DNA of 64,000 nt from positions 160,001-224,000 of the forward strand of contig CAVQSP010000017.1 in assembly GCA_963715985.1 (NCBI GenBank), written 5' to 3'. This document shows, one piece after another, positions 1 to 64,000 of the stretch. Made by a program: the position numbers and the translations under genes. Under the pieces are notes generated by a model, which had not been told where the DNA came from, searched no databases, and saw only the letters and a program-made list of their open reading frames with translations. The stretch is from an uncultured Thermoleophilia bacterium. GTDB lineage: Bacteria; Actinomycetota; Thermoleophilia; UBA2241. Within the stretch, counting starts at the first letter, position 1. Each line of letters begins with the position of its first letter.

Positions 1-130
1 CCGCGCCGCTCGTCAGGCAACGGCGCCGCGGCAGGGTAGCTCGCGGCCCGGGTATACACGGTAGTGTGAGACGAGCCGCGGGGCGGGGCGGACCACCGCC
101 GCGCCACGCGGCCGCCGGGGGGCAGCGGTC

Positions 131-964
131 GTGTACACCATCGCCGACCGGCAGCAGCTGACCAAGAAGGGCGACACCGTGGGCCTCACCATCGAGGCCC
201 CGCAGATCGCGCGCAAGATCCTGCCCGGCCAGTTCGTCGTGGTGCGCGTCAACGAGACGGGTGAGCGCGTCCCGCTCACGGTGGCCCAGAAGGACGCGGC
301 CACCGGCACCATCACCATCATCATCCAGGTGGTCGGCAAGAGCACCGCGCTCCTCGCGTCCCTGCGCGCCGGCGATGCGGTCAAGGACCTGTGCGGGCCC
401 CTCGGCGTGCCGGCTCCCATGCAGAAGGTCGGCACCGTGGTCGGCATCGGGGGCGGCTCCGGCATCGCCGTACTGCACCACCTCCTCGGCGGGCACCGCG
501 AGGTGGGCAACCGCATCATCAGCATCATCGGGGCGCGCGAGAAGGACCTCCTGATCATGGAGGAGGAGATGAAGGCCCTCTGCGACGAGGTCCTCGTCAC
601 CACCGACGACGGCAGCTACGGCATGCACGGCAAGGTCACCGACGCGCTCAAGACGCTGGTGGAGCGCCAGCAGCGCATCGACCGCGTGATCGCCGTGGGC
701 CCGCTGGTGATGATGCGCGCGGTCACGGACATGACGCGCGTCTACGGGCTGCCCACCGAGGTCAGCCTGAACCCGATCATGGTGGACGGCACCGGCATGT
801 GCGGCGGCTGCCGCTGCAGCGTCGGTGGCAAGACCCGCTTCGCCTGCGTGGACGGCCCGCACTTCGACGCGTTCGAGGTGGACTTCGACGAGCTCATCCA
901 GCGCGGCCGCATGTACGAGCGCGACGAGCGCACCGCGCTGCTCACCTCGGTGAAGGCGCGGTAG
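131..964 (+). CDS. nfnA: NfnA/SudB-like FAD/NAD-binding 2Fe-2S subunit of electron-bifurcating transhydrogenase
   Basis: ERVPLT FAD motif, GGGSG, TDDGSYG, DGTGMCGGCRC...ACVDGP 2Fe-2S motif; directly upstream of an NfnB/GltD-like gene. Confidence 0.88.
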   Translation: MYTIADRQQLTKKGDTVGLTIEAPQIARKILPGQFVVVRVNETGERVPLTVAQKDAATGTITIIIQVVGKSTALLASLRAGDAVKDLCGPLGVPAPMQKVGTVVGIGGGSGIAVLHHLLGGHREVGNRIISIIGAREKDLLIMEEEMKALCDEVLVTTDDGSYGMHGKVTDALKTLVERQQRIDRVIAVGPLVMMRAVTDMTRVYGLPTEVSLNPIMVDGTGMCGGCRCSVGGKTRFACVDGPHFDAFEVDFDELIQRGRMYERDERTALLTSVKAR

Positions 965-973
965 GAGGCGGCG

Positions 974-2791
974 ATGTCGGCGGCCGATGCTGAACTGACA
1001 GTGCTGGAGCACGAGGGCGACCTCGCCAGCTTCTGCCCGCACTGCCACGCCGGCCTCGACGTGTACGACGGGCGCTCGCGGCGCGTGTGGATATGCCTCG
1101 CCGCGGTGGCCGGGGGGCAGGAGTGCGAGCTCCTCATGAACCCGCGCCTCGAGGTCTTCGAGCACACCTGCTCGGGGTCGATCCAGGACGGGGACGTCCT
1201 GGACGCGGTCGCCTGCCCGCACTGCCACCAGTCGCTCTTCGAGGCGGACCAGGCCTGCGCCGTCTGCGGGGCGCCGGCCTTCTGCCTGGACGTCTCCGTG
1301 CGCTCGCGCGTGGCGCCGCTGTGGCTGTGCGCGCGCGCCGGCTGCCACTGGCACGACGTGTCCACGCAGGCCGCGGCCAAGATCAGGTCGGTGGCGCCGC
1401 GGCAGAAGCGGCCCGAACAGGACCCGGTGCTCCGTGTGCGCACCTTCACCGAGGTCAGCTACGGGTTCGACGGCGAGCGCGCCGTGGCCGAGGCCGAGCG
1501 CTGCCGCCAGTGCAAGAAGCCGGCCTGCGTCGACGGCTGCCCGGTGCACGTGGACATCCCGGGCTTTGTGGCGCTCATCGCCAAGGGGGAGTTCGCGCCG
1601 GCCGCGCGGCTCATCCGCCGGCGCAACGCCTTGCCGGCGGTGTGCGGCCGCGTCTGCCCGCAGGACGACCAGTGCGAGAAGGAGTGCCTGCTCGGCAAGA
1701 CCGGCGAGCCGCTGGCCATCGGCGCCCTCGAGCGCTTCGCCGCCGACTTCGAGCGCGAGACCGACCAGGTGCGCCTGCCGCGCCGCGCACCGCGCACCGG
1801 CAGGCGCATCGCCGTGGTGGGGAGCGGGCCGGCGGGCCTCACCCTGGCCGCCGATCTGGTGGTGCTGGGCCACAGCGTCACCGTGTTCGAGTCGCTGCAC
1901 AAGCCCGGCGGGGTGCTGGTCTACGGCATCCCCGAGTTCCGCCTGCCCAAGGCCATCGTGGACGCCGAGACCGGCAACCTGCGGCGGCTCGGCGTCAAGT
2001 TCGAGCTCAACAGCATCGTCGGCAAGCTCTACAGCCTCGACGACCTCTTCGGGCTCGGGTTCGACGCCGTGTACGTGGGCACCGGCGCCGGTCTGCCCGG
2101 CTTCATGGGCATCCCCGGCGAGAACCTCTGCAACGTGGTCTCGGCCAACGAGTACCTCACGCGCGTGAACCTGATGAAGGCGTACCTCTTCCCGGAGTAC
2201 GACACGCCGGCGCCCAAGGGCTCGCGGGTGGCCGTGGTGGGCGGCGGCAACGTGGCCATGGACTGTGCTCGCACGGCCCTGCGCATGGGCGCCCTGGAGG
2301 CCACCATCGTGTACCGCCGCACGCGCGCCGAGATGCCGGCCCGCGAGGAGGAGATCGCGCACGCCGAGCAGGAGGGCGTGCGCTTCCACTACCTCGCGAG
2401 CCCCGTGCGCTACATCGGCGACCAGCAGCGCTGGGTGCGGCAGATGCAGTGCGTGCGCATGAAGATGGGCGAGCCCGACGAGTCGGGGCGGCGCAGCCCG
2501 ATCCCGATGCTGGACTCCACCTTCCTCCTGGACATCGACATGGCGGTGGTGGCCGTGGGCGCCGGCCCCAACCGGGCGCTGTTCGAGGGTGCCGCGGGGC
2601 TGGAGCGCAACGAGCGCGGCTACATCCGCGCGTTCACGGAAGCGGGACGCACGAGCGTGCCCAAGGTGTGGGCCGGCGGCGACATCGTCACCGGCTCGGC
2701 GACGGTGATCCTCGCGATGGGCGCGGCGCGCAAGGCCGCCGACGACATGCACGCGTATCTGGGCGATGGGGACGGCGGCGCCTGGCTGTGA
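974..2791 (+). CDS. nfnB: NfnB/SudA-like (GltD-family) NADPH-dependent flavoprotein with extra N-terminal Cys-rich domain
   Basis: RCRQCKKPACVDGCPV, CGRVCPQ..QCE Fe-S motifs; VVGSGPAGL and VVGGGNVAMD Rossmann motifs; AGGDIVTG; RBS GGAGG at 964. Confidence 0.88.
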   Translation: MSAADAELTVLEHEGDLASFCPHCHAGLDVYDGRSRRVWICLAAVAGGQECELLMNPRLEVFEHTCSGSIQDGDVLDAVACPHCHQSLFEADQACAVCGAPAFCLDVSVRSRVAPLWLCARAGCHWHDVSTQAAAKIRSVAPRQKRPEQDPVLRVRTFTEVSYGFDGERAVAEAERCRQCKKPACVDGCPVHVDIPGFVALIAKGEFAPAARLIRRRNALPAVCGRVCPQDDQCEKECLLGKTGEPLAIGALERFAADFERETDQVRLPRRAPRTGRRIAVVGSGPAGLTLAADLVVLGHSVTVFESLHKPGGVLVYGIPEFRLPKAIVDAETGNLRRLGVKFELNSIVGKLYSLDDLFGLGFDAVYVGTGAGLPGFMGIPGENLCNVVSANEYLTRVNLMKAYLFPEYDTPAPKGSRVAVVGGGNVAMDCARTALRMGALEATIVYRRTRAEMPAREEEIAHAEQEGVRFHYLASPVRYIGDQQRWVRQMQCVRMKMGEPDESGRRSPIPMLDSTFLLDIDMAVVAVGAGPNRALFEGAAGLERNERGYIRAFTEAGRTSVPKVWAGGDIVTGSATVILAMGAARKAADDMHAYLGDGDGGAWL

Positions 2792-2863
2792 GGCGGGAGC
2801 ATGCCGCGCGTCCCGGGTGAGGCGGCCGTCCGCCGTGGCGGCCGCCTCACGTCGCAGCGGGCG

Positions 2864-3454
2864 CTATCTCTCGCCGACGGGCCCGGCGGACGTGGCGGGT
2901 GCCGGCTTCTCGGCCAGCAGGATGCGGTGCGCCAGCTCCTCCCAGTAGGCCTGCACTCCCTCCTCGACCTCGTCGTAGTGCACGGACTCGAACTCCTCCG
3001 TGAGCCGCTCGCGGTCGTCCTTGGTGAGGTAGTGCTGGGCGAGGTCGAAGAACTGCGACTCCTCGACCTCGATGTGGCAGCGCACCACGTCGACGTACTC
3101 CCGCAGTTCGGCGGCGAAGGTCAGGGCCGCGGGGCGGTCGTCCTCGGGCAGCTCGTGCAGCTCCCGCTGCAGCGCGTCGAGGCGTCCCGCGCACCACTCG
3201 TGTTCGCCGAGCATCTGCTCGAGCGGCTCGTCTTCCTCCGTCATCCCCCGTTTGTGGCAGCGCGAGAACAGCAGGCCGTCCTCCTTGGGGTCGTGCAGGC
3301 CGTCGCAGAAGAAGCGGAAGAACCCCAGGATGTCGCCGACGAGGTCGCGGCGCACGGCGCCCGTCTGCTCCACGTGCGCGCACTCCGCGTCGGCTGCGTC
3401 CGCCACCTCCAGCATCAGCCGGTGCTCCGCTTCGAGGATCCTCCTCCAGCCCAT
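2864..3454 (-). CDS. hemerythrin/HHE cation-binding domain protein
   Basis: EH..., H..KE..LF, EH, HI..EE ligand pattern. Confidence 0.82.
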   Translation of the reverse strand: MGWRRILEAEHRLMLEVADAADAECAHVEQTGAVRRDLVGDILGFFRFFCDGLHDPKEDGLLFSRCHKRGMTEEDEPLEQMLGEHEWCAGRLDALQRELHELPEDDRPAALTFAAELREYVDVVRCHIEVEESQFFDLAQHYLTKDDRERLTEEFESVHYDEVEEGVQAYWEELAHRILLAEKPAPATSAGPVGER

Positions 3455-3686
3455 GGCTTCTCCTTCCCGCGGGCTCCTGACGCGCTTGGTGCGTCCCTCG
3501 CTCTCAACGTACCCATGGCGCGGTACTCATTAGGCCGTTGGGCGGATCGGGCCGGCAAGGCCGCCGCCGCAGCGCCATCCGGCAGTCGCGGCCGTCCGAC
3601 CGCCCCGAGCCCCGCGGGGCGGGGCGCTATGATGGGGCACCGGCCGTCCAGACCACGGCCGCGGCACCTGAGGGAGGGAGGGCGTC

Positions 3687-5198
3687 ATGACCAGTGTGGA
3701 CGACAGCCGGGTGATCCTGGCGCTCGATCAGGGGACCACGAGCTCGCGTGCCATCGCCTTCGCGCCGGACGGCGCGGTGCGAGGCGTCTCGCAGAAGGAG
3801 CTGGGCCTCAGCTTCCCCCAGCCCGGCTGGGTCGAGATGGACCCGCGGGAGATCTGGGCGGCGCAGCGCGAGACGGCTGTGGAGGCGCTGCGCCTGGCGG
3901 GAGCGGCGGCCGCGGACGTGGCCGCCGTCGGCATCACCAACCAGCGCGAGACCACGATCATCTGGGACCGCGCCACCTCGGAGCCGATCGCGCCGGCCAT
4001 CGTGTGGCAGGACCGGCGCACCGCCGAGCACTGCGAGGAGCTGCGCCGCGCCGGCCACGAGGAGCGCGTGCGGCGCGTCACGGGCCTCCTGCTGGACCCG
4101 TACTTCTCGGCCACCAAGATCGCCTGGCTGCTGGACTCGGTGCCCGGGGCGAGGGAGCGCGCGGAGCGCGGCGAGCTCGCCTTCGGCACGGTGGACAGCT
4201 GGCTGGCCTGGCAGCTGAGCGGCGGCCGCCTGCACGTCACCGACGCCACCAACGCGTCCCGCACCCTGCTGTACGACCTGCGCACGGGGGAGTGGGACGC
4301 CGGGCTGCTGGACCTCTTCGGCGTCCCGGCCGCCGTGCTGCCCGAGGTGCGCGACACCAGCGGCGTGGTCGGCGAGACCGACGCGGCGGTGCTCGGCGCG
4401 CCGGTGCCGCTGGCGAGCATGGTGGGCGACCAGCAGGCCGCGCTCTTCGGCCAGGCCTGCACGTCCCTCGGCATGACCAAGGTCACGTACGGCACCGGCT
4501 GCTTCCTGCTCATGCACACCGGCACGGAGCCGGTGACCTCATCGTCCGGCCTGCTGACCACCGTCGCCGCGCAGCGGCGCGGCGTGCGCACGTACGCGCT
4601 CGAGGGCAGCGTGTTCATCGGCGGGGCGGCCGTGCAGTGGCTGCGCGACGGCCTCGGCATCATCAGCGAGGCGTCCGAGTCGGACAGGCTGGCGCGGGAG
4701 GTCGCGGCGAGCGACGGCGTGTACTTCGTGCCGGCGCTGGCGGGACTGGGCGCGCCCTGGTGGGAGCCGCGCGCCCGCGGCGCCATCCTCGGGCTCACGC
4801 GCGGCTCCACGGCGGCGCACATCGCGCGCGCCACGCTCGAGGGCATCGCCTACCAGGTGTCCGACCTCCTCGGCGCGGTGACCGGCGACGCCGGCCGCGC
4901 CCCCGCGGAGATCCGCGTGGACGGGGGCGCGGCCCGCAGCGACCTGCTGCTGCAGTTCCAGGCCGACATCCTGGCGACGCCGGTGACGAGGGCCGCGCAG
5001 ACGGAGTCGACGGCGCTCGGAGCCGCGCTGCTCGCCGGCCTGGCCATCGGCGTGTGGAAGGACGACGAGGAGGCCGCCGCCGTGTGGCGCGCGGCGCGTA
5101 CCTTCACGCCGGACCCCGCCGTCGACCGCGAGGCTCTGCTCCACGGCTGGGAGGCCGCCGTGGCCTGCGTACGCGATCTGGCGAGCCGCGGCGCTTAG
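3687..5198 (+). CDS. glpK: glycerol kinase
   Basis: [58 protein letters not shown]. Confidence 0.96.
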
Positions 5199-5237
5199 AG
5201 GGGCGCACCGACCGCGGCCCGCCGGGACCGGAGGTCA

Positions 5238-5693
5238 TCAGTGCCGGTGAGGGACCACCAGGACCGGCACGTCGCTCCGGTGGAGGAGCTGGTAGCACGT
5301 GCAGTGATGCAGGACGCCGGCCAGGGGCCCCTCGCCGTGCGACCCCACGACGATGCAGTGTGAGCCGCGCTCCTCGGCGATCCGCGGCAGCGCCCTGGCC
5401 GGCTCGTCCCAGATCATCAGTACCTCGCTGCCCACGCCCGCCGCGCGGATACGGTCGGCGGCGGCGTCCAGCATGGGCTTCACCTCCTCCTCGATCCCGC
5501 GCTCGTAGTCGCGCAGCTCCTTGGCGGCGGCGCACGTGGGGTCGAGCTGGCAGCTGAGGCCGGGGGGAGGTTCGTGACAGTACACGACGACGATCTCCCC
5601 TCGCCGTCGCCCGCGCGCCAGCTCGACCGCTTCATCAAGGGCGGCGGTGGCGCATGTCGTACCGTCGTAGCCGAGAACGATCGGGTGAGACAT
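5238..5693 (-). CDS. universal stress protein (USP)
   Basis: IVLGYDG N-terminus, IVVGSHG, PVLVVP C-terminus; ATG at 5693 with GGAAGGAG RBS. Confidence 0.88.
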   Translation of the reverse strand: MSHPIVLGYDGTTCATAALDEAVELARGRRRGEIVVVYCHEPPPGLSCQLDPTCAAAKELRDYERGIEEEVKPMLDAAADRIRAAGVGSEVLMIWDEPARALPRIAEERGSHCIVVGSHGEGPLAGVLHHCTCYQLLHRSDVPVLVVPHRH

Positions 5694-5798
5694 CCCGGCT
5701 CCTTCCCCCGTACTCACTACGTTCCCTCGGCCGCGGCTGCGGTCACCGTTTATGGGGCGGCCTTCGCGGGTGGCCGGCCGCGCCGGCCGCGTCGCACG

Positions 5799-5897
5799 CC
5801 GCGCCCGGCGGGTCGCCGCGCCCGCGTCTCCGACGGCCCGCCGCGCCGGCGGGTCGCCGGCCCGCGTCTCCGACGCCCGCCGCGCCGGCGGCTCGCC
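5799..5897. repeat. GC-rich tandem repeat, ~40-bp unit x ~2.4
   Basis: ccgcgc(c)cggcgggtcgccg(c)gcccgcgtctccgacg(g)cccg repeated head-to-tail without spacers in an intergenic region. Confidence 0.7.
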
Positions 5898-5906
5898 TCG
5901 CTGGCG

Positions 5907-6835
5907 TCAGCCCTCGATGAGGACGCGCAGGTTGCGGGCGATGAGGCGCGGGGCGTAGTCGAGGCCGCTGCGTCGCAGCTTGGCGACGGTCTCCTCGCCG
6001 AGCTCGGCCTGCGGCCGCGCGGCGAGGACGGCCGCGGACTCCTCCTCGTCGAGCACCTCGGCGGGCGAGACGACCAGGTCCACCGTGGCGTTCTCCGGGC
6101 ACACCTGCTGGCAGCGCAGGCAGCCGACGGCGCACGTGTGCCAGGCGGGGTCCACCCAGTCGGGGAAGGGCGCGCGGGCCTCGTTGACCCAGGTGAGGCA
6201 GCGGTCGGTCTGCAGCAGAAAGCGGTCGGCGCGGATGGCGCCGGTGGGGCAGGCGCGCAGGCAGAGGCTGCAGCGCTCGCAGCGGTCCAACTGCTGCGGC
6301 TCGCCCCAGGCTGCGTCCGCGGGCGCTTCGAGGTCGGTGAGACAGGCGGCCAGCTGCAGGTAGCTGCCGAGGCCGGGGACGTAGGTGATGTTGTTGCGGC
6401 CGTAGCGGGCCAGTCCGGCGCCGGCCGCCAGCGTCTTGAGCGGCGGCTCGACGCGCACGGCGTGGCGCCCGGAGGGCGCGAGCGCCGTGCTCACGGCCGC
6501 TGTGAGGCCGTCGGGCGTCGTCTCGTAACCGGCGTAGTGAGGCGGCACCGGCACGGTGTGCTCCGTGCCGCCGATCGTGAGGGTGGCGAGTGTGAGCGGC
6601 CGCGGTACGGCGCCGACCACGACGCTGCGCGACCCTTCCAGCCTGTCGCGCCAGTCGATCACGGCTTCCTCGCCCAGCGCTCGTGACATCGTCGTCGCGT
6701 GAACCCGCTCGCGGCGAGGACGCCGGTCACGCGCGCCCCCACGGCGTCCAGGCGGGCCACGTCCACGACGCGCACGACCCAGCCCGCCTCGGCGGCGGCG
6801 GTCGTCACAGCGGCCCACAGGTCGTCGGTGCTCAC
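5907..6835 (-). CDS. epoxyqueuosine reductase (QueG)-like 2x[4Fe-4S] protein, frameshifted near 6700
   Basis: LK..A..AGLA.YGRNN, GSYLQLA...TD, CERCSLCLRACPTGA, GCLRCQQVCP; N-terminus (VSTDDLW...) in another frame. Confidence 0.72.
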
Positions 6836-7048
6836 TCGGGCTCCCTTCGTGCTCCGTGTCGAGTCTGCCCGCGCCCGCCGCGCCTGGCAACCGGGCCGCG
6901 GACCGCGGGAGTCGCGCGACAGGCCGTCGCCGGCGGCCATCCCCGCCCGCCGGCCGGGCCGGCACCGCTTGCCTCCCGTCGCGCCGCGGAGCAGACTCTG
7001 CCGGCGCGGTCACCCACCGCGCCCGACGCCGTCCGTGAGGAGTGCCCG

Positions 7049-7223
7049 GTGCGATCCAACGTGCTCGTCATCTTCATGCTCTTCGGCGGCGTCTTCTTCA
7101 CGGTCGTCTCGGTGGCGGCGTGGAGGACCGGCAGGCGCACGGGGGCGATGTTCCTCGGCGGTGCTGGCCGGCCTCGACTTCGCCCTCGCCATCCAGTTCC
7201 TGCTGCGCTACTTCAAGACCTGA
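7049..7223 (+). CDS. small 2-TM membrane protein (frameshift near 7155)
   Basis: GAGGAG RBS then GTG; hydrophobic VLVIFMLFGGVFFTVVSV and AVLAGLDFALAIQFLL in adjacent frames. Confidence 0.5.
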
Positions 7224-7308
7224 GGGCCGCTGCGGAGGGGAGAGCGGGCCGAGGCGGACAGGGCGCAGGGCCGGCGCGGACCTGAGGTCCCCGCCGGCCC
7301 CGAGTGGG

Positions 7309-7774
7309 TCACGCGGCGGTGCGGATGGGCTCGGCGGCCGCGGACGTCTCGTCCGTGTCGGCCGTCTTGTGGCGCACCCTCTCGGCGATTGACGTCACGT
7401 TGCGGCGCGCGTCGCCTACCGTCTGGGTGATGCGCCGGCGCGAGGCCGGATACAGCAGGGCGGCCGCGACCGCGGCCACCGCCGCGACGCCGGCGAGGAG
7501 CCCGGAGACGATGAGGCCCCAGCGCGCGAGCCTGCGCATGCGCCGCCGCGTCCGGGCCCGCCGGGCCTCTGCCCGCGTGGCGCGGCTGAACAGCGCGGTC
7601 GCGCAGGCGCTCGTCGGAGGCCATCTCGTCGGCGATCCTGGCCAGGGCGTGACGGGCGCCGCGGAGACTCTCCCGCAGCTCATGGTCGGTCGCCGCCTCG
7701 CGCAGGTACGGCATCGCCGCGGTCGCGGTGCCGGCGTAGCGGAGGGCTTCCTTACCTCTCGTGAGGACTGCCAT
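7309..7774 (-). CDS. hypothetical membrane-anchored protein (frameshift near 7600)
   Basis: AAGGAGG RBS, ATG 7774; MAVLTRGKEALRY... joins ...WGLIVSGLLAGVAAVAAVAAALLYP TM segment. Confidence 0.55.
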
Positions 7775-7889
7775 TGTGCTCACCTCCTTCACTTGGCAGG
7801 TGCCCGCCCGGCGCGAGCGCCAATCGTTGACCGGGGCGGCTCGACGGCCCCACGATGTCGTGCTGGCGGCGCAGCTGAGCGCTCGCGGG

Positions 7890-9017
7890 TCACACGGTGT
7901 CGATGGTCACCTGGCTGGCACCGCCCGAGAGGCGGACCTCGTAGCGGTCCGCGGCCGCGCCGAAGCCCGGCGTGGACAGGACGTTGTTGCCGCCCAGCGC
8001 GCCCAGACGCTGGTCGTCGAAGACGATCTGGCTGGCGCCGCCCGCCGACCACGGCGCGCAGCGCGGCCGTCGCGGGGCGGTGCAGGGCGACTCTGCTTGC
8101 CCCGCCGGAGATGCGCACCTGCACGACGCCGGAGGGCTCGCGGCAGCCACACCTCGACGTCGCTGGCGCCGCCGCCCACGTCGAGCGCTCCGATCCGCAG
8201 CGGCCGCAGATCGGCCGTGAGCTTCCACATGCCGCCGCGCAGCGACACCTCCCAGGGGATGGTCGGCGTTCAGCGACACCTCGCTGGACTGGCCGCGCCA
8301 GTCGAAGGGCCGGAAGCGGCGGCGCTGCTGGAAGGTGACCGTGCCGCCGTGCACGGTGACGTCGGGGGCGGGGCCTTCGAAGCGGGCCCGGTACAGCTCG
8401 CCGGGGGCGGCGTCGCCGCGGATGTCCAGTCGCGCTGCGCCCTTGGTGAAGCGCAGTTGACCGGCGGTCACCGTCCCCAGGGGGGCCCAGACCTCCGGCT
8501 CGTTCAGCGCCGCCGCCGCCGGTGACGCTCCTGCCGCGCCGCCGCCGGCCTCCGCGGCGATGTGAGCCGCCTGGTCCTCGTACACCTCGCGCAGCCGGCG
8601 CAGGTAGTCGCGGATGACTCCGAGCTCGGCCAGGCTGTGGCCCTCGAGCTCGGTGCTGCCCGCGATCTCGACCTCGCCGTACACGCGGGCGCCCACCTCG
8701 CGAGTGGCGGCGGTGGAGACCACCAGCACGCGGCGGCGGTCGCCCGGGTCGGCGACCCGGTTGGCGTAGCCGCCGCGCTCCATGCGGTCCAGCACGGTGG
8801 TGATGGCGCCGGGCGTGAGGCCGCTCTCCTCGGCCAGCTCGCCGGCCGTCACGCGCCCGCGGCGGTAGATGATGCCGAGGCAGCGCAGGTCCGTGCGGTT
8901 CAGGCCGAACTGCGCGGACACCGCCTCGTCCAGCCGGTCGGCGGACTGCCGCAGCTCGCCGAACTCCTCGCTCACTTCATCGATGAGCGCCGCCTTGGCG
9001 GGATCGTCGCTGACCAT
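7890..9017 (-). CDS. MarR-family regulator fused to a C-terminal beta-rich (LiaF/DUF2154-like) domain; internal frameshifts
   Basis: GLNRTDLRCL..TAGELAEESGLTPGAITTVLDRME..DPGDRRRV; C-terminal repeated GGAS strand motifs in shifting frames. Confidence 0.75.
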   Translation of the reverse strand: MVSDDPAKAALIDEVSEEFGELRQSADRLDEAVSAQFGLNRTDLRCLGIIYRRGRVTAGELAEESGLTPGAITTVLDRMERGGYANRVADPGDRRRVLVVSTAATREVGARVYGEVEIAGSTELEGHSLAELGVIRDYLRRLREVYEDQAAHIAAEAGGGAAGASPAAAALNEPEVWAPLGTVTAGQLRFTKGAARLDIRGDAAPGELYRARFEGPAPDVTVHGGTVTFQQRRRFRPFDWRGQSSEVSLNADHPLGGVAARRHVEAHGRSAAAADRSARRGRRRQRRRGVAAASPPASCRCASPAGQAESPCTAPRRPRCAPWSAGGASQIVFDDQRLGALGGNNVLSTPGFGAAADRYEVRLSGGASQVTIDTV

Positions 9018-9050
9018 CGCTCCTCCCTCACGTGGGGACGGACTCTCAGA

Positions 9051-9117
9051 ATCGTTCGTTGTCCATATACTACCACAGACAAATCATTTGACAATCGAAC
9101 AATAAGCGTCGTAGAGT
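9051..9117 (+). promoter_or_regulatory. divergent promoter/operator: TTGACA(9088)-18-TAGAGT(9112) overlapped by an imperfect inverted repeat
   Basis: AT-rich patch; atcgttcgttgtccat (9051) vs atttgacaatcgaacaat (9086) inverted. Confidence 0.55.
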
Positions 9118-9224
9118 GTGTGGGGGTCTGGGCGCCGTGCTCCGCCCGGCCGGACCCGGGGTGCGCGAGCGGCCCCGCGGGGAACGCTTGAACCACTGCT
9201 GCACGTATGCAGGAAGGAAGAGAG

Positions 9225-10196
9225 ATGGACATCTCGATCGAAGCGAACGGTCTGGTGAAGACCTACCGCGGCGACGTGCGCGCCCTCGACGGGGTGAGCC
9301 TCGTCGCCGAGACCGGCACCGTGTTCGGCCTCCTGGGCCCCAACGGTGCCGGCAAATCCACAGCTGTGAAGATCCTGACCACGCTGTCGCTCCCGGATTC
9401 GGGCGAGGCGCACGTGGCCGGGTACGACGTCGTGCGCCAGGCGGCCAAGGTGCGGCTCGCCATCGGCTGCGTGGCGCAGAAGTCCGGGCTCGACCTGGCG
9501 GCCACCGGCCGCGAGAACCTGATCCTCCAGGGTCGTGTGTACGGGATGCGCGGCCGCGAGCTCAAGAGCCGCGCTCAGGAGCTGCTCGACCGTTTCGGTC
9601 TTGCCGAGTCGGCCGACCGCACGGTGCGCACGTACTCCGGCGGCATGCAGCGCAAGCTGGACGTCGCCGTCGGCCTGATGCACCGCCCGCAGGTGCTCTT
9701 CCTCGACGAGCCGACCACCGGCCTCGACCCGGAGGCGCGCGTGGACATGTGGTCCGAGATCGCGCGCCTGGCCGGCGGTGAGGGTCTCACGATCCTCATG
9801 ACGACCCACTACCTGGAGGAGGCCGACAGCCTCGCCCGGCGACTCGCCATCGTCGACCACGGCAAGGTCGTGGCCGAGGGCACGCCGGACGAGCTCAAGG
9901 GCGAGTTGCGCGGTGACGCCATCGTCGTGGAGCTCGACCAGGCGCCCCAGGACGGCGAGGTCGCGCGCGCCCTCGCGGGCGTGGCCGACCTGCGCGACGT
10001 GAGCGTGGAGGCCCGCACGCTGCGCGCGCGGGCCGACAGCGGCGCCCGCATGGTGCCCAGTGTCCTCGCCGCGCTCGAGAGTGCCGGCGTGGGCGTGGCC
10101 GCCGTCACCGTGGCGCGGCCGTCTCTCGACGATGTGTACCTTCGTCACGCCGGCAAGGCGTTCTGCGAAGACGACGGGGAGGTGAAGAAGCCATGA
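9225..10196 (+). CDS. DrrA-family ABC exporter ATP-binding protein
   Basis: GPNGAGKST, YSGGM, LFLDEPTTGLD, TTHYLEEA, RPSLDDVY. Confidence 0.93.
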   Translation: MDISIEANGLVKTYRGDVRALDGVSLVAETGTVFGLLGPNGAGKSTAVKILTTLSLPDSGEAHVAGYDVVRQAAKVRLAIGCVAQKSGLDLAATGRENLILQGRVYGMRGRELKSRAQELLDRFGLAESADRTVRTYSGGMQRKLDVAVGLMHRPQVLFLDEPTTGLDPEARVDMWSEIARLAGGEGLTILMTTHYLEEADSLARRLAIVDHGKVVAEGTPDELKGELRGDAIVVELDQAPQDGEVARALAGVADLRDVSVEARTLRARADSGARMVPSVLAALESAGVGVAAVTVARPSLDDVYLRHAGKAFCEDDGEVKKP

Positions 10197-10972
10197 CCCA
10201 CGTGCTCGCCGATACCTACTTCATGACCCAGCGGCACTTCCGCAACCTGCTGAGGCAGCCGGCCTGGATCTTCATCTCGCTGGTGCAGCCCGTCGTCTGG
10301 CTGCTCCTCTACGGCGCTCTGTTCCGCAAGATCGTCGAGATCCCCGGCTTCGGCGCCGGGAGCTACATCGACTTCCTCACGCCGGGCATCGTCGTGATGA
10401 CCTGTCTCTTCAGCGCGGGTTGGAGCGGCATGGACCTCATCGAGGACATCGACCGCGGCGTGATCGACCGCTTCCTCGTGAGCCCGGCCAGCCGCAGCTC
10501 ACTCATCGCCGGGCAGGCTCGTCCAGGGCGCCCTGGTCGGGGATCATCCAGTCGGTCATCATCGTCGTGCTCGGCCTGATCGTGGGCGCCGAGTATCCCG
10601 GTGGGCGTCGCCGGCATCGCCGCGCTCACCATCTGCGCGGTGCTCCTCGGCACGGGCGTCGGCGCCCTGAGCAACGCCATCGGCGTGCTGTCGCGACGCG
10701 TCGAGACCATGGTGGCGGTCAGCAACTTCGTGCTGCTGCCGCTCACGTTCCTGAGCTCGGTGTTCATGGCCCGGGCGCTCATGCCGGGCTGGATGCAGAG
10801 CGTCGCGACCTACAACCCCGTGGAGTGGGCGGTCAACGCGGGCCGCGAGGGCCTCGCCTCGAGCCCAGACTGGAGCGTCGTGCTGAGCCGGATGGGCTAC
10901 CTGGCGCTCTTCACGGTCGTGTGCACGTGGCTCGCAACGCGCGCCTTCCGCGTGTACCAGCGTTCGATCTGA
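10193..10972 (+). CDS. ABC-2 type permease (DrrB-like), frameshifted near 10530-10600
   Basis: ATGA overlap with the ATPase; LVQPVVWLLLYG, YIDFLTPG, NPVEWAV in two ORFs. Confidence 0.85.
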
Positions 10973-11052
10973 TCGCGAGGGCGGGCGGCAGTCGGGCGGG
11001 CGGGCGGCAGTCGGGCGGGCGACCGCTGGGGAAGCCGCCCCTTCGCGCGTTC

Positions 11053-11439
11053 TCAGCGGAAGTACTCCCGGTACGCCGTGAGGGCGTAGAGGATCAGGAA
11101 GTACAGCACGAACATGATGATGCCCCACCACGGCAGCGCCAGGAAGCCGACGAACCAGATGATGAGGCCGGCGATGCCGAACGCCAGTCCCCAGGCGCGG
11201 GCCGTGCGCGAGCGGCGCAAGACGAAGATGCCGATGATGACCTGGGCCACGGCCAGCACGAACCAGATGTAGGCCCACACCGTGAGGTGCTGGAGCAGCG
11301 TCTGCTCGGCGCGGAAGATCTCGTCGCGGCTCAGCGCGGCGATGCCGGCGATGAGGTTGAAGGCACCGGCGATGATGAAGAAGATGCCTGCGAACTCGAC
11401 CCAGCCCTTGCCCTCGCCGTGTTCGTGTGCGCGCGACAT
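11053..11439 (-). CDS. 4-TM integral membrane protein (DUF7144-like)
   Basis: GWVEFAGIFFIIAGAFNLIAGIAAL...W...AR..G...P.W pattern. Confidence 0.75.
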   Translation of the reverse strand: MSRAHEHGEGKGWVEFAGIFFIIAGAFNLIAGIAALSRDEIFRAEQTLLQHLTVWAYIWFVLAVAQVIIGIFVLRRSRTARAWGLAFGIAGLIIWFVGFLALPWWGIIMFVLYFLILYALTAYREYFR

Positions 11440-11516
11440 ACAAGCTCCTTCTGGTCAGGTCCCGGGTCGGGCGGGATCGTACCGCATCGAGTGCGGCCCA
11501 GGACTGCGCTCAGGCT

Positions 11517-13314
11517 TCACTCCACCCCACGCCGGTGGGCGCCGGGCAGCCACCAGGCCGGCTCGTTGACCTCCGTCTCGGGCACGTCGCCGAGGTCGTC
11601 GCTGGGCGGCCCCGAGACACCGGTCTCTTCCTTGTACGCCTTGATGACGTCGTCCGTGTCTCCGAAGATGTGCTCCGGCCCGATCAGCCTGACGAGACCG
11701 TCGCGTTCCAGCTCGAGGCGCACCGGTGCCTGCACATCACAGGCCACGAACGTGATGCCGCGTTCCTGCATCGCCTTGATGACGCGCTCCAGGACCTCGA
11801 GTGGCGGTGAAGTCGATGTCGTTGACCGCCTCCATGGCGAGGCAGAACCAGCGGATGGGGTCGGGGGCGCCGCGCGCCAGGTCCTGGACCTCCTCCACGA
11901 AGCGGGCCGCATTTGCGTAGTACAGGCTGGCGCCGAAGCGGTAGATGACGAGGCCCGTGCGCGCCTGCGCAGCGCTGTCCAGGGGCAGGCTCTTCCACAC
12001 CTTGCCCTCGAAGCGCACGAGCAGGCGGTCCCACGGCCGGTAGCTGTGACGCAGATGAGCGATGATCGACAGGGCGATGGCGAGCAGGATGCCCTGCTGC
12101 ACGCCCGCCAGCACGACCGTCAACATGGTGCCGACCGCCACCCAGAACTCCACAGGCCGCTGTCGCCAGACCAGGCGCATCCCCTTGATGTCGATGAGCT
12201 TGACGCCGATCAGGAAGACCACGGCGGCGAGCACGGCCTCAGGCATGAAGCTCAGTGCCTTCGTGGCGAACAGCAACACGATGAGGGCGATGGCGGCGGT
12301 GGTCAGCTGCGAGAGCTGGCTGCGGCCCCCGGCGTCGTCCACCATGGCCGTCTTGGTCGGGCTGCCGTTGACCACGTAGGTACCGGTGAGGCCGGCGCCG
12401 AGGTTGGCGATGCCCAGGCCCACCAGGTCCACGTTCTCGTCGAAGGAGTCGCCGAACTTGGCGGCGTATGCGCGCGACGTGGCGGCGCTCTGCGCGAGGA
12501 TGACGATGAAGACGGAGACGGCAGCTCCGAGGAGCTTGGGGAGGTCGGCGGCGGGGACGCTCGGCCACGCCACGCCCGGCAGGCCGCTGGGGATCGGCCC
12601 CAGGGTGAGCACGCCGTGTGCGGAGAGCGAGAACACGGCGCTGACGACCGTCGCCCCGACCACGGCGATGAGCGCCCACGGCGCCTTGCGGACCAGGCGG
12701 TCGCCGAGCAGCACGACCAGCAGCACGACGACGGAGATGAGCACCGCCGCGGGGCTGGTGTGGCCGAGGTCCCTGGCCCAGCTGTAGACGCGCTCGGCAG
12801 TGTCGTTGCCGGTCCTCTGGTAGCCGAACATCCCGGCCAGCTGGCCGACGGCCACCTGGATGCCGACGCCGGTGAGGAAGCCGATGAGCACGGTGCGCGA
12901 GAGGAAGTTGGCGAGAAAGCCGAGGCGCAGGACGCGCGCCAGAAGCAGCATCGCCGCGGCCATGAGGGCGAGCATGCCGGCGAGCGCCACGTACTCGGGA
13001 GAAGCGGTGGCGGCCAGGGGCGTGAGCGCGGCGAACGTGATGGCCGCCGTCGCCGAGTCGGCGCCCACGACGAGGTGGCGCGACGAGCCCAGGACGGCGA
13101 AGGCCACGGCGGGGATGAGGAGCGTGTAGATGCCGGTGATCACCGGCATACCGGCGATCCTCGAGTAGCCGAGGACCTCGGGGATCGCCAGGGCGGCGAG
13201 CGTGGCGCCGGCGATCATGTCGGGCGCCACGCGGCCCTTGCCGATGGGCAGCAGGCCCTCGAAAAGGGGGATCGGGAAGTGGGGCCGCCCCTTCTCGACG
13301 GGAGTCGCGGCCAT
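11517..13314 (-). CDS. SulP/SLC26 anion transporter with STAS domain (frameshift near 11800)
   Basis: DMIAGATLAALAIPEVLGYS, GSSRHLVVGADS, NGSPTKT, YRFGASLYYANA, IDFTA. Confidence 0.9.
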
Positions 13315-13318
13315 CAGC

Positions 13319-13990
13319 TCACAGCCCTCCGATGCCCTTTCCCAGAAGGACCACTCCAAAGACCATGAAGAGCACCATCATCACCGTCGCGTTGTTGTCG
13401 GCCAGCCACGTCTTCCACCCCGTGAGCACGCGATCGGCGGTGTCGTGCATGGTGAGGTAGACGACGACCGGCGCGGCGACCCCGATGCTGCCCACGAGCA
13501 CGAGCACCATGAGCACGACGGCCTGCTGAGCGCCGGCGAGCGCGGACTGCGCGATGCCCGCCGCCGCCGACACGTTGAGGACGAGGTTCTTGGGGTTCAC
13601 CCCCGAGAGGAGGGCGCCCACGGCCAGCGCCCGTTGTGGCGTGAACTTGTCCAGGGAGCGCATCCAGCCCGGCACGGCGGGGTGCTCGCCCACCTGCGGC
13701 CGCTTCTTCCACTGGCGCCACGCGGCTCCGAGCAGCACGATGCCGAGCACCAGCTTGATGACGCTGACCGTCGTCGATGCCCCGTCCGAGGTCGAGACGC
13801 CGGCCACGTTGGCGACGATGAGGACGATCGTGCCCACGACGGCGAGACCCAGGATCCAGCCGCCGAGAAAGGCCAAGCCGTTGCGGCGTGCGTCGGGCGT
13901 GAGCAGCATGAGGATGATGGCGATGATCGGGATGGGGCTGATCGCGATGCCGATCGCGAACGGCAGCACCTCGCCGATAGCCTGTCCCAC
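13319..13990 (-). CDS. GAP/Sap (SfLAP) family lipid-addressing membrane protein
   Basis: LPFAIGIAISPIPIIA.IL.L, AFL.GW, P.WM, NPKNL, W...NN..VM. Confidence 0.85.
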   Translation of the reverse strand: MGQAIGEVLPFAIGIAISPIPIIAIILMLLTPDARRNGLAFLGGWILGLAVVGTIVLIVANVAGVSTSDGASTTVSVIKLVLGIVLLGAAWRQWKKRPQVGEHPAVPGWMRSLDKFTPQRALAVGALLSGVNPKNLVLNVSAAAGIAQSALAGAQQAVVLMVLVLVGSIGVAAPVVVYLTMHDTADRVLTGWKTWLADNNATVMMVLFMVFGVVLLGKGIGGL

Positions 13991-14053
13991 GTCTCCTCCC
14001 CCGAGGTCGCCGACGTCGGTAAGTGTACTCTCGGCCGCCTCGCGTCTGGTAGA

Positions 14054-14069
14054 GTGACCGCGCGGTCAC
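14054..14069. promoter_or_regulatory. palindromic operator GTGACC-GCGC-GGTCAC (cluster motif copy 1)
   Basis: perfect palindrome in a divergent intergenic region, 63 nt upstream of the GAP start. Confidence 0.65.
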
Positions 14070-14225
14070 CCCGGCGGCCCGCCGGTCGTCACCCTCCCCA
14101 CGGTCTCAGACGACAGGTCCCGTGATTCGTCGTCCCGCCTGGTGGGCATCACGCTCAAAGGAAGACGCGGGGCAGCCGCACCGGGACCCGCGCGGTCCGG
14201 AACGCAAACAAGAGAGGGAGTGCAG

Positions 14226-14738
14226 ATGAGTGAACTGATGATCCTCGGCTTCGAGAACGAGACGGAGGCGGACCGCTTCGGCCTCAAGCTCGCGGAGCTG
14301 CAGAAAGAGATGATCGTGCAGCTGCAGGACGCTGCCGAAGTGGTCCGCGACCCCGACGGCAAGCCGCACGTCAAGCACGACACCCACCTCGTGGGCGCGG
14401 GCGCCCTGGGCGGCGCCTTCTGGGGCATGCTGTTCGGCCTGCTCTTCTTCATGCCGTTCCTGGGTCTGGCCATCGGCGCCGGCATGGGCGCCCTCTTCGG
14501 CAAGCTCGGCAAGACCGGCATCGACCAGCAGGTGCTCCAGCAGATGGGCGATGCGGTGCCGCCGGGCAAGGCCGGCTGGTACCTGCTCATCGGCCAGATG
14601 ACCGAGGACAAGTTCCTCGAGGAGGTCAAGGGGACCGGCGCGACGCTCGTGCGTTCCAACCTCACGGCCGAGCAGGAGGAGCAGCTCAAGCACGCCTTCG
14701 GCGCCAAGAAGCACCAGAAGGAAGCTCCGGCTGCCTGA
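14226..14738 (+). CDS. DUF1269-family protein
   Basis: MSELMILGF, LQDAAEV.RDPDGK, GALGGAFWGMLFGLLFF.P..G.A.GAG.GAL.GKL..GID, L.RSNL. Confidence 0.88.
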   Translation: MSELMILGFENETEADRFGLKLAELQKEMIVQLQDAAEVVRDPDGKPHVKHDTHLVGAGALGGAFWGMLFGLLFFMPFLGLAIGAGMGALFGKLGKTGIDQQVLQQMGDAVPPGKAGWYLLIGQMTEDKFLEEVKGTGATLVRSNLTAEQEEQLKHAFGAKKHQKEAPAA

Positions 14739-14775
14739 GTACACCTGAGGGAAGCTCAAGCTTCCTGACCAGCGT

Positions 14776-14809
14776 CGCGACGGGGCGGCCCTTGGGCCGC
14801 CCCGTCGCG
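14776..14809. terminator. GC-rich hairpin between convergent genes
   Basis: cgcgacggggcggccc-tt-gggccgccccgtcgcg. Confidence 0.75.
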
Positions 14810-14828
14810 TTCTCCGTTCACGACCGGC

Positions 14829-16247
14829 TCAGCTGCCCTCGCACCCGGTGCCGCGCTCACGCTTGAACGTGGCGTGCGCCTCGCAGTTCATGCGCACGTT
14901 GTTACGGTAGGCGAGATTGCTGACCAGGCTTCTGAGGGGCTGGCGGCGGTGCCAGAAGTCGCCCCCGACCCGCTGCGCGATCCGGGGCCACGAGTAGAAG
15001 CTCCGGGCACAGGTGTCCATCTCGTCGATGATCTCGGCCGTCGACAGGCGCGCGTAGCGGGCGACCGGGAACCCCAGGGTGTAATGACTCCAGTCCTCTG
15101 GGAAGCGATCCAGGAGGATGCGGTCCGCCGCCTCCATCTGGTCCCACAGGCGGGTACCGGGGAGGGGGGTGAGGAAGAGCGCGTTGAGGTTGTCCACTCC
15201 GTACCCGCGGGCGGCCTCGGCGACACGCGTGCCGATGCCCGGGCCGTCGATGTCCAGACCAAGGACGAACGAGCCGACCACGAGGATCTTGTGCCGCTGG
15301 ATGCGCCGCACGGAGGCGCGGAAGTCGCGGTCGCCGCGAAGGTTGAACTTCTTGCCGACCTCCCCGAGCCCTTCCGGCGCGGAGGACTCGAAGCCGATGA
15401 AGACACCCCGGCAGCCGGCCCGCCAGGCCAGCGTCATGAGCTCCTCGTCGTCGGCGAAGTTGATGGTGACCTGGGCGATCCATTGCTTGCGCAGATCCGC
15501 CGCCGCCATGGCGCGGAACAGGTCTTTGGCGCGCGCCACGTGCTCGGGCCGCGTGCCGATCAGATTGTCGTCCACCACGAGAAGGCGCTTCTCGCGGATC
15601 AGGCCGAGCTCCCTTACCACGTCCGCGATCGGTCGCTGCCGGTACTGCGCACCGTTGACCGCCGTCACGCTGCAGAAGCTGCAGCTGAGAGGGCAGCCAC
15701 GAGTAGTCTGGATGGCGCCGAGGAGGTAGCCGTTCGGCAGGAGATCGTGACGTGCAAGTGGGACGCGGTCCAGGTCGCAGCGCCCCCCGTCATAGCGATG
15801 CTCCAGCGCGCCCCGTCGCGCGTCGTCGAGCACCCGCGGCCAGATGCCCTCGGCCTCCCCCGTCACGACCGCGTCCACGCGCTCCATGACCTCCTCCGGG
15901 CGCGTGGAGGCGTGGATGCCGCCCATCACGACGGGGACACCGAGGCGGCGGAAGTGGGCGGCCACCTCGTAGGCACGGTTGGCCTGTGAGGCGAACGCGG
16001 TGATGCCCACAAGGTCCGGCCGCGAGAGGGCCGCGTAGTCGGGTCTGCCGAGGTTCTCGTCCACGATCGAGACGGCCCACTCCGGCGAGGTCGCGCCCGC
16101 GATCGTCATCAGCCCCAGGGGCTTCCACACCCGGTACCGGTTCCAGCGGTTGTCCTTGATGCGGACGGTGCTGACCAGCGGGTTGCAGGGATTGATCAGA
16201 CACAGTCGCAGGGCGGCCCCCCTGCGCTCGTCGCTGGAATCGTGCAC
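14829..16247 (-). CDS. B12-binding domain radical SAM protein
   Basis: PLGL, DLVGIT, VVMGGIHA, GEAE, TRGCPLSCSFC (CxxxCxxC), IGFES, TPLPGT; start uncertain. Confidence 0.88.
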   Translation of the reverse strand: MHDSSDERRGAALRLCLINPCNPLVSTVRIKDNRWNRYRVWKPLGLMTIAGATSPEWAVSIVDENLGRPDYAALSRPDLVGITAFASQANRAYEVAAHFRRLGVPVVMGGIHASTRPEEVMERVDAVVTGEAEGIWPRVLDDARRGALEHRYDGGRCDLDRVPLARHDLLPNGYLLGAIQTTRGCPLSCSFCSVTAVNGAQYRQRPIADVVRELGLIREKRLLVVDDNLIGTRPEHVARAKDLFRAMAAADLRKQWIAQVTINFADDEELMTLAWRAGCRGVFIGFESSAPEGLGEVGKKFNLRGDRDFRASVRRIQRHKILVVGSFVLGLDIDGPGIGTRVAEAARGYGVDNLNALFLTPLPGTRLWDQMEAADRILLDRFPEDWSHYTLGFPVARYARLSTAEIIDEMDTCARSFYSWPRIAQRVGGDFWHRRQPLRSLVSNLAYRNNVRMNCEAHATFKRERGTGCEGS

Positions 16248-16369
16248 GCTGCCCTCTCTGACACGGTGTGAGCGCTGCCTTCTCGGCGGCGAGACCTTCC
16301 CGCCCGGGCGCACACGTGGAATCGTACCAGAGCTCGACGGGGCGAGCAGCGCTTCGCGCGCGAGCCGGG

Positions 16370-17614
16370 TCACGCGCCGAGTGCGCCCTCGCCGCCTCCC
16401 GGCGGGCCGGCTCCGGCGGCGTGCGGATGTGCGCTCGCGGCGAGGCCGGTCCTTTGTGCGCCGCCCTCTGCGGCGCCGCGCGAGAACAGCCCGGCCGCCT
16501 TCATCTTGAGGCGCGCGTCAAGGAAGATCTTGAGGAACGGCGCCGCGAACACGCCGCCCACGGCCCCGAACAGCATGCTGCCCGCCGTGGTCGCGAAGAG
16601 GACGGCGAGGGGGTGCAGCTTGAGCGCCGACCCGAGGGCGAACTGCGAGACCACGGTCTGCAGGTAGCCGTTCGAGATGATGACGATGATCAGCATCGGG
16701 ACGGCCATGGAGGGCCCGCCCGCGCCCCACGCGATGAGGACGGCGAACGCCCCGCTGATGATCGCCCCGAAGAACGGGATGTAGTTGGTGAACCAGCCGA
16801 CGATGCCGATGGTCGCGGCCAGCGGCACGCCGATGATGAGCGCCCCGACGAACATGACGCCGCCGTTGAACAGACCGACGAGCGTGCTCCCGTAGATGTA
16901 GCCGCGGAAGAAGCGCGCGCTGCTCGCGAGGATGTCGTAGGCCACCGGTGGCGGGACGGGACCCATCCTCTTGGACGCCCACCTGCCCAGCTGCCGCCCC
17001 TGGATGAGGACCCACACGAGGATGTTGAGGCTGATGAAGACGCCGAAGATGAGGCCCGCGACGTTGCCGACTACGTTCGTGAGCGTGCCGGCCAGACCGC
17101 CGGCTGCGCTCTTGGCCAGCGACTGGACGCTGGATTTGACCGCGTCGATCTGCGACTGCGACATGCTCGTGCTCTTGAGCCAGGACTGGATGTCGGCCCA
17201 GGCTGCGTCGAGCTTGGTCTCGATGGTCGGCACCTGCTTGACGACGCTGTAGACGATGATGAGGCCGAGGCCTATCGCGAGCAGCACGAGGAAGATGGCG
17301 ACGAGCATCGCCGCCAGGCCGCGCTTCACGTGGTGCCTGGAGAGCCAATCCACGACCGGCAGGAACGTGCCGCCGAACAGCACCGCGAACAACGCCGCGA
17401 GGACCAGCACCTTGGTCGCGGCGACTACGAAGAAGAGCAGGACGATGACGACGGCGCAGAGCACGATGACACCGCTCCAGCGGCCGATGTCGCTCGCCCA
17501 GAGTGGGACGGCGAAGGCGCGGGCCCCGTCGCCATCGCTCGGTGAGCGCGGTGCGGGTGCGGTCACGGCCGGCCCGGCCGCGGGCTCTTCAGTGGTCAAG
17601 CGCTCCCCCTTCAT
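16370..17614 (-). CDS. AI-2E (PerM) family transporter
   Basis: multi-TM; YIPFFGA, LHPLAVL...GG.FAAP. Confidence 0.87.
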   Translation of the reverse strand: MKGERLTTEEPAAGPAVTAPAPRSPSDGDGARAFAVPLWASDIGRWSGVIVLCAVVIVLLFFVVAATKVLVLAALFAVLFGGTFLPVVDWLSRHHVKRGLAAMLVAIFLVLLAIGLGLIIVYSVVKQVPTIETKLDAAWADIQSWLKSTSMSQSQIDAVKSSVQSLAKSAAGGLAGTLTNVVGNVAGLIFGVFISLNILVWVLIQGRQLGRWASKRMGPVPPPVAYDILASSARFFRGYIYGSTLVGLFNGGVMFVGALIIGVPLAATIGIVGWFTNYIPFFGAIISGAFAVLIAWGAGGPSMAVPMLIIVIISNGYLQTVVSQFALGSALKLHPLAVLFATTAGSMLFGAVGGVFAAPFLKIFLDARLKMKAAGLFSRGAAEGGAQRTGLAASAHPHAAGAGPPGGGEGALGA

Positions 17615-17684
17615 CGGCTGCGCCCCTTCGAGCAGTGCGGGTCATGGTAGTCCTCCGGGGGCCGAGAAGCGACGGGCGGCGTGC

Positions 17685-19460
17685 TCACGCGCGTGTCGCA
17701 CCGCCCGTCGCCGGCAGAGGCCCGAGCTCCCGCACCGCCGTGACCGCGGCCTTGAGCGTGGGGTAGAAGTGGTCGCGGTCGAGGGTCTCGTAGAGCCCGT
17801 AGCGCAGCACACGGTCCTGGAGCCGGCTCCGCAGCTCGGCGAATGCAACGTGGGTCCCGGCGGCGTTGAGCTCGTTGTCCAGCTGCTCGAGCATCTCGGC
17901 CGCCGTCACGTCGATGTCGGTGACGGCCTCGCACTGGAGCACGACCCAGGCCGGCTTGCGTTCTCCCGCGCGAGGCGCCGGACCTGCTGGCGGAACATGC
18001 CGGCGTTGGCGAAGAAGAGGGGCGCCTCCCAGCGGTACACGACGATCTCGGGCAGCTGGCGGGCGTCCGGGTACGTGTCCAGGCTGTGCCAGCCCGGCAC
18101 GTCCTCGACCTCGCCGAGCACGGCGCCGTGGGGCCACCAGCTGCGGCGGAAGAACAGGAAGATGGCGAGGATGACGGCGATGGCGATCCCCCACAACACG
18201 CCGAACAGCACGACCCCGGCAGTGGCCACCAGCGAGAGCGCGAACGCGCTCTTGCGCACGCGCCAGTAGCGGCGCAGGATGCCGAAGTCCATCAGCGAGA
18301 GGGCGGCGACGATGACCACGGCGGCCAGCGTGGTCTGCGGGAGGTCGGCCAGCAGCCCGTTGAGGAACAGCAGGAGCAGCCCGACCAGGCCGGCGCCCAC
18401 GAGGCCGGTGACCTGGCTCTTGGCGCCCGACTGCTCGGCCACCGCGGTGCGCGAGCCGCTCGTCGACACGGCGAAGCCCTGGAAGAACCCGGCGGCGATG
18501 TTGGCGGCGCCCATGCCGATCATCTCCTGGTCGGGGTCGACCTCGTCGCCGCGCCGTGCGGCGAAGCTCGTCGACGTGGCGATGGTGTCGGTGAGGGACA
18601 CGAGCGTGATGCCCACGGCGGCGATGAGCAGCGGCCCTACGTCGCTGAGGCTCGTCCAGGGGAAGGACGGCGTGGGCACGCCCTGGGGCAGCGCGCCCAC
18701 ACGTCTTGACGCCCATCTCGGCGAGCCCGACCACGGCCGACACGATGGTGGCCCCGACGACGGCCACCAGCACCGCGGGCACGCGGCGCGTGAGCCGCGG
18801 CAGTGCGAGCAGCACGGCGAGGCAGGCGACGCCGACGGCCAGCGTCGTCGCGTCGGTCTTGTCGAGGCCCTCGACGAAAGCTCGCACTTCTTCGATGAAG
18901 GTGTCGGCGTCGGTCGAGAAGCCGAACAGCTTCGGCAGCTGGCCGACGATGATGGTGATGCCGAGGCCGTTCATGTAGCCGACCTGGACCTCCTTGGAGA
19001 GCAGGTCGGCGACGAACCCGAGCTTGCCGAGCCCCATGCCGATCTCGATGAGGCCGACGAACAGGGCCAGCATCCCGGCGAGGGCGATGGCGCTCGCCGG
19101 GTCGTCCGCCACCAGCAGCGGCACGATGGCCGCGAAGATCAGCGGCGAGACCGACGAGTCGGGCCCAAGGACGAGCACGCGTGACGGGCCGAAGATGGCG
19201 TAAGCCACCAGACAGGCGATGGTCGTGTAGAGGCCGGTGACCGCAGGCAGACCGGCCAGCTCGGCGTACGCCATCCCCTGCGGGACGAGGATGGCGGCCA
19301 GCACGACGCCGGCCACGAGGTCGGCGCGCAGCCAGCGGCGCTCGTAGGTGCGCACCACGCGCACCCCGGGCACCCAGCGCTCAAGATGCCTGGCCTTGGC
19401 CGGGGTCATCTCACCGTCCGGGGAGGCCGGGACGCTCGCGTCGCCGGCGTCGTGCGTCAC
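17685..19460 (-). CDS. second SulP/SLC26 transporter with STAS domain (frameshifts near 18700 and 17965)
   Basis: DLVAGVVLAAILVPQGMAYA, GPDSS, STSGSRT, YRWEAPLFFANA, IDVTAAEML. Confidence 0.9.
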   Translation of the reverse strand: MTHDAGDASVPASPDGEMTPAKARHLERWVPGVRVVRTYERRWLRADLVAGVVLAAILVPQGMAYAELAGLPAVTGLYTTIACLVAYAIFGPSRVLVLGPDSSVSPLIFAAIVPLLVADDPASAIALAGMLALFVGLIEIGMGLGKLGFVADLLSKEVQVGYMNGLGITIIVGQLPKLFGFSTDADTFIEEVRAFVEGLDKTDATTLAVGVACLAVLLALPRLTRRVPAVLVAVVGATIVSAVVGLAEMGVKTCGRAAPGRAHAVLPLDEPQRRRAAAHRRRGHHARVPHRHHRHVDELRRTARRRGRPRPGDDRHGRRQHRRRVLPGLRRVDERLAHRGGRAVGRQEPGHRPRGRRPGRAAPAVPQRAAGRPPADHAGRRGHRRRPLADGLRHPAPLLARAQERVRALAGGHCRGRAVRRVVGDRHRRHPRHLPVLPPQLVAPRRRARRGRGRAGLAQPGHVPGRPPAARDRRVPLGGAPLLRQRRHVPPAGPAPRAGERKPAWVVLQCEAVTDIDVTAAEMLEQLDNELNAAGTHVAFAELRSRLQDRVLRYGLYETLDRDHFYPTLKAAVTAVRELGPLPATGGATRA

Positions 19461-19948
19461 GGCGCCGGCTTCTGCCCTGTCAGCGCCTCGAGCTGCGCCT
19501 CCATCGTCGCTGTGCGCTCCAACAGCTGCTGCAGCATCGCCTGCGTCTCCGCCTCGCGTGCGGCCCGCGCCGCCGTGGCCTCGGCGGTGCGCTCATCCTG
19601 GTCGGCGGACACGAACATGGAGGTCACAGTCGCCGTGAAGAAGGAGAGAAAGGTCACGCCGACCACGATGACCACGGAGCCCACCACGCGGCCCCACGCG
19701 GTGTGCGGCACGATGTCGCCGTAGCCCACGGTGGCCAGCGTGACGATCGCCCACCAGATGCCGTCGCCCACCGTTTGGAAGTCCTGGTGGTCGATGATCG
19801 TCACGAGGACCCCGGCGCTGACGCCGATGATCAGTGTCGCGCCGGCGAGATAGCCGAACACGCGCCGGCTGGCGACGGCCTTACCCGACCGGCGCCGGAT
19901 ACGGCCTTCCACACCTTCTTTGCGTCTGCCTCGCCGCTCGTCGCTCAT
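19457..19948 (-). CDS. 2-TM KcsA-like potassium channel
   Basis: WWAIVTLATVGYGDIVP filter; C-terminal coiled coil. Confidence 0.9.
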   Translation of the reverse strand: MSDERRGRRKEGVEGRIRRRSGKAVASRRVFGYLAGATLIIGVSAGVLVTIIDHQDFQTVGDGIWWAIVTLATVGYGDIVPHTAWGRVVGSVVIVVGVTFLSFFTATVTSMFVSADQDERTAEATAARAAREAETQAMLQQLLERTATMEAQLEALTGQKPAP

Positions 19949-20000
19949 CTGGTCGTCCTTTGTCCGCGGTCAAGAGGGGTGTCGGGGGCGCGCCGCCGTT

Positions 20001-20678
20001 CTACGTGAACACGTTGACGGCGCGCGCGACCACGAGCCCCAGGAGGGCGAGCGAGATCGACGACTGGGCCATCATGGCGAGCTTGTTCCAGGCACGCAGC
20101 GGCATCGCGTCCGTGGGGCTGAAGGCGGTGGCGCTGGTGAAGCCGAGATAGAGGTAGTCGATGAATCGCGGCCGCCAATCCGCGGGCGCGAGCTCCGGGT
20201 TGAGCTGTTGAGGAAAGGCGAAGTCGGGGTGGGCCGGCAGCCCATGGGCGCGCATCGCCGCGCCGCCGCAGTCGAGCTCCCAGTAGAGCAGACCGAACGA
20301 CAGGCAGTTGGAGATCCAGACGATGCCACCGGCGGCCAGCAGCGTCGCCGCCGAATCGGTGGCCTGCCCCCCGACGATCAGCTGCGCGATCAGCACGCCC
20401 GTGCACCACAGCGTCGTGGCGACGAGCAGCGCGATGAGGGTGATGGAGAGCGCGCGCACCGGGCGCGAGCGCCGGTCGATCTTGCCCGGGTCTCCGATGA
20501 TGACGGCCACGAGCAGGAGAGCCTCGACGATCGGCACTCCCCAGCGCGGCCGCACGACGAGGCTGTTGGGCAGCAGGATCGTCAGCGCGATGATGGCCAC
20601 GACGGCCACGGCCATGGGCCAGCGCGCCTCGCCGACCACGCGCTGCTCGTGTGACTGTGACGGTATCGCCCCGGCCAT
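20001..20678 (-). CDS. DUF1345-family membrane protein
   Basis: EARWP, YWELD.GG..R, DFAFPQ, WRP.F.DYLYLGFT..TAFSPTD.MPL. Confidence 0.85.
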   Translation of the reverse strand: MAGAIPSQSHEQRVVGEARWPMAVAVVAIIALTILLPNSLVVRPRWGVPIVEALLLVAVIIGDPGKIDRRSRPVRALSITLIALLVATTLWCTGVLIAQLIVGGQATDSAATLLAAGGIVWISNCLSFGLLYWELDCGGAAMRAHGLPAHPDFAFPQQLNPELAPADWRPRFIDYLYLGFTSATAFSPTDAMPLRAWNKLAMMAQSSISLALLGLVVARAVNVFT

Positions 20679-20725
20679 GGTCCGCCCCCGCTGCCTCTTG
20701 CCCGTCGCGCCGTCCTGTCAGTATC

Positions 20726-22178
20726 TCAGATGAAGTACGACAACAGCCGCATGAACGAGTTCCGGAAGCGCACGGTCAAGCTCTGCGCGTCGATGTCCAT
20801 GAGCGTGACCTCGCGCGAGACGGCGATGTCCTCCTCGTACAGCCGCTCCTGCCGGTGCGCGACGTCCTCGTCGTACATCCACAGCATGAGCTCCTTGTGC
20901 AGGCGCAGGCTGCGCGTGTCCATGTTCATGGTGCCGATGGCCGTGGCGCGCGAGTCGATGGTGATGGTCTTGGCGTGCAGGAAGCCGGCCTCGTACAGGT
21001 AGATCTTGACGCCGGCCTTGAGCAGCGGCCGGAAGTACGTCCAGGCCGCCCAGAACGGCACCTTCTTGTCGGGCACACCGGTCATCATGAAGCGCACGTC
21101 CACGCCGCTCAGGGCCGCGTTGATCATGGTGTCGTAGAGCCCGACCTCGGGGACGAAGTACGGCGACTGGATCCACACGTGGTGGTCGGCGTTGCCGATG
21201 GCCAGCATGTGGGCGCGGCGCGACGACTGCCAGGGGTCCTCCACGGACTGAGCGATGACCTGGCAGAGCACCCCGCTCTCGCCGCCGTCGGGGGCCGGCG
21301 CCGGGAGGTACTCGTCCGTGAGGACGTCCTCCTTGGTCTGGTCGAACCAGCGCGTCGCGAACAGCGCCTCGAGCTCGCCGACGATCTGGCCGGTGACGCG
21401 CACGTGCGTGTCGCGCCAGCGCTCGAAGCGCTTGCCGCCGTCCACGTACTCCTGGCCCACGTTGAAGCCGCCGGTGTAGCCGATCTCGCCGTCGATGACG
21501 ACGATCTTGCGGTGGTCGCGGTAGTTGAGCCGGGAGATAGAGGACACGTCCTTGGCGACCTTGCCGCCCAGCGGGACGAGCCCCTCGATCTTGGTCTTGT
21601 CCCAGGGCTTGCTGCCCAGGTAGTCGTACAGGAAGCGCACCTGCACGCCGGCCTTGGCGCGCTCGAGGAGAATGTCCGTGAGCGCGTTGGTGAGCTCGTC
21701 GTCCTCCCAGATGAAGTACTGCACGTGGATGAAGCGCTGCGCCGCTGCCATGTCCTGCTTGAGGCGGCTGAACTTCTCCTCGCCGGTGGGGAAGATCTCG
21801 GCGCTGTCGGCCGTCACGACGCCGAGCCCGTCCTCGCGGGCCATGGTGTCGGCGAGACGCTCGATGAACGTGCCGCCGTTGATCTGCCGGAAGCGCCGGT
21901 CCGCGGCCGCGTTGCGCGCCCAGAACGGCCGCAGCGTCGCGTACACCTTCGCCAGGTAGTCCTGCATCCACTTCTTCTTCTCGGTGATGGTGGCCCAGTC
22001 ACGGCCGGCGATGAAGTAGAAGATCATGCCGAGCACCGGCACAAGGAGGAGGGCGAACGCCCAGGCGAGCGTGTCGCCCGGGCTCGCGGTTCTCCATGAT
22101 GAGCGTGACCATGACGTACGCCCACAGCACGAGGTACGGGACCCAGATCCACCACGGGAGCAGCCCGAGGAACTGCAT
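20726..22178 (-). CDS. cls: cardiolipin synthase (frameshift near 22080)
   Basis: two HKD motifs (HRKIVVIDG, HAKTITID), WRDTH, SPYFVP; N-terminal PLDc_N ENREP..TLAW in another frame. Confidence 0.9.
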
Positions 22179-22241
22179 GCTGACCTCACTCTCTCGCGGC
22201 CTGCGTCGATCCCTCGCGCATGGCCTGATGTCGGATGTTCA

Positions 22242-22257
22242 GTGACCGAACGGTCAC
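22242..22257. promoter_or_regulatory. palindromic operator GTGACC-GAAC-GGTCAC (copy 2)
   Basis: 63 nt upstream of the cls start. Confidence 0.65.
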
Positions 22258-22281
22258 GGAAGGATACAGCACCCGGCAGAG

Positions 22282-22917
22282 TCAGTCCGAGCCGCGCGAC
22301 CTCTGCCGGCGCGTGGCACTGCCCTTTGAGGGATCTTGCGTGCGGCGATCGCGGATCCCGTCCCAGATGAGGCCGTCCACCTCCAGCGCCGCCTGCTCGC
22401 TGGTGAGCCCGCTGGCCCTGAGGATGCGCTCGTCGCGGATCAAGCGCGCGATCTGCCGGAGGATCTCCGCCAGAAAGCGCGTGTTCATCGGCCTGATCTC
22501 GCCGGCCGCGACGGCGTCGTCGAGCAGTTCCACGAACCGCTTCACGAAGCGGTCGGCGATGGCCTCGTACGCCACCCGCGTCGACTCGAAGCGATCGACG
22601 TCGCCGCGAAACGCCAGGGACATGGGTCGCAGGGCTTCCGCGGCGCCCAGGAAGTACTGGCGCGCCCGCTCCGAGGGGGTCTTGCCCCCGCGGGCGCGCT
22701 CCTCCAGCATCTCCAGCGTGACCTCGCCCCAGCGGCCGATGGCGAGCACCATCAGGCTGTCCTTGCTGGACGCGATCTTGTAGAGCGACGACTCCGAGCA
22801 GTGCAGTTCGCGCGCCATCTCGGCGGTCTTCACGTCCGAGAAGCCGCGCGCCGAGATGATCTCCATGACGCCGTCGAGCAACTCCTCGCGCCGTCCGTTG
22901 TCGAGTCGTCGTCGCAC
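22282..22917 (-). CDS. TetR/AcrR-family regulator
   Basis: RREELL...GFSDV...MARELHCSESSLY...SKDSL HTH. Confidence 0.85.
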   Translation of the reverse strand: MRRRLDNGRREELLDGVMEIISARGFSDVKTAEMARELHCSESSLYKIASSKDSLMVLAIGRWGEVTLEMLEERARGGKTPSERARQYFLGAAEALRPMSLAFRGDVDRFESTRVAYEAIADRFVKRFVELLDDAVAAGEIRPMNTRFLAEILRQIARLIRDERILRASGLTSEQAALEVDGLIWDGIRDRRTQDPSKGSATRRQRSRGSD

Positions 22918-23012
22918 GTTGAGGCCCCCGCGAGTCGTCTCCGCTGAGTCACGGTCTCCGTGCATTCTAGGGCTTGCGGGACCGCCGTTGTGCGTCTACT
23001 GTACGTAGCATG

Positions 23013-23045
23013 AAGAGTAGTGAACTACCGTATTGTACTACTCTT
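23013..23045. promoter_or_regulatory. inverted repeat AAGAGTAGT-N15-ACTACTCTT, candidate TetR operator
   Basis: perfect 9-bp IR in the AT-rich divergent promoter between TetR and rhodanese. Confidence 0.6.
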
Positions 23046-23084
23046 AGTGCAGTGTTCAAGGGAATGCGTGACACGGAGGATGCC

Positions 23085-23473
23085 ATGTCGAAGTCAGTCG
23101 CCGAGCTCATCGCCGAGGCCAATGCGCAGGTCGAGAGCGTCTCGCCGAACGAAGCTGCCGACGAGGCGGCTGCGGGCAAGGCCGTGCTCCTCGACGTCCG
23201 CGAGCCGGTGGAGTGGGAGCACCACATCGCCGGCGCCGTCCAGGTCCCCAGGGGCCTGCTCGAGTTCGCCGCCGACCCCGCCAGCCCCCGTACAAGGAGG
23301 AGCTGGACCCTGCCGGCCGGGTGATCGTGTACTGCCGGTCCGGCGCGCGAGCCGCCCTCGCCTGCGCCACGCTCAAGACGCTGGGCTACCAGAACGTGGC
23401 CAACATGGCGGGCGGCATCGGCGCCTGGAAAGAGGCCGGCCTGCCGGTCGACGAGCACCACGACGGGTTCTGA
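23085..23473 (+). CDS. single-domain rhodanese (frameshift near 23290)
   Basis: LLDVREP.E..HIAGA..VPRGLLEF, then VIVYCRSGARA...GGIGAW; GGAGG RBS. Confidence 0.85.
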
Positions 23474-23502
23474 GCATACCGCACGTCTGAAAGGACTCCG
23501 CA

Positions 23503-24675
23503 ATGGCCCCAGAAGAGAAGAAGGTCGACCTCAGCACCGTGCCGCTCGCGTGGGACGAGGTCTACTACACCAACTGCCCGCTCGTCTCCGCCAGCAACGT
23601 CGATCAGGAGCTGGGCTGGACCCGCGAGGAGTACAAGAAGATCGGCGTCAAGTACGCCTTCCTGCGCTCCGTCCGTGAGAACAACTGGTACCCGCATTAC
23701 ATCCATAACCTCGACAACCTCTTCCGCTTCGGCGGCCTGTTCCCGCCCGTCGCGGTGCACGCGGACCGTCGCAGGACCAGGCTCCTCGGGGCGACGCATG
23801 CGCCTCACGAGGGTGGCTGCCTGCTGGTACGCGCCAGGGACGACATCTACCGGGTGTCGGAGCTGAAGGGCAAGAAGATCGGCCTCACGAAGAGCCTGAA
23901 CACCATCAAGAACGACTGGTGGCGGATCCAGGAGCACCAGGGCATCGAGCTCATGCTCAGGGTCAACGGTATGACGATGAACGACGTCGAGATCGTGGAG
24001 TTCCCGTATCCCGACGACTGGTACGACAATCCGGCGATGCTTGAGCCGATGGAGAACCCGTCCGAGCTGTGGCTCAAGCGCGACCACAAGCACGACCTCG
24101 CCTTCCGTCCGCTGGAGACGGGGCTGGAGAAGGGCGTCGTCGACGCGATCTACACGCAGAGCAAGCCCTTCCAGCATCTGCAGGAGGCGACCGGCAAGTT
24201 CAAGGCCATCGAGGATCTGTCCCGGTATCCCGACTGGACCCTGCAGGTCGCCAACATCCCCGCCGTCATCACCTGCACCGACGTGATGGCCGAGGAGCAC
24301 CCCGAGCTCGTGGTCACGTTCATGAAGGGCATGATCAAAGTGGGGCGCTGGGCCAACGAGCACAAGCACGCAGCCGCGGCGATCCTCGACAAGCAGACCT
24401 TCTACCTGGACGTCGAGGACACCTACCAGGGCATCAAGCACATCGACATGGTGCCCAACCTCTCGCCGCAGAACCTGGCCTCCATCGAGATCGGCAAGGA
24501 CTTCATGGTGAGCCACGGGTACATCAAGAACGACTTCGACGTGCACGAATGGGCGGCGCCGGAGTTCTTCGAGCAGGCGGCGGAAGAGCTTCTGAAGGAA
24601 GAGTGGGCGAAGCGGAGCTCGGCCAAGCTTCCGGAGGCGACAGAGCTGCAGGTGTCCACGACGCGGCTCGGGTAG
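23503..24675 (+). CDS. DszB-like desulfinase (periplasmic-binding-protein fold, no signal peptide)
   Basis: YTNCP, H...RFGG..PP...RTRLLG, VR.RDDI...ELKGKKIG matching the DszB catalytic Cys/His/Arg layout. Confidence 0.75.
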   Translation: MAPEEKKVDLSTVPLAWDEVYYTNCPLVSASNVDQELGWTREEYKKIGVKYAFLRSVRENNWYPHYIHNLDNLFRFGGLFPPVAVHADRRRTRLLGATHAPHEGGCLLVRARDDIYRVSELKGKKIGLTKSLNTIKNDWWRIQEHQGIELMLRVNGMTMNDVEIVEFPYPDDWYDNPAMLEPMENPSELWLKRDHKHDLAFRPLETGLEKGVVDAIYTQSKPFQHLQEATGKFKAIEDLSRYPDWTLQVANIPAVITCTDVMAEEHPELVVTFMKGMIKVGRWANEHKHAAAAILDKQTFYLDVEDTYQGIKHIDMVPNLSPQNLASIEIGKDFMVSHGYIKNDFDVHEWAAPEFFEQAAEELLKEEWAKRSSAKLPEATELQVSTTRLG

Positions 24676-24706
24676 AAGCGAGCCCGCTCTCCCGTTGCAT
24701 GCCGTC

Positions 24707-24722
24707 GTGACCAGCTGGTAAC
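24707..24722. promoter_or_regulatory. palindromic operator GTGACC-AGCT-GGTAAC (copy 3)
   Basis: 84 nt upstream of the 24807 operon; left half sits 17 nt before TACCGT (-10-like). Confidence 0.6.
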
Positions 24723-24806
24723 GTCCCCGTACCGTCTCGGGCTGAGACGCGGGCGACGGGGCCGGTCGGCCGACATTCAGCCGCATACCTCCAGAACGGA
24801 GAGACC

Positions 24807-25097
24807 ATGTGTTGTTTCGTCACCGTGTTCGTCCTGCTGGGTCCACGTGCCGGCGTCGTCGTGTGGTGGATCCTCGACCCCGTCCGGTGGGACCTGGCGT
24901 TCAGCAGCTGGCTCTGGCCGGTCATCGGCTTCTTCATCGCGCCGTGGACCACGATGGCCTGGGTGGCCGTGGCACCGGGCGGCGTGACGGGGATCGACTG
25001 GCTCTGGATAGGGCTGGCCGTCTTCCTCGACGTCGCCTTCTGGGGCGGCGGCGCCTACGGCAACCGCGGCCGCGTGTCGGGCTCGCAGGCCGCGTGA
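24807..25097 (+). CDS. small Trp-rich membrane protein
   Basis: MCC..LLGPR...WW...GF..APWTT; 3 TM segments; GGAG RBS. Confidence 0.75.
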   Translation: MCCFVTVFVLLGPRAGVVVWWILDPVRWDLAFSSWLWPVIGFFIAPWTTMAWVAVAPGGVTGIDWLWIGLAVFLDVAFWGGGAYGNRGRVSGSQAA

Positions 25098-25140
25098 GAA
25101 GCGCCGTAGACAGGCGATGTTCAGCGAGGAGAAGGCACTG

Positions 25141-25607
25141 ATGAAGCTAGGCAGTGTTGATGAGCTGGGGCCGATCGACTACCTGGTCGTGGAGTTCCCC
25201 AGGGAGCGCGCGAACTTCTCGGGAGAGGTGAAGGAAGAGCTGGCGGCGCTCATCGAGTCCGGCCAGATCGGGTTCTCGACCTGCTCTTCATGAAGAAGCA
25301 CGCGGACGGCTCCTTTGAGGGCTTCGAGAAGCACGAGTTCGAGGACGGCCAGGCCGACGCCCTGCGCGAGTTGGCCGGCGAGGTCTCGGAGCTGCTCAGC
25401 GAGGAGGACGTCGCCAACATCGCGGAGGCGCTCGAGCCTGAGACCATCGCCGCCGTGCTGGTGTGGGAGAACACCTGGGCGGCGCCGTTCGCCGGTGCGC
25501 TCCGCCGCGCCGGAGGCCAGCTGGTGGCGAGCGGCCGCATCCCCATCCAGAGCATCCTCGCCGCGCTCGACCCGGACGCGGACGCAGCGCAGACGGAAGG
25601 AGCCTGA
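25141..25607 (+). CDS. DUF6325/DUF1269-family protein (frameshift near 25270)
   Basis: LGPIDYLVVEFP...VLDLLF.KK.ADG...LEP...AAVLVWENTWAAPF..A.R..GG.LVASGRIP. Confidence 0.85.
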
Positions 25608-25608
25608 C

Positions 25609-25806
25609 ATGCCACTGGGCAGAGGACGTGTGGGGCGGCCGGCCGTGATCGGACATCCGGTCGCGCGCACGGCCGCCGTGGTCGCCGTGGCCACGCCCGG
25701 CCGCGGTGCGCCCGGGCCGGGCGTGAGGCCGGGCCGGGGCGTAGGCGCGCCGGGGATAGGCGTCAGGCCGGGCCCGGGACCGGGAGGACTCGGCCCCGGC
25801 CGGTGA
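25609..25806 (+). CDS. 65-aa Gly/Pro/Arg-rich small protein
   Basis: AAGGAG RBS, ATG immediately after the upstream stop, followed by a hairpin; GAPGxGVRPG repeated twice. Confidence 0.6.
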   Translation: MPLGRGRVGRPAVIGHPVARTAAVVAVATPGRGAPGPGVRPGRGVGAPGIGVRPGPGPGGLGPGR

Positions 25807-25857
25807 GGCCGTCGCAGGGCGGCTCCGGCCGCCCGGAAGGCGTGGACCTGGATATCG

Positions 25858-25889
25858 CGGGGGTGAGGGTCATGTGGCCCTCACCCCCG
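25858..25889 (+). terminator. hairpin terminator
   Basis: cgggggtgaggg-tcatgtgg-ccctcacccccg. Confidence 0.65.
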
Positions 25890-25980
25890 TGGCGTTCGTC
25901 CCTTCATGCCTGTGTGCCGGCAGGGGAGTCGCTGCCGGGGGTGAAGTACCTCGCGAGACTGGCCTGACCTGAGGAGAACG

Positions 25981-26802
25981 ATGGCGACACCCAAAGCGTC
26001 GGCGAACCCCAGGTTGAGCAACTCCTACGAGCTGTTCATCCTGCTGCTCACCATCCTGTCGCTACTGGACATGGTGGCGCTGCTGTGGCCGCGGCTGGCG
26101 CCCGCGACCGTCCAGCTGCTCGAGATCTACGACCTGGTGATGTGCCTCGTGTTCCTGTTCGACTTCGGACTGCGCCTCAAGCGTGCCTCCTCGGCCCGCG
26201 CCTACTTCCTCCGCGGACGCGGTTGGCTCGACCTGTTGGGCTCCATTCCGAGTTTCGGCGTGCTGCGGATCACGACCCTGCTGCGGCTCGCCCGCCTCAG
26301 CCGCCTCTTCCGCGTCGTCAGCCTGTTCAGGAGCCAGGGCGGGGGCGGGCTGGCCAAAGACGTGCTCGCCAACCGCGGCCAGTACGCCGCCTTCATCACC
26401 CTGATCATGGCGATGACCGTGCTGACTGTGACGAGCGTGCTGATGGTGCAGACGGAGAGCAGGGTGGCCGACGCCAACATCACCACCGGCGGCGACGCGC
26501 TCTGGTGGGCGATCGTGACCATCACGACCGTGGGCTACGGCGACCAGTACCCGGTCACGGCCTTCGGTCGGGTGCTCGGGGCCTTCGTGATGTTCGCCGG
26601 CGTGGGGATCATCGGCGCGCTGGCCAGCATCCTTGCCAGCGTCCTCATCCCCGCGCCCAAGCAGCAGGCCGATCCCGCAGCGGAGATCGGCGCGCTCAAG
26701 GCCGAACTGGCCGCCATGCACGGCGAGCTCACCGCGATCCACGAGCTCCTGGCCCGCGGCTCGGAGACCGGAGAGGCTCAGCCTCGGGCCTCCGGTGTAT
26801 GA
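25981..26802 (+). CDS. 6-TM voltage-gated-type potassium channel
   Basis: S4 RITTLLRLARLSRLFRVV, WWAIVTITTVGYGD. Confidence 0.9.
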   Translation: MATPKASANPRLSNSYELFILLLTILSLLDMVALLWPRLAPATVQLLEIYDLVMCLVFLFDFGLRLKRASSARAYFLRGRGWLDLLGSIPSFGVLRITTLLRLARLSRLFRVVSLFRSQGGGGLAKDVLANRGQYAAFITLIMAMTVLTVTSVLMVQTESRVADANITTGGDALWWAIVTITTVGYGDQYPVTAFGRVLGAFVMFAGVGIIGALASILASVLIPAPKQQADPAAEIGALKAELAAMHGELTAIHELLARGSETGEAQPRASGV

Positions 26803-26829
26803 TCCTGTGGAGCTGACTGCGAGGGACCG

Positions 26830-28133
26830 ATGGTAGCGCTGGCCGTCATCCTCGTGATCATCATCGCGTGGAGCACGTTCTCGCGACCGCTCGACCGGCG
26901 CGGCATCACCTCGGCCATGGTGTTTGTGGTGGCGGGCTTCATCGTCGGCACGTCGGCGCTCGGCTGGCTCGACGTGTCTCTGGAGAGCGAGACGGCCCAG
27001 CGGATCACGGAGGTGGCGCTCGTCCTCCTGCTCTTCAGCGACGCTTCCCGGCTGGACCTGCGGGCACTGCGTCGCGAGCTCACCTTGCCGACCCGCCTCC
27101 TGCTGATCGGACTGCCCCTCACGTTGCTCGCCGGGACCGGTGTCGGCGTGCTCGTCTTCCCCGGCATGGCCCTCGCCTCAGTGTTCCTGCTCTCGACGAT
27201 GCTGTGCTCGACCGACGCGGCCCTCGGCCAGAAGGTCGTGACCGACACCGGGTGCCCGCACGCGTGCGGCAGGCGCTCGACGTGGAGAGTGGGCTCAACG
27301 ACGGCCTCGCCGTGCCGTTCTTCCTCGTGGCGCTCGACCTCGCCAACGCCGAGCTCACGACGGGGATCACGGGGGCGGTGATCAGCAACGCGGCCGCCCA
27401 GATCGGCTGGGGTCTGGCGGCGGGCGTCGTCGCGGGCCTGCTGGGGGCGCTCGCCTTCCGCCTCGCGGACAAGCGCGGCTGGATCGGCAGCGAATGGCGG
27501 CAGATCGTGCCGCTGGCCGCCGCGCTGCTCGCCTACGCTCTCGCGCTGACGCTCGGCGGCAGCGGCTTCATCGCCGCCTTCGTCGGCGGCATGGTCTTCG
27601 CGGCGGTCTCAGGCCAGCCGGGAACGGCCGTGACGCTGCTCACGGAGGAGACGGGAGGCGTGCTCGCCGCCGTCACCTGGATCGGCTTCGGCGCCCTCAC
27701 GCTCGGCCTCGTCCTTCCGCACGTCACGTGGCAGATCGTCCTCTATGCGGTGCTCAGTCTGACGCTGGTGCGCATGGTCCCCGTGGCGATCGCCCTGCTG
27801 CGCAGCGGAGTCCGCCGGCCCACCGTGGCCTTCATCGGCTGGTTCGGGCCACGCGGCCTCGCCTCGGTCGTCTTCGCGCTCATCGTCCTCGAGAGAGGCG
27901 TGCCCGAGATGCAGACGTTGCTCACCGCCGTCGCCGTCACCGTGGCCTTGAGCGTCGTGCTCCACGGTCTCAGCTCGGTGCCCTTGGTGCGCGTCTATCA
28001 TCGCTGGTACGAGGCGCACACCGACGTGCACCCGGCGGCGGCCGAGGCGGCGCCGGCGACCATGCCGCGCCAGCGGCGCCACCTGCCGGCCGCCGACCTC
28101 CTGCGGCCCGGAGAGCGCGAGGGCGCCGGATGA
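26830..28133 (+). CDS. CPA1 cation:proton antiporter (frameshift near 27250)
   Basis: LLFSDA, STDAALG, VESGLNDG, GSGFIAAF, GWFGPRGLAS. Confidence 0.88.
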
Positions 28134-28190
28134 GACAGCGTGACAAGACATGCAGACGGCTGAGACTCGGAGAGTGAGCAGGGAGGCACC

Positions 28191-28898
28191 ATGGCCGTGA
28201 GAGGAAGTCAGTCGGGGGATCCCCCGGCGTTCAAAAGCGTCGCCGAGCGCGGCCTGACCACGCCACGCGCCGCCGGGGTGGCGGGCATAGTCTTCGCCGC
28301 TCTCTTCGTGGTCGCGATCGTTCTTCTGCGGCAAGCCGTGGGCGTAGCGCTCGACACACAGACCGTGATGGAACGCCTGACGGGGCCGGAGTCGACTCAG
28401 GCGCTGGTCGGCCTTTACGCGATCCCGTTCACGGGCATCGCCTTCCTCTGGTTCATCGGCGTGGTCCGCGACCGGATCGGCGACCGCGAGGACAGGTTCT
28501 TCGCCACCGTCTTTCTCGGCAGTGGGCTGCTCTTCGTCGCCATGCTGTTCGCATCCGCTGCGGTCCTCGGTGGCCTCATCGCTGGCAACCGTTTCGGCAT
28601 CGCGGTACCCACCAACCTCGCGACCGTCGGCTTCGCGCGCTCGGTCGGCTACGCGTTCTTGTTCGTGTACGCCGCCAAGGCGGCGGGCGTCTTCATGCTG
28701 GCGGCGTCGACGATCGTCCGGCGCTCGCGCTGGCCGCGCTGGACGTCCCTCAGCGGTGTCGTGATCGCGGCGGTGCTCATCCTGAGCGTGAGCTTCTTCG
28801 AGCCGATCGTGCTGCTCTTCCCGCTCTGGGTGGCGGCGATCAGCGTGTACATCCTGGTCACGGGCGGCCGGAGAGCGTCGGCGCGCACGGGGCTCTGA
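28191..28898 (+). CDS. conserved hypothetical membrane protein (6 TM)
   Basis: LTTPRAAGVAG, PF.GIAFLWFIGV.RDRIG.REDRFFATVFLGSG; GGAGG RBS. Confidence 0.8.
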   Translation: MAVRGSQSGDPPAFKSVAERGLTTPRAAGVAGIVFAALFVVAIVLLRQAVGVALDTQTVMERLTGPESTQALVGLYAIPFTGIAFLWFIGVVRDRIGDREDRFFATVFLGSGLLFVAMLFASAAVLGGLIAGNRFGIAVPTNLATVGFARSVGYAFLFVYAAKAAGVFMLAASTIVRRSRWPRWTSLSGVVIAAVLILSVSFFEPIVLLFPLWVAAISVYILVTGGRRASARTGL

Positions 28899-28994
28899 CG
28901 CCGCCGCATCGCACGCGCGCGGCAGCTTTGTCATGCCACGCCGCAGATCCCGGACGGGACGGACCTGATTCGGCCGCACTGGACAGGGCTTCGT

Positions 28995-29672
28995 CTACTT
29001 CGCGCGCCGCCGCTGCCGATGCCGGCGCAGACCGAGCAGCGGGATGATCAGCAGCACCGTGCTCACGACGAGATAGAGGGCGACGGCGACCCGGGGAGCG
29101 ACAAGGGCTACGGCGATCGCCACGACGTTCAATCCGATCGAGGTCCAGCGTTGCCGGGTGATGCGCTTGAGCGTGCCCTCGGCGATGTTGTCCACGAGCA
29201 GGGCCGGCTCGTCTGCGAGGTAGAGGATGAGCAGGCTGAGCACGAGGGAGGCGAGCAGCAGGTCCAGGCCGTAGAGCACGGTGGCGAGCCCGGCGTCTGG
29301 CCCGGTCAGGTGCGTGACCATGAGGGAGGTCGCGAAGGGCAGCAGTCCGACGAGGAGCAGCAGCACGAGGTTCAGCGTGTACACGACGCTGTCCCCGAGC
29401 CTCATGAACTTGGTCACGCCCGAGTGCGTGATCCAGATCCCGCCGATGAAGGCGAAGCTGATGTAGTAGCCGAGGAACTCGGGCCACTGCTCGCGCAGCG
29501 CCGGCCCCAGAGGGATGCCCCCGCGAGGCACGGTGATCTCAAGGACCAGGAGCGTGATCGCGATCGCGAAGACGCCGTCGGAGAAGGCGTTGAAACGGTC
29601 GAGCGGCAGGGAGCGCCTGTCTTGCTCCGCGGCGCTGGCGTCGTCGGACGCTTGCGGTGGCTCATCGCTCAT
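28995..29672 (-). CDS. TMEM175-family K+/H+ channel
   Basis: R..AFSDGVFAIAITLLVL signature, W..H, LLPF.T. Confidence 0.9.
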   Translation of the reverse strand: MSDEPPQASDDASAAEQDRRSLPLDRFNAFSDGVFAIAITLLVLEITVPRGGIPLGPALREQWPEFLGYYISFAFIGGIWITHSGVTKFMRLGDSVVYTLNLVLLLLVGLLPFATSLMVTHLTGPDAGLATVLYGLDLLLASLVLSLLILYLADEPALLVDNIAEGTLKRITRQRWTSIGLNVVAIAVALVAPRVAVALYLVVSTVLLIIPLLGLRRHRQRRRAK

Positions 29673-29764
29673 GGCGGCCTCTCTTCTTCTGATGCTGTTC
29701 CCAGCCTGGGTCGCCGTGATGAGCATGCAACTCGTGGCGACGGGAGGTCGGCGCGCCGCCCGGC

Positions 29765-30676
29765 TCAGCCGAAGCGGTCGATCAGCACGCCGTGGCGCAG
29801 GCCCCGGTCGCTGACGGTCAGAGCGTCGAACCCGAGCTTGTCCATCACGGTGAGCACCACGCAGGCGCCGGCCAGGATCACGTCCGCGCGCTTGGGCTGC
29901 AGCCCCACGATCTCGCGGCGCGCCTCCACGTCGCGCGTGCGCAGGAGCTCGATCTGGCGGTCGACCTCGGCGCGGCTCAGCATTGACCCCTGCACCGCAT
30001 CGGGGTCGTAGACGGCCAGGCCGAGCATCACGGCGGTCATGTTGGTCATCGCGCCGCCCATGCCCACGAGCGCGTCCGCCTGCGGGCGGCCGTCGAGGCA
30101 GCCGAACTCGGCGGCGATGGCCGCCAGCGCCTCGTCAAGCTGGTCCCTCGTGAGCGGGCCGCCGAGCCCTTGTTCGTCCGTGAGGCGCACGGCGCCGACG
30201 TTCACGCTGAACTGTTCGTCCACGGTGACGCCGCGGCCGAAGGTGAACTGCGTACTGCCGCCGCCGGTGTCGAAGACGACCAGGCGGCCGTCCGCGAGGC
30301 CCAGTCCCTCCTTCACGGCGAGGTAGGCGAGCCGGCCTTCCTCCGCACCGGGGACCACCTCGACGGTGAGCCCGCAGCGCTCGCGCACGGCGGCGATGAA
30401 GGCGTCGCCGTTCTTCGCGCTGCGCATGCCCATGGTGCCGACCGCGACCACGTCCGCCGCCTCGTGCCGCCGGGCCTCGGCGGCCATGCCGGCGATGGCC
30501 TCCACGGTGCGCGCGATCGCCGCCGGTGCGATGTCACCGGTCTCGGCGATGCCCTCGCCCAGGCGCGTGACCTCGGCGCGATCCACCAGGGTGCGCCAGG
30601 AGCCGTCGGCGAGCCGCTCCCCGATGTGGAACTTGACCGAGTTGGTGCCGACGTCGATGACCGCGTAGACCGGCAT
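29765..30676 (-). CDS. Ppx/GppA-family phosphatase (short form)
   Basis: AVIDVGTNS, TRLGEG, G.EEGRL, DTGGGSTQ, RADVI.AG, SDRGLR.G. Confidence 0.9.
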   Translation of the reverse strand: MPVYAVIDVGTNSVKFHIGERLADGSWRTLVDRAEVTRLGEGIAETGDIAPAAIARTVEAIAGMAAEARRHEAADVVAVGTMGMRSAKNGDAFIAAVRERCGLTVEVVPGAEEGRLAYLAVKEGLGLADGRLVVFDTGGGSTQFTFGRGVTVDEQFSVNVGAVRLTDEQGLGGPLTRDQLDEALAAIAAEFGCLDGRPQADALVGMGGAMTNMTAVMLGLAVYDPDAVQGSMLSRAEVDRQIELLRTRDVEARREIVGLQPKRADVILAGACVVLTVMDKLGFDALTVSDRGLRHGVLIDRFG

Positions 30677-30686
30677 GGCGACCCTC

Positions 30687-31274
30687 TCAGGCTTCCATGC
30701 CGGCGACGGCCTTGAGCCGGCGCGGGTAGCTGGTGTTGCGCCGTTCGGAGAGGCCCAGCTCAGCCACCGTGGTGACCACGCGCTCAGGCTGCGGCGACTC
30801 GATGGCAAGCGTCTTCATCCTTTGCCCGTCCGCGACCACCTCCGTCACCTCCACCATGCACTCGTTCATCGTGTAGTGACGGCGGAGCTTGTGGACCGCC
30901 ACCGCGCGCACTCCGCGCTCGGGGGCGGCGAGCAGCGCCAGGAACTCGTCGAGCCCGAAGGCGTCGGTCTCCGGCGGCGGACCGGTGACGCCCAGCGCAG
31001 CGCAGACCTTGACGGCCTCACCGTGGGGCAGCGGGAAGGTCTCCTTCATGGCCGGCCGCCACTGCTCGAGGCCGGCCTCACTGACCTGCTCGAGCAGTTT
31101 GATGTCCATCAGCCCGGCGCGGATCTTGACCGCGGCGTCCGCGCCCGGCGTAAGGAGGTAGGTCTCGTCGCTCTCCTGGACGAGCTCGGGCTCGAGGGCG
31201 GCGAAGACTGCGTCGGCCGCCCCGAACTCACTGCCGAAGGTGCGCCACTCCCAGCGTGGGACGATGACGTCCAC
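30687..31274 (-). CDS. CYTH-like hypothetical protein
   Basis: PRWEWRTF, E.YL, VKIR, DIK, V.K.R..Y, E.TEV, E..SY pattern typical of triphosphate-tunnel folds. Confidence 0.6.
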   Translation of the reverse strand: MDVIVPRWEWRTFGSEFGAADAVFAALEPELVQESDETYLLTPGADAAVKIRAGLMDIKLLEQVSEAGLEQWRPAMKETFPLPHGEAVKVCAALGVTGPPPETDAFGLDEFLALLAAPERGVRAVAVHKLRRHYTMNECMVEVTEVVADGQRMKTLAIESPQPERVVTTVAELGLSERRNTSYPRRLKAVAGMEA

Positions 31275-31275
31275 G

Positions 31276-32059
31276 TCAGTCGTCCCCCTTCTTCGCGGCA
31301 GCCTTGACGAAGTACTCGAGGGCGGTCTTGGTCTTGGTCTGCTGCTCGCCGTGGCGGTCGATGCCGCGCTCGATCAGGTAGCCGCGCACGTTGGAGAGCA
31401 CATCGGCGAGGTCGGGCGGGGCGCACTTGGTGGAGAGCTCGAGGATGCGGCTGCCGTCCGGGTAGAGCCACATCTCGATGACGAGCTTGTGGGCCAGCTC
31501 CTCCGGAGTGAACGGGAGCTTGAGCACGAAGATCGGCCCCAGGACAGAGAGGTCGTCCAGGGCGAGGCCTTTCGGGGCGTGGGCCTCGTAGAAGGCGCGC
31601 TGCTCCTTGCTGAAGACCCTGCGGATCGGGGCCTGCCCGAACATGACCAGCTTCGCCTTGTCCGGGTCGGACAGCGCCCTTGAACGAGCCGGAGCACACG
31701 TACCCGCCCGGCATGGCGTCCACCTCGATGCCGAACGTCTCGAGTGCGCGCAGGTTGGGCGGGATGTCGTCGGGCACCACGGGGCGCAGCTTCACCACCG
31801 AGTCGGCGCCCTTGCCCTGGATGCGGCGAGAGCGTATGACGACGCCGGCCTTGTTGAGGGCGAGGTCCGGCGTGTCGAAGAAGGTGACCAGCCGGACCTG
31901 AGCCTCGAGGGGATCGATGCGGAGAGCTTCGAGCGACGCCCGGTGGCTCTCAGCCGGGATGGTCAGTTTGAGCTCCACGCTCTTGGCACCCTTGAGGAGC
32001 CCCATCAGATCCGCGAACTGCTCCGCGTCGAGGCCGCCCAAGCCTGGTTTGTCGCTCAT
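31276..32059 (-). CDS. CYTH-like (adenylate-cyclase-annotated) protein (frameshift near 31670)
   Basis: VELKL, FFDTPDL.L...GV.IR.RR, VVKLRP, E.W.YPDG.RILELSTKC, QQTKT. Confidence 0.7.
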
Positions 32060-32170
32060 CGATCGGCTCCCTTCGGTCTGTGTGTCGAGGTCGTACCCAC
32101 ATACTCACCCGGACGCATCGTGTCACGCCGTTGACGCGGACACCGGAGGTGTCTGCCGGGCCGGCGGAAC

Positions 32171-32201
32171 GGCGCGGGGCGGCCTGAGGCCGCCCCGCGC
32201 C
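32171..32201. terminator. hairpin
   Basis: ggcgcggggcggcc-tga-ggccgccccgcgcc. Confidence 0.65.
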
Positions 32202-32253
32202 TGCCGTCTCGTTCAGGCGCGGCCGGTCGCGGACTCGCGCCGGCGGTCGTGGC

Positions 32254-32709
32254 TCAGCGGCCCCGTCGCCGCGAGCGCCGGTTCATGCCGGCCAGCGACA
32301 CCGGCGAAAGCGGCCGACCGAACGGGTCGATGAACACGGAGACGAGTTCGCCCTTGGGCGGCAGCGTGCCTTCCAGCATCTCTACCGTGTACGTGAGCGA
32401 GTCGCCCTCGATCTGCGGGTCCTTGAGCACGACGATGGCGTCCTCGGGGGTCTCGTCGCCCTTCTCCACGAAGGAGATCACGGCGTTCGGCGGGTCTACG
32501 GCGAAGCTGTTCTCGCCGAGGCCCCACTCCTCCACGAACTTCTTCGTGGTGAGGTGGCCGACCACACGCTGCGGGCGGTCGGAGAAATAGAGGGTGGCGG
32601 GCGAGAGGCCGTGGAACGTCACTTTGTCGCCGTCGGTGGTGAGCTCGCGCGCGGTCTGCGCGAACAGGGCCTCGATGTCTTCGAGGGTCTTCTCGATGTC
32701 GTCGGTCAT
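32254..32709 (-). CDS. hypothetical protein with FSDRP motif and Arg-rich C-terminal tail
   Basis: LF.Q.A, TLYFSDRP.R.VG, SF..DPPNA, FID; tail GRPLSPVSLAGMNRRSRRR; AAGGAG RBS. Confidence 0.78.
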   Translation of the reverse strand: MTDDIEKTLEDIEALFAQTARELTTDGDKVTFHGLSPATLYFSDRPQRVVGHLTTKKFVEEWGLGENSFAVDPPNAVISFVEKGDETPEDAIVVLKDPQIEGDSLTYTVEMLEGTLPPKGELVSVFIDPFGRPLSPVSLAGMNRRSRRRGR

Positions 32710-32786
32710 GGTGCTCCTTCTGCCTGCTTGGCGTGAGTAGGTCGTGGTCGTCGGCAGCACGCGATACGTATCAGCGGGCCGCACGA

Positions 32787-32802
32787 GTTACCAGCGGGTC
32801 AT
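32787..32802. promoter_or_regulatory. palindromic operator GTTACC-AGCG-GGTCAT (copy 4)
   Basis: 77 nt upstream of the 32709 start, in the divergent region before the P-type ATPase. Confidence 0.55.
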
Positions 32803-33015
32803 GTCCCTATTGTGCTCCGTGCGCGGTCGTTGTGAAACTCAGGGCACGGACGCAGTGCGGCCGGCGGCGAGGGAGCGGGAGGGACAATTGACGTGCACCG
32901 TCGACGAGGGCCTCAGCGAGAGCGCCAAATCAGGTAACGTTGGCGCAGATGCTCCACCTGAGAGGTCCACGGAGACATGCCGCCCCAGAGGACGGCGACG
33001 GCGAGGGGAGAAGCG

Positions 33016-35778
33016 ATGGCAACGACAGGCCAGGGTCCGGCGGACACGGGAGGAGACGGCGCGCGCTGGTGGGCGCTCTCGAGCGATGATGCCGCCGCCA
33101 AGCTCGGCGTCGACCCCGCCGCCGGCCTCACGGCGGCGAAGGCCGCCGAGCTGCTCAAGCAGAACGGGCCCAACGCCCTTCCCGAAGAGAAGGGCGCGCC
33201 GGGCTGGAAGCGCTTCCTCGACCAGTACCGCGCCTACATGCAGATCATCCTGCTCATCGCGGCCGTCGTTTCGTTCGCCATCGGCCAGTGGAGCACCGGT
33301 GCGGTGCTGGTGGGCCTCACGGTGTTCAACGCCGTCGTCGGCCTCCGTCAGGAGGGCAAGGCCGAGAGCGCCATGAACGCGCTCAAGTCACTGATGAAGC
33401 TGACGGCGCGCGTGCGGCGCGACGGGGCAGAGGCGGAGATCCCGGCCGAGGAGGTCGTGGTCGGCGACGTCGTGCTGATCAGCGCCGGCGACAGCGTGCC
33501 GGCCGACGGCCGGATCATCCAGGCGAGCTCGCTCGACATCGACGAGTCCGCGCTCACCGGGGAGAGCGTGCCGGCGTCGAAGGAGACGGACCCGCTCGCC
33601 GACACCGATCTCGGCCCCGGCGACCGTCACAACATGGCGTTCATGAACACGCCGGTCACGCACGGCAGCGGCATGATGCTGGTGACGGCGACGGGCGCCG
33701 ACGCGGAAGTCGGCAAGATCGCCGGCATGCTGGCGGCGACCACCAAGGAGCAGACGCCGCTCACCAAGCAGCTGAACACGATGACGCTGTGGATCGGCGC
33801 CGCCGCGCTGGGGACGATGATCGTCATGTTCGCGCTCGGCCTCTCCCGGGGCCAGTCGGCCGACAGCCTGTTCATCACGGCCATCGCTCTGGCGATCGCG
33901 GCCATCCCGACGGCGCTGCCCACCGTCCTCCAGGTGATCCTCTCCGCCGGCGCCAAGGAGCTCGCCGCGCAGAAGGCCATCGTCAAGGACCTCGTGTCGG
34001 TGGAGACGCTCGGGTCCACGTCGGCCATCAACTCCGACAAGACCGGCACGCTGACGATGAACCAGATGACGGCCGTCGAGCTCGTCGACGCCGTCGACCG
34101 CTACACGATCTCCGGGATCGGCTACGGCCTCGAGGGCAAGATCCAGCACGCGGCCGGCACCACCGCGTCCATGGACGAGGCGGTGCTCCCGTACGTCATC
34201 GCCAGCGACGCCAAGCTCGAAGACGGCAAGGTCGTCGGCGACCCGACCGAGGGCGCCCTGCTCGTCCTCGGGCACAAGGCAGGCCTGGACATCGACGCCA
34301 GCCGGGAGAGGTTCCCACGTCTGGCCACGCTGCCGTTCGACCCTACGTACAAGCTCATGGCGACCTTCAACTCCGCCACCGACTCGTCGGGCAAGGACGT
34401 GGTCCGTTGCTTCGTCAAGGGAGCGGCGCCCGCTGTGATGAGCCACACCACGAGCGCTCTCGCCGGCGGCGCCATCATGCCTCTGGACGACGAGCTCAAG
34501 AAGAAGGGGGAGGCCGCCATCACCCGCATGGAGGGCGAGGGGCACCGTGTGATGGCGGCCGCCATCCGCGACCTCGACCCGGCGGCGTTCGACGCCGAAG
34601 GCGATCTGCTGAGCTACGTCACCGAGCTCCAGCTGACGTCCATCGTCGCCATGGTCGACCCGCCCCGCGAGGAGTCCAAGGCGGCCGTGCGCGACGCCCA
34701 GCGCGCCCACATCACGGTGCGCATGGTCACCGGCGACGACGTCACGACGGGGGCGGCCATCGCCAAGCAGCTCGGCATCCCCGGCGAGGCGATGCTGGGG
34801 ACCGAGTTCGCCGCGCTGAGCGCGGAGGAGCGACTGGCCCGCATCGACGACATCGGCGTGGTCGGCCGCGTGGCTCCCGAGCACAAGGTGCTCCTCGTCG
34901 AGACGCTGAGGAAGAAGGGCCACGTGGTCGCCATGACCGGGGACGGCGTCAACGATGCCCCGGCCATCAAGGCGGCGGACATCGGCATCGCCATGGGCAC
35001 CGGCACCGAGGTGGCCAAGAACGCCGGCCGCATGATCCTCTCGGACGACAACTTCGCCACCATCGTGCGCGCGGTCGAGAAGGGCCGCGCAGTCTACGAC
35101 AACCTCAACAAGTTCATCCGCTTCGTGATGCTCGAGCTCGCGGCCTACATCATGACCTTCCTCGGGGCCAGCATCCTCAACATCGCCGCCGGGCAGCCGT
35201 TCTCCGCCTCCCAGATCCTCTACATCAACTTCCTCGTCAACGCACCACTCGGCATCGCCCTGGGCATGGACAAGGAGGCGCCGGGGCTCATGGAGCAGGT
35301 GCCGCGGTCGCGCGACGCGTCGATCATGACCAAGGGCCTGCTGGTCACCGCCGGCCTCGTCGGCCTGTTCATGGCCGTGTGCACGCTCTGGCTGATCAGC
35401 TACGGCACGGCCCACTACGGCAAGGTCGAGATCGGCTCCTCGATGGGCCTGACTGCGTTCTCGCTGCTCATCGTGGCCTCCGCCTTCCAGGCGCGCAGCG
35501 TGACCGGCACGGCGCTGACGACCGCGACGTTCGACAACCGGCACCTGAACTGGACGGTGCTCGCGGAGCTCGTGCTCGCCGTGCTCATCACGCAGATGGA
35601 CGTGCTGCGGCGGATCTTCGGGACCGTGGAGCTGACGGCCACGCAGTGGGCGCTGGCGGCGGTGCCCGCCGTGGCGCTCTTCTTCCTCTGGGAGCTCGGC
35701 AAGCGGATCGCGGGCGGCGGGGCCGGCCACTCGCAAGAGGCCGTGGCGGCGAAGGCACCCGAGAAGGCCGCCGCGTAA
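33016..35778 (+). CDS. P-type II-like cation-translocating ATPase with atypical ion-binding residues
   Basis: TGES, DKTGTLT, DPTEGA, KGA, DPPR, MVTGD, MTGDGVNDAPA; M4 reads IPTALP. Confidence 0.93.
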   Translation: MATTGQGPADTGGDGARWWALSSDDAAAKLGVDPAAGLTAAKAAELLKQNGPNALPEEKGAPGWKRFLDQYRAYMQIILLIAAVVSFAIGQWSTGAVLVGLTVFNAVVGLRQEGKAESAMNALKSLMKLTARVRRDGAEAEIPAEEVVVGDVVLISAGDSVPADGRIIQASSLDIDESALTGESVPASKETDPLADTDLGPGDRHNMAFMNTPVTHGSGMMLVTATGADAEVGKIAGMLAATTKEQTPLTKQLNTMTLWIGAAALGTMIVMFALGLSRGQSADSLFITAIALAIAAIPTALPTVLQVILSAGAKELAAQKAIVKDLVSVETLGSTSAINSDKTGTLTMNQMTAVELVDAVDRYTISGIGYGLEGKIQHAAGTTASMDEAVLPYVIASDAKLEDGKVVGDPTEGALLVLGHKAGLDIDASRERFPRLATLPFDPTYKLMATFNSATDSSGKDVVRCFVKGAAPAVMSHTTSALAGGAIMPLDDELKKKGEAAITRMEGEGHRVMAAAIRDLDPAAFDAEGDLLSYVTELQLTSIVAMVDPPREESKAAVRDAQRAHITVRMVTGDDVTTGAAIAKQLGIPGEAMLGTEFAALSAEERLARIDDIGVVGRVAPEHKVLLVETLRKKGHVVAMTGDGVNDAPAIKAADIGIAMGTGTEVAKNAGRMILSDDNFATIVRAVEKGRAVYDNLNKFIRFVMLELAAYIMTFLGASILNIAAGQPFSASQILYINFLVNAPLGIALGMDKEAPGLMEQVPRSRDASIMTKGLLVTAGLVGLFMAVCTLWLISYGTAHYGKVEIGSSMGLTAFSLLIVASAFQARSVTGTALTTATFDNRHLNWTVLAELVLAVLITQMDVLRRIFGTVELTATQWALAAVPAVALFFLWELGKRIAGGGAGHSQEAVAAKAPEKAAA

Positions 35779-35794
35779 GTGCTGAACGAGACGA

Positions 35795-35827
35795 GGGGCG
35801 GGGTGGCGCTGCGCGCCACCCCGCCCC
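35795..35827. terminator. hairpin between convergent genes
   Basis: ggggcggggtggcgc-tgc-gcgccaccccgcccc. Confidence 0.7.
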
Positions 35828-35857
35828 CGTGCCGTGCGGAGGCTCTCTCCGTCCGGC

Positions 35858-38209
35858 CTACTGGCGCGCCATGTGCATGCGCAGCTCGGCCTCGGGGTCG
35901 TGGATCAGCTCGCCGCTCACGTCGACGGTCACCTCGTGGAGCGTGCCGGTGAACTTGAACGGACTGGGGTAGTCCGGCGTGACCGGGGAGCCTGGGTTGG
36001 CGCCGCAGGTGAGGGCGCCGGGGTTGAGCATGAAGGGCGTCGTCGTCGGAGCTTCGGCGTTGGCGACCAGGGCGCCGTCGACGTAGAGCTGCAGCAGTCC
36101 CGGTGCGCCTTTGCCGTGGGGCAGGTCCGGCTGTCCGGTCGGCTCGAACTCGAAGCGCAGGTCGTGCTTGCCGGCCGGCAGAGCTTCGTCCGAAGCCACC
36201 GAGTAGAGGGCGCGGCCCACCCAGTTGTGCACGTAGGTGAGCTTGCCGTCCTTCACGTAGAGCGAGTAGCCGCCCGCGGCGCAGCCCTGGCAGAGCAGCA
36301 CGCCTTCGGCGCCCTCCTCTGGGATCTCGACGTTCGCGGTGATGCTGTGCGGGCGGTTCATCAGCCGCGGTGCCGCGAAGAACGGCACCGACTGCGTCCC
36401 GGGCCGGTAGGTGTAGCTCTCCCGGGGTACGGCCACCAGGGGTTTCTCGCCCATCACGCGCGCGAGGCCGCTGCCGTCGACCGGCATGACCTCGTACTTG
36501 CCGGCCTCCACGTACCAGGTCGCGATGAGCGCGATGAGCTTGTCGCGGTTCTCCTCCGCCACGTTGTGGTTCTCGGCGAAGTCCTCGTCGGTGTGGTAGA
36601 GCTCCCAGCCCTTGGCGTCGAGCTCCGAGAGCTTCTCCGCCGAGATCGGCTGTCCGAAGCCGACGCCGGCCTCGGCGAACGACGGGCCCGGCCAGGGGCA
36701 GACCGCCCGCCAGCCGTCGTGGTAGATGGCGCGGTGGCCGAGCATCTCGAAGTACTGGGTATGGTGCTTACTGTCGGCGGCGCCGTCGTCCAGCGCGTGC
36801 GCGAAGCTGACGCCCTGGAGCGGCGACTGCGTGACTCCCTTGATGGTCGCCGGCGGCTCCAGGTCGAGCAGGTCGAGGACGGTCGGCACCATGTCGATGA
36901 TGTGCGCGTACTGGTTCCGCACCTCGCCGCTGGCCTTGATCCCCGCGGGCCAGGAGACGATGAACGGGTCGCAGGCGCCGCCGCGGTAGGTCTCGCGCTT
37001 CCAGCGCCGGAACGGCGTGTTGCCGGCATTGGTCCAGCCCCAGGGGTAGTGGTTGAAGTGCCTGGGGCCGCCGATCTCGTCGATGACCGCGAGGCTCTCC
37101 TCGAGCGGCTCCTGGGCGTTGTTGAAGAACTGTGCCTCGTTGGTCGTCCCGGTGGGGCCGCCCTCGGCGCTGGCGCCGTTGTCGGAGATCACCATGACGA
37201 TGGTGTTCTCGAGCAGGCCCTGGGCGCGCAGGTAGTCGAGCAGGCGTCCGAGGTGGTGGTCGGTGTGGCTGAGGAAGCCGGCGAAGACCTCCATCATGCG
37301 GCTGTAGAGCTTGCGCGCCTCAGCGGGCAGCGAGTCCCAGTCGGGGACGTCGGGGTCGTGGCGCGAGAGCTCGGCGTCCGCCGGCACGATGCCCAGTTCC
37401 TTCTGGCGCGCGAAGGTCCTCTCGCGGTAGGCGTCCCAGCCGTCGTCGAACTGGCCCGCGTACTTGTCGGCCCACTCCTTGGGGGCGTGGTGTGGCGCGT
37501 GTGTGGCCCCGAAGCAGAGGTGCAGGTAGAAGGGCTTGTCGGGGTCGATCTGCCTCGCGTCGGCGATGAACTCGATCGACTTGTCGATGAGGTCGGGGGT
37601 GAGGTGGTAGCCCTCCTCGGGGGTCGCCGGCGGCTCCACCTGGTGGTTGTCGTAGACAAGGTCGGGATACCACTGGCTCGTGTCGCCGCCGAGGAAGCCG
37701 TAGAAGCGCTCGAAGCCGCGGGCCAAAGGCCAGCGGTCGTAGGGACCGGCCGCGGTCTCCTGGTTGCTCGGCGTGAGGTGCCACTTGCCGACCATGTAGG
37801 TGTTGTAGCCCTGCTCCAGCAGCATCTCCGAGAGCATGCCGTTCTCGAGCGGGATGATGCCGTTGTACCCGGGGTAGCCGGTGGCGAACTCGGTGATGCA
37901 GGCCATGCCGTTGCTGTGGTGATTGCGCCCGGTGACGATACAGGAGCGGCTCGGCGAGCAGAGCGCCGTGGTGTGCATGTTGTTGAAGCGCAGGCCCTGG
38001 GCGGCGAGCGCGTCGAAGTTCGGCGTCTCGATCGGGCTGCCGTAGCAGCCCAGGTTGCCGAAGCCGGTGTCGTCAAGGACGACGAAGAGCACGTTGGGGG
38101 TGCCCTTCTTGGCGCGGATCGGCGCCGGCCAGGCCTCGCTCGATTCGTCGGTGGTGCGGCCGATCACCCCCGGGAACGCTGCGCCTTCGGGATACTCTAC
38201 TAACGCCAT
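35858..38209 (-). CDS. Cys-type arylsulfatase (cytoplasmic, ~780 aa)
   Basis: PNVLFVVLDD.G, LCSPSR..TGR, GKWH, THAPH, SDNG. Confidence 0.93.
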   Translation of the reverse strand: MALVEYPEGAAFPGVIGRTTDESSEAWPAPIRAKKGTPNVLFVVLDDTGFGNLGCYGSPIETPNFDALAAQGLRFNNMHTTALCSPSRSCIVTGRNHHSNGMACITEFATGYPGYNGIIPLENGMLSEMLLEQGYNTYMVGKWHLTPSNQETAAGPYDRWPLARGFERFYGFLGGDTSQWYPDLVYDNHQVEPPATPEEGYHLTPDLIDKSIEFIADARQIDPDKPFYLHLCFGATHAPHHAPKEWADKYAGQFDDGWDAYRERTFARQKELGIVPADAELSRHDPDVPDWDSLPAEARKLYSRMMEVFAGFLSHTDHHLGRLLDYLRAQGLLENTIVMVISDNGASAEGGPTGTTNEAQFFNNAQEPLEESLAVIDEIGGPRHFNHYPWGWTNAGNTPFRRWKRETYRGGACDPFIVSWPAGIKASGEVRNQYAHIIDMVPTVLDLLDLEPPATIKGVTQSPLQGVSFAHALDDGAADSKHHTQYFEMLGHRAIYHDGWRAVCPWPGPSFAEAGVGFGQPISAEKLSELDAKGWELYHTDEDFAENHNVAEENRDKLIALIATWYVEAGKYEVMPVDGSGLARVMGEKPLVAVPRESYTYRPGTQSVPFFAAPRLMNRPHSITANVEIPEEGAEGVLLCQGCAAGGYSLYVKDGKLTYVHNWVGRALYSVASDEALPAGKHDLRFEFEPTGQPDLPHGKGAPGLLQLYVDGALVANAEAPTTTPFMLNPGALTCGANPGSPVTPDYPSPFKFTGTLHEVTVDVSGELIHDPEAELRMHMARQ

Positions 38210-38289
38210 CGTGACCTCCGCAGTCGTTGGGATCTGGGCTCACGGACCGAGCGCTGCGCTGCCGTCGCGCCTGCGCGTCCTTCTGCACC

Positions 38290-38305
38290 GTGACCGGATG
38301 GTAAC
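38290..38305. promoter_or_regulatory. palindromic operator GTGACC-GGAT-GGTAAC (copy 5)
   Basis: 80 nt upstream of the sulfatase start; a different palindrome TGTCAG-GAGT-CTGACA is adjacent at 38310-38325. Confidence 0.6.
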
Positions 38306-38412
38306 GCATTGTCAGGAGTCTGACACGCGCGGGATCTCGGGGGCCGCTTCGGCGCACCGGGGCCGTCGCACTTGTCCGCACGCGAATCGGTTAGGGTTGC
38401 GCCTACGGACTG

Positions 38413-39078
38413 ATGACGCTTGACAGAACCGGGGCCGGAATGACGAGCGACCAGCAAGGACATCGCGGGCGCGAGGCCACCGTTGCGGCCATCATGGATG
38501 CGGCGGAAGGACTGTTCTCGGCGCAGGGCTTCACCGCCGTCACCGTCCGCGCCATCGCGGTGCGTGCCGGCGTCTCTCATGCCCTCGTGCACCGCTACCT
38601 CGGCAGCAAGTCGGAGATCTATCGCGCAGTCTTGAAGCGTGACGAGGAAGCGATCCTGCAGGCTGCGGCCGACGATGACGACCTCCTCACAAGCGCGAGT
38701 CTGATGTTCCGTGCAGCCGTCACGGTGCAGCGCCGGTACGTCCGTCTCATCGCGCATTCCGCACTGCACGGCCTTTCGTACGACCGCACCTCCGGCAGGT
38801 TTGCGGCGACCGAGCGGCTCATCGAGCTTGCGGAGCGCGCGGTCGCGTCGGCGTCGCCGAAGGAGCGTGCAGAGAAAGACCTCGATCCCCGCCTCGTCAT
38901 CGCCGCAGTCGTGGCGCTCCTCCTCGGGTGGACGGCGACCGAGTCCTGGGTGCGCCCTGCGGCAGGCATCCAGGACATGGACGAGGCCGAGGTCGAGCAA
39001 GGACTCGAGCGCGTGGTTCGCGGCATCCTCAGCGGCAACGTGCCGGGTCTCGGCGGCGAACGCTCCCCGGCGGGCTGA
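38413..39078 (+). CDS. TetR-family regulator
   Basis: IMDAAEGLF..QGF..VTVRAIA.RAGVSHALVHRYLGSK; alternative start at 38440. Confidence 0.87.
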   Translation: MTLDRTGAGMTSDQQGHRGREATVAAIMDAAEGLFSAQGFTAVTVRAIAVRAGVSHALVHRYLGSKSEIYRAVLKRDEEAILQAAADDDDLLTSASLMFRAAVTVQRRYVRLIAHSALHGLSYDRTSGRFAATERLIELAERAVASASPKERAEKDLDPRLVIAAVVALLLGWTATESWVRPAAGIQDMDEAEVEQGLERVVRGILSGNVPGLGGERSPAG

Positions 39079-39146
39079 CCCCAGCCGCTACTTCCCGCGC
39101 GTGCGCAGCGTGCCTGCGGAGGCTCGACGCGCCGACGCCTCGACTC

Positions 39147-39887
39147 TCACCGCTGTCCACCGCGCGTACGCAGCGGGCCGATGCGCCCCTGCGCCGCAGC
39201 GGCTCCGCTCTCGCCCCCGCCGGCACCCCTGAGGACGTAGGCGAAGCCGACGGCGATCAGCGCCCCCGCGATCGGCCCCACCACGTAGGGCCAGTAGTGG
39301 GAGAAGTCGAGCAGCGCCATGTCGGGGCCGAAGGAGCGCGCCGGGTTCATCGAGGCGCCGCTGATGGGGCTCGACCAGAGCCCGGCGAGGATGATGTAGC
39401 CGCCCACCCCGAGGGCCCCGAAGACGCCCACGTTCTGGGCCCCGGAGGCGGTGCCGAGGATCGTGCTCACGAGGCCGACCGTGAGTATCAGTTCCATGAG
39501 CATCGCCTGCATGTTGCTGATGCCCGGGCCGGGCTCGGTGGCGCCGAGCATGCCGATCTTGCCCAGCACCGCCCATAGAAAGAGGCAGGCCAAGGTGGCG
39601 CCCAAGAGCTGGACGATGACGTAGCCGGGCACGCGCCGCCAGGGGAAGTCGCCGCGCGCGGCGAACGCGATGCTCACCGCGGGGTTGAGGTGCGCGCCCG
39701 AGACGGCGCCCATGAAGAGGATGATGGCCATCACCATGAGGCCCGGCGCGGTGACTGCGGCGGCGCGGCTGATGGCGCCGTCGGACTGCGCGTTCACAAC
39801 GGCTCCCCCGGCCCCGACGAGCACGAGGAAGAGCGTATCCAGCTCGTTGAGGAGCCGCCTCGGCTCACACGTGCCGGTGTCGCAGCC
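39147..39887 (-). pseudogene. aquaporin (MIP) copy 1, N-terminus garbled with no proper start
   Basis: SGAHLNPAVS and GASMNPARSFGP; upstream reads EPRRLLNELDTLFLV vs EWRRLFCELLGTFFLV in copy 2. Confidence 0.7.
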
Positions 39888-39949
39888 TCACGCCTCGGCC
39901 ATCTCCTTGTCCAGCCCCTTGGCGTGGGCCTTCAGCTCCGTTGCGACCC

Positions 39950-40869
39950 TCACACAAGCTTCTTGTCGGAGTCTGCGATGGCCGTAGGCTCCGCTTCGCC
40001 GTGGTCGATCTCGTACGCGAGCTTCTTGGTCTTCTCGAGGTCGCCGGGTCCCAGGACGCCGGATCCGGCGGCGCGACCGATGAGGCCGCCGCCGCGCCCG
40101 CGGAGGACGTAGGCGCAGCCGACGGCGATCAGGGCACCGGCGATCGGACCGACGACGTAGACCCAGTAGCTGCGAGACGTCCAGCACCGCCATGTCCGGA
40201 CCGAACGAGCGCGCGGGGTTCATCGAGGCGCCGCTGACGGGGCCGCCCAAAGGCCGGCGAGCGCGATGTACCCGCCGACACCGATCGCCGCCGATGGCGC
40301 CGACGTTCTGTGCCGCCGGACGCCGTGCCGAGGATCACGCTCACCAGCCCGAAGGTGAGGACGACCTCCATGAGGAGCGCCTGCCTGTTCACGTAACCGG
40401 GGCCGGGAAGCGGTCGCGCCGAGCATGCCGACGTTGCCGAAGCACGGCGTAGAGGAAGAGGCAGGACGAGCGTGGCTCCGAGGAGCTGAAGGATGATGTA
40501 GCCGGGGACCCGCTCCATGGGAAGTCACCGCGCAGCGGCGAAGGCGAGCGAGACAGCGGGGTTGAGGTGAGCGCCCGAGACGGCGCCCATGAAGAGGATG
40601 ATCGCCATGACCATGAGGCCCGGCGCCGTGACCGCGGCGGCGCGGCTGATAGCGCCGTCGGACTGCGCGTTCACAACGGCCCCCCCGGCCCCCACGAGCA
40701 CGAGGAAGAAGGTGCCCAGGAGCTCGCAGAAGAGCCGCCGCCACTCGTGTCTGGGATCGTCGAAGTCGCCCGCCGCGCCGAACTCGAGCTCAAGCAGACG
40801 GTGCCGCCGGCGCTCCAGCGCAGGCGGGACATCCACGTCAGCGCCGGGCCTGGTCTCCTGCTCTTCCAT
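39950..40869 (-). pseudogene. aquaporin (MIP) copy 2, multiple frameshifts
   Basis: GGAGG RBS, ATG 40869; HLNPAVS and SMNPARS motifs spread over several frames. Confidence 0.72.
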
Positions 40870-40932
40870 GGCCCCGCCTCCTGTCCATCGGCCTCGCCGC
40901 CGTGATCAGCGCGTACAAGGCCTCCCCTTCAA

Positions 40933-40974
40933 CGCGGAGGCCCGCGGGTCCTTTCGGACGCGCGGGCCTCTGCG
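40933..40974. terminator. hairpin after the DUF1269 gene
   Basis: cgcggaggcccgcg...cgcgggcctctgcg. Confidence 0.5.
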
Positions 40975-41001
40975 ACCGCTGACTCGTGGCGCCGTAGCGC
41001 C

Positions 41002-41511
41002 TCAGGCCTCGGCCATCTCCTTCTCCGCCTCGGCCAGCTGCTTGTCCAGCTCCTTGGCGTCGACCTTGATCTCCTTCTCCATCTGCTTCTCGGCCTTGAG
41101 CTCGGCCTTCATCAGCTGCTCGTCGAGCTTGTCGCGGCCGATGACGATGAGGGCGGCCTCGCCCTCGTCCAGCATCTCGCCGAGCTCCTTGACGTCCTTG
41201 CGCGACATGCCCCGCCAGAAGTGCCCGATGAGGCCGCCGGCCACGCCGCCCACGAGGGCGGTGCCGATGATGGAGGGCGGGAACAGCACGCCGATGACGG
41301 CGCCCACGGCGATGCCTGTCCAGGCGCCGTGCTGCGTGGGCTTCTCCCACTTGGTGACGTGGACGCCCTTCTCGTCTTTGGTGGCCACGGCGGCGTCGTA
41401 GGTACCGATGACCTTGGCGGCGTGCAGGTCGCGCACGACCTCGAGGTCCTCGCGCGCGAGGGCTGGGTCGCTGTAGACGCCGACGAACAGGAACGCGGAC
41501 TGGTCTGCCAT
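41002..41511 (-). CDS. DUF1269-family protein
   Basis: YDAAV..KDE.G.V, GAWTGIAVGAVIGVLFPP..G..LVGG.AGGLIG, G.AALIVIG. Confidence 0.85.
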   Translation of the reverse strand: MADQSAFLFVGVYSDPALAREDLEVVRDLHAAKVIGTYDAAVATKDEKGVHVTKWEKPTQHGAWTGIAVGAVIGVLFPPSIIGTALVGGVAGGLIGHFWRGMSRKDVKELGEMLDEGEAALIVIGRDKLDEQLMKAELKAEKQMEKEIKVDAKELDKQLAEAEKEMAEA

Positions 41512-41565
41512 GCTGACTCCTTGGGTGGGTTGGCGGTGAGAACGGTGCGGCGGCCGGTGCCGCCT

Positions 41566-42970
41566 TCAGATCCCGGCCTCGGCCGGTATCTTGCCCAGCT
41601 CGATGGCTTTCAGAACGGCGGCGTGGTCCTTCTCGGCCTGGTTCGCATAGGCCTCTGGGCGAAGTCCGCGATGGCCTGGTCGAAGCGGTCGCTGACGCCC
41701 AGGTACGAGGCGATGGCGATGCGCCGCCCGGAGCGGGCGTGCCCGCGGGCCAGCGTCCAGCCGCAGAGCGTCGCCAGGACTTCGAGGCCGGCGGGCCTGA
41801 GGATCGCGGTATCGATGGAGCCCTTCATGTCTCGCAGCTGGCGCCAGTAGAAGTGGCGCCCCTCCGGCTGGCCGGTCATCCAGCCCAGGAAGATGTCGCT
41901 GGCCGCCTGCATGAGGCGCTGTCCGGCCACCACGCGGTGGCCTGCATGCGTGAAGCGGCTCCTGCCCAGGTACGGCTCGAGGACCGACGGCCCGGCCTCC
42001 TTGACCTGCAGGAACAGCGGGTCGTCGACGTCGCGTCCGAGCAGCAGCCCGATGATGCAGCGCGTGCCCACGCTGCCCACGCCGACGACCTTGCGGGCGA
42101 CGTCGACGATGTCGTAGCGATCGATGAGCGTGCGCCGGTCGTCCGCCAGCGTGCGCTTGTACTGCTCGAACAGGGCGTGGATGCGTTCGGCGTCCTGGAG
42201 CTCCTCGAAGTGCATCACGAGCGGTGGCTGATCCACGATGCGCCGCACCCCGTCCACGACCTCCGTCAGCTTGCCGGCGGCCTGGAGGCTGTCGCGGCCG
42301 CGAGTCTTGGCGAGCGTCTTCTGCGCGGTCTTGATCCGGGTCTTGGTGTCGGCCTTGGCCCCCCCTTCGGCGCCCAGCGTCTTGCGCGCCATCTCCAGGA
42401 GGTCGTCGGCCACCACGCGGGAGTACCACACGTCGAGCTCGCGCATCTCGGCGTAGGCGGTCATGTGCTCGCGGTAGGAGCGTACCGACGCAAGCGCGGT
42501 CTCGCGGGCGACGTCCTGGTCAAAGCCGTTCTCGCGGCTCGCCAGCACGAAGCTGGCGGCGAGCCGCTTCAGGTCCCACTCGAACGGGCCCGGCAGCGTC
42601 TCGTCGAAGTCGTTGACGTCGAAGAGCAGCTCGCGCTCCGGCGACCCGTACAGGCCGAAGTTGGCGAGGTGCGCGTCGCCGCACAGCTGGACCTGCAGAC
42701 CGGTCCGCGGCATCGGCGCCAGATCCGCGGCCATGAGTGCTGCCGAGCCGCGGTAGAACGTGAACGGAGAGGCCGACATGCGCCCCCAGCGGATGGGGAC
42801 AAGGTCGGCCATGCGGCCTCGTCTTGCGCCCTCAGGAGCGCGATCGGGTCGGGCCGGTCCGGCGCCGGCTTCCAGTCGCCGTGCGACGTGCGGGGGGCCG
42901 TCTTGCGCGCCTGTCTCCCCGCCGCCTGCCGCTCGACGGTGCTGTCGTGCGCCCACTTCTGCGTGGTCAT
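41566..42970 (-). CDS. DUF2252 protein (kinase-like), frameshifts near 42815 and 41655
   Basis: R.GRM..SPF.FYRGSA, CGDAHL.NFG, DVNDFDE, KVVGVGSVGT, LQVKEA, RQLRDMK, LAR.HARSG. Confidence 0.88.
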
Positions 42971-43007
42971 TGCGGGACTCCTTGTACGGTGGTCGGGAGG
43001 GCCGGCG

Positions 43008-45368
43008 TCATTCCCTGGCCAGCATGGCCTGGGCCTGGCGCTCCAGGTCCAGGTACGGCTCGCCGCTGACGTCCACGGCGACGCGCTTGATCGTGCCGCC
43101 GGTGAAGCTGTGCGGCGACGCGCCGGGGTAGTCGTCGGTGACGGCCTCGCCGCTGTCGCGACCCACGCACAGGCCCTCGCCGGCCAGCGAGAAGTAGCCC
43201 GGCTGGGTCTTGATGCGACCCTCGCCGACCTTCTTGTCGCCGTGGTACAGCGAGAGCATGCCGGTGGCGACGCCGGGCGGGTCCTCGCCGTCCTTGTCGA
43301 ACGCTGCCGAGAGGATGAGGTCCTCGCCGGTCGGCAGGTCCTCGGTCGCGTCGACCTTCTGCTCGAAGATGCCGACGAAGCTGTTGACGTAGTGCAGCCT
43401 GTCGTCCTTGACGTAGAGGGCGTGCCCGCCGAAGCGGGCGCCGTGCGCGAACAGCACACCCTCGGCGCCGGCGGCCGGGATGTCGACGAGTGCTCCGATC
43501 GCGAAGGAGCGGTTGCGGATGTTGACGGCTTGCTGCTCCGGCACGTCGGCGGTGCCGGGGAAGTACGTGTACCGGTCGCGTGGCGGCGCGAGCGCGGGCC
43601 GCGGCGTCAGGATGATCTCCAGCGGTGAGCGGTCGTCGAGCGGGAAGGCGCCGTTCCTGCCGGCCTCGGCGAACCACAGGCTCTGGAGCTCCCTCAGCTT
43701 GGCCCAGTTCTCCTTGGCGAGGTCGTGCATCTCGGAACGGTCGACGTCGACGTGGTACAGCTCCCACTCGTCGTCGTTGAAGTGGCTCCACCCGGCGATG
43801 GTCGGGTGCGTGGTCACGGCCTTCCAGCCCTCGTGCCAGATGCCGCGAGAACCCAGCATCGAGTAGAACTGCGTCGTGCGGGCACCGTCGGCCTTGGCGT
43901 CGTCGAAGGCATAGCGCATGCTCACGCCGTCGAAGGCGCTCTGCACGTGCCCCTTGATGGTCGCCGGGCTTTTCACGCCGAGGCAGTCGAGCACGGTCGG
44001 GACGACGTCGATCGCGTGGTGATACTGCTCCCTGATCTCACCCCTGGCCTTCATGCCCGCCGGCCACGACATGATGCAGGGGTCGGCGGTGCCGCCGTTG
44101 AACTCGTAGCGCTTCCACATCTTGAACGGCGTGTTGAAGGCCATCGCCCAGCCGTTGGTGTAGTGGTTGTAGGTCTTGGGGCCGCCGAGCTCGTCGAGCA
44201 TCTTCAGGTTGGTCTCGAGGTCGTCGGGGATGCCGTTGAAGAAGAGGTTCTCGTTGACCGACCCGTCCGGGCCGCCCTCGCCGCTGGCGCCGTTGTCCGA
44301 CACGAGGATCACGAGCGTGTTCTCCCGCAGGCCCGCCCACTCGAGATAGTCGAGCAGGACTCCGATGTAGTGGTCGGTGTGGGCGAGGAAGCCGGCGTAC
44401 ACCTCGGCCATGCGCGCGAAGAGCCGCTTCTCGCCGTCCGAGAGCGTGTCCCACGGCTTTGTCACGTCGAGCAGCGGGAACGGCTTGTCGCCGGGTCCCT
44501 TGCGCGTCTCGCTCGTTCCGATGGGATTGAGAGGCGGAAGCTCGGTCTCCGGCGGGACGAGGCCCATCTCCTTCTGGCGGGCGAGGGTCTGCTCGCGCAT
44601 CGCCTCGTAGCCCATGTCGAACTGGCCCTTGAACCTGTCGATCCACTCTCGTGGGCGCGTGATGCGGCGCGTGGCAGGCGCCCGGGCGCGTAGTAGAGGA
44701 AGAAGGGCTTGTCCGGGGCGATCGCCTTGGCGTCCTTGATGAACTCGAGCGCCTTCTCGGTGAGGTCCTCGGTGAGGTGGTAGCCCTCCTCCGGTGACTT
44801 CGGCGGGTCGACCGGATGGTTGTCGTAGACCAGGTCGGGATACCACTGGTTGCTCTCGGCGCCGAGGAAGCCGTACCAGCGCTCGAAGCCGCGCCCGGAC
44901 GGCCAGTTGCGGCGCGGCGCCGCCAGGTTCATCTCGTCGGTGGGGCACAGGTGCCACTTGCCGACCATGTACGTGTTCCAGCCCAGCTCGCCGAGGATCT
45001 CGGGCAGCATGCCGTTCTCGGGGGGGATCGTGCCACTGGCGTTGGGGAACCCGACGGCCGCCTCGGTGATGCACGCCATCGAGTTGCGCGTGTGGTTGCG
45101 GCCGGTGAGCAGGCACGAGCGCGTCGGCGAGCAGAGCGCCGTGGTGTGCCACTGCGTGTAGCGCACGCCGTCGGCGGCGATCTTGTCGATGTTGGGCGTG
45201 GGGATCGGGCCGCCGTAGCAGCTACATCGCCGAGAAGCCGACGTCGTCGAGCACGATGTAGACGACGTTGGGCGCCCCGTCCGGCGCCTTCGGCGGCTCG
45301 AACGGCGCCCAGTCCGGCGTCGAGTCGCGGATGTCGACGTTGATGACTCCCTTGAATGGTTCGCTCAT
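43008..45368 (-). CDS. second Cys-type arylsulfatase (frameshifts near 45220 and 44670)
   Basis: FKGVINVDIRDSTPDW, PNVVYIVLDD, LCSPTRS, GKWH, SDNG; GAGGAG RBS. Confidence 0.9.
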
Positions 45369-45494
45369 GCCTCGTCACTCCTCGTGGTCTCGTGTGGAGA
45401 TGCCCTGGGGGCGGTGCGGCTGCAGTCGTGCCCGCTAGGCTACAGCCTCCGTGTTCGGTTCGTGTTGCCGTCGGCGTTGCACCGATACGCCGGA

Positions 45495-46823
45495 TCAGGT
45501 CTGCGGGGGGTCGGCCGCAGCGCCTGCGGAGGACGTGCTGCGCGCCGCCTGCCGGGCGCTCACGCGGCGCTGCACAAGCGGCAGGGCGATCATCACCGTG
45601 GCCACGGCCAGCACGATGAGCGCGACGAGCGTCGCGCCGGCATCGAGCATGAAGGCCGTGAGCAGCACGACCATGAGCGGCGTGCGGAACAGCGCGTACA
45701 CCGCGCCGCTCATCACGCCGGCCACGAGGATCGTGACCGGCATGCCGGGGAAGACGAGGTTGAGGGCCAGCGCCACGCTGGTCGAGGCGAAGATGAGCGG
45801 GAAGGTCGGCCCGCCGAGGAACCCGCTCTTGAACCCCACCGCGAGCAGCGCCAGCTTGCCGACCGCCATCACGAGCAGGACGGCGATGCCGTATCCGGCG
45901 GCGCCGTCGATGACCGTGTGCACCTGGGTCTCGCCCGAGAACATGACGACGGGGGCGAGCACGCCCACCACGCTGAAGACCACGCCGGCCACGAGCGCTC
46001 GCAGCACGATCCGGTCCTTGAGGCGCGCGAAGAACCGCTCGGAGGCCTTCATGAACAGCGCCGTGAGCAGCGCGAGCACCAGGCCCAGGAGGGCGAGCGG
46101 CACCATGACGACAGCGTCGAGGAGACGGTAGCTCGAGACCGGCGGCAGGTGCAGGAAGTTGACGAAGCCGGTCTCGTGCAACAGCAGGAAGACGGCGTAG
46201 CCGACGCCGCCGCCGATGAGGCTGGCGGGCAGGGTCGCGAGCCCCTTCTGCTTCGTCTCCGCGACCTCCGCGCCCAGCACGGCGGCGAAGACCGGGTTCT
46301 CCAGCAGCCCGTTGTAGCCCGAGGCCACGCTGCCGAAGATGAGCTTGGGCCGCTGCTCGGCCGGGATCCGGAACAGGTCGCAGTACATGGCCGCGACCTT
46401 GCTGGCGATGTTGCCGATGGCGCCCTCCGGGCCCAGCACGGCGCCCGAGAACAGCGAGGCGAGCGACTGCGCCACCGTCGCCGGCAGGTCCTTCCACTTC
46501 AGGCGAGTGACGTCACCGGTGAGGCTGTCGAGGATGGACCCGTCCAGGTTGCTCGGCGCCTTGGCGTACTTGACGAGCAGGCCGACCAGCAGGGAGAAGG
46601 GCAGGCAGATGAGCGGGAACATCCAGGCGTGGGCCGTGACGAAGCCGTTGTCCCAGATGAGCTTGTTGAGGGCTTCGTAGACGACGAACCAGGCGAGCAC
46701 GCCGAAGCCCCCGATGAGCGACACCGCCACGACGTGCAGGTAGATGCCGCGAGGTTCCGGCCGCTCGGTGGGTGACGCGGCTTGAGCCTGGGGTGGCGCT
46801 GTCTGCGGCGGATCGGCGCTCAC
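45495..46823 (-). CDS. ClC/YfeO-like chloride channel protein
   Basis: GAVLGPEG, GFLGGPTFP, FSGE; 442 aa with no CBS domain. Confidence 0.82.
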   Translation of the reverse strand: MSADPPQTAPPQAQAASPTERPEPRGIYLHVVAVSLIGGFGVLAWFVVYEALNKLIWDNGFVTAHAWMFPLICLPFSLLVGLLVKYAKAPSNLDGSILDSLTGDVTRLKWKDLPATVAQSLASLFSGAVLGPEGAIGNIASKVAAMYCDLFRIPAEQRPKLIFGSVASGYNGLLENPVFAAVLGAEVAETKQKGLATLPASLIGGGVGYAVFLLLHETGFVNFLHLPPVSSYRLLDAVVMVPLALLGLVLALLTALFMKASERFFARLKDRIVLRALVAGVVFSVVGVLAPVVMFSGETQVHTVIDGAAGYGIAVLLVMAVGKLALLAVGFKSGFLGGPTFPLIFASTSVALALNLVFPGMPVTILVAGVMSGAVYALFRTPLMVVLLTAFMLDAGATLVALIVLAVATVMIALPLVQRRVSARQAARSTSSAGAAADPPQT

Positions 46824-46876
46824 GCAGCGGTCACGCTCCTTCCCGCGTACCGGTCAGGGCCGCGTCGGACACAGAA

Positions 46877-46906
46877 ACGGCGGGCGGCGTCTCCGCCGCC
46901 CGCCGT
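46877..46906 (-). terminator. hairpin terminator
   Basis: acggcgggcggcg-tctc-cgccgcccgccgt with a short T run on the minus strand. Confidence 0.6.
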
Positions 46907-46947
46907 GTTCTTCCCGCCTGCGGGTCCTGCGAATCTCCCGGTCAGGC

Positions 46948-47450
46948 TCAGTCGTCGAGCGCCAGCCCGATCTCGGCGCCGACCGCCAGCAGGTCCTGCG
47001 GGTGCAGCCACTTGTCGGCCAGCAGCACGCCGCCGGCGTCGCCCAGGGCGTCCCTGAGCGGGATGGCCCAGCGGTGCTCGAGCACGGCGATGGCCGCCGT
47101 GAACCCCTCGGGGATCGCATCGGCGATGTACCAGACTTCCTCTTCGTCGTAGAGGTCGCCTCGACGGCCGCCTCGGCGCCGACCTCGGCGCCGACCTCGG
47201 CGCCTTCCTCACCGGCCGCGCCGAAGCCGACCAGCGCGCCCGCGAAGGCCCCGAGCTTGGCCATCTCGTCGATGTCCTCGACCTCGACCTTCTCGAAGGT
47301 GCCATCGTCGTTCTTGTGGATCAGCAGGAGGTCGACCACGCGGACCACGTCGTGCTCGCGGAGCTTCCTCAGCTCCTCGAGACCTCTGCCCTTGAACTCT
47401 GCCTCAGGGCCGAAGCCCACCACCAGGATCTGGATCGGACCCAGTGCCAT
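46948..47450 (-). CDS. DUF6325/DUF1269-type protein (frameshifts near 47100-47160)
   Basis: LGPIQILVVGF, VRVVDLL..HK..DG, LEHRWAIPLRDAL..AGG. Confidence 0.8.
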
Positions 47451-47476
47451 CGCGTACTCCTTTCAGCAGGTCCGGC

Positions 47477-47791
47477 TCAGCCGCCCTGCAGCGCCTTCTG
47501 CTTGGCGGCCTCGAACTCCTCCGGCGAGAGCACGCCTGCGTCCATGAGGCCTTTGAGCTGGGTGAGCTGGTCGGCGATGCTCGTTCCGCCTGCCGCCGCG
47601 ACCGGGGCCGCCGCCGCAGGGGCCGGCGCCTGCTGCTGGTACTGCTGCTGCTGTTGCTGCGCCTGCAGGTCGGCGATCTGCGCGTTCTGATCGGCCTCCT
47701 GCTGCGACGCCTGGGCGCCCTTCTTGCCCACGTGGTAGGCGGCCCCGCCGATCACAGCGGCGCCCAACAGCGGCCTTCTCCTCATCATCAT
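47477..47791 (-). CDS. SHOCT-domain protein
   Basis: RRRPLLGAAVIGG N-terminus, Q/A/P linker, QLTQLK.L.DAGVLSPEEFEAAK. Confidence 0.87.
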   Translation of the reverse strand: MMMRRRPLLGAAVIGGAAYHVGKKGAQASQQEADQNAQIADLQAQQQQQQYQQQAPAPAAAAPVAAAGGTSIADQLTQLKGLMDAGVLSPEEFEAAKQKALQGG

Positions 47792-47871
47792 GGTGACTGC
47801 CTCCCGGTGTAAGTGGTGGTCCCCTCCAGGGACTCGCTCCTGAGGCCCACTATACCCTGCGCACGGGACTC

Positions 47872-47887
47872 GTCACCATCCGGTAAC
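47872..47887. promoter_or_regulatory. palindromic operator GTCACC-ATCC-GGTAAC (copy 6)
   Basis: 80 nt upstream of the SHOCT start; minus-strand -10 TATAGT at 47854-47849, 17 nt from the motif edge. Confidence 0.62.
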
Positions 47888-48042
47888 CGGGGCTCCCTGC
47901 CGGCTGGACCGAGGCCCTCCGCAGTCGTCTGCCCCGGCCTGTGAAGAGAGGGTTCGGGCGGCCTCCCTCACCGGCGCCGAGGCCGCGTGATTCGCCGGGA
48001 CGCCCCGTGGGCACCACCCGGGCAACGACCGGGAGGCGACAC

Positions 48043-48435
48043 ATGGACCTGAAGAAGAGCTACTTCATCGGCGCGCCGCCCGAGGACGTGTGGCGCGCCC
48101 TCACCGACCCGGCCGTCATCGACGCCTGGGGCGGCGGCCCGGCCGAGATGAGCGCCGAGCCGGGCACGTCGTTCTCGCTCTGGGGCGGCGACATCCACGG
48201 CACCGTGACGGCTGCCGAGGCGCCCGTGCGCCTGGTGCAGGACTGGTGGGGCGGACCCGACTGGAAGACGCCCTCAGTGGTCACCTTCGAGCTCGAGTCC
48301 GAGGGCGACGGCACCGTGCTCACGCTCACGCACACCGGGGTGCCCGACGACGTGGCCGGGGACTTCGACGCGGGCTGGGACGACTACTACCTGGGGCCGC
48401 TGAAGGACCTGCTCGAGAGCGCCCGCCCGGCCTGA
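48043..48435 (+). CDS. SRPBCC/AHSA1-like protein
   Basis: APPEDVWRALTDP..I..W, T.L.LTH.GVP...GWDDYY. Confidence 0.87.
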   Translation: MDLKKSYFIGAPPEDVWRALTDPAVIDAWGGGPAEMSAEPGTSFSLWGGDIHGTVTAAEAPVRLVQDWWGGPDWKTPSVVTFELESEGDGTVLTLTHTGVPDDVAGDFDAGWDDYYLGPLKDLLESARPA

Positions 48436-48475
48436 GGCCGCCGGCCGCGGCCCGGCGCTACGGCTCGGAAGACCC

Positions 48476-50008
48476 TCAGCCGCCGAGCCAGCCGCGCAGT
48501 GCGGCCTCGACGGCCTCGCGGCCGCGCTCGACGCGCGCGTCGAAGCGGCGCGGCCGCTCACGCGCCGCGCGCAGCTGCGGCGGCACGATGGCCTCGGGCG
48601 CCAGCTCGGGCACCCGGTCGAGCAGGGCGAGGTCGTCCTCGCCGCCCGGGATGGGCTCGCCGGCCGGCACGCCGCGCAGGCCGCGCACCACGTCGGCGGC
48701 GAACTTGCTCCAGTGCGCGGTGCTCACCACCAGTACCGGGGCGCCCTCCGTGCCGAGCTCGTCGGCCACCTTCCACGCCACGGCGGTGTGCGGGTCGAGC
48801 AGGTAGCCGTGCTCGCGGTGCACCTCACCGATGGTGCGCAGGCAGGTGTCGTTGTCCACCCACGCGCCCGTCATCTCGTCGGCCAGCATGGCCCTGGTCG
48901 CCGCGTCCACCTCGAACCGCCCCGTCTCCTTGAGGTCGCGCATCCATCCGCGGACCACGCCGGGGTCGCCGCAGTGGTCGTACAGCAGGCGCTCCAGATT
49001 CGACGAGATGAGGATGTCCATGGACGGCGACGGTGTCTTGACCAGGTCGCGGGCCGAGATGTCGTACACGCCTGAGGCGATGAAGTCGCTGAGCACGTTG
49101 TTGCTGTTGCTGGCGCAGAGGAGCCGGCCGACCGGCACCCCCATGCGCCTGGCGTAGCAGGCCGCGAGGATGTTGCCGAAGTTGCCGGTGGGCACGCAGA
49201 TGTCCAGCGGCGCGCCGGGGTGCACGTGGCCGAAGGCGGCCATGTCGGCGTAGGCGCTCACGTAGTAGACGATCTGCGGCATGAGCCGGCCCCAGTTGAT
49301 GGAGTTCGCCGAGGAGAGCGCCAGGCCGTGCCGGCCGGCCAGCTCCTCGGCGAACGCGGCGTCGTCGAAGACGGCCTTCACGGAGCTCTGGCAGTCGTCG
49401 AAGTCGCCGGCCAGCCGGAACACGCTGAGATTGTCACCCGGCTGCGTGACCATCTGGATCTCCTGCAGCGCGCTCACGCCGGCGTCCGGGTAGAAGACGA
49501 CGATGCGCGTGCCGGGGCGATCGGCGTAGCCGTTGAGCGCCGCCACGCCCGTGTCGCCGCTGGTGGCCACGAGGACGAGGTAGTCGAGGTCGGTGGCGCG
49601 CCGCGCGTGCGCCTGCGCGAGCGCCTGGCTGAAGAACAGCGGCATGCACTGCAGCGCCATGTCCTTGAAGGCCAGTGTGGGCCCGTGCCACAACTCGAGC
49701 ACGTAGCGGCCTTCAGCCACCTTGCGCACCGGCGCCACGCGGGGGTCGTCGAAGTTGTCGCCGTAGGCGGAGGCGGCGATGCGCAGCGTGTCCGCCGCCT
49801 CCACGTCCAGCCCGAACGCCTGGTACACCCAGGCGGCGCGCTCGAAGTACGGCAGCCCCGCGAGCTTGAGGAGGTCGTCCAGCGAGACCCGCGGCAGCCG
49901 CTCGGGGACGAAGAGGCCGCCGCCGGGGGCGATGCCCTCCAGGATGGCCTCGGTGAAGGTGCGCGGCCGGTCGCAGAGGCCGCGTGTGTCGCGGTAGGTG
50001 ATCATCAT
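48476..50008 (-). CDS. thrC: threonine synthase
   Basis: YRDTR, GGLFVP, HGPTLAFKD, ATSGDTG, SANSINWGRL, PTGNFGN, SPSMDIL.SSNLER, DPHTA. Confidence 0.95.
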   Translation of the reverse strand: MMITYRDTRGLCDRPRTFTEAILEGIAPGGGLFVPERLPRVSLDDLLKLAGLPYFERAAWVYQAFGLDVEAADTLRIAASAYGDNFDDPRVAPVRKVAEGRYVLELWHGPTLAFKDMALQCMPLFFSQALAQAHARRATDLDYLVLVATSGDTGVAALNGYADRPGTRIVVFYPDAGVSALQEIQMVTQPGDNLSVFRLAGDFDDCQSSVKAVFDDAAFAEELAGRHGLALSSANSINWGRLMPQIVYYVSAYADMAAFGHVHPGAPLDICVPTGNFGNILAACYARRMGVPVGRLLCASNSNNVLSDFIASGVYDISARDLVKTPSPSMDILISSNLERLLYDHCGDPGVVRGWMRDLKETGRFEVDAATRAMLADEMTGAWVDNDTCLRTIGEVHREHGYLLDPHTAVAWKVADELGTEGAPVLVVSTAHWSKFAADVVRGLRGVPAGEPIPGGEDDLALLDRVPELAPEAIVPPQLRAARERPRRFDARVERGREAVEAALRGWLGG

Positions 50009-50096
50009 CGCCGAGGGATTGTATCCCATCGTGCCTCGCGCCCGCCTCCGGGGCGGCGTCCCACGCCGGCCCCTCCACGAGGCTTCGGGCGCCGGC

Positions 50097-50131
50097 TTGA
50101 CATTCGCCAGGGATGTATTACGATATATCGT
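50097..50131 (+). promoter_or_regulatory. promoter TTGACA-16-TACGAT overlapped by palindrome ACGATATATCGT
   Basis: directly upstream of PadR; palindrome at 50120-50131. Confidence 0.65.
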
Positions 50132-50156
50132 GTTACAACGCTAGAAGGAGAGATCG

Positions 50157-50723
50157 ATGAGAGACAGCACAGAGATCACCGGCCGCTGTGGCGGCCATCG
50201 CTTCAAGTTCGGTGAGGGTCCCCACGGCTTCGGGCCGCCCGGTCACGGGCACGGTCACGGCCGTGGGCCCTGGTCGCGGGCGCGGCGCGGCAATGTGCGC
50301 GCCGCCATCCTGTCCGTGCTCAGCGACGAGCCCATGCACGGCTACCAGATCATGAAGCGGCTCGAGGAGAGTAGCGGCGGCATGTGGCGGCCCAGTCCCG
50401 GTTCGGTGTACCCCACCCTCCAGATGCTCGAGGACGAGGGGCTGATCAAGGGTGAGGAGATCGACGGCAAGCGCGTGTTCTCCCTCACGGAGGCCGGCGT
50501 CACCGCGGCCGCCGAGAGCAAGGAGCGGCACGGCGCTCCGTGGGAGCGGGACGACGAGAAGGACGCCTCGCCGCACTACCGGCTCCGCCGTTCGCTGTTC
50601 CAGCTCGGCGCCGCCGTCAGGCAGGTGGGCGCCGAGGGCACCGCGGCTCAGGTGGAGCAGACGCTGGAGATCCTCGTCGAGGCGCGCAAGCGCGTGTACG
50701 CCTTGCTCGCCGCCGGCGAGTGA
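50157..50723 (+). CDS. PadR-family regulator
   Basis: RRG.VRAAIL, PMHGYQIM, WRPSPGSVYPTLQ.LEDEG. Confidence 0.92.
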   Translation: MRDSTEITGRCGGHRFKFGEGPHGFGPPGHGHGHGRGPWSRARRGNVRAAILSVLSDEPMHGYQIMKRLEESSGGMWRPSPGSVYPTLQMLEDEGLIKGEEIDGKRVFSLTEAGVTAAAESKERHGAPWERDDEKDASPHYRLRRSLFQLGAAVRQVGAEGTAAQVEQTLEILVEARKRVYALLAAGE

Positions 50724-50740
50724 CCTGCGGAAGGCCTCCG

Positions 50741-53266
50741 TCAGGCCGGGCGCCTGCGGGTCCACCGCCTCCGGCGGCGGGCCTGGCCGGGGTGTCGTCG
50801 TGAGACGGCTGCCCTGACGCCGGCCGCGTGCCGCCAGCCCGGCGCCGGCGCCGGGCGGTCCAGGCGGCCGAGGATGGCGTCGCCGTGCACCTCCGGGGCG
50901 CCGGCGATGCGCAGGACGTGAGCGCGGGCGGCGCGCCCCATGGCGGCGCGCCGCTCGCCGTCGGCCAGGAGGGCGCGCATGGCGTCCGCCAGCGCCGCCA
51001 CGTCGTCGCCCGGGACGAGGAGCCCCGTCCCGCCCGGGCGCATGTACTCATGCGGGCCGCCGCGGTCGCTGACGATCACGGGCAGGCCTGCGGCCTGCGC
51101 CTCGAGTACCACCAGCCCGCAGGTGTCGGTGCTGCTGGGGAACACGAAGACGTCGCTCGAGGCGTACACGCGGGCCAGCTCGTCCTGCGACACCCACCCG
51201 AGGAAGGTGGCGGGATAGCCTGCGAGGTCCTTCTCCATCTGTACCCGGTAGGGTCCGTCGCCGGCCACCACCAGGTGCGCGGGCACGCCTCCGTCCACGA
51301 CGTCGCGGAACGCCCTCGACAGCAGGTCGACGCTCTTCTCGCCCGCCACGCGCCCGGCGTACACCACGCGCGGCGCCCCGGCGGGGAGGCTGTCCGCGGC
51401 GAGAGAGCCGTCACGGTGAGCCGGAGAGAACCGCTCCCCGTCCACCCAACAGGGCAGTACGTGTACGCGTCGAGGGTCGATACCGTGCGCCACCAGGTCG
51501 CGGGCGGTGGCCCGTGACGGCGCGAACACGTCGTCCAGCATCCCGTAGAACCAGGCGATGTAGCGCCACGCGTACCGGTCCGCGCGGGAGCCCGGGTACA
51601 GGCGTTCCGCGTAGCGCGCCAGGTCGGTGTGGAAGGTGCCGGTCACCGGCAGGTGCAGCAGCTTCGCGGCGAGCAGGCCGACGAGACCCACGCCGCTCGC
51701 GGTGCTCACGTGGATCGACGTGAAATCGTGCTCGAAGAGGTAGTCGAGCACGTCCAGGATGGGCGGCGCCACCAGCGGGTAGTCGGGGTTGAGGTCGAGC
51801 CCGCGCGTGGCGCTGGCCTGGAAGTTCATGACGCCCTCATTGGGGCCGGTCGGCGCGCTCGTGGAGGTGATGATCTCGAGGTCCACACCGCGGTCGGCGG
51901 CCGTCTCGGCGAACTGGCGGATGCTGACCGACACTCCGTTGACCTCCGCCAGCGTGTCGGTGAACACCGCCACCTTGATCCTGCCCGGGCGCCGGCCGAG
52001 GAAGTGCAGCCGCAGCTCCTCCTGCGCTGCGCGATCGCGCGTCTGGAAGCTGAAGGCGATGAAGTAGCCGAGCTCCAGGAAGTGGATCATCGCGACGGCG
52101 AAGATGGCGTCCCGCCGCTGGCGCGGCGTAGTGCGCACGGCTGGGTCCACGAGGGGCTGCAGGTGCAGGCTGAGGGCGTCGCCGGCGAGGCGCGAGACGA
52201 CGGAGAAGAGGCGCCGGTTCAGCTCCCGGCTGCCGACCGAGTTGAGGCTCTCCGGCTCGCGCAGCAGGCTGCCGATCTCGCGGTCCAGCAGGTCCTCCCA
52301 CGCCTGGCCGCGGCCGTCCTCGGCTCGGTACAGACCGGGCACCACGCTGCGCGCCCCGCGCATGGTCTTCTCGAGGATGGGCACGTCACGGCCGATACGC
52401 CCGAAGCCGCTGCGCAGCACCTTGAGCACCCGCTGGCGCGGCTGCGGGTCGTCCAGACGCAGCATCTCGCGCAGGCGCCAGAACGACGCCGTGTAGATGC
52501 TGTGCGCCAGCACCCGGGCGTCGCCGTCCTCGCCCGCAGGTTCGCACTCGCGGCGCGCGACGGCGGCCAGGAAGCCCTCCGCGGTGCCGTCGCAGGGCGC
52601 CGCGGTGCAGGCGCCGGCGGCGAAGAGGCCGCTGTGGTCGTCGGAGCCGCCGGTGAGCCCTTTGCGCCAGGGGGACTCGCCGTACGGCTCGATGCCCTGG
52701 CGCTCGGCCATTGCGTACAGGGCCTCGGGCGTGAGAGCGGCGACGATGTCGCGCAGCAGGCCGCTGCAGCGGTCGACACGGGCGCCGTTGCGCCCTTCGA
52801 ACACGTTGAAGAGCAGGAGCATCTTCTCCACGACGTCCGGCGTCAGGTTGCCGGTCATGTCGAACAGCGGGTGCGCGAGGAAGTGAGCGACGCCGGCCTC
52901 GCGCAGACAGGTCACGAGGTCGTAGATCGACGGCCGCGCCGCCATGGCGTCGGCGAAGGTGCGCTCGTCCAGGCCCAAGGCCACCACGTGCACGCGGCAC
53001 TTCTCCTCGGGGAACCAGGTGTCGAACTCCGTGCCCAGGAAGGTGCCCGGCAGGTGGGCGATGGCCAGCGACCCGTCCAGCGTGTTGTGGTCGGTGATGG
53101 TGACGAAGTCCATGCCGCGCGCCTTCTCGGCGGCGTAGACGTCCGCCGGCGAGGTGTAGGACTCCTTGCCGCGGAAGAAGCGGATGGACCGGGCCGTGGG
53201 GTTCGTCGAACACTCCGAGTGCACGTGAAGGTCGGCCCGGCACCTCGTCTCGTGTGCGTCCACCAC
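50741..53266 (-). CDS. PHP-domain/GT4 glycosyltransferase fusion
   Basis: DLHVHS, TITDHN, AHP, GGSDDH; FTDT..EVNGV, FHTD, YAGR..EK, FPS.TDT.G.VVLEAQA.GLP. Confidence 0.87.
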   Translation of the reverse strand: MVDAHETRCRADLHVHSECSTNPTARSIRFFRGKESYTSPADVYAAEKARGMDFVTITDHNTLDGSLAIAHLPGTFLGTEFDTWFPEEKCRVHVVALGLDERTFADAMAARPSIYDLVTCLREAGVAHFLAHPLFDMTGNLTPDVVEKMLLLFNVFEGRNGARVDRCSGLLRDIVAALTPEALYAMAERQGIEPYGESPWRKGLTGGSDDHSGLFAAGACTAAPCDGTAEGFLAAVARRECEPAGEDGDARVLAHSIYTASFWRLREMLRLDDPQPRQRVLKVLRSGFGRIGRDVPILEKTMRGARSVVPGLYRAEDGRGQAWEDLLDREIGSLLREPESLNSVGSRELNRRLFSVVSRLAGDALSLHLQPLVDPAVRTTPRQRRDAIFAVAMIHFLELGYFIAFSFQTRDRAAQEELRLHFLGRRPGRIKVAVFTDTLAEVNGVSVSIRQFAETAADRGVDLEIITSTSAPTGPNEGVMNFQASATRGLDLNPDYPLVAPPILDVLDYLFEHDFTSIHVSTASGVGLVGLLAAKLLHLPVTGTFHTDLARYAERLYPGSRADRYAWRYIAWFYGMLDDVFAPSRATARDLVAHGIDPRRVHVLPCWVDGERFSPAHRDGSLAADSLPAGAPRVVYAGRVAGEKSVDLLSRAFRDVVDGGVPAHLVVAGDGPYRVQMEKDLAGYPATFLGWVSQDELARVYASSDVFVFPSSTDTCGLVVLEAQAAGLPVIVSDRGGPHEYMRPGGTGLLVPGDDVAALADAMRALLADGERRAAMGRAARAHVLRIAGAPEVHGDAILGRLDRPAPAPGWRHAAGVRAAVSRRHPGQARRRRRWTRRRPA

Positions 53267-53339
53267 TTCACTCTACCGGATGCGCCGCGGCGGCGTGCGC
53301 GCTGTTGTGCGCGCCCGCGCGGCCCGCTACCATCGGCGC

Positions 53340-53870
53340 ATGGCTGCTCTCACTCACGTCGTGCTCACGGCCGTGGGCCCTGACCACCCCGGTCTCGTGG
53401 ACGCCGTCACCAGCTACGTCCTGGAGAGCGGCGGCAACCTCGAAGACAGCCGCATGGTCAACCTGCACGGCCAGTTCGCGATGATGCTGCTCGTGGCCGG
53501 GTCCACCGACACGGTGGCGGCGCTGCGCGACGGACTGCCCTCGCTGCAGAAGAAGGCGGGCGTCCACGCCCAGCTGCAGCCCGCCACGGCTGCGCCGTCG
53601 GCGGTCGCCGCGCTCCCCTGTCGCATCACCGCCTGGGCCATGGACCACCCCGGGCTCATGCAGTCGGTTGCGCACCTGCTCGCAGGACTGCACGTCAACA
53701 TCGAGAGCGCCGAGACGACGCTGAGCTCGGCGCCCCACACCGGCACGCCGCTCTTCACGATGCAGATGGTCGTGTCCGTGCCGGGCAGCACGCCCGTGGC
53801 CGAGCTGCGCGAGCAGCTCGGGCGCCTCTGCGACGACCTCAACATCGACTGGAGCCTGTCGGCGCTCTGA
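53340..53870 (+). CDS. tandem ACT-domain protein (GcvR-like)
   Basis: G.DHPGLV...GGNLEDSRM..L.GQF; second DHPG...VNI. Confidence 0.85.
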   Translation: MAALTHVVLTAVGPDHPGLVDAVTSYVLESGGNLEDSRMVNLHGQFAMMLLVAGSTDTVAALRDGLPSLQKKAGVHAQLQPATAAPSAVAALPCRITAWAMDHPGLMQSVAHLLAGLHVNIESAETTLSSAPHTGTPLFTMQMVVSVPGSTPVAELREQLGRLCDDLNIDWSLSAL

Positions 53871-53970
53871 GGCCCGGGACGCGGGTGCCGGCGTCCCGTC
53901 CCACGACTCCGCGGGATCCTTTGCCGCCGCCCGGCTCGCGTCCGGACCCGCCTCGCTACTCGGCCCCGCT

Positions 53971-55671
53971 TCAGCGCTGCGCGAGGAGCCGGGCCGCTTC
54001 GTCTGAGGGGAAGCTCGGCCACGGCGCCGGCCGGCCGCCGGAGAAGGCGCGCACGCCGGCGCCGCGGGCGCCGACTTCGGCGATCACCGTGGCCCGGATG
54101 CCGGCAGCGCCGAGCGCCTGCACCAGGCGCGCCGACTCGTGCGGCAGGCAGCAGATGAGCAGGCTGCCCGAGGCGATGAGGCCCAGCGGGTCGGCGCCCA
54201 GCAGGGCGCACACGCGCGCCGTCTGCGGGAGGATGGGCACGGCGTCGCGGTCCACGTCCAGGCCGTGCCCGCCGGCCTGGCAGAGCTCGCGCAGCGCCGT
54301 GGCCAGGCCGCCCTCCGTGACGTCGTGCATGGCGCGCACGCCGGCGAAGCCGGCGGCGATGCGCGCCTCGGGCGTCACGCTCATGAGCGGCAGCAGGCCG
54401 CGGCACTCCTCGAGCTCGGCCGCGGTCATGCCGAGCGCCTGCAGGCGCTCGGCCGCCTCCGCGGCCAGGATGGCCGTGCCCTCCACGGCGATGGCCTTGG
54501 TCAACACCACGTGGTCGCCGGGGCGGATGTCGCGTTTGTCGCGGAGGCCCGCGCGCGGCAAGGTGCCGAGCGCCGTCACCGAGACCACCGGCCGCGTGAC
54601 GGCGTCGGTGATCTCCGTGTGCCCGCCCACCACGGCCGTGCCCTGCTCCCGCGCCGCCGCGGCGACGTCGTCCAGCAGGGCGAGCGCCTGCGACGGCGTG
54701 GTGCCGGGGGGGAAGAGGACGGTGGCCAGCAGCCAGCGCGGCTCTGCCCCCGCGGTGGCGATGTCGTTGGCGTTCACCGTGGCCGCGAAGCGCCCGACCT
54801 CACCGCCGGTGAGCGTGATCGGGTCGCCGTGCGCCACCAGCGTGGTCTGCCCGGCGATGTCCAGCGCCACCACGTCCTCGCCGACGCCGGCCGGGACGAG
54901 CACTGCCGGGTCGGCCTCGCCTCCGCCGGCGTCGCCCAGGTGCGCGGCCAGCAGGTCGTTGGGCAGCTTGCCCGGTGGCAAGGGCAGGCCGAGCCGCACC
55001 ACGTCGTCCAGCTCCGCGAGGCTGTGCACCACGAAGTCGCAGGCGGCAGGGTGCGGCTGCACCAGCTCGGCGTCGCCGTCGGGTCCCGCGACGCCCTCGG
55101 ACATCCCGGCGTGGCCGCCGTTGGTGAGGTAGGCGGTCACGGCCCCGGCGGCGCGGCCCGCCTCCACGTCCAGGACGTAGTCACCCACCATCAGCGTCTC
55201 TTCGGGCGGCACGCCCATGGCCGCGGCGGCGTGGAGCACGCCGTCGGGCGCCGGTTTGGGCGCCGCCTCGTCGTCGCGCGTCACGACCACGTCGAACGCG
55301 GCGGGGCCGAGGTGCGCGAACCGCGCCAGGGCGAGCTCCACGGCGGCGCGGCCGTTCCGCGTGAGCACGCCGACCTTGAGGCCGGCGGCGTGCAGCCGCT
55401 GCACGAGCTCCTCGGCACCCTCGTTGGGCTCCGACCCGGCCGCCCCCGCGAGCTCGAAGCGCTCGAGGGCGTCCAGCGCCGCCTGCCGCTGGGCACCGTC
55501 GGGCAGCGCCAGGATCCACTCCAGCACGAAGCGGTCCGGCGGGCAGCCGATCGCGTTCTTGAGGGCGGGGAAGTCAAGGGCGTCCGGGCGCGTGAGCGTG
55601 CCGTCGAAGTCGAAGATGACGGCACGCAGGCGGAAGGGTCTGATGGTGTTCACGGCGATCACACCGGGCAC
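53971..55671 (-). CDS. HAD phosphatase fused to an AIR-synthase-related (PurM-like) domain
   Basis: FDFDGTL, KPAPDG, MVGD..D; then GKLP, GED, DPIT, NANDIA..GA.P, GGHTE.T, MHDVTEGG. Confidence 0.85.
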   Translation of the reverse strand: MPGVIAVNTIRPFRLRAVIFDFDGTLTRPDALDFPALKNAIGCPPDRFVLEWILALPDGAQRQAALDALERFELAGAAGSEPNEGAEELVQRLHAAGLKVGVLTRNGRAAVELALARFAHLGPAAFDVVVTRDDEAAPKPAPDGVLHAAAAMGVPPEETLMVGDYVLDVEAGRAAGAVTAYLTNGGHAGMSEGVAGPDGDAELVQPHPAACDFVVHSLAELDDVVRLGLPLPPGKLPNDLLAAHLGDAGGGEADPAVLVPAGVGEDVVALDIAGQTTLVAHGDPITLTGGEVGRFAATVNANDIATAGAEPRWLLATVLFPPGTTPSQALALLDDVAAAAREQGTAVVGGHTEITDAVTRPVVSVTALGTLPRAGLRDKRDIRPGDHVVLTKAIAVEGTAILAAEAAERLQALGMTAAELEECRGLLPLMSVTPEARIAAGFAGVRAMHDVTEGGLATALRELCQAGGHGLDVDRDAVPILPQTARVCALLGADPLGLIASGSLLICCLPHESARLVQALGAAGIRATVIAEVGARGAGVRAFSGGRPAPWPSFPSDEAARLLAQR

Positions 55672-55707
55672 GTCAGCGCCGCACCTCGCGGCTGCCGCGG
55701 CGGGCTC

Positions 55708-57204
55708 TCACTTGCGCGCGTAGGCTTTGAGGCAGACGTTGGCTTCGGGGTTGTCGGTGTCCTCCGCAAGGTCCACCCACTTCTCCGTGTCGCCGTAGCG
55801 CATGAAGCTCTGCCCCGTCGCCGCCACGGCGTGGTTGAGATAGCTGTCCCCGGTGCTGGGGGCCTCCACGGCCATGGGCTGCGCCGAGCCGGGCGTCACC
55901 AGCCGGACGGCGACCACGAAACGCTTGCCCTTGGTCACGGCCAGGGGCGTGACGAGATCGGCGGTGGCGAAGCCGGGCAGCTTGATCGTGCCCTGGCCGC
56001 GCAGCGTCAGGGAGTCGAGCGTGGGGCCGGCCCACACCTGGTAGCCGGTGGCGGCCACGGGCGCGTAGAAGCCCACAGCGACGATGCGCTCCGAGGCCTT
56101 GGCGGTGAAGCGGTTGGCCCCCCAGGCGATGGAGGGGTCCGCCACGTCCGGGTAGCCGAGCGACGTGGTCCACCCCAGGGTGTCGTACTGGTAGTTGCGG
56201 CGGTAGGAGCTCACGTCGTCTACGCGCGAATAGCTGGTGCAGGGCCCGTAGGCGAAGGAGCGATCGTAGTAGGAGACCCAGACGTAGCCTCCGTCGCCGT
56301 AGGACCTGCCCCAGCTGTTGCGGGTCAGGAAGGCCCCGTCGCCCGGCGGCTGGCCCGAGGCGGTCGTGGTGAACTTCGCCGCCGGGTAGCCGTCGTCCCA
56401 GCCGACGACGTCCACGCCGTGGTTCTCGCCGACCTCGATGCCCTTGTACGTCTCGCCGGCGGCCACGTCGCAGTAGTACGACGGCGTGCGCAAGCTGGTC
56501 GAGCGCTTGGACGAGTCAAAGGAGGAGTCGTAGTACATGCCCACGCTCAGGGCGCCGTTCTCCATCACCAGCTTCTTGATGAGCTCGTTGTCGAGCGGGT
56601 CGGTGCGGCCGGGCAGCATGACGGCCTCCTGCACGTGCTTTGCCACCGTGACCTTCTTGGGAGACTTCCCGTCACCGTACTTGTCCTGGGTCTCCGGCAC
56701 CGGCCCGGCCCAGCGCGCCAGGTACGCGACGGCCATGAAGTCCCACCCGCCCCAGCTGTACGCGTCGTAGGGGGCGGGGAACGGCCCGAAGCCGCTGCGC
56801 AGCACGAGGTTGTCCTCGCTGAAGTCCCACTGCTTGGCGGGCAGGAGTAGCGACTCCACCGCGGCGAGGTTGGCGAACGCCCAGCAGGTGCCCAGGTCGC
56901 CCTGGTCGCGGACGGGCGACAGACGGCCGGTGGGGCGGAGGTCGTACGTGTACGGCAGCACGGTCGCAGCGCGGGCGCTGAGGCGCTCCCGTACGGCGGG
57001 AGAGATGCGCGTGGTGAGCGGGGCCGGGCGCTTGCCGAAGACGCCGGCGAGCGGGTCGTGGAGCGACTCGACGAACGCCTGGTCGAGCGGCCCGGACTGC
57101 GGCAGGCGCCCCTGCTGCGCCGCCGTGGCGGCGCCGGCGAGCACGAGCACAAATGCGACGGCGCAGGCGAAGACCGCCGCCGTCGCCCTCATCCGTCCCC
57201 GCAT
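55708..57204 (-). CDS. secreted papain-family (C1A) cysteine protease with lectin-like C-terminal domain
   Basis: signal peptide; DQG..GTCWAF, NHGV.VVGWDD, RNSWG, GY.WVSY.D, YQYD.LG, NVCLKAY. Confidence 0.9.
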   Translation of the reverse strand: MRGRMRATAAVFACAVAFVLVLAGAATAAQQGRLPQSGPLDQAFVESLHDPLAGVFGKRPAPLTTRISPAVRERLSARAATVLPYTYDLRPTGRLSPVRDQGDLGTCWAFANLAAVESLLLPAKQWDFSEDNLVLRSGFGPFPAPYDAYSWGGWDFMAVAYLARWAGPVPETQDKYGDGKSPKKVTVAKHVQEAVMLPGRTDPLDNELIKKLVMENGALSVGMYYDSSFDSSKRSTSLRTPSYYCDVAAGETYKGIEVGENHGVDVVGWDDGYPAAKFTTTASGQPPGDGAFLTRNSWGRSYGDGGYVWVSYYDRSFAYGPCTSYSRVDDVSSYRRNYQYDTLGWTTSLGYPDVADPSIAWGANRFTAKASERIVAVGFYAPVAATGYQVWAGPTLDSLTLRGQGTIKLPGFATADLVTPLAVTKGKRFVVAVRLVTPGSAQPMAVEAPSTGDSYLNHAVAATGQSFMRYGDTEKWVDLAEDTDNPEANVCLKAYARK

Positions 57205-57418
57205 GCACGATCCTTTCGTCCGTCAGTCCGACGACCAGTGTAGCGCGGCCCCCGGTGCTTGTCGCCTCGGAGCGTGGCAACGCTCAAAACGGCGGCGAAG
57301 CGCCACCTCCCCGGCGCCTCGGGAGGGCCCGATACGGTTTGCGCGTGTGCCTGCCCGGGCAACCTGCCAGCCAACACGTGCCAAGTATCCGGCTCACCGG
57401 CCCGATCCTGGAGGGACC

Positions 57419-57856
57419 ATGGCCACGATCTCCCTGACTGCCGAACAGCTCACCGGACGCGAACTGCTCGACGAGACCGGCCGCGACATCGGCGCGATCA
57501 CCGATCTCTACGTAGACGACGACGGGCGCCCGCACTGGCTGCTCGTCGACACGGGCTTCTTCCCCAACTTCTTCAGCGTGATCCCGGTCACCGACGTGGT
57601 GGTCAGCGACCGCGGCCTCGAGGTGCACTACTCGATGGAGAAGCTCACAGGGGCCCCCAACAACATGAAGGACAAGGACTACGCCAGGCATCGCGAAGGC
57701 CTTCTGTACGACTACTACCGCCTGCTGGCGCCCGCCGCGGTGACCGACGCCACCAATCACGGTGCCGACGGGGAGGTGCTCCTGCCGCCCAGCGCGCTCT
57801 GCCGCTTCTCGACCCTCTCCTGTGAGAACAAGCCGGTGGAGTACCCGGCCGAGTAG
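57419..57856 (+). CDS. PRC-barrel domain protein
   Basis: L.G..L.D..G..IG.I.DLYVD...P.W..V.TG; GGAGG RBS. Confidence 0.8.
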   Translation: MATISLTAEQLTGRELLDETGRDIGAITDLYVDDDGRPHWLLVDTGFFPNFFSVIPVTDVVVSDRGLEVHYSMEKLTGAPNNMKDKDYARHREGLLYDYYRLLAPAAVTDATNHGADGEVLLPPSALCRFSTLSCENKPVEYPAE

Positions 57857-58003
57857 GCGGCATCGCGCCGGCGCCCTCCCCGCCGGCGAGCGCCGAGCGC
57901 GCGTCCTTTGCCTCCGCGCACGGGCCAGATAGAGTCGGCCCGCGTACCGAACGTTCAGTCACCGTTCGTGGGAGGAGAGGCGGAGTGAGTCGCGAGGCCG
58001 CCT

Positions 58004-58609
58004 GTGAGGCGCGAGGAGCGGGCGCGGATACGGCGTCGGGAGATGCTGGCCGCGTACTACGAGGTGCTGCTCGAGGAAGGCCTGCAGGGCGCCTCCGTGG
58101 CCAAGGTCGCGCGCAAGGCGGGCGCCCCGCCCAGCCTGCTCATCCACTACTTCGGCACCAAAGAGCAGATGACCATCGAGCTGGTGGACTACCTGCTCGA
58201 GCGCTACCACGAGACGTACAGCGCCGACTTCGCGCGGATCGCCGACCCGCTGGAGCGGCTCTACGCCATCGTCGACGCCCTGTTCAGCGTGGAGTACCAC
58301 CAGCTCATGGACGACCGCGCCTTCTACGCGCTCTTCTACGTGAGCCTCACACACCCCACCGTGCGGCGCGCGTTCGCGCGCGTGTACGAGGACTCGCTCG
58401 GCCTCATAGAACGCGCCCTCGTCGAGTGCATGGCGGCCGGGAGCCTGGCCGCCGGCGATGCCCACGAGCTGGCCGTCACCCTCAAGGCCCTCGAGGAGGG
58501 CTACGCCTTTCTCATCGGCGGCGGCGCCGAGGAGACCGCCAAGGCCGAGATCGGCAGCGCGCTGCGCAGCCGCGCGCTGCAGCTGCTCGGCCTCCCCGGC
58601 CGCCCCTGA
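58004..58609 (+). CDS. TetR-family regulator (BetI-like)
   Basis: R.EML.A...EGL..AS...VA..AG....L..HYFGTKE. Confidence 0.88.
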   Translation: MRREERARIRRREMLAAYYEVLLEEGLQGASVAKVARKAGAPPSLLIHYFGTKEQMTIELVDYLLERYHETYSADFARIADPLERLYAIVDALFSVEYHQLMDDRAFYALFYVSLTHPTVRRAFARVYEDSLGLIERALVECMAAGSLAAGDAHELAVTLKALEEGYAFLIGGGAEETAKAEIGSALRSRALQLLGLPGRP

Positions 58610-58888
58610 TCCAAGACGCCGGAACCCGCTGCCGAAGCAGAGAGCAGGGGGAGGGCGCCACCGGGGCGGTCCACACGCTCGCCGCCCCCCGACCGCGACG
58701 GGGCCCGGGACGTCAGAGGTGGACGGTGAAGACCAAGCTCGCAGTTAGGTCGGCAGGGCGCCGCTGATCGCCGACCACACCCAGGTGCCGGCCGCAGCGA
58801 CGCCGGTGAAGACCTTCCGGGTGCACGTCGCGGCCGAGCCCGGGTGGCGGCCCATGACGTTCACGGCCGCCGGCCGGGCCGCCACATG

Positions 58889-59728
58889 TCAGTTGAGGCC
58901 GAAGCGCAGCTCGTCGCCCTCGTCCGCGCCGAAGTAGTGCGCGGTCTCGTGCAGGACGGTGATGCGGATCTGCTCCGCGAGGTCGGCCTCGCTGTCGTCC
59001 TCGTCGTCGATCTCGCGCTCCAGGTTGCGCTGGAACAGGTGGATGAGGCCGGTGTCGGGGCCGGGGCTCAGGGTGGACCGGTCCGGCATGGCGATGCCGT
59101 GGAAGAGGCCCAGCGTGCGCGGGTCCAGGCCCTCGAGTACGAGGGCTTCGGACGGCCGGTCCTCGACGAAGATGGGCACGTTGCGCAGGTGAGCGAGGAC
59201 CTCCGGCGGCAGCTCCTCCAGAGCGTCCTCGGCGATCTGGTCGAAGCGTGACGGGTCCACGCGCGGTTCGGGTGGGTCGTTGGCCGCGTCCAGGCGCAGC
59301 ACGGCCAGCCACTCGGTGACCATGCCCTTGCGGTCGCCCTTGTCCTCGCAGGCCATGCCGAGCAGGTGCCGGGCGTCGGCCTCGTCGAGGGGGTCCAGCT
59401 CGAAGTCGGCGAGCAGCTCGCGCAGCAGGCGCGCGCATTCGCCGGGCTCGCCGTTTTCCAGGTACACCTCGGCGCTGCCCAGCCAGGGCTCCGCGTCGCC
59501 GGGGTCGACCTCGCTCCAGCGGCGGAACGCCTCCAGAGCGTCGTTCGGACGGTCGTCGGCGAGGGCGCACTCGGCCTCCAGCTCCAGCACCGCCGGGTCG
59601 TCGGGAGCGTCCTCGCGAGCGCGTTTGAGGGCCCGCAGCGCGGCGCGTACGTCATCCTCCTCCAAGGCGTCCCACGCCTCGTCGAGGTGACGCTGTGTCT
59701 CCGGGTCGAGAGGGTTCTCTTCGTCCAC
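58889..59728 (-). CDS. TPR-repeat plus minimal zincin (Zincin_1) metallopeptidase
   Basis: TPR-like helices, then LGLFHG, I.LFQRNLE, ITVLHETAHYFG. Confidence 0.82.
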   Translation of the reverse strand: MDEENPLDPETQRHLDEAWDALEEDDVRAALRALKRAREDAPDDPAVLELEAECALADDRPNDALEAFRRWSEVDPGDAEPWLGSAEVYLENGEPGECARLLRELLADFELDPLDEADARHLLGMACEDKGDRKGMVTEWLAVLRLDAANDPPEPRVDPSRFDQIAEDALEELPPEVLAHLRNVPIFVEDRPSEALVLEGLDPRTLGLFHGIAMPDRSTLSPGPDTGLIHLFQRNLEREIDDEDDSEADLAEQIRITVLHETAHYFGADEGDELRFGLN

Positions 59729-59852
59729 GGCGTGAACTATACCCGTGCAGGTGTCCGCCGAGGCATGGGTCCACGCGCCGCGTGTGTCCACAGTGGCGGC
59801 GGCGAGTGTGCCGGAATGGCCGGGGCGCCGGGGCTCTGGTATATACAGGGAC

Positions 59853-62800
59853 GTGGCACACCCCACGCGCACTCCCAAGAGCGAGCAGTACACGAACGCC
59901 GCGCGCCCCGGCGCCGGGTGCGAGGGCGCCGCCGTGCCGGCGGCGGGCCGGCTCTTCGTCGGCGTGGACCTGGGCAAGGTCACGACCGCCGTCGCGGTCG
60001 GCGAGGTCGCGCCGGACGGCGAGCTGCGCATCCTCACCACGCAGGCGGAGCGGCATCTGGGAGATCCGCTGGCGCCGTTTCTGCGCCTGTACCGGGAGCT
60101 CGACCACGGACGGCTGGCCGGCCTCGCGGCGACCGGCGTGTACGGCGACAGGCTCGGCGAGCCCGCCGCCGGCGGTCTGCCCGAGGAGATCGCCCAGGAG
60201 GCCGCCGCGGCATGGCTCTACCCGGACGGACCGCTCAACGTCGTCCGCGTGGGTGGCGGCGGGTACTCCGTGCTCACGCGCGACGCGCGCGGCCGCGTGG
60301 CGTTCGAAGCCAACGAGCGCTGCTCGGCGGGGACCGGCGAGACGGTGGAAGGGCTGTGTACGCGGCTCGGACGCACGCTGGACGAGGCGATGGCGGCGGC
60401 GGAGGCGAGCCCGGACGGCGTCACCGTCACCAGCCGCTGCGCCGTGTTCGCCAAGAGCGAGCTCACCCACTTCGCCAACCAGGGCGAGCCGCACGGGCGC
60501 ATCTTCAAGGGGCTCTTCGCGGGCGTGGCCCGCAACGTGCACAGCCTGTACGACAAGAGCAAAGTCGACGGCCCCGTGCTGCTCATCGGGCACGGGGCCC
60601 TCATCGGCCCGGTGGCGGACGGCATCGCCGCGCTCAGCTCGGCACCGGTGGAAGTGGCCGCGGAGGCCGGCGTGTTCGAGGCGTTGGGGGCGCTCGCCCA
60701 CGCGGCGCGGGCCCGCGGCGAAGCGGGCACGGGCGTGGCGTTCCCGGCCGACCCGGCCGAGCTCGTGCGGCCGGCGCGATCGCGCATCGCGCGCCTGCCG
60801 CGTGCCGCCGACGGCCCCGGCGCCGTCGTCCGGCTGGAGGAGCCGGTGGCCGGCGCGGTCGCGCAGGAGGCGCCGGTCGTCCTCGGGCTGGACCTCGGCT
60901 CGACCGGCTCCAAGGCGGCCCTCGTCGACCTCGCCGGCGGCGCCGTGCGCGCCAGTGTGTACCGCCGCACGGAGGGCAACCCCGTCGAAGCCGCCCAGGC
61001 CCTGGTCGCCGAGATCACCGAGCGGCTGCCGGCCCCGGTGGTGGCCGTGGGGCTCACCGGCTCAGGCCGCGACGCCGCGGCGGCCGTCTTCCGTGCCGCC
61101 CTTCCCGAGCTCGGCGTCCGCCTCACCGTGGAGAACGAGATCGTCGCCCACGCCGTGGCCGCCGCCCGCCTGGACCCCGACGGCGGCCGCAGCCTCTCCA
61201 TCATCGAGATCGGTGGGCAGGACGCCAAGTTCATCAACGTCGAGGGCGGGCGCGTCGTGGACGCCGACATGAACCGCGTGTGCAGCGCCGGCACCGGGTC
61301 GTTCCTCGAAGAGCAGGCACAGGCGCACGGCGTGGACGACATCGCGGAGTTCGGGCGCCTCGCGGCGCTCAGCGAGGGCCCGCCGGACCTCGGCCAGACC
61401 TGCACCGTGTTCGTGGCCGACGTGGCCGCCGAGGCGCTCAACGACGGGTACACGCGCGAGGATATCTTCGCCGGCTTGCAGCACTCAGTGGTACGCAACT
61501 ACCGCAGCCGCGTGATGGGGCAGCGTCGCCTGCTGGAGCGCGTCTTCTTTCAGGGCAAGCCGGCCACCGACCCGGCGCTGGCGCGCACGGTGGCGGCGGT
61601 GCTCGAGCGTGACGTGTATGTGCCGGCCGACCCCGGCGCGATGGGCGCAGTGGGCATCGCCATGCTGGCCGCGGCGGCCGTGCCGGCCGGCGCAGACACC
61701 CCCGCCGTCGACCTGGCGCGCCTGCTCGATGCCGCGGTCGCCGGGCGCCGCGAGTTCCAGTGCCACGACCGGGACTGCAGCAATGCCTGCCGCCTCGAGC
61801 TCGCCGAGATCGACGTGCACGGGGAGCGCCGCAAGGTGGTCAGCGGCGGGCAGTGCCCCAAGTACGACGACATCTCGTCGGCGGGGGAGAAGCTCCCGCG
61901 CGAGGCTCCCAACCCGTACCGCGAGCGCGACGAGCTGCTGCGCGGACTCCTGGACGAGGCGCCGCAGGGACCCGGGGCGGCCGCCCTCACCGTGGGCCTG
62001 CCCTACGCCCACTATCTCATCGACACGATGCCCTTCTTCCACGCCTTGCTGAGCGGGCTGGGTCACAGCGTCGAGGTGCTTCGCCCCGGGCCCGACACGC
62101 TCGCCGAGGGCGACCGGCGCTGCGCCGCCCCCGGCGCCTGCGCGCCGGTCAAGCTCCTGCACGGCCTGGCCGGGGCGGACGTCGACGTACTGGTCGCCCC
62201 GTTGTTCGTGCACCTGCCTGCGCCCAATGCCGGGGACGTGACCTACACGTGCCCCATGGCGCAGGGCGCGCCGGACATGGTGGCGCGCGCCCTGGCCGCG
62301 GAGGGCTCGCGCGTGCGCGTGCTGCGCCCGGTGCTCTTCGAGAAGGAGGGTGACGGGTTCGACGCTCAGCGCACCCGGACGGCGTTGCGGCGCGCTGCGG
62401 AGGCGCTGGCTGAGGCGGCGGCTGCGCACGGTGACGCCCCGGCCGCAGGAGAAGTTCACGCCGGCAACGGCCACTCCGGCAACGGCACAGGCGCGAGCCT
62501 CTCTCCTCAGCGGTTCGCCGAGGCCTACGCCGTGGCCCTGGACGCCCAGCGCCGCTTCGAGGAGGGCTTGCGTGCCATCGGCAGGCGGGCTCTGGACTGG
62601 GCGCGCGCACACGGGTATCCGGTGGTGCTCATCGCCGGCGAGACGCACGTGATCCACGACGACGTGCTGGACGCCGGCATCCACGAGCTCGCGGCCGCCA
62701 ACGGTGCGCTCGCCCTGCCGGTGGACTGCTACCCGGTGCCGGACGACGTGCCGGGCCTCAAGCGCGTGCACTGGGCGAGCGCCGGGCAGACGCTGCGGGC

Positions 62801-64000
62801 CACGGCGGCCGGGGCGATGACCGGCGAGGTGTTCCCGCTCCTGCTCGGCGCCTACGGCTGCGGGCCCAACTCGATGATCGAGCACCTCTTCGCCGACCTC
62901 GTGGACGACTGGCCGCACGCCGTGCTGGAGAGCGACGGCCACGGCGGCAAGGCCGGCTACGTTACGCGCGTGCAGGCCTTTCTCCACAGCGTGCGCGCGT
63001 GGCGCACGGCGCACGGCGCGGCCGCGGAAGGCGTCGCCTCGGCGGCCGCGGACGGCGGCGCCTCGCCGGCCGCCGCGCTCCCCGCCTCGCGGCTGGCCCG
63101 CTTCGACCGCCCCTTGCCGCACAGCCTGGACGCCGGCTACGACCGCTTCTTCTTCGGCCACGTGGGCGGCGGCCTCGGCGCCCACCTGGCCGCGGCCATG
63201 CGCGGCGCCGGCTTCGACGCTACCTTCGTCGGCGAGCCTGACGCAGCGGCGCTGCGCGCCGCCGGCGCCGCCTGCTCGGGCAAGGAGTGCCTGCCCTACC
63301 AGCTCATCTGGGGCAGCTTCGCCCGCTTCCTGGAGCGGGAGGCGCGGGACCTGGACGGCCGCCGCGCCCTGTTCCTCAGCGCCGGCAACGGCTTCCAGGC
63401 CTGCCGCGCCAACCTCTTCCCCTACACGGAGCAGATGTCGCTGGAGAGGCTGGGTCTGGGTGACCGCGTCGAGGTCGCCGACTTCAGTCTCGTCACCTCC
63501 AACGTGCGCATGATGCCGGTGGTGTGGATCGCCCTCGTCGCCGTGGACCTCCTCAACATGCTGCGCTTCTACCACCTTGCCACGGAGAGGGTTCGCGGCG
63601 ACGCGGACGCGCTGTTCGACGAGTACTCGGCGCGGCTGGAGCGGATGCTCGAGCAGCCGCGCCCGGACGCCGGACTGGCCGGCAACGTCACCGGCGCCCT
63701 CCGCTTCTGCGACGAGGTCGAGGCGCTGCTCACCGAGGCTGCGCGCCGGTATGCGGCCGAGCCGCGCGCCGCGGTCGCCGACCTGCGCGACGTGTACCTC
63801 TGCGGCGACCTGTACCTGCGCGTGGACGAATGGGGCAACGACGACCTGCAGCGCAAGCTGTCGGACCACGGGCTGCGGCCGATCTTCGAGCCGTACGGCG
63901 CCTTCTTCGAGCTGCTGCAGCTGCGCCAGATCCAGGACGGCGTGCGTCTGCGCAAGGTGCCCGAGAAGCAGGCGACCCTGCTCACGATGCGCTACGTGGT
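59853..64000 (+). CDS. multidomain acyl-CoA dehydratase activase-related protein (2x BadF/BadG/BcrA/BcrD ATPase + DUF2229-like + dehydratase-like); runs off the window end
   Basis: frame appears open from GTG 59853 to the window end (absent from the ORF track); NERCSAGTG, RCAVFAKSE, GLDLGSTGSK, EIGGQDAK, MNRVCSAGTGSFLEEQA, CAPVKLLHG, YGCGPNS, ESDGH, GKECLP. Confidence 0.88.
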   Translation, partial: MAHPTRTPKSEQYTNAARPGAGCEGAAVPAAGRLFVGVDLGKVTTAVAVGEVAPDGELRILTTQAERHLGDPLAPFLRLYRELDHGRLAGLAATGVYGDRLGEPAAGGLPEEIAQEAAAAWLYPDGPLNVVRVGGGGYSVLTRDARGRVAFEANERCSAGTGETVEGLCTRLGRTLDEAMAAAEASPDGVTVTSRCAVFAKSELTHFANQGEPHGRIFKGLFAGVARNVHSLYDKSKVDGPVLLIGHGALIGPVADGIAALSSAPVEVAAEAGVFEALGALAHAARARGEAGTGVAFPADPAELVRPARSRIARLPRAADGPGAVVRLEEPVAGAVAQEAPVVLGLDLGSTGSKAALVDLAGGAVRASVYRRTEGNPVEAAQALVAEITERLPAPVVAVGLTGSGRDAAAAVFRAALPELGVRLTVENEIVAHAVAAARLDPDGGRSLSIIEIGGQDAKFINVEGGRVVDADMNRVCSAGTGSFLEEQAQAHGVDDIAEFGRLAALSEGPPDLGQTCTVFVADVAAEALNDGYTREDIFAGLQHSVVRNYRSRVMGQRRLLERVFFQGKPATDPALARTVAAVLERDVYVPADPGAMGAVGIAMLAAAAVPAGADTPAVDLARLLDAAVAGRREFQCHDRDCSNACRLELAEIDVHGERRKVVSGGQCPKYDDISSAGEKLPREAPNPYRERDELLRGLLDEAPQGPGAAALTVGLPYAHYLIDTMPFFHALLSGLGHSVEVLRPGPDTLAEGDRRCAAPGACAPVKLLHGLAGADVDVLVAPLFVHLPAPNAGDVTYTCPMAQGAPDMVARALAAEGSRVRVLRPVLFEKEGDGFDAQRTRTALRRAAEALAEAAAAHGDAPAAGEVHAGNGHSGNGTGASLSPQRFAEAYAVALDAQRRFEEGLRAIGRRALDWARAHGYPVVLIAGETHVIHDDVLDAGIHELAAANGALALPVDCYPVPDDVPGLKRVHWASAGQTLRATAAGAMTGEVFPLLLGAYGCGPNSMIEHLFADLVDDWPHAVLESDGHGGKAGYVTRVQAFLHSVRAWRTAHGAAAEGVASAAADGGASPAAALPASRLARFDRPLPHSLDAGYDRFFFGHVGGGLGAHLAAAMRGAGFDATFVGEPDAAALRAAGAACSGKECLPYQLIWGSFARFLEREARDLDGRRALFLSAGNGFQACRANLFPYTEQMSLERLGLGDRVEVADFSLVTSNVRMMPVVWIALVAVDLLNMLRFYHLATERVRGDADALFDEYSARLERMLEQPRPDAGLAGNVTGALRFCDEVEALLTEAARRYAAEPRAAVADLRDVYLCGDLYLRVDEWGNDDLQRKLSDHGLRPIFEPYGAFFELLQLRQIQDGVRLRKVPEKQATLLTMRYV

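What the first reader, a model, noticed from the sequence alone, without database searches (positions are those of the whole stretch)
14054..47887. Six copies of a 16-bp palindrome GTNACC-N4-GGTNA(C/T) mark the promoters of the transport/sulfatase cluster
Seen: GTGACCGCGCGGTCAC (14054), GTGACCGAACGGTCAC (22242), GTGACCAGCTGGTAAC (24707), GTTACCAGCGGGTCAT (32787), GTGACCGGATGGTAAC (38290) and GTCACCATCCGGTAAC (47872). All are intergenic and lie 63-84 nt upstream of the first gene of a transcription unit: GAP-SulP, the cls operon, the 24807 operon, the FSDRP gene, sulfatase 1 and the SHOCT operon. Two overlap the -35 position of plausible TAnnnT -10 boxes. A GGTAAC half-site (32933) sits at a similar distance from the P-type ATPase. 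By eye I found no full copy in intergenic DNA outside 11-48 kb. Established: GTNAC-N6-GTNAC resembles actinobacterial GlnR/OmpR-type boxes. Inference: one regulator, not obviously encoded here, controls the whole cluster as an undescribed regulon.
Basis: partly seen in the sequence, partly recalled or inferred. Interest (0 to 1): 0.85.

Follow-up and report, generated by a model that had tools for sequence, protein, structure and literature searches.

The report
TetR repressor boxes across a transporter island
Six copies of a 16-base palindrome really do sit in front of the operons of a 37-kb transporter, channel and sulfatase island in an uncultured actinobacterium, and the likely binder is a TetR-type regulator encoded inside the island.

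Summary
There are six sites GTNACC-N4-GGTNA(C/T) against 0.21 expected, all intergenic. Two-mismatch look-alikes occur at background.

The regulon is real and conserved. In 31 related loci from uncultured Thermoleophilia-type genomes I found 45 perfect sites against 0.2 expected. Over all 38 loci plus the window, only the 4-base spacer is enriched and 49 of 51 perfect sites are intergenic. Sites stand in front of orthologues of the window's own first genes.

A TetR-family gene (38413-39078) lies divergent from sulfatase 1 with a site between them. In 18 of 31 orthologue loci a site lies within 400 nt upstream of that gene.

Its closest solved fold is E. coli RutR. The RutR box TTGACCAnnTGGTCAA has the same core, TNACC-N4-GGTNA. 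A paralogue with a changed recognition helix carries a changed palindrome.

The GlnR/OmpR reading fails, because the symmetry is inverted, not direct. Binding, ligand and sign of regulation are untested. This is a new member of a known kind, of moderate interest.

The parts
14054..14069 (.). Operator site 1, GTGACCGCGCGGTCAC, between the divergent genes SfLAP/GAP-family (start 13990, - strand) and DUF1269 (start 14142, + strand).
   Evidence: Orthologues of SfLAP (L024) and of DUF1269 (L001, L012, L023, L033) also lie directly behind a site.
22242..22257 (.). Operator site 2, GTGACCGAACGGTCAC, 52 nt upstream of the cardiolipin-synthase-like gene and just after the stop codon of the unrelated TetR-A gene.
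   Evidence: cls orthologues in L001, L018, L028 and L034 lie directly behind a site.
24707..24722 (.). Operator site 3, GTGACCAGCTGGTAAC, 84 nt upstream of the small gene 24807-25097.
   Evidence: Orthologues of the 96-aa protein in L001, L006 and L028 lie behind a site. Reading, TTGCAT-18 nt-TAACGT would place the right half-site in a -10 box, but the strict scan found no promoter there.
32787..32802 (.). Operator site 4, GTTACCAGCGGGTCAT (T instead of C at position 16). It lies 77 nt upstream of the ATG at 32709 (- strand) and 174 nt upstream of the P-type ATPase (+ strand).
   Evidence: A promoter-like TTCACA-16-CACAAT on the - strand ends at 32809, so the site would cover the transcription start. 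Orthologues of gene 32254-32709 in L007, L011 and L026 lie behind a site.
38290..38305 (.). Operator site 5, GTGACCGGATGGTAAC, in the 203-nt region shared by the divergent genes sulfatase 1 and TetR-B.
   Evidence: In an alignment of 14 orthologous intergenic regions, the invariant and nearly invariant columns fall in the site (G91, T92, A94, C95, C96, G101, G102, T103, A105), apart from C7 and C11 near the 5' end.
47872..47887 (.). Operator site 6, GTCACCATCCGGTAAC, 80 nt upstream of the SHOCT gene (- strand) and 53 nt upstream of the AHSA1-like ORF (+ strand).
   Evidence: A promoter-like GTGACG-16-TATAGT on the - strand has its first hexamer inside the site. SHOCT orthologues lie behind a site in 11 loci.
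32933..32938 (.). Lone GGTAAC half-site 44 nt upstream of the P-type ATPase start. It has no partner half-site, and its meaning is open.
38413..39078 (+). TetR-B, the proposed binder: a TetR-family regulator of 221 aa. Orthologues are about 212 aa, so the start may be the ATG at 38440. The recognition helix region reads GVSHALVHRYLGSK.
   Evidence: Pfam TetR_N, E = 1.2e-13. AlphaFold2 model with mean pLDDT 87.5. Best PDB fold matches are E. coli RutR, TM 0.66-0.68 normalised to the query. Pairwise identity to RutR is 29%. A site lies upstream of orthologues in 18 of 31 loci.
35858..38209 (-). Sulfatase 1, a Cys-type sulfatase (CSPSR at residue 84), divergent from TetR-B.
   Evidence: Pfam Sulfatase, E = 2.6e-71. 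Motif. Sulfatase homologues lie behind a site in 12 loci, 10 of them as DUF1269-sulfatase fusions divergent from TetR-B.
11053..13990 (-). Inferred transcription unit behind site 1: SfLAP/GAP-family, SulP sulfate permease, a small ORF and DUF7144.
   Evidence: Same-strand genes with short gaps. The operon structure is inferred, not shown.
14142..14738 (+). DUF1269 membrane protein behind site 1.
14829..22189 (-). Inferred unit behind site 2: cls (PLD-type), unknown gene 20001-20678, K+ channel, SulP (frameshifted), AI-2E-family transporter and a B12-binding radical SAM protein.
   Evidence: Six same-strand genes with gaps of 70 nt or less. In 13 other loci the AI-2E gene has its own site.
24807..28898 (+). 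Inferred unit behind site 3: two small unknown genes, an Ion_trans channel, a Na+/H+ exchanger and unknown gene 28191-28898. Gaps of 192 and 373 nt make the extent uncertain.
   Evidence: Na+/H+ exchanger orthologues lie behind sites in L014, L016 and L020.
28995..32709 (-). Inferred unit behind site 4: unknown gene 32254-32709, two unknown genes, Ppx/GppA phosphatase and a TMEM175-type K+ channel. A 609-nt gap after the first gene makes the extent uncertain.
32977..35778 (+). P-type (type II, Ca2+-ATPase-like) ATPase. Membership of the regulon is uncertain.
   Evidence: No orthologue lies behind a site in the loci.
39147..47791 (-). Inferred unit behind site 6: SHOCT, DUF6325, CLC channel, sulfatase 2 (frameshifted), DUF2252, DUF1269, MIP (frameshifted) and MIP.
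   Evidence: Same-strand genes. DUF2252 and DUF1269 orthologues lie behind sites elsewhere.

Best explanation
The 16-bp palindrome (core TNACC-N4-GGTNA) is the operator of TetR-B, a TetR-family dimer encoded in the island at 38413-39078.

How it would work: one dimer binds each of the six operators, which lie in or next to the core promoters of about ten transcription units holding roughly 33 genes. These genes encode ion channels and exchangers, SulP permeases, two sulfatases, a cardiolipin-synthase-like enzyme, aquaporins, Ppx, and the SHOCT, DUF1269 and DUF2252 proteins. Bound TetR-B would hold the units, and probably its own gene, repressed. An unknown small ligand bound in the C-terminal domain would release it.

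Shown here: the sites, their enrichment, their spacing specificity, their conservation in front of orthologous genes, the TetR fold, and the likeness to the RutR box.

Inferred: that TetR-B is the binder, that it represses, that a ligand releases it, and the extent of each operon.
For: 1. Site statistics. The window has 6 sites against 0.21 expected. The 31 TetR-B orthologue loci (493 kb) have 45 perfect sites against 0.2 expected and 47 one-mismatch sites against 10.4 expected. Over all 38 loci plus the window, the 4-base spacer gives 51 hits while every other spacer from 0 to 12 gives 0-2. Of the perfect sites 49 of 51 are intergenic, and of the one-mismatch sites 49 of 53, although about 82% of bases are coding by my own crude gene caller. 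The median distance to the nearest start codon reading away is 75 nt, for the 93 sites that have such a gene.

2. Conserved targets. Orthologues of the window's first genes lie directly behind sites elsewhere:
- TetR-B: 22 proteins;
- sulfatase: 12;
- SHOCT: 11;
- cls: 4;
- DUF1269: 4;
- gene 24807: 3;
- gene 32254: 3;
- SfLAP: 1.
Pfam on all 112 site-flanking proteins of the loci gave TetR_N 19, SHOCT 13, AI-2E 13, Sulfatase 12, methyltransferase 8, holin-like 7 and PLD 4. The rest were smaller groups: stand-alone DUF1269 4, Na+/H+ exchanger 3, DUF2252 3, other families 16, and no family 10.

3. Link to TetR-B.
- A site with at most one mismatch lies within 400 nt upstream of the TetR-B orthologue in 18 of 31 loci.
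- In 4 more loci (L006, L024, L035, L037) the site precedes same-strand genes that run into TetR-B.
- L010 has a core-perfect variant, CTTACC-AGAG-GGTAAG.
- Sites cluster around the gene. Two loci from the same assemblies but centred on distant paralogues have no perfect site: L029 has one one-mismatch hit inside a gene and L031 has none. Their TetR-B loci L011 and L028 have 2 and 5 perfect sites.
- The other TetR in the island, TetR-A, has no orthologue in any of the 38 loci.

4. Fold and box. The model is confident (mean pLDDT 87.5). Its best PDB matches are E. coli RutR, with 29% identity over the full length. The RutR box is TTGACCAnnTGGTCAA, with positions 4 and 13 the most important (PMC2475637, passages read). 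It matches this motif at all eight core positions: T2, A4, C5, C6, G11, G12, T13 and A15.

5. Helix and box change together.
- L009 is a paralogue in the same assembly as the canonical L018. Its helix reads SHPVVHEY, and a 22-bp perfect palindrome with changed half-sites, TCTACC-CAAT-GGTAGA, lies upstream of it.
- L036 is a 30%-identical homologue in a Eubacteriales-labelled genome with the canonical helix. Upstream of it lies GTAACC-N6-GGTAAC, the only N6 instance in all the DNA scanned.
Against: - No binding, expression or ligand data exist. Everything is comparative.
- The loci were fetched through TetR-B, so the co-occurrence is biased. I could not test whether genomes lacking TetR-B lack the motif.
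- 6 of 31 orthologue loci (L002, L003, L004, L005, L008, L025) show no convincing site near the gene. L002 is a 3-kb contig.
- Distant paralogues (L029, L030, L031, L033, a second gene in L007, L038) carry the identical recognition helix. None of the 7 distant-paralogue loci has a site within 400 nt upstream. So the helix alone does not predict a site, and another paralogue could be a binder, or the binder.
- The residues modelled to contact bases in RutR are K51, L55 and Y56 (PMC2952853, passages read). In TetR-B they are H56, H60 and R61. The shared box core is therefore not explained by shared contacts.
- In the window the site lies 108-135 nt upstream of the TetR-B start, and the strict scan found no promoter in that region. 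Autoregulation in this genome is not established.
- Several loci are near-duplicates of each other (L026/L027, L016/L020, L003-L005), so the counts are not fully independent.
Confidence: 0.72

Rival explanations
1. The palindrome is bound by a different dimeric regulator encoded elsewhere in the genome. TetR-B would then be one more target of that regulator.
For: 6 of 31 orthologue loci have no site near TetR-B. Only 64 kb of the source genome is visible. The loci were chosen through TetR-B, so the co-occurrence is biased. MarR, PadR and a third TetR gene lie in the window outside the island.
Against: Sites cluster around TetR-B and are scarce in paralogue-centred loci of the same assemblies. 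TetR-B is the only regulator found consistently in the loci: TetR-A has 0 hits in 38 loci and PadR has 1. The box matches that of TetR-B's closest solved relative. A paralogue with a changed helix has a changed box upstream of itself.
Confidence: 0.14
2. Several TetR paralogues that share the recognition helix GVSHALVHRYLGSK all bind the same box. The island would then integrate several ligands, and TetR-B would be one of several binders.
For: Paralogues of 37-44% identity with the identical helix occur in the same assemblies or loci as TetR-B orthologues: L011 with L029, L028 with L031 and a second gene in L028, and two genes in L007. They lack a site of their own.
Against: There is no direct evidence that these paralogues bind the box. 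Their neighbourhoods are mixed: photolyase, glyoxalase, aldolase, and only sometimes island-type genes. The window shows no second paralogue.
Confidence: 0.1
3. The motif is a GlnR/AfsQ1-type box (GTnAC-n6-GTnAC) bound by an OmpR-family response regulator as tandem direct repeats.
For: The motif formally fits GTnAC-n6-GTnAC, the consensus quoted for S. venezuelae GlnR (PMC10704036, passages read). The 11-bp period matches tandem winged-helix binding.
Against: Positions 5-6 (CC) and 11-12 (GG) are 99-100% conserved in mirror symmetry. Positions 0 and 17, which a direct repeat would require, carry no information. No GaAAc-type b-site variants occur: T13 is 95%. The targets are channels, sulfatases and membrane proteins, not nitrogen genes. 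No response regulator was found among the window ORFs scanned.
Confidence: 0.03
4. The palindrome is a non-regulatory repeat, such as a mobile-element end, a terminator hairpin or a restriction/methylation target.
For: It is a short palindrome. The half-site overlaps GTNAC/GGTNACC-type recognition sequences (recalled, not tested).
Against: The flanks carry no conserved sequence. No T-run or terminator-like site was found in the six regions scanned. Rfam gave no match. Sites lie upstream of genes, a median of 75 nt from start codons, and almost never in coding DNA. A restriction target would not behave this way.
Confidence: 0.01

Closest known systems
E. coli RutR and its RUT box (TetR family)
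   Same: RutR is the best solved-structure match to the TetR-B model (TM 0.66-0.68 normalised to the query), with 29% identity over the full length. Its box is a 16-bp palindrome, TTGACCAnnTGGTCAA, with positions 4 and 13 critical (PMC2475637). The core TNACC-N4-GGTNA and the spacing are identical. The carP1 study infers that a single dimer binds each site (PMC2952853). RutR has about 20 chromosomal targets (PMC2475637), so it too is more than a one-operon local regulator. TetR-B W173, invariant in the family, aligns with RutR W167. A PDB entry title names a W167A mutant as unliganded. This is a lead only.
   Different: TetR-B is not an orthologue: the NCBIfam RutR model scores 32.8 bits against a cut-off of 368. 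The outer positions differ (G1/C16 here, T1/A16 in RutR), and position 3/14 is degenerate here. The modelled base-contacting residues differ: H56, H60 and R61 here against K51, L55 and Y56. The regulon is unrelated, since RutR controls pyrimidine catabolism and carAB. Most RutR sites lie inside genes (PMC2475637), whereas these sites are almost all intergenic.
M. tuberculosis / BCG Rv3405c, the TetR repressor of the adjacent rv3406
   Same: A TetR-family repressor controls an adjacent sulfate-ester-cleaving enzyme gene (PMC10453824, passages read). One source labels 8 of the 120 listed TetR-B homologues 'TetR/AcrR family transcriptional regulator, repressor for neighboring sulfatase'. I recall, but could not verify, that this label derives from Rv3405c.
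   Different: A paper title calls Rv3406 a sulfate ester dioxygenase (PMC11998004, search listing only). Sulfatase 1 here is a Cys-type formylglycine sulfatase with CSPSR. I could not compare the sequence with Rv3405c, and I did not find its operator in the passages read. That system is a one-gene local switch, whereas this one has six operators.
GlnR / AfsQ1 boxes of actinobacteria (OmpR family)
   Same: Both share the formal consensus GTnAC-n6-GTnAC (PMC10704036).
   Different: Those boxes are 11-nt direct repeats with a/b sites bound by response regulators in front of nitrogen genes. This motif is a strict inverted repeat with an invariant inner CC/GG, in front of transport and membrane genes.

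Membership tests
TetR-family repressor with palindromic operator | N-terminal TetR-type HTH domain | tested here: met
   Pfam TetR_N, E = 1.2e-13, residues 27-73.
TetR-family repressor with palindromic operator | All-helical two-domain TetR fold | tested here: met
   AlphaFold2 model with mean pLDDT 87.5 and ten helices. 112 PDB matches at E <= 0.001; all of those listed are TetR-family proteins.
TetR-family repressor with palindromic operator | Two-fold symmetric operator of about 15-16 bp with fixed half-site spacing | tested here: met
   Symmetric information profile. Only the 4-base spacer is enriched: 51 hits against 0-2 for each other spacer.
TetR-family repressor with palindromic operator | Operator next to the regulator's own gene (divergent or upstream) | tested here: met
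   Window site 38290. 18 of 31 orthologue loci have a site within 400 nt upstream, and 4 more have one upstream of the operon. 6 have none.
TetR-family repressor with palindromic operator | The protein binds the operator, and a ligand releases it | not testable with these tools
   Needs EMSA, DAP-seq and ligand screening.
RutR (equivalog) | Scores above the curated NCBIfam RutR cut-off | tested here: not met
   TIGR03613 scores 32.8 bits against a cut-off of 368; PRK15008 scores 29.3 against 230.
RutR (equivalog) | RUT-box core sequence and spacing | tested here: met
   All eight core positions are shared (T2, A4, C5, C6, G11, G12, T13, A15): against PMC2475637.
RutR (equivalog) | Conserved base-contacting residues K51, L55 and Y56 | tested here: not met
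   The aligned residues are H56, H60 and R61. K61 of RutR is kept as K66 (contacts from PMC2952853).
RutR (equivalog) | Pyrimidine-catabolism / carAB regulon | tested here: not met
   The targets are channels, transporters, sulfatases, cls and SHOCT/DUF proteins.
GlnR/AfsQ1 (OmpR-type) box | Direct-repeat (11-nt) architecture with a- and b-sites | tested here: not met
   Mirror-symmetric CC/GG, no information at positions 0 and 17, and T13 at 95%.
GlnR/AfsQ1 (OmpR-type) box | Formal match to GTnAC-n6-GTnAC | tested here: met
   All six sites fit. The consensus is from PMC10704036.
GlnR/AfsQ1 (OmpR-type) box | Nitrogen-metabolism targets and a cognate response regulator | tested here: not met
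   No such targets are present, and no Response_reg/Trans_reg_C domain was found in the 67 window ORFs scanned. The rest of the genome is unseen.
KO-style label 'TetR repressor for neighbouring sulfatase' | Divergent or adjacent sulfatase gene | tested here: met
   Window sulfatase 1. DUF1269-sulfatase fusions lie divergent from TetR-B in 10 loci.
KO-style label 'TetR repressor for neighbouring sulfatase' | Orthology to the characterised founder protein | not tested
   The founder could not be identified or fetched. Searches found no source paper.

The most novel reading that the evidence does not exclude
A lineage-specific TetR subfamily with one invariant recognition helix has expanded into several paralogues per genome in uncultured Thermoleophilia-type bacteria. 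These paralogues would converge on one RutR-like box and act together as a master switch for a 30-40-gene membrane and ion-homeostasis island (channels, exchangers, aquaporins, cardiolipin synthase, membrane-anchored sulfatases, polyphosphatase). The island would be deployed as a block, for example on entry to or exit from a stress or dormancy state. Where a paralogue escaped this cross-talk, helix and box changed together (the L009 case).
Probability: 0.2. Interest if true: 0.6.

Novelty: new member of a known kind. Interest (0 to 1): 0.45.

Why it matters
These organisms are known only from assembled genomes, so their regulatory wiring can be read only from sequence. This work gives a testable regulator-operator pair and a conserved list of co-regulated genes. 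Many of those genes have no known function: SHOCT, DUF1269, DUF2252, DUF7144, DUF6325, and the small proteins 24807 and 32254. They can now be placed in one physiological module alongside ion channels, sulfate permeases, sulfatases and a cardiolipin-synthase-like enzyme.

The work also gives a natural experiment on TetR specificity. The box core is the same as RutR's although the contact residues differ, and one paralogue shows a changed helix together with a changed box.

It does not overturn anything. The mechanism proposed is the ordinary TetR one.

Tried and rejected
- TetR-A (22282-22965) as the binder. It shows no significant similarity to TetR-B and has no orthologue in any of the 38 loci, while the site in front of cls is conserved without it. 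Rejected.
- PadR (50157-50723). It has one homologue in 38 loci. Rejected.
- GlnR/OmpR box. Rejected on symmetry and on targets.
- Structured RNA. Rfam at gathering threshold gave 0 matches in the window.
- Longer motif. The flanks carry no information.
- Promoter mapping. The strict scan found a promoter touching the site in only 2 of 6 regions. A count of TANNNT around 132 oriented instances showed peaks only where the half-site itself supplies the TA, plus a weak rise 17-20 nt downstream of the site. The position relative to promoters therefore stays largely unresolved.
- Function of gene 32254. Pfam at E <= 1 gave nothing, and the Atlas returned only 'hypothetical protein' clusters.
- Solved close relatives of TetR-B. 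PDB sequence matches are mostly confined to the HTH.
- Literature. Seven searches found no description of this motif or regulon in the held library: TetR+sulfatase+palindrome; the label phrase; Rv3405c; GTGACC/GGTCAC+TetR+operator; DUF1269+SHOCT; TetR family+arylsulfatase, plus the RutR search. Subscription papers and supplements were not seen.
- Not done. No complex prediction was run.

Full report
**1. The observation**

The pattern GTNACCNNNNGGTNAY occurs at exactly the six coordinates given: 14054, 22242, 24707, 32787, 38290 and 47872. Dinucleotide-preserving shuffles expect 0.21, with a largest value of 2. The 14-bp core TNACCNNNNGGTNA returns the same six sites and nothing else, against 0.29 expected. 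With up to two mismatches the window gives 19 hits against 24.4 expected. The 13 two-mismatch hits are therefore background, and the six sites form a separate class.

**2. Gene map**

The window is about 70% G+C. I mapped genes with ORF lists, a crude third-position G+C caller of my own, and Pfam/NCBIfam. All six sites are intergenic.

The region 11-48 kb encodes:
- two SulP permeases, one of them frameshifted;
- an SfLAP/GAP-family protein and DUF7144;
- two DUF1269 proteins;
- a B12-binding radical SAM protein and an AI-2E-family transporter;
- two K+-channel-type proteins and a TMEM175-type channel;
- a PLD-type cardiolipin-synthase-like enzyme;
- a Na+/H+ exchanger, Ppx/GppA and a type II P-type ATPase;
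- two sulfatases: sulfatase 1 has CSPSR, and sulfatase 2 is frameshifted;
- two MIP channels, one of them frameshifted;
- DUF2252, a CLC channel, DUF6325 and SHOCT.

It also holds two TetR-family genes. TetR-A (22282-22965, - strand) ends just before site 22242. TetR-B (38413-39078, + strand) is divergent from sulfatase 1, with site 38290 in the shared 203-nt region. The two show no significant similarity to each other.

From strand and spacing, the six sites could drive about ten units that cover nearly every gene between 11.0 and 48.4 kb. The exceptions are TetR-A and its SsuA-like neighbour. This operon structure is inferred.

**3. Relatives**

TetR-B has many close homologues, almost all from metagenomic sources. 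I aligned 31 of them and spent the single genome-contig scan on that alignment. It returned 38 loci, 36 labelled as uncultured Thermoleophilia, Actinomycetes or Actinomycetota genomes and 2 as Eubacteriales. Of these, 31 hold an orthologue at 44% identity or more, three of them apparently frameshifted. The other 7 hold distant paralogues at 42% or less.

**4. The motif is conserved, specific and regulatory in position**

- The 31 orthologue loci (493 kb) hold 45 perfect and 47 one-mismatch sites, against 0.2 and 10.4 in shuffles. The 7 distant-paralogue loci (130 kb) hold 1 and 5, against 0 and 3.2.
- Over all the DNA, the inverted arrangement with a 4-base spacer gives 51 hits, and every other spacer from 0 to 12 gives 0-2.
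- 49 of 51 perfect sites and 49 of 53 one-mismatch sites are intergenic, although about 82% of bases are coding by my caller.
- For the 93 sites that have a gene reading away, the nearest start codon lies a median of 75 nt off, with an interquartile range of 50-122 nt.
- The information profile is mirror-symmetric. T2/A15 are 99% conserved, A4/T13 95%, C5C6/G11G12 99-100% and G1/C16 82%. Position 3/14 is anything but C/G respectively, and the flanks carry nothing. These sites were selected with the pattern, so only the free positions and the flanks are informative.

**5. The same genes are behind the sites elsewhere**

Pfam on all 112 site-flanking proteins of the loci gave:
- TetR_N 19;
- SHOCT 13 and AI-2E 13;
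- Sulfatase 12, of which 10 are DUF1269-sulfatase fusions of about 968 aa;
- methyltransferase 8 and holin-like 4-TMS 7;
- PLD/cls 4 and stand-alone DUF1269 4;
- Na+/H+ exchanger 3 and DUF2252 3;
- DUF7144 2, radical SAM/SPASM 2, Metallophos_2 2 and Trypsin_2 2;
- one each of SfLAP, DUF2254, TMEM175-DUF1269, FGGY, DUF1254/1214, SpoIIE, MFS-cNMP and PLP-decarboxylase-cNMP;
- no family 10.

BLASTP shows that the first gene behind each window site has orthologues directly behind a site in other genomes:
- SfLAP: L024;
- DUF1269: L001, L012, L023, L033;
- cls: L001, L018, L028, L034;
- gene 24807: L001, L006, L028;
- gene 32254: L007, L011, L026;
- sulfatase: 12 loci;
- TetR-B: 22 proteins;
- SHOCT: 11 loci.

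The P-type ATPase and the AHSA1-like gene have none, so their membership is open.

**6. Who binds**

The evidence points to TetR-B.

(a) A site with at most one mismatch lies within 400 nt upstream of the orthologue in 18 of 31 loci. In L006, L035 and L037 the site precedes a methyltransferase gene that runs into TetR-B. In L024 it precedes a sulfatase followed by tandem TetR genes. L010 has the core-perfect 22-bp palindrome CATCTTACCAGAGGGTAAGATG. L015 has a two-mismatch site. L002-L005, L008 and L025 show nothing convincing.

(b) In an alignment of 14 orthologous TetR-B upstream regions, the only invariant or nearly invariant columns apart from C7 and C11 near the 5' end are those of the site.

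(c) TetR-A has no orthologue in any locus, and PadR has one.

(d) Sites cluster near the gene. L029 and L031 come from the same assemblies as L011 and L028 but are centred on distant paralogues. Neither has a perfect site; L029 has a single one-mismatch hit inside a gene, and L031 has none.

(e) The AlphaFold2 model is confident, with mean pLDDT 87.5. Its best PDB matches are E. coli RutR, at TM 0.66-0.68 normalised to the query. Pairwise identity to RutR is 29% over the full length, E = 5e-10 (hhalign probability 96.8). The RutR box is TTGACCAnnTGGTCAA, with positions 4 and 13 the most important (PMC2475637, passages). It shares all eight core positions and the spacing with this motif.

(f) Helix and box vary together. 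L009 is in the same assembly as the canonical L018. Its helix reads SHPVVHEY instead of SHALVHRY, and the perfect palindrome TATTCTACCCAATGGTAGAATA lies upstream of it. There the otherwise 99%-conserved T2/A15 has become C/G. L010 has R61 changed to Q, with C at position 1. L036 is a 30%-identical homologue in a Eubacteriales-labelled genome with the canonical helix. Upstream of it lies GTAACC-N6-GGTAAC, the only N6 instance anywhere in the DNA scanned.

**7. Evidence that cuts the other way**

- The loci were chosen through TetR-B, so I cannot show that the motif is absent where the gene is absent.
- Distant paralogues (L029-L031, L033, a second gene in L007, L038) carry the identical recognition helix but have no site upstream: 0 of the 7 distant-paralogue loci within 400 nt. 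In L032 a one-mismatch site lies 279 nt upstream of a 404-aa double-TetR ORF.
- Most of these paralogues (L029-L031, L033, the second L007 gene) appear to start close behind TGnTAnnnT-like boxes. Their neighbourhoods are mixed.
- So the helix alone does not predict a site, and paralogues may share the box.
- The residues modelled to read bases in RutR are K51, L55 and Y56 (PMC2952853, passages). In TetR-B they are H56, H60 and R61. The shared core is therefore a resemblance, not a demonstrated shared read-out.
- Positions 1 and 16 also vary among sites of loci with the canonical helix, so the covariation at position 1 is weak. The T2-to-C change in L009 is the stronger case.

**8. Mechanism**

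By family precedent I propose ligand-relieved repression. The position data are thin. The strict sigma-70 scan places the first hexamer of GTGACG-16-TATAGT inside site 47872, on the SHOCT side. It places TTCACA-16-CACAAT so that it ends 7 nt before site 32787, on the gene 32254 side, so the site would cover the transcription start. The other four regions gave no promoter. By reading, TTGCAT-18-TAACGT would put the right half of site 24707 in a -10 box.

The ligand is unknown. TetR-B W173, invariant in the family, aligns with RutR W167. That is only a lead to where the pocket lies.

**9. Comparison and novelty**

TetR-B is not RutR: it scores 32.8 bits against a cut-off of 368. It is not a GlnR/OmpR system. 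One source labels some homologues 'repressor for neighboring sulfatase'. I could not find the origin of that label. I recall that it may come from Rv3405c, which represses rv3406 (PMC10453824, passages). A paper title describes Rv3406 as a sulfate ester dioxygenase (PMC11998004, listing only), so it is not a Cys-type sulfatase.

None of my searches found this motif or regulon in print. Subscription journals and supplements were not seen.

I rate it a new member of a known kind: an ordinary TetR-operator logic, but an uncharacterised subfamily, a six-operator regulon of roughly 33 genes, and a gene content that ties many DUF proteins to ion and sulfate handling.

**10. Limits**

- Only 64 kb of the source genome is visible.
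- Gene calls in the loci come from my own composition-based caller.
- Several loci are near-duplicates of each other.
- Nothing here is experimental.

Noticed in passing
window 17685-19460, 39888-40869, 43008-45400, 10193-10972: Four genes are split by frameshifts: a SulP permease, a MIP channel, sulfatase 2 (at least two shifts, with CSPTR in a middle piece) and an ABC-2 permease. TetR-B matches in L034, L035 and L037 are also split. These could be true pseudogenes or assembly indel errors; I cannot tell which.
   Followed up: partly
window 22282-24675: TetR-A and a divergent SsuA-like binding-protein gene sit inside the island but have no counterpart behind sites in the 38 loci. This looks like a lineage-specific insertion between the cls unit and the 24807 unit.
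   Followed up: partly
L009:9906-9927 and L018 (same assembly): One genome holds both a canonical TetR-B with canonical boxes and a paralogue with a changed recognition helix and a changed 22-bp perfect palindrome upstream of itself. This is a possible case of a helix and its operator diverging together.
   Followed up: partly
L036:160-177: A 30%-identical homologue in a Eubacteriales-labelled genome has the same half-sites upstream, but with a 6-base spacer.
   Followed up: no
L029, L030, L031, L033 and L007:16507-17085: Distant paralogues with the identical recognition helix start about 6-12 nt after TGnTAnnnT-like boxes, which suggests leaderless or near-leaderless transcripts. They have no box of the island type.
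   Followed up: partly
L011, L014, L016-L021, L027, L028: In most related genomes the gene divergent from TetR-B is a fusion of about 968 aa with an N-terminal DUF1269 membrane domain and a sulfatase. In the window the DUF1269 proteins and the sulfatases are separate genes.
   Followed up: no
L032:2933-10615: Two pairs of near-identical sites lie about 4.9 kb apart, with duplicated trypsin-like and 404-aa double-TetR genes. This indicates a tandem duplication of the unit.
   Followed up: no
window 38413-39078: TetR-B has a lower third-position G+C (0.81) than its neighbours (0.89-0.95). My composition-based gene caller missed it at the higher threshold.
   Followed up: no
L003-L006, L025, L026, L035, L037: A SHOCT gene and a class I methyltransferase form a recurrent divergent pair with a site between them. 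The window has SHOCT but no such methyltransferase next to it.
   Followed up: no
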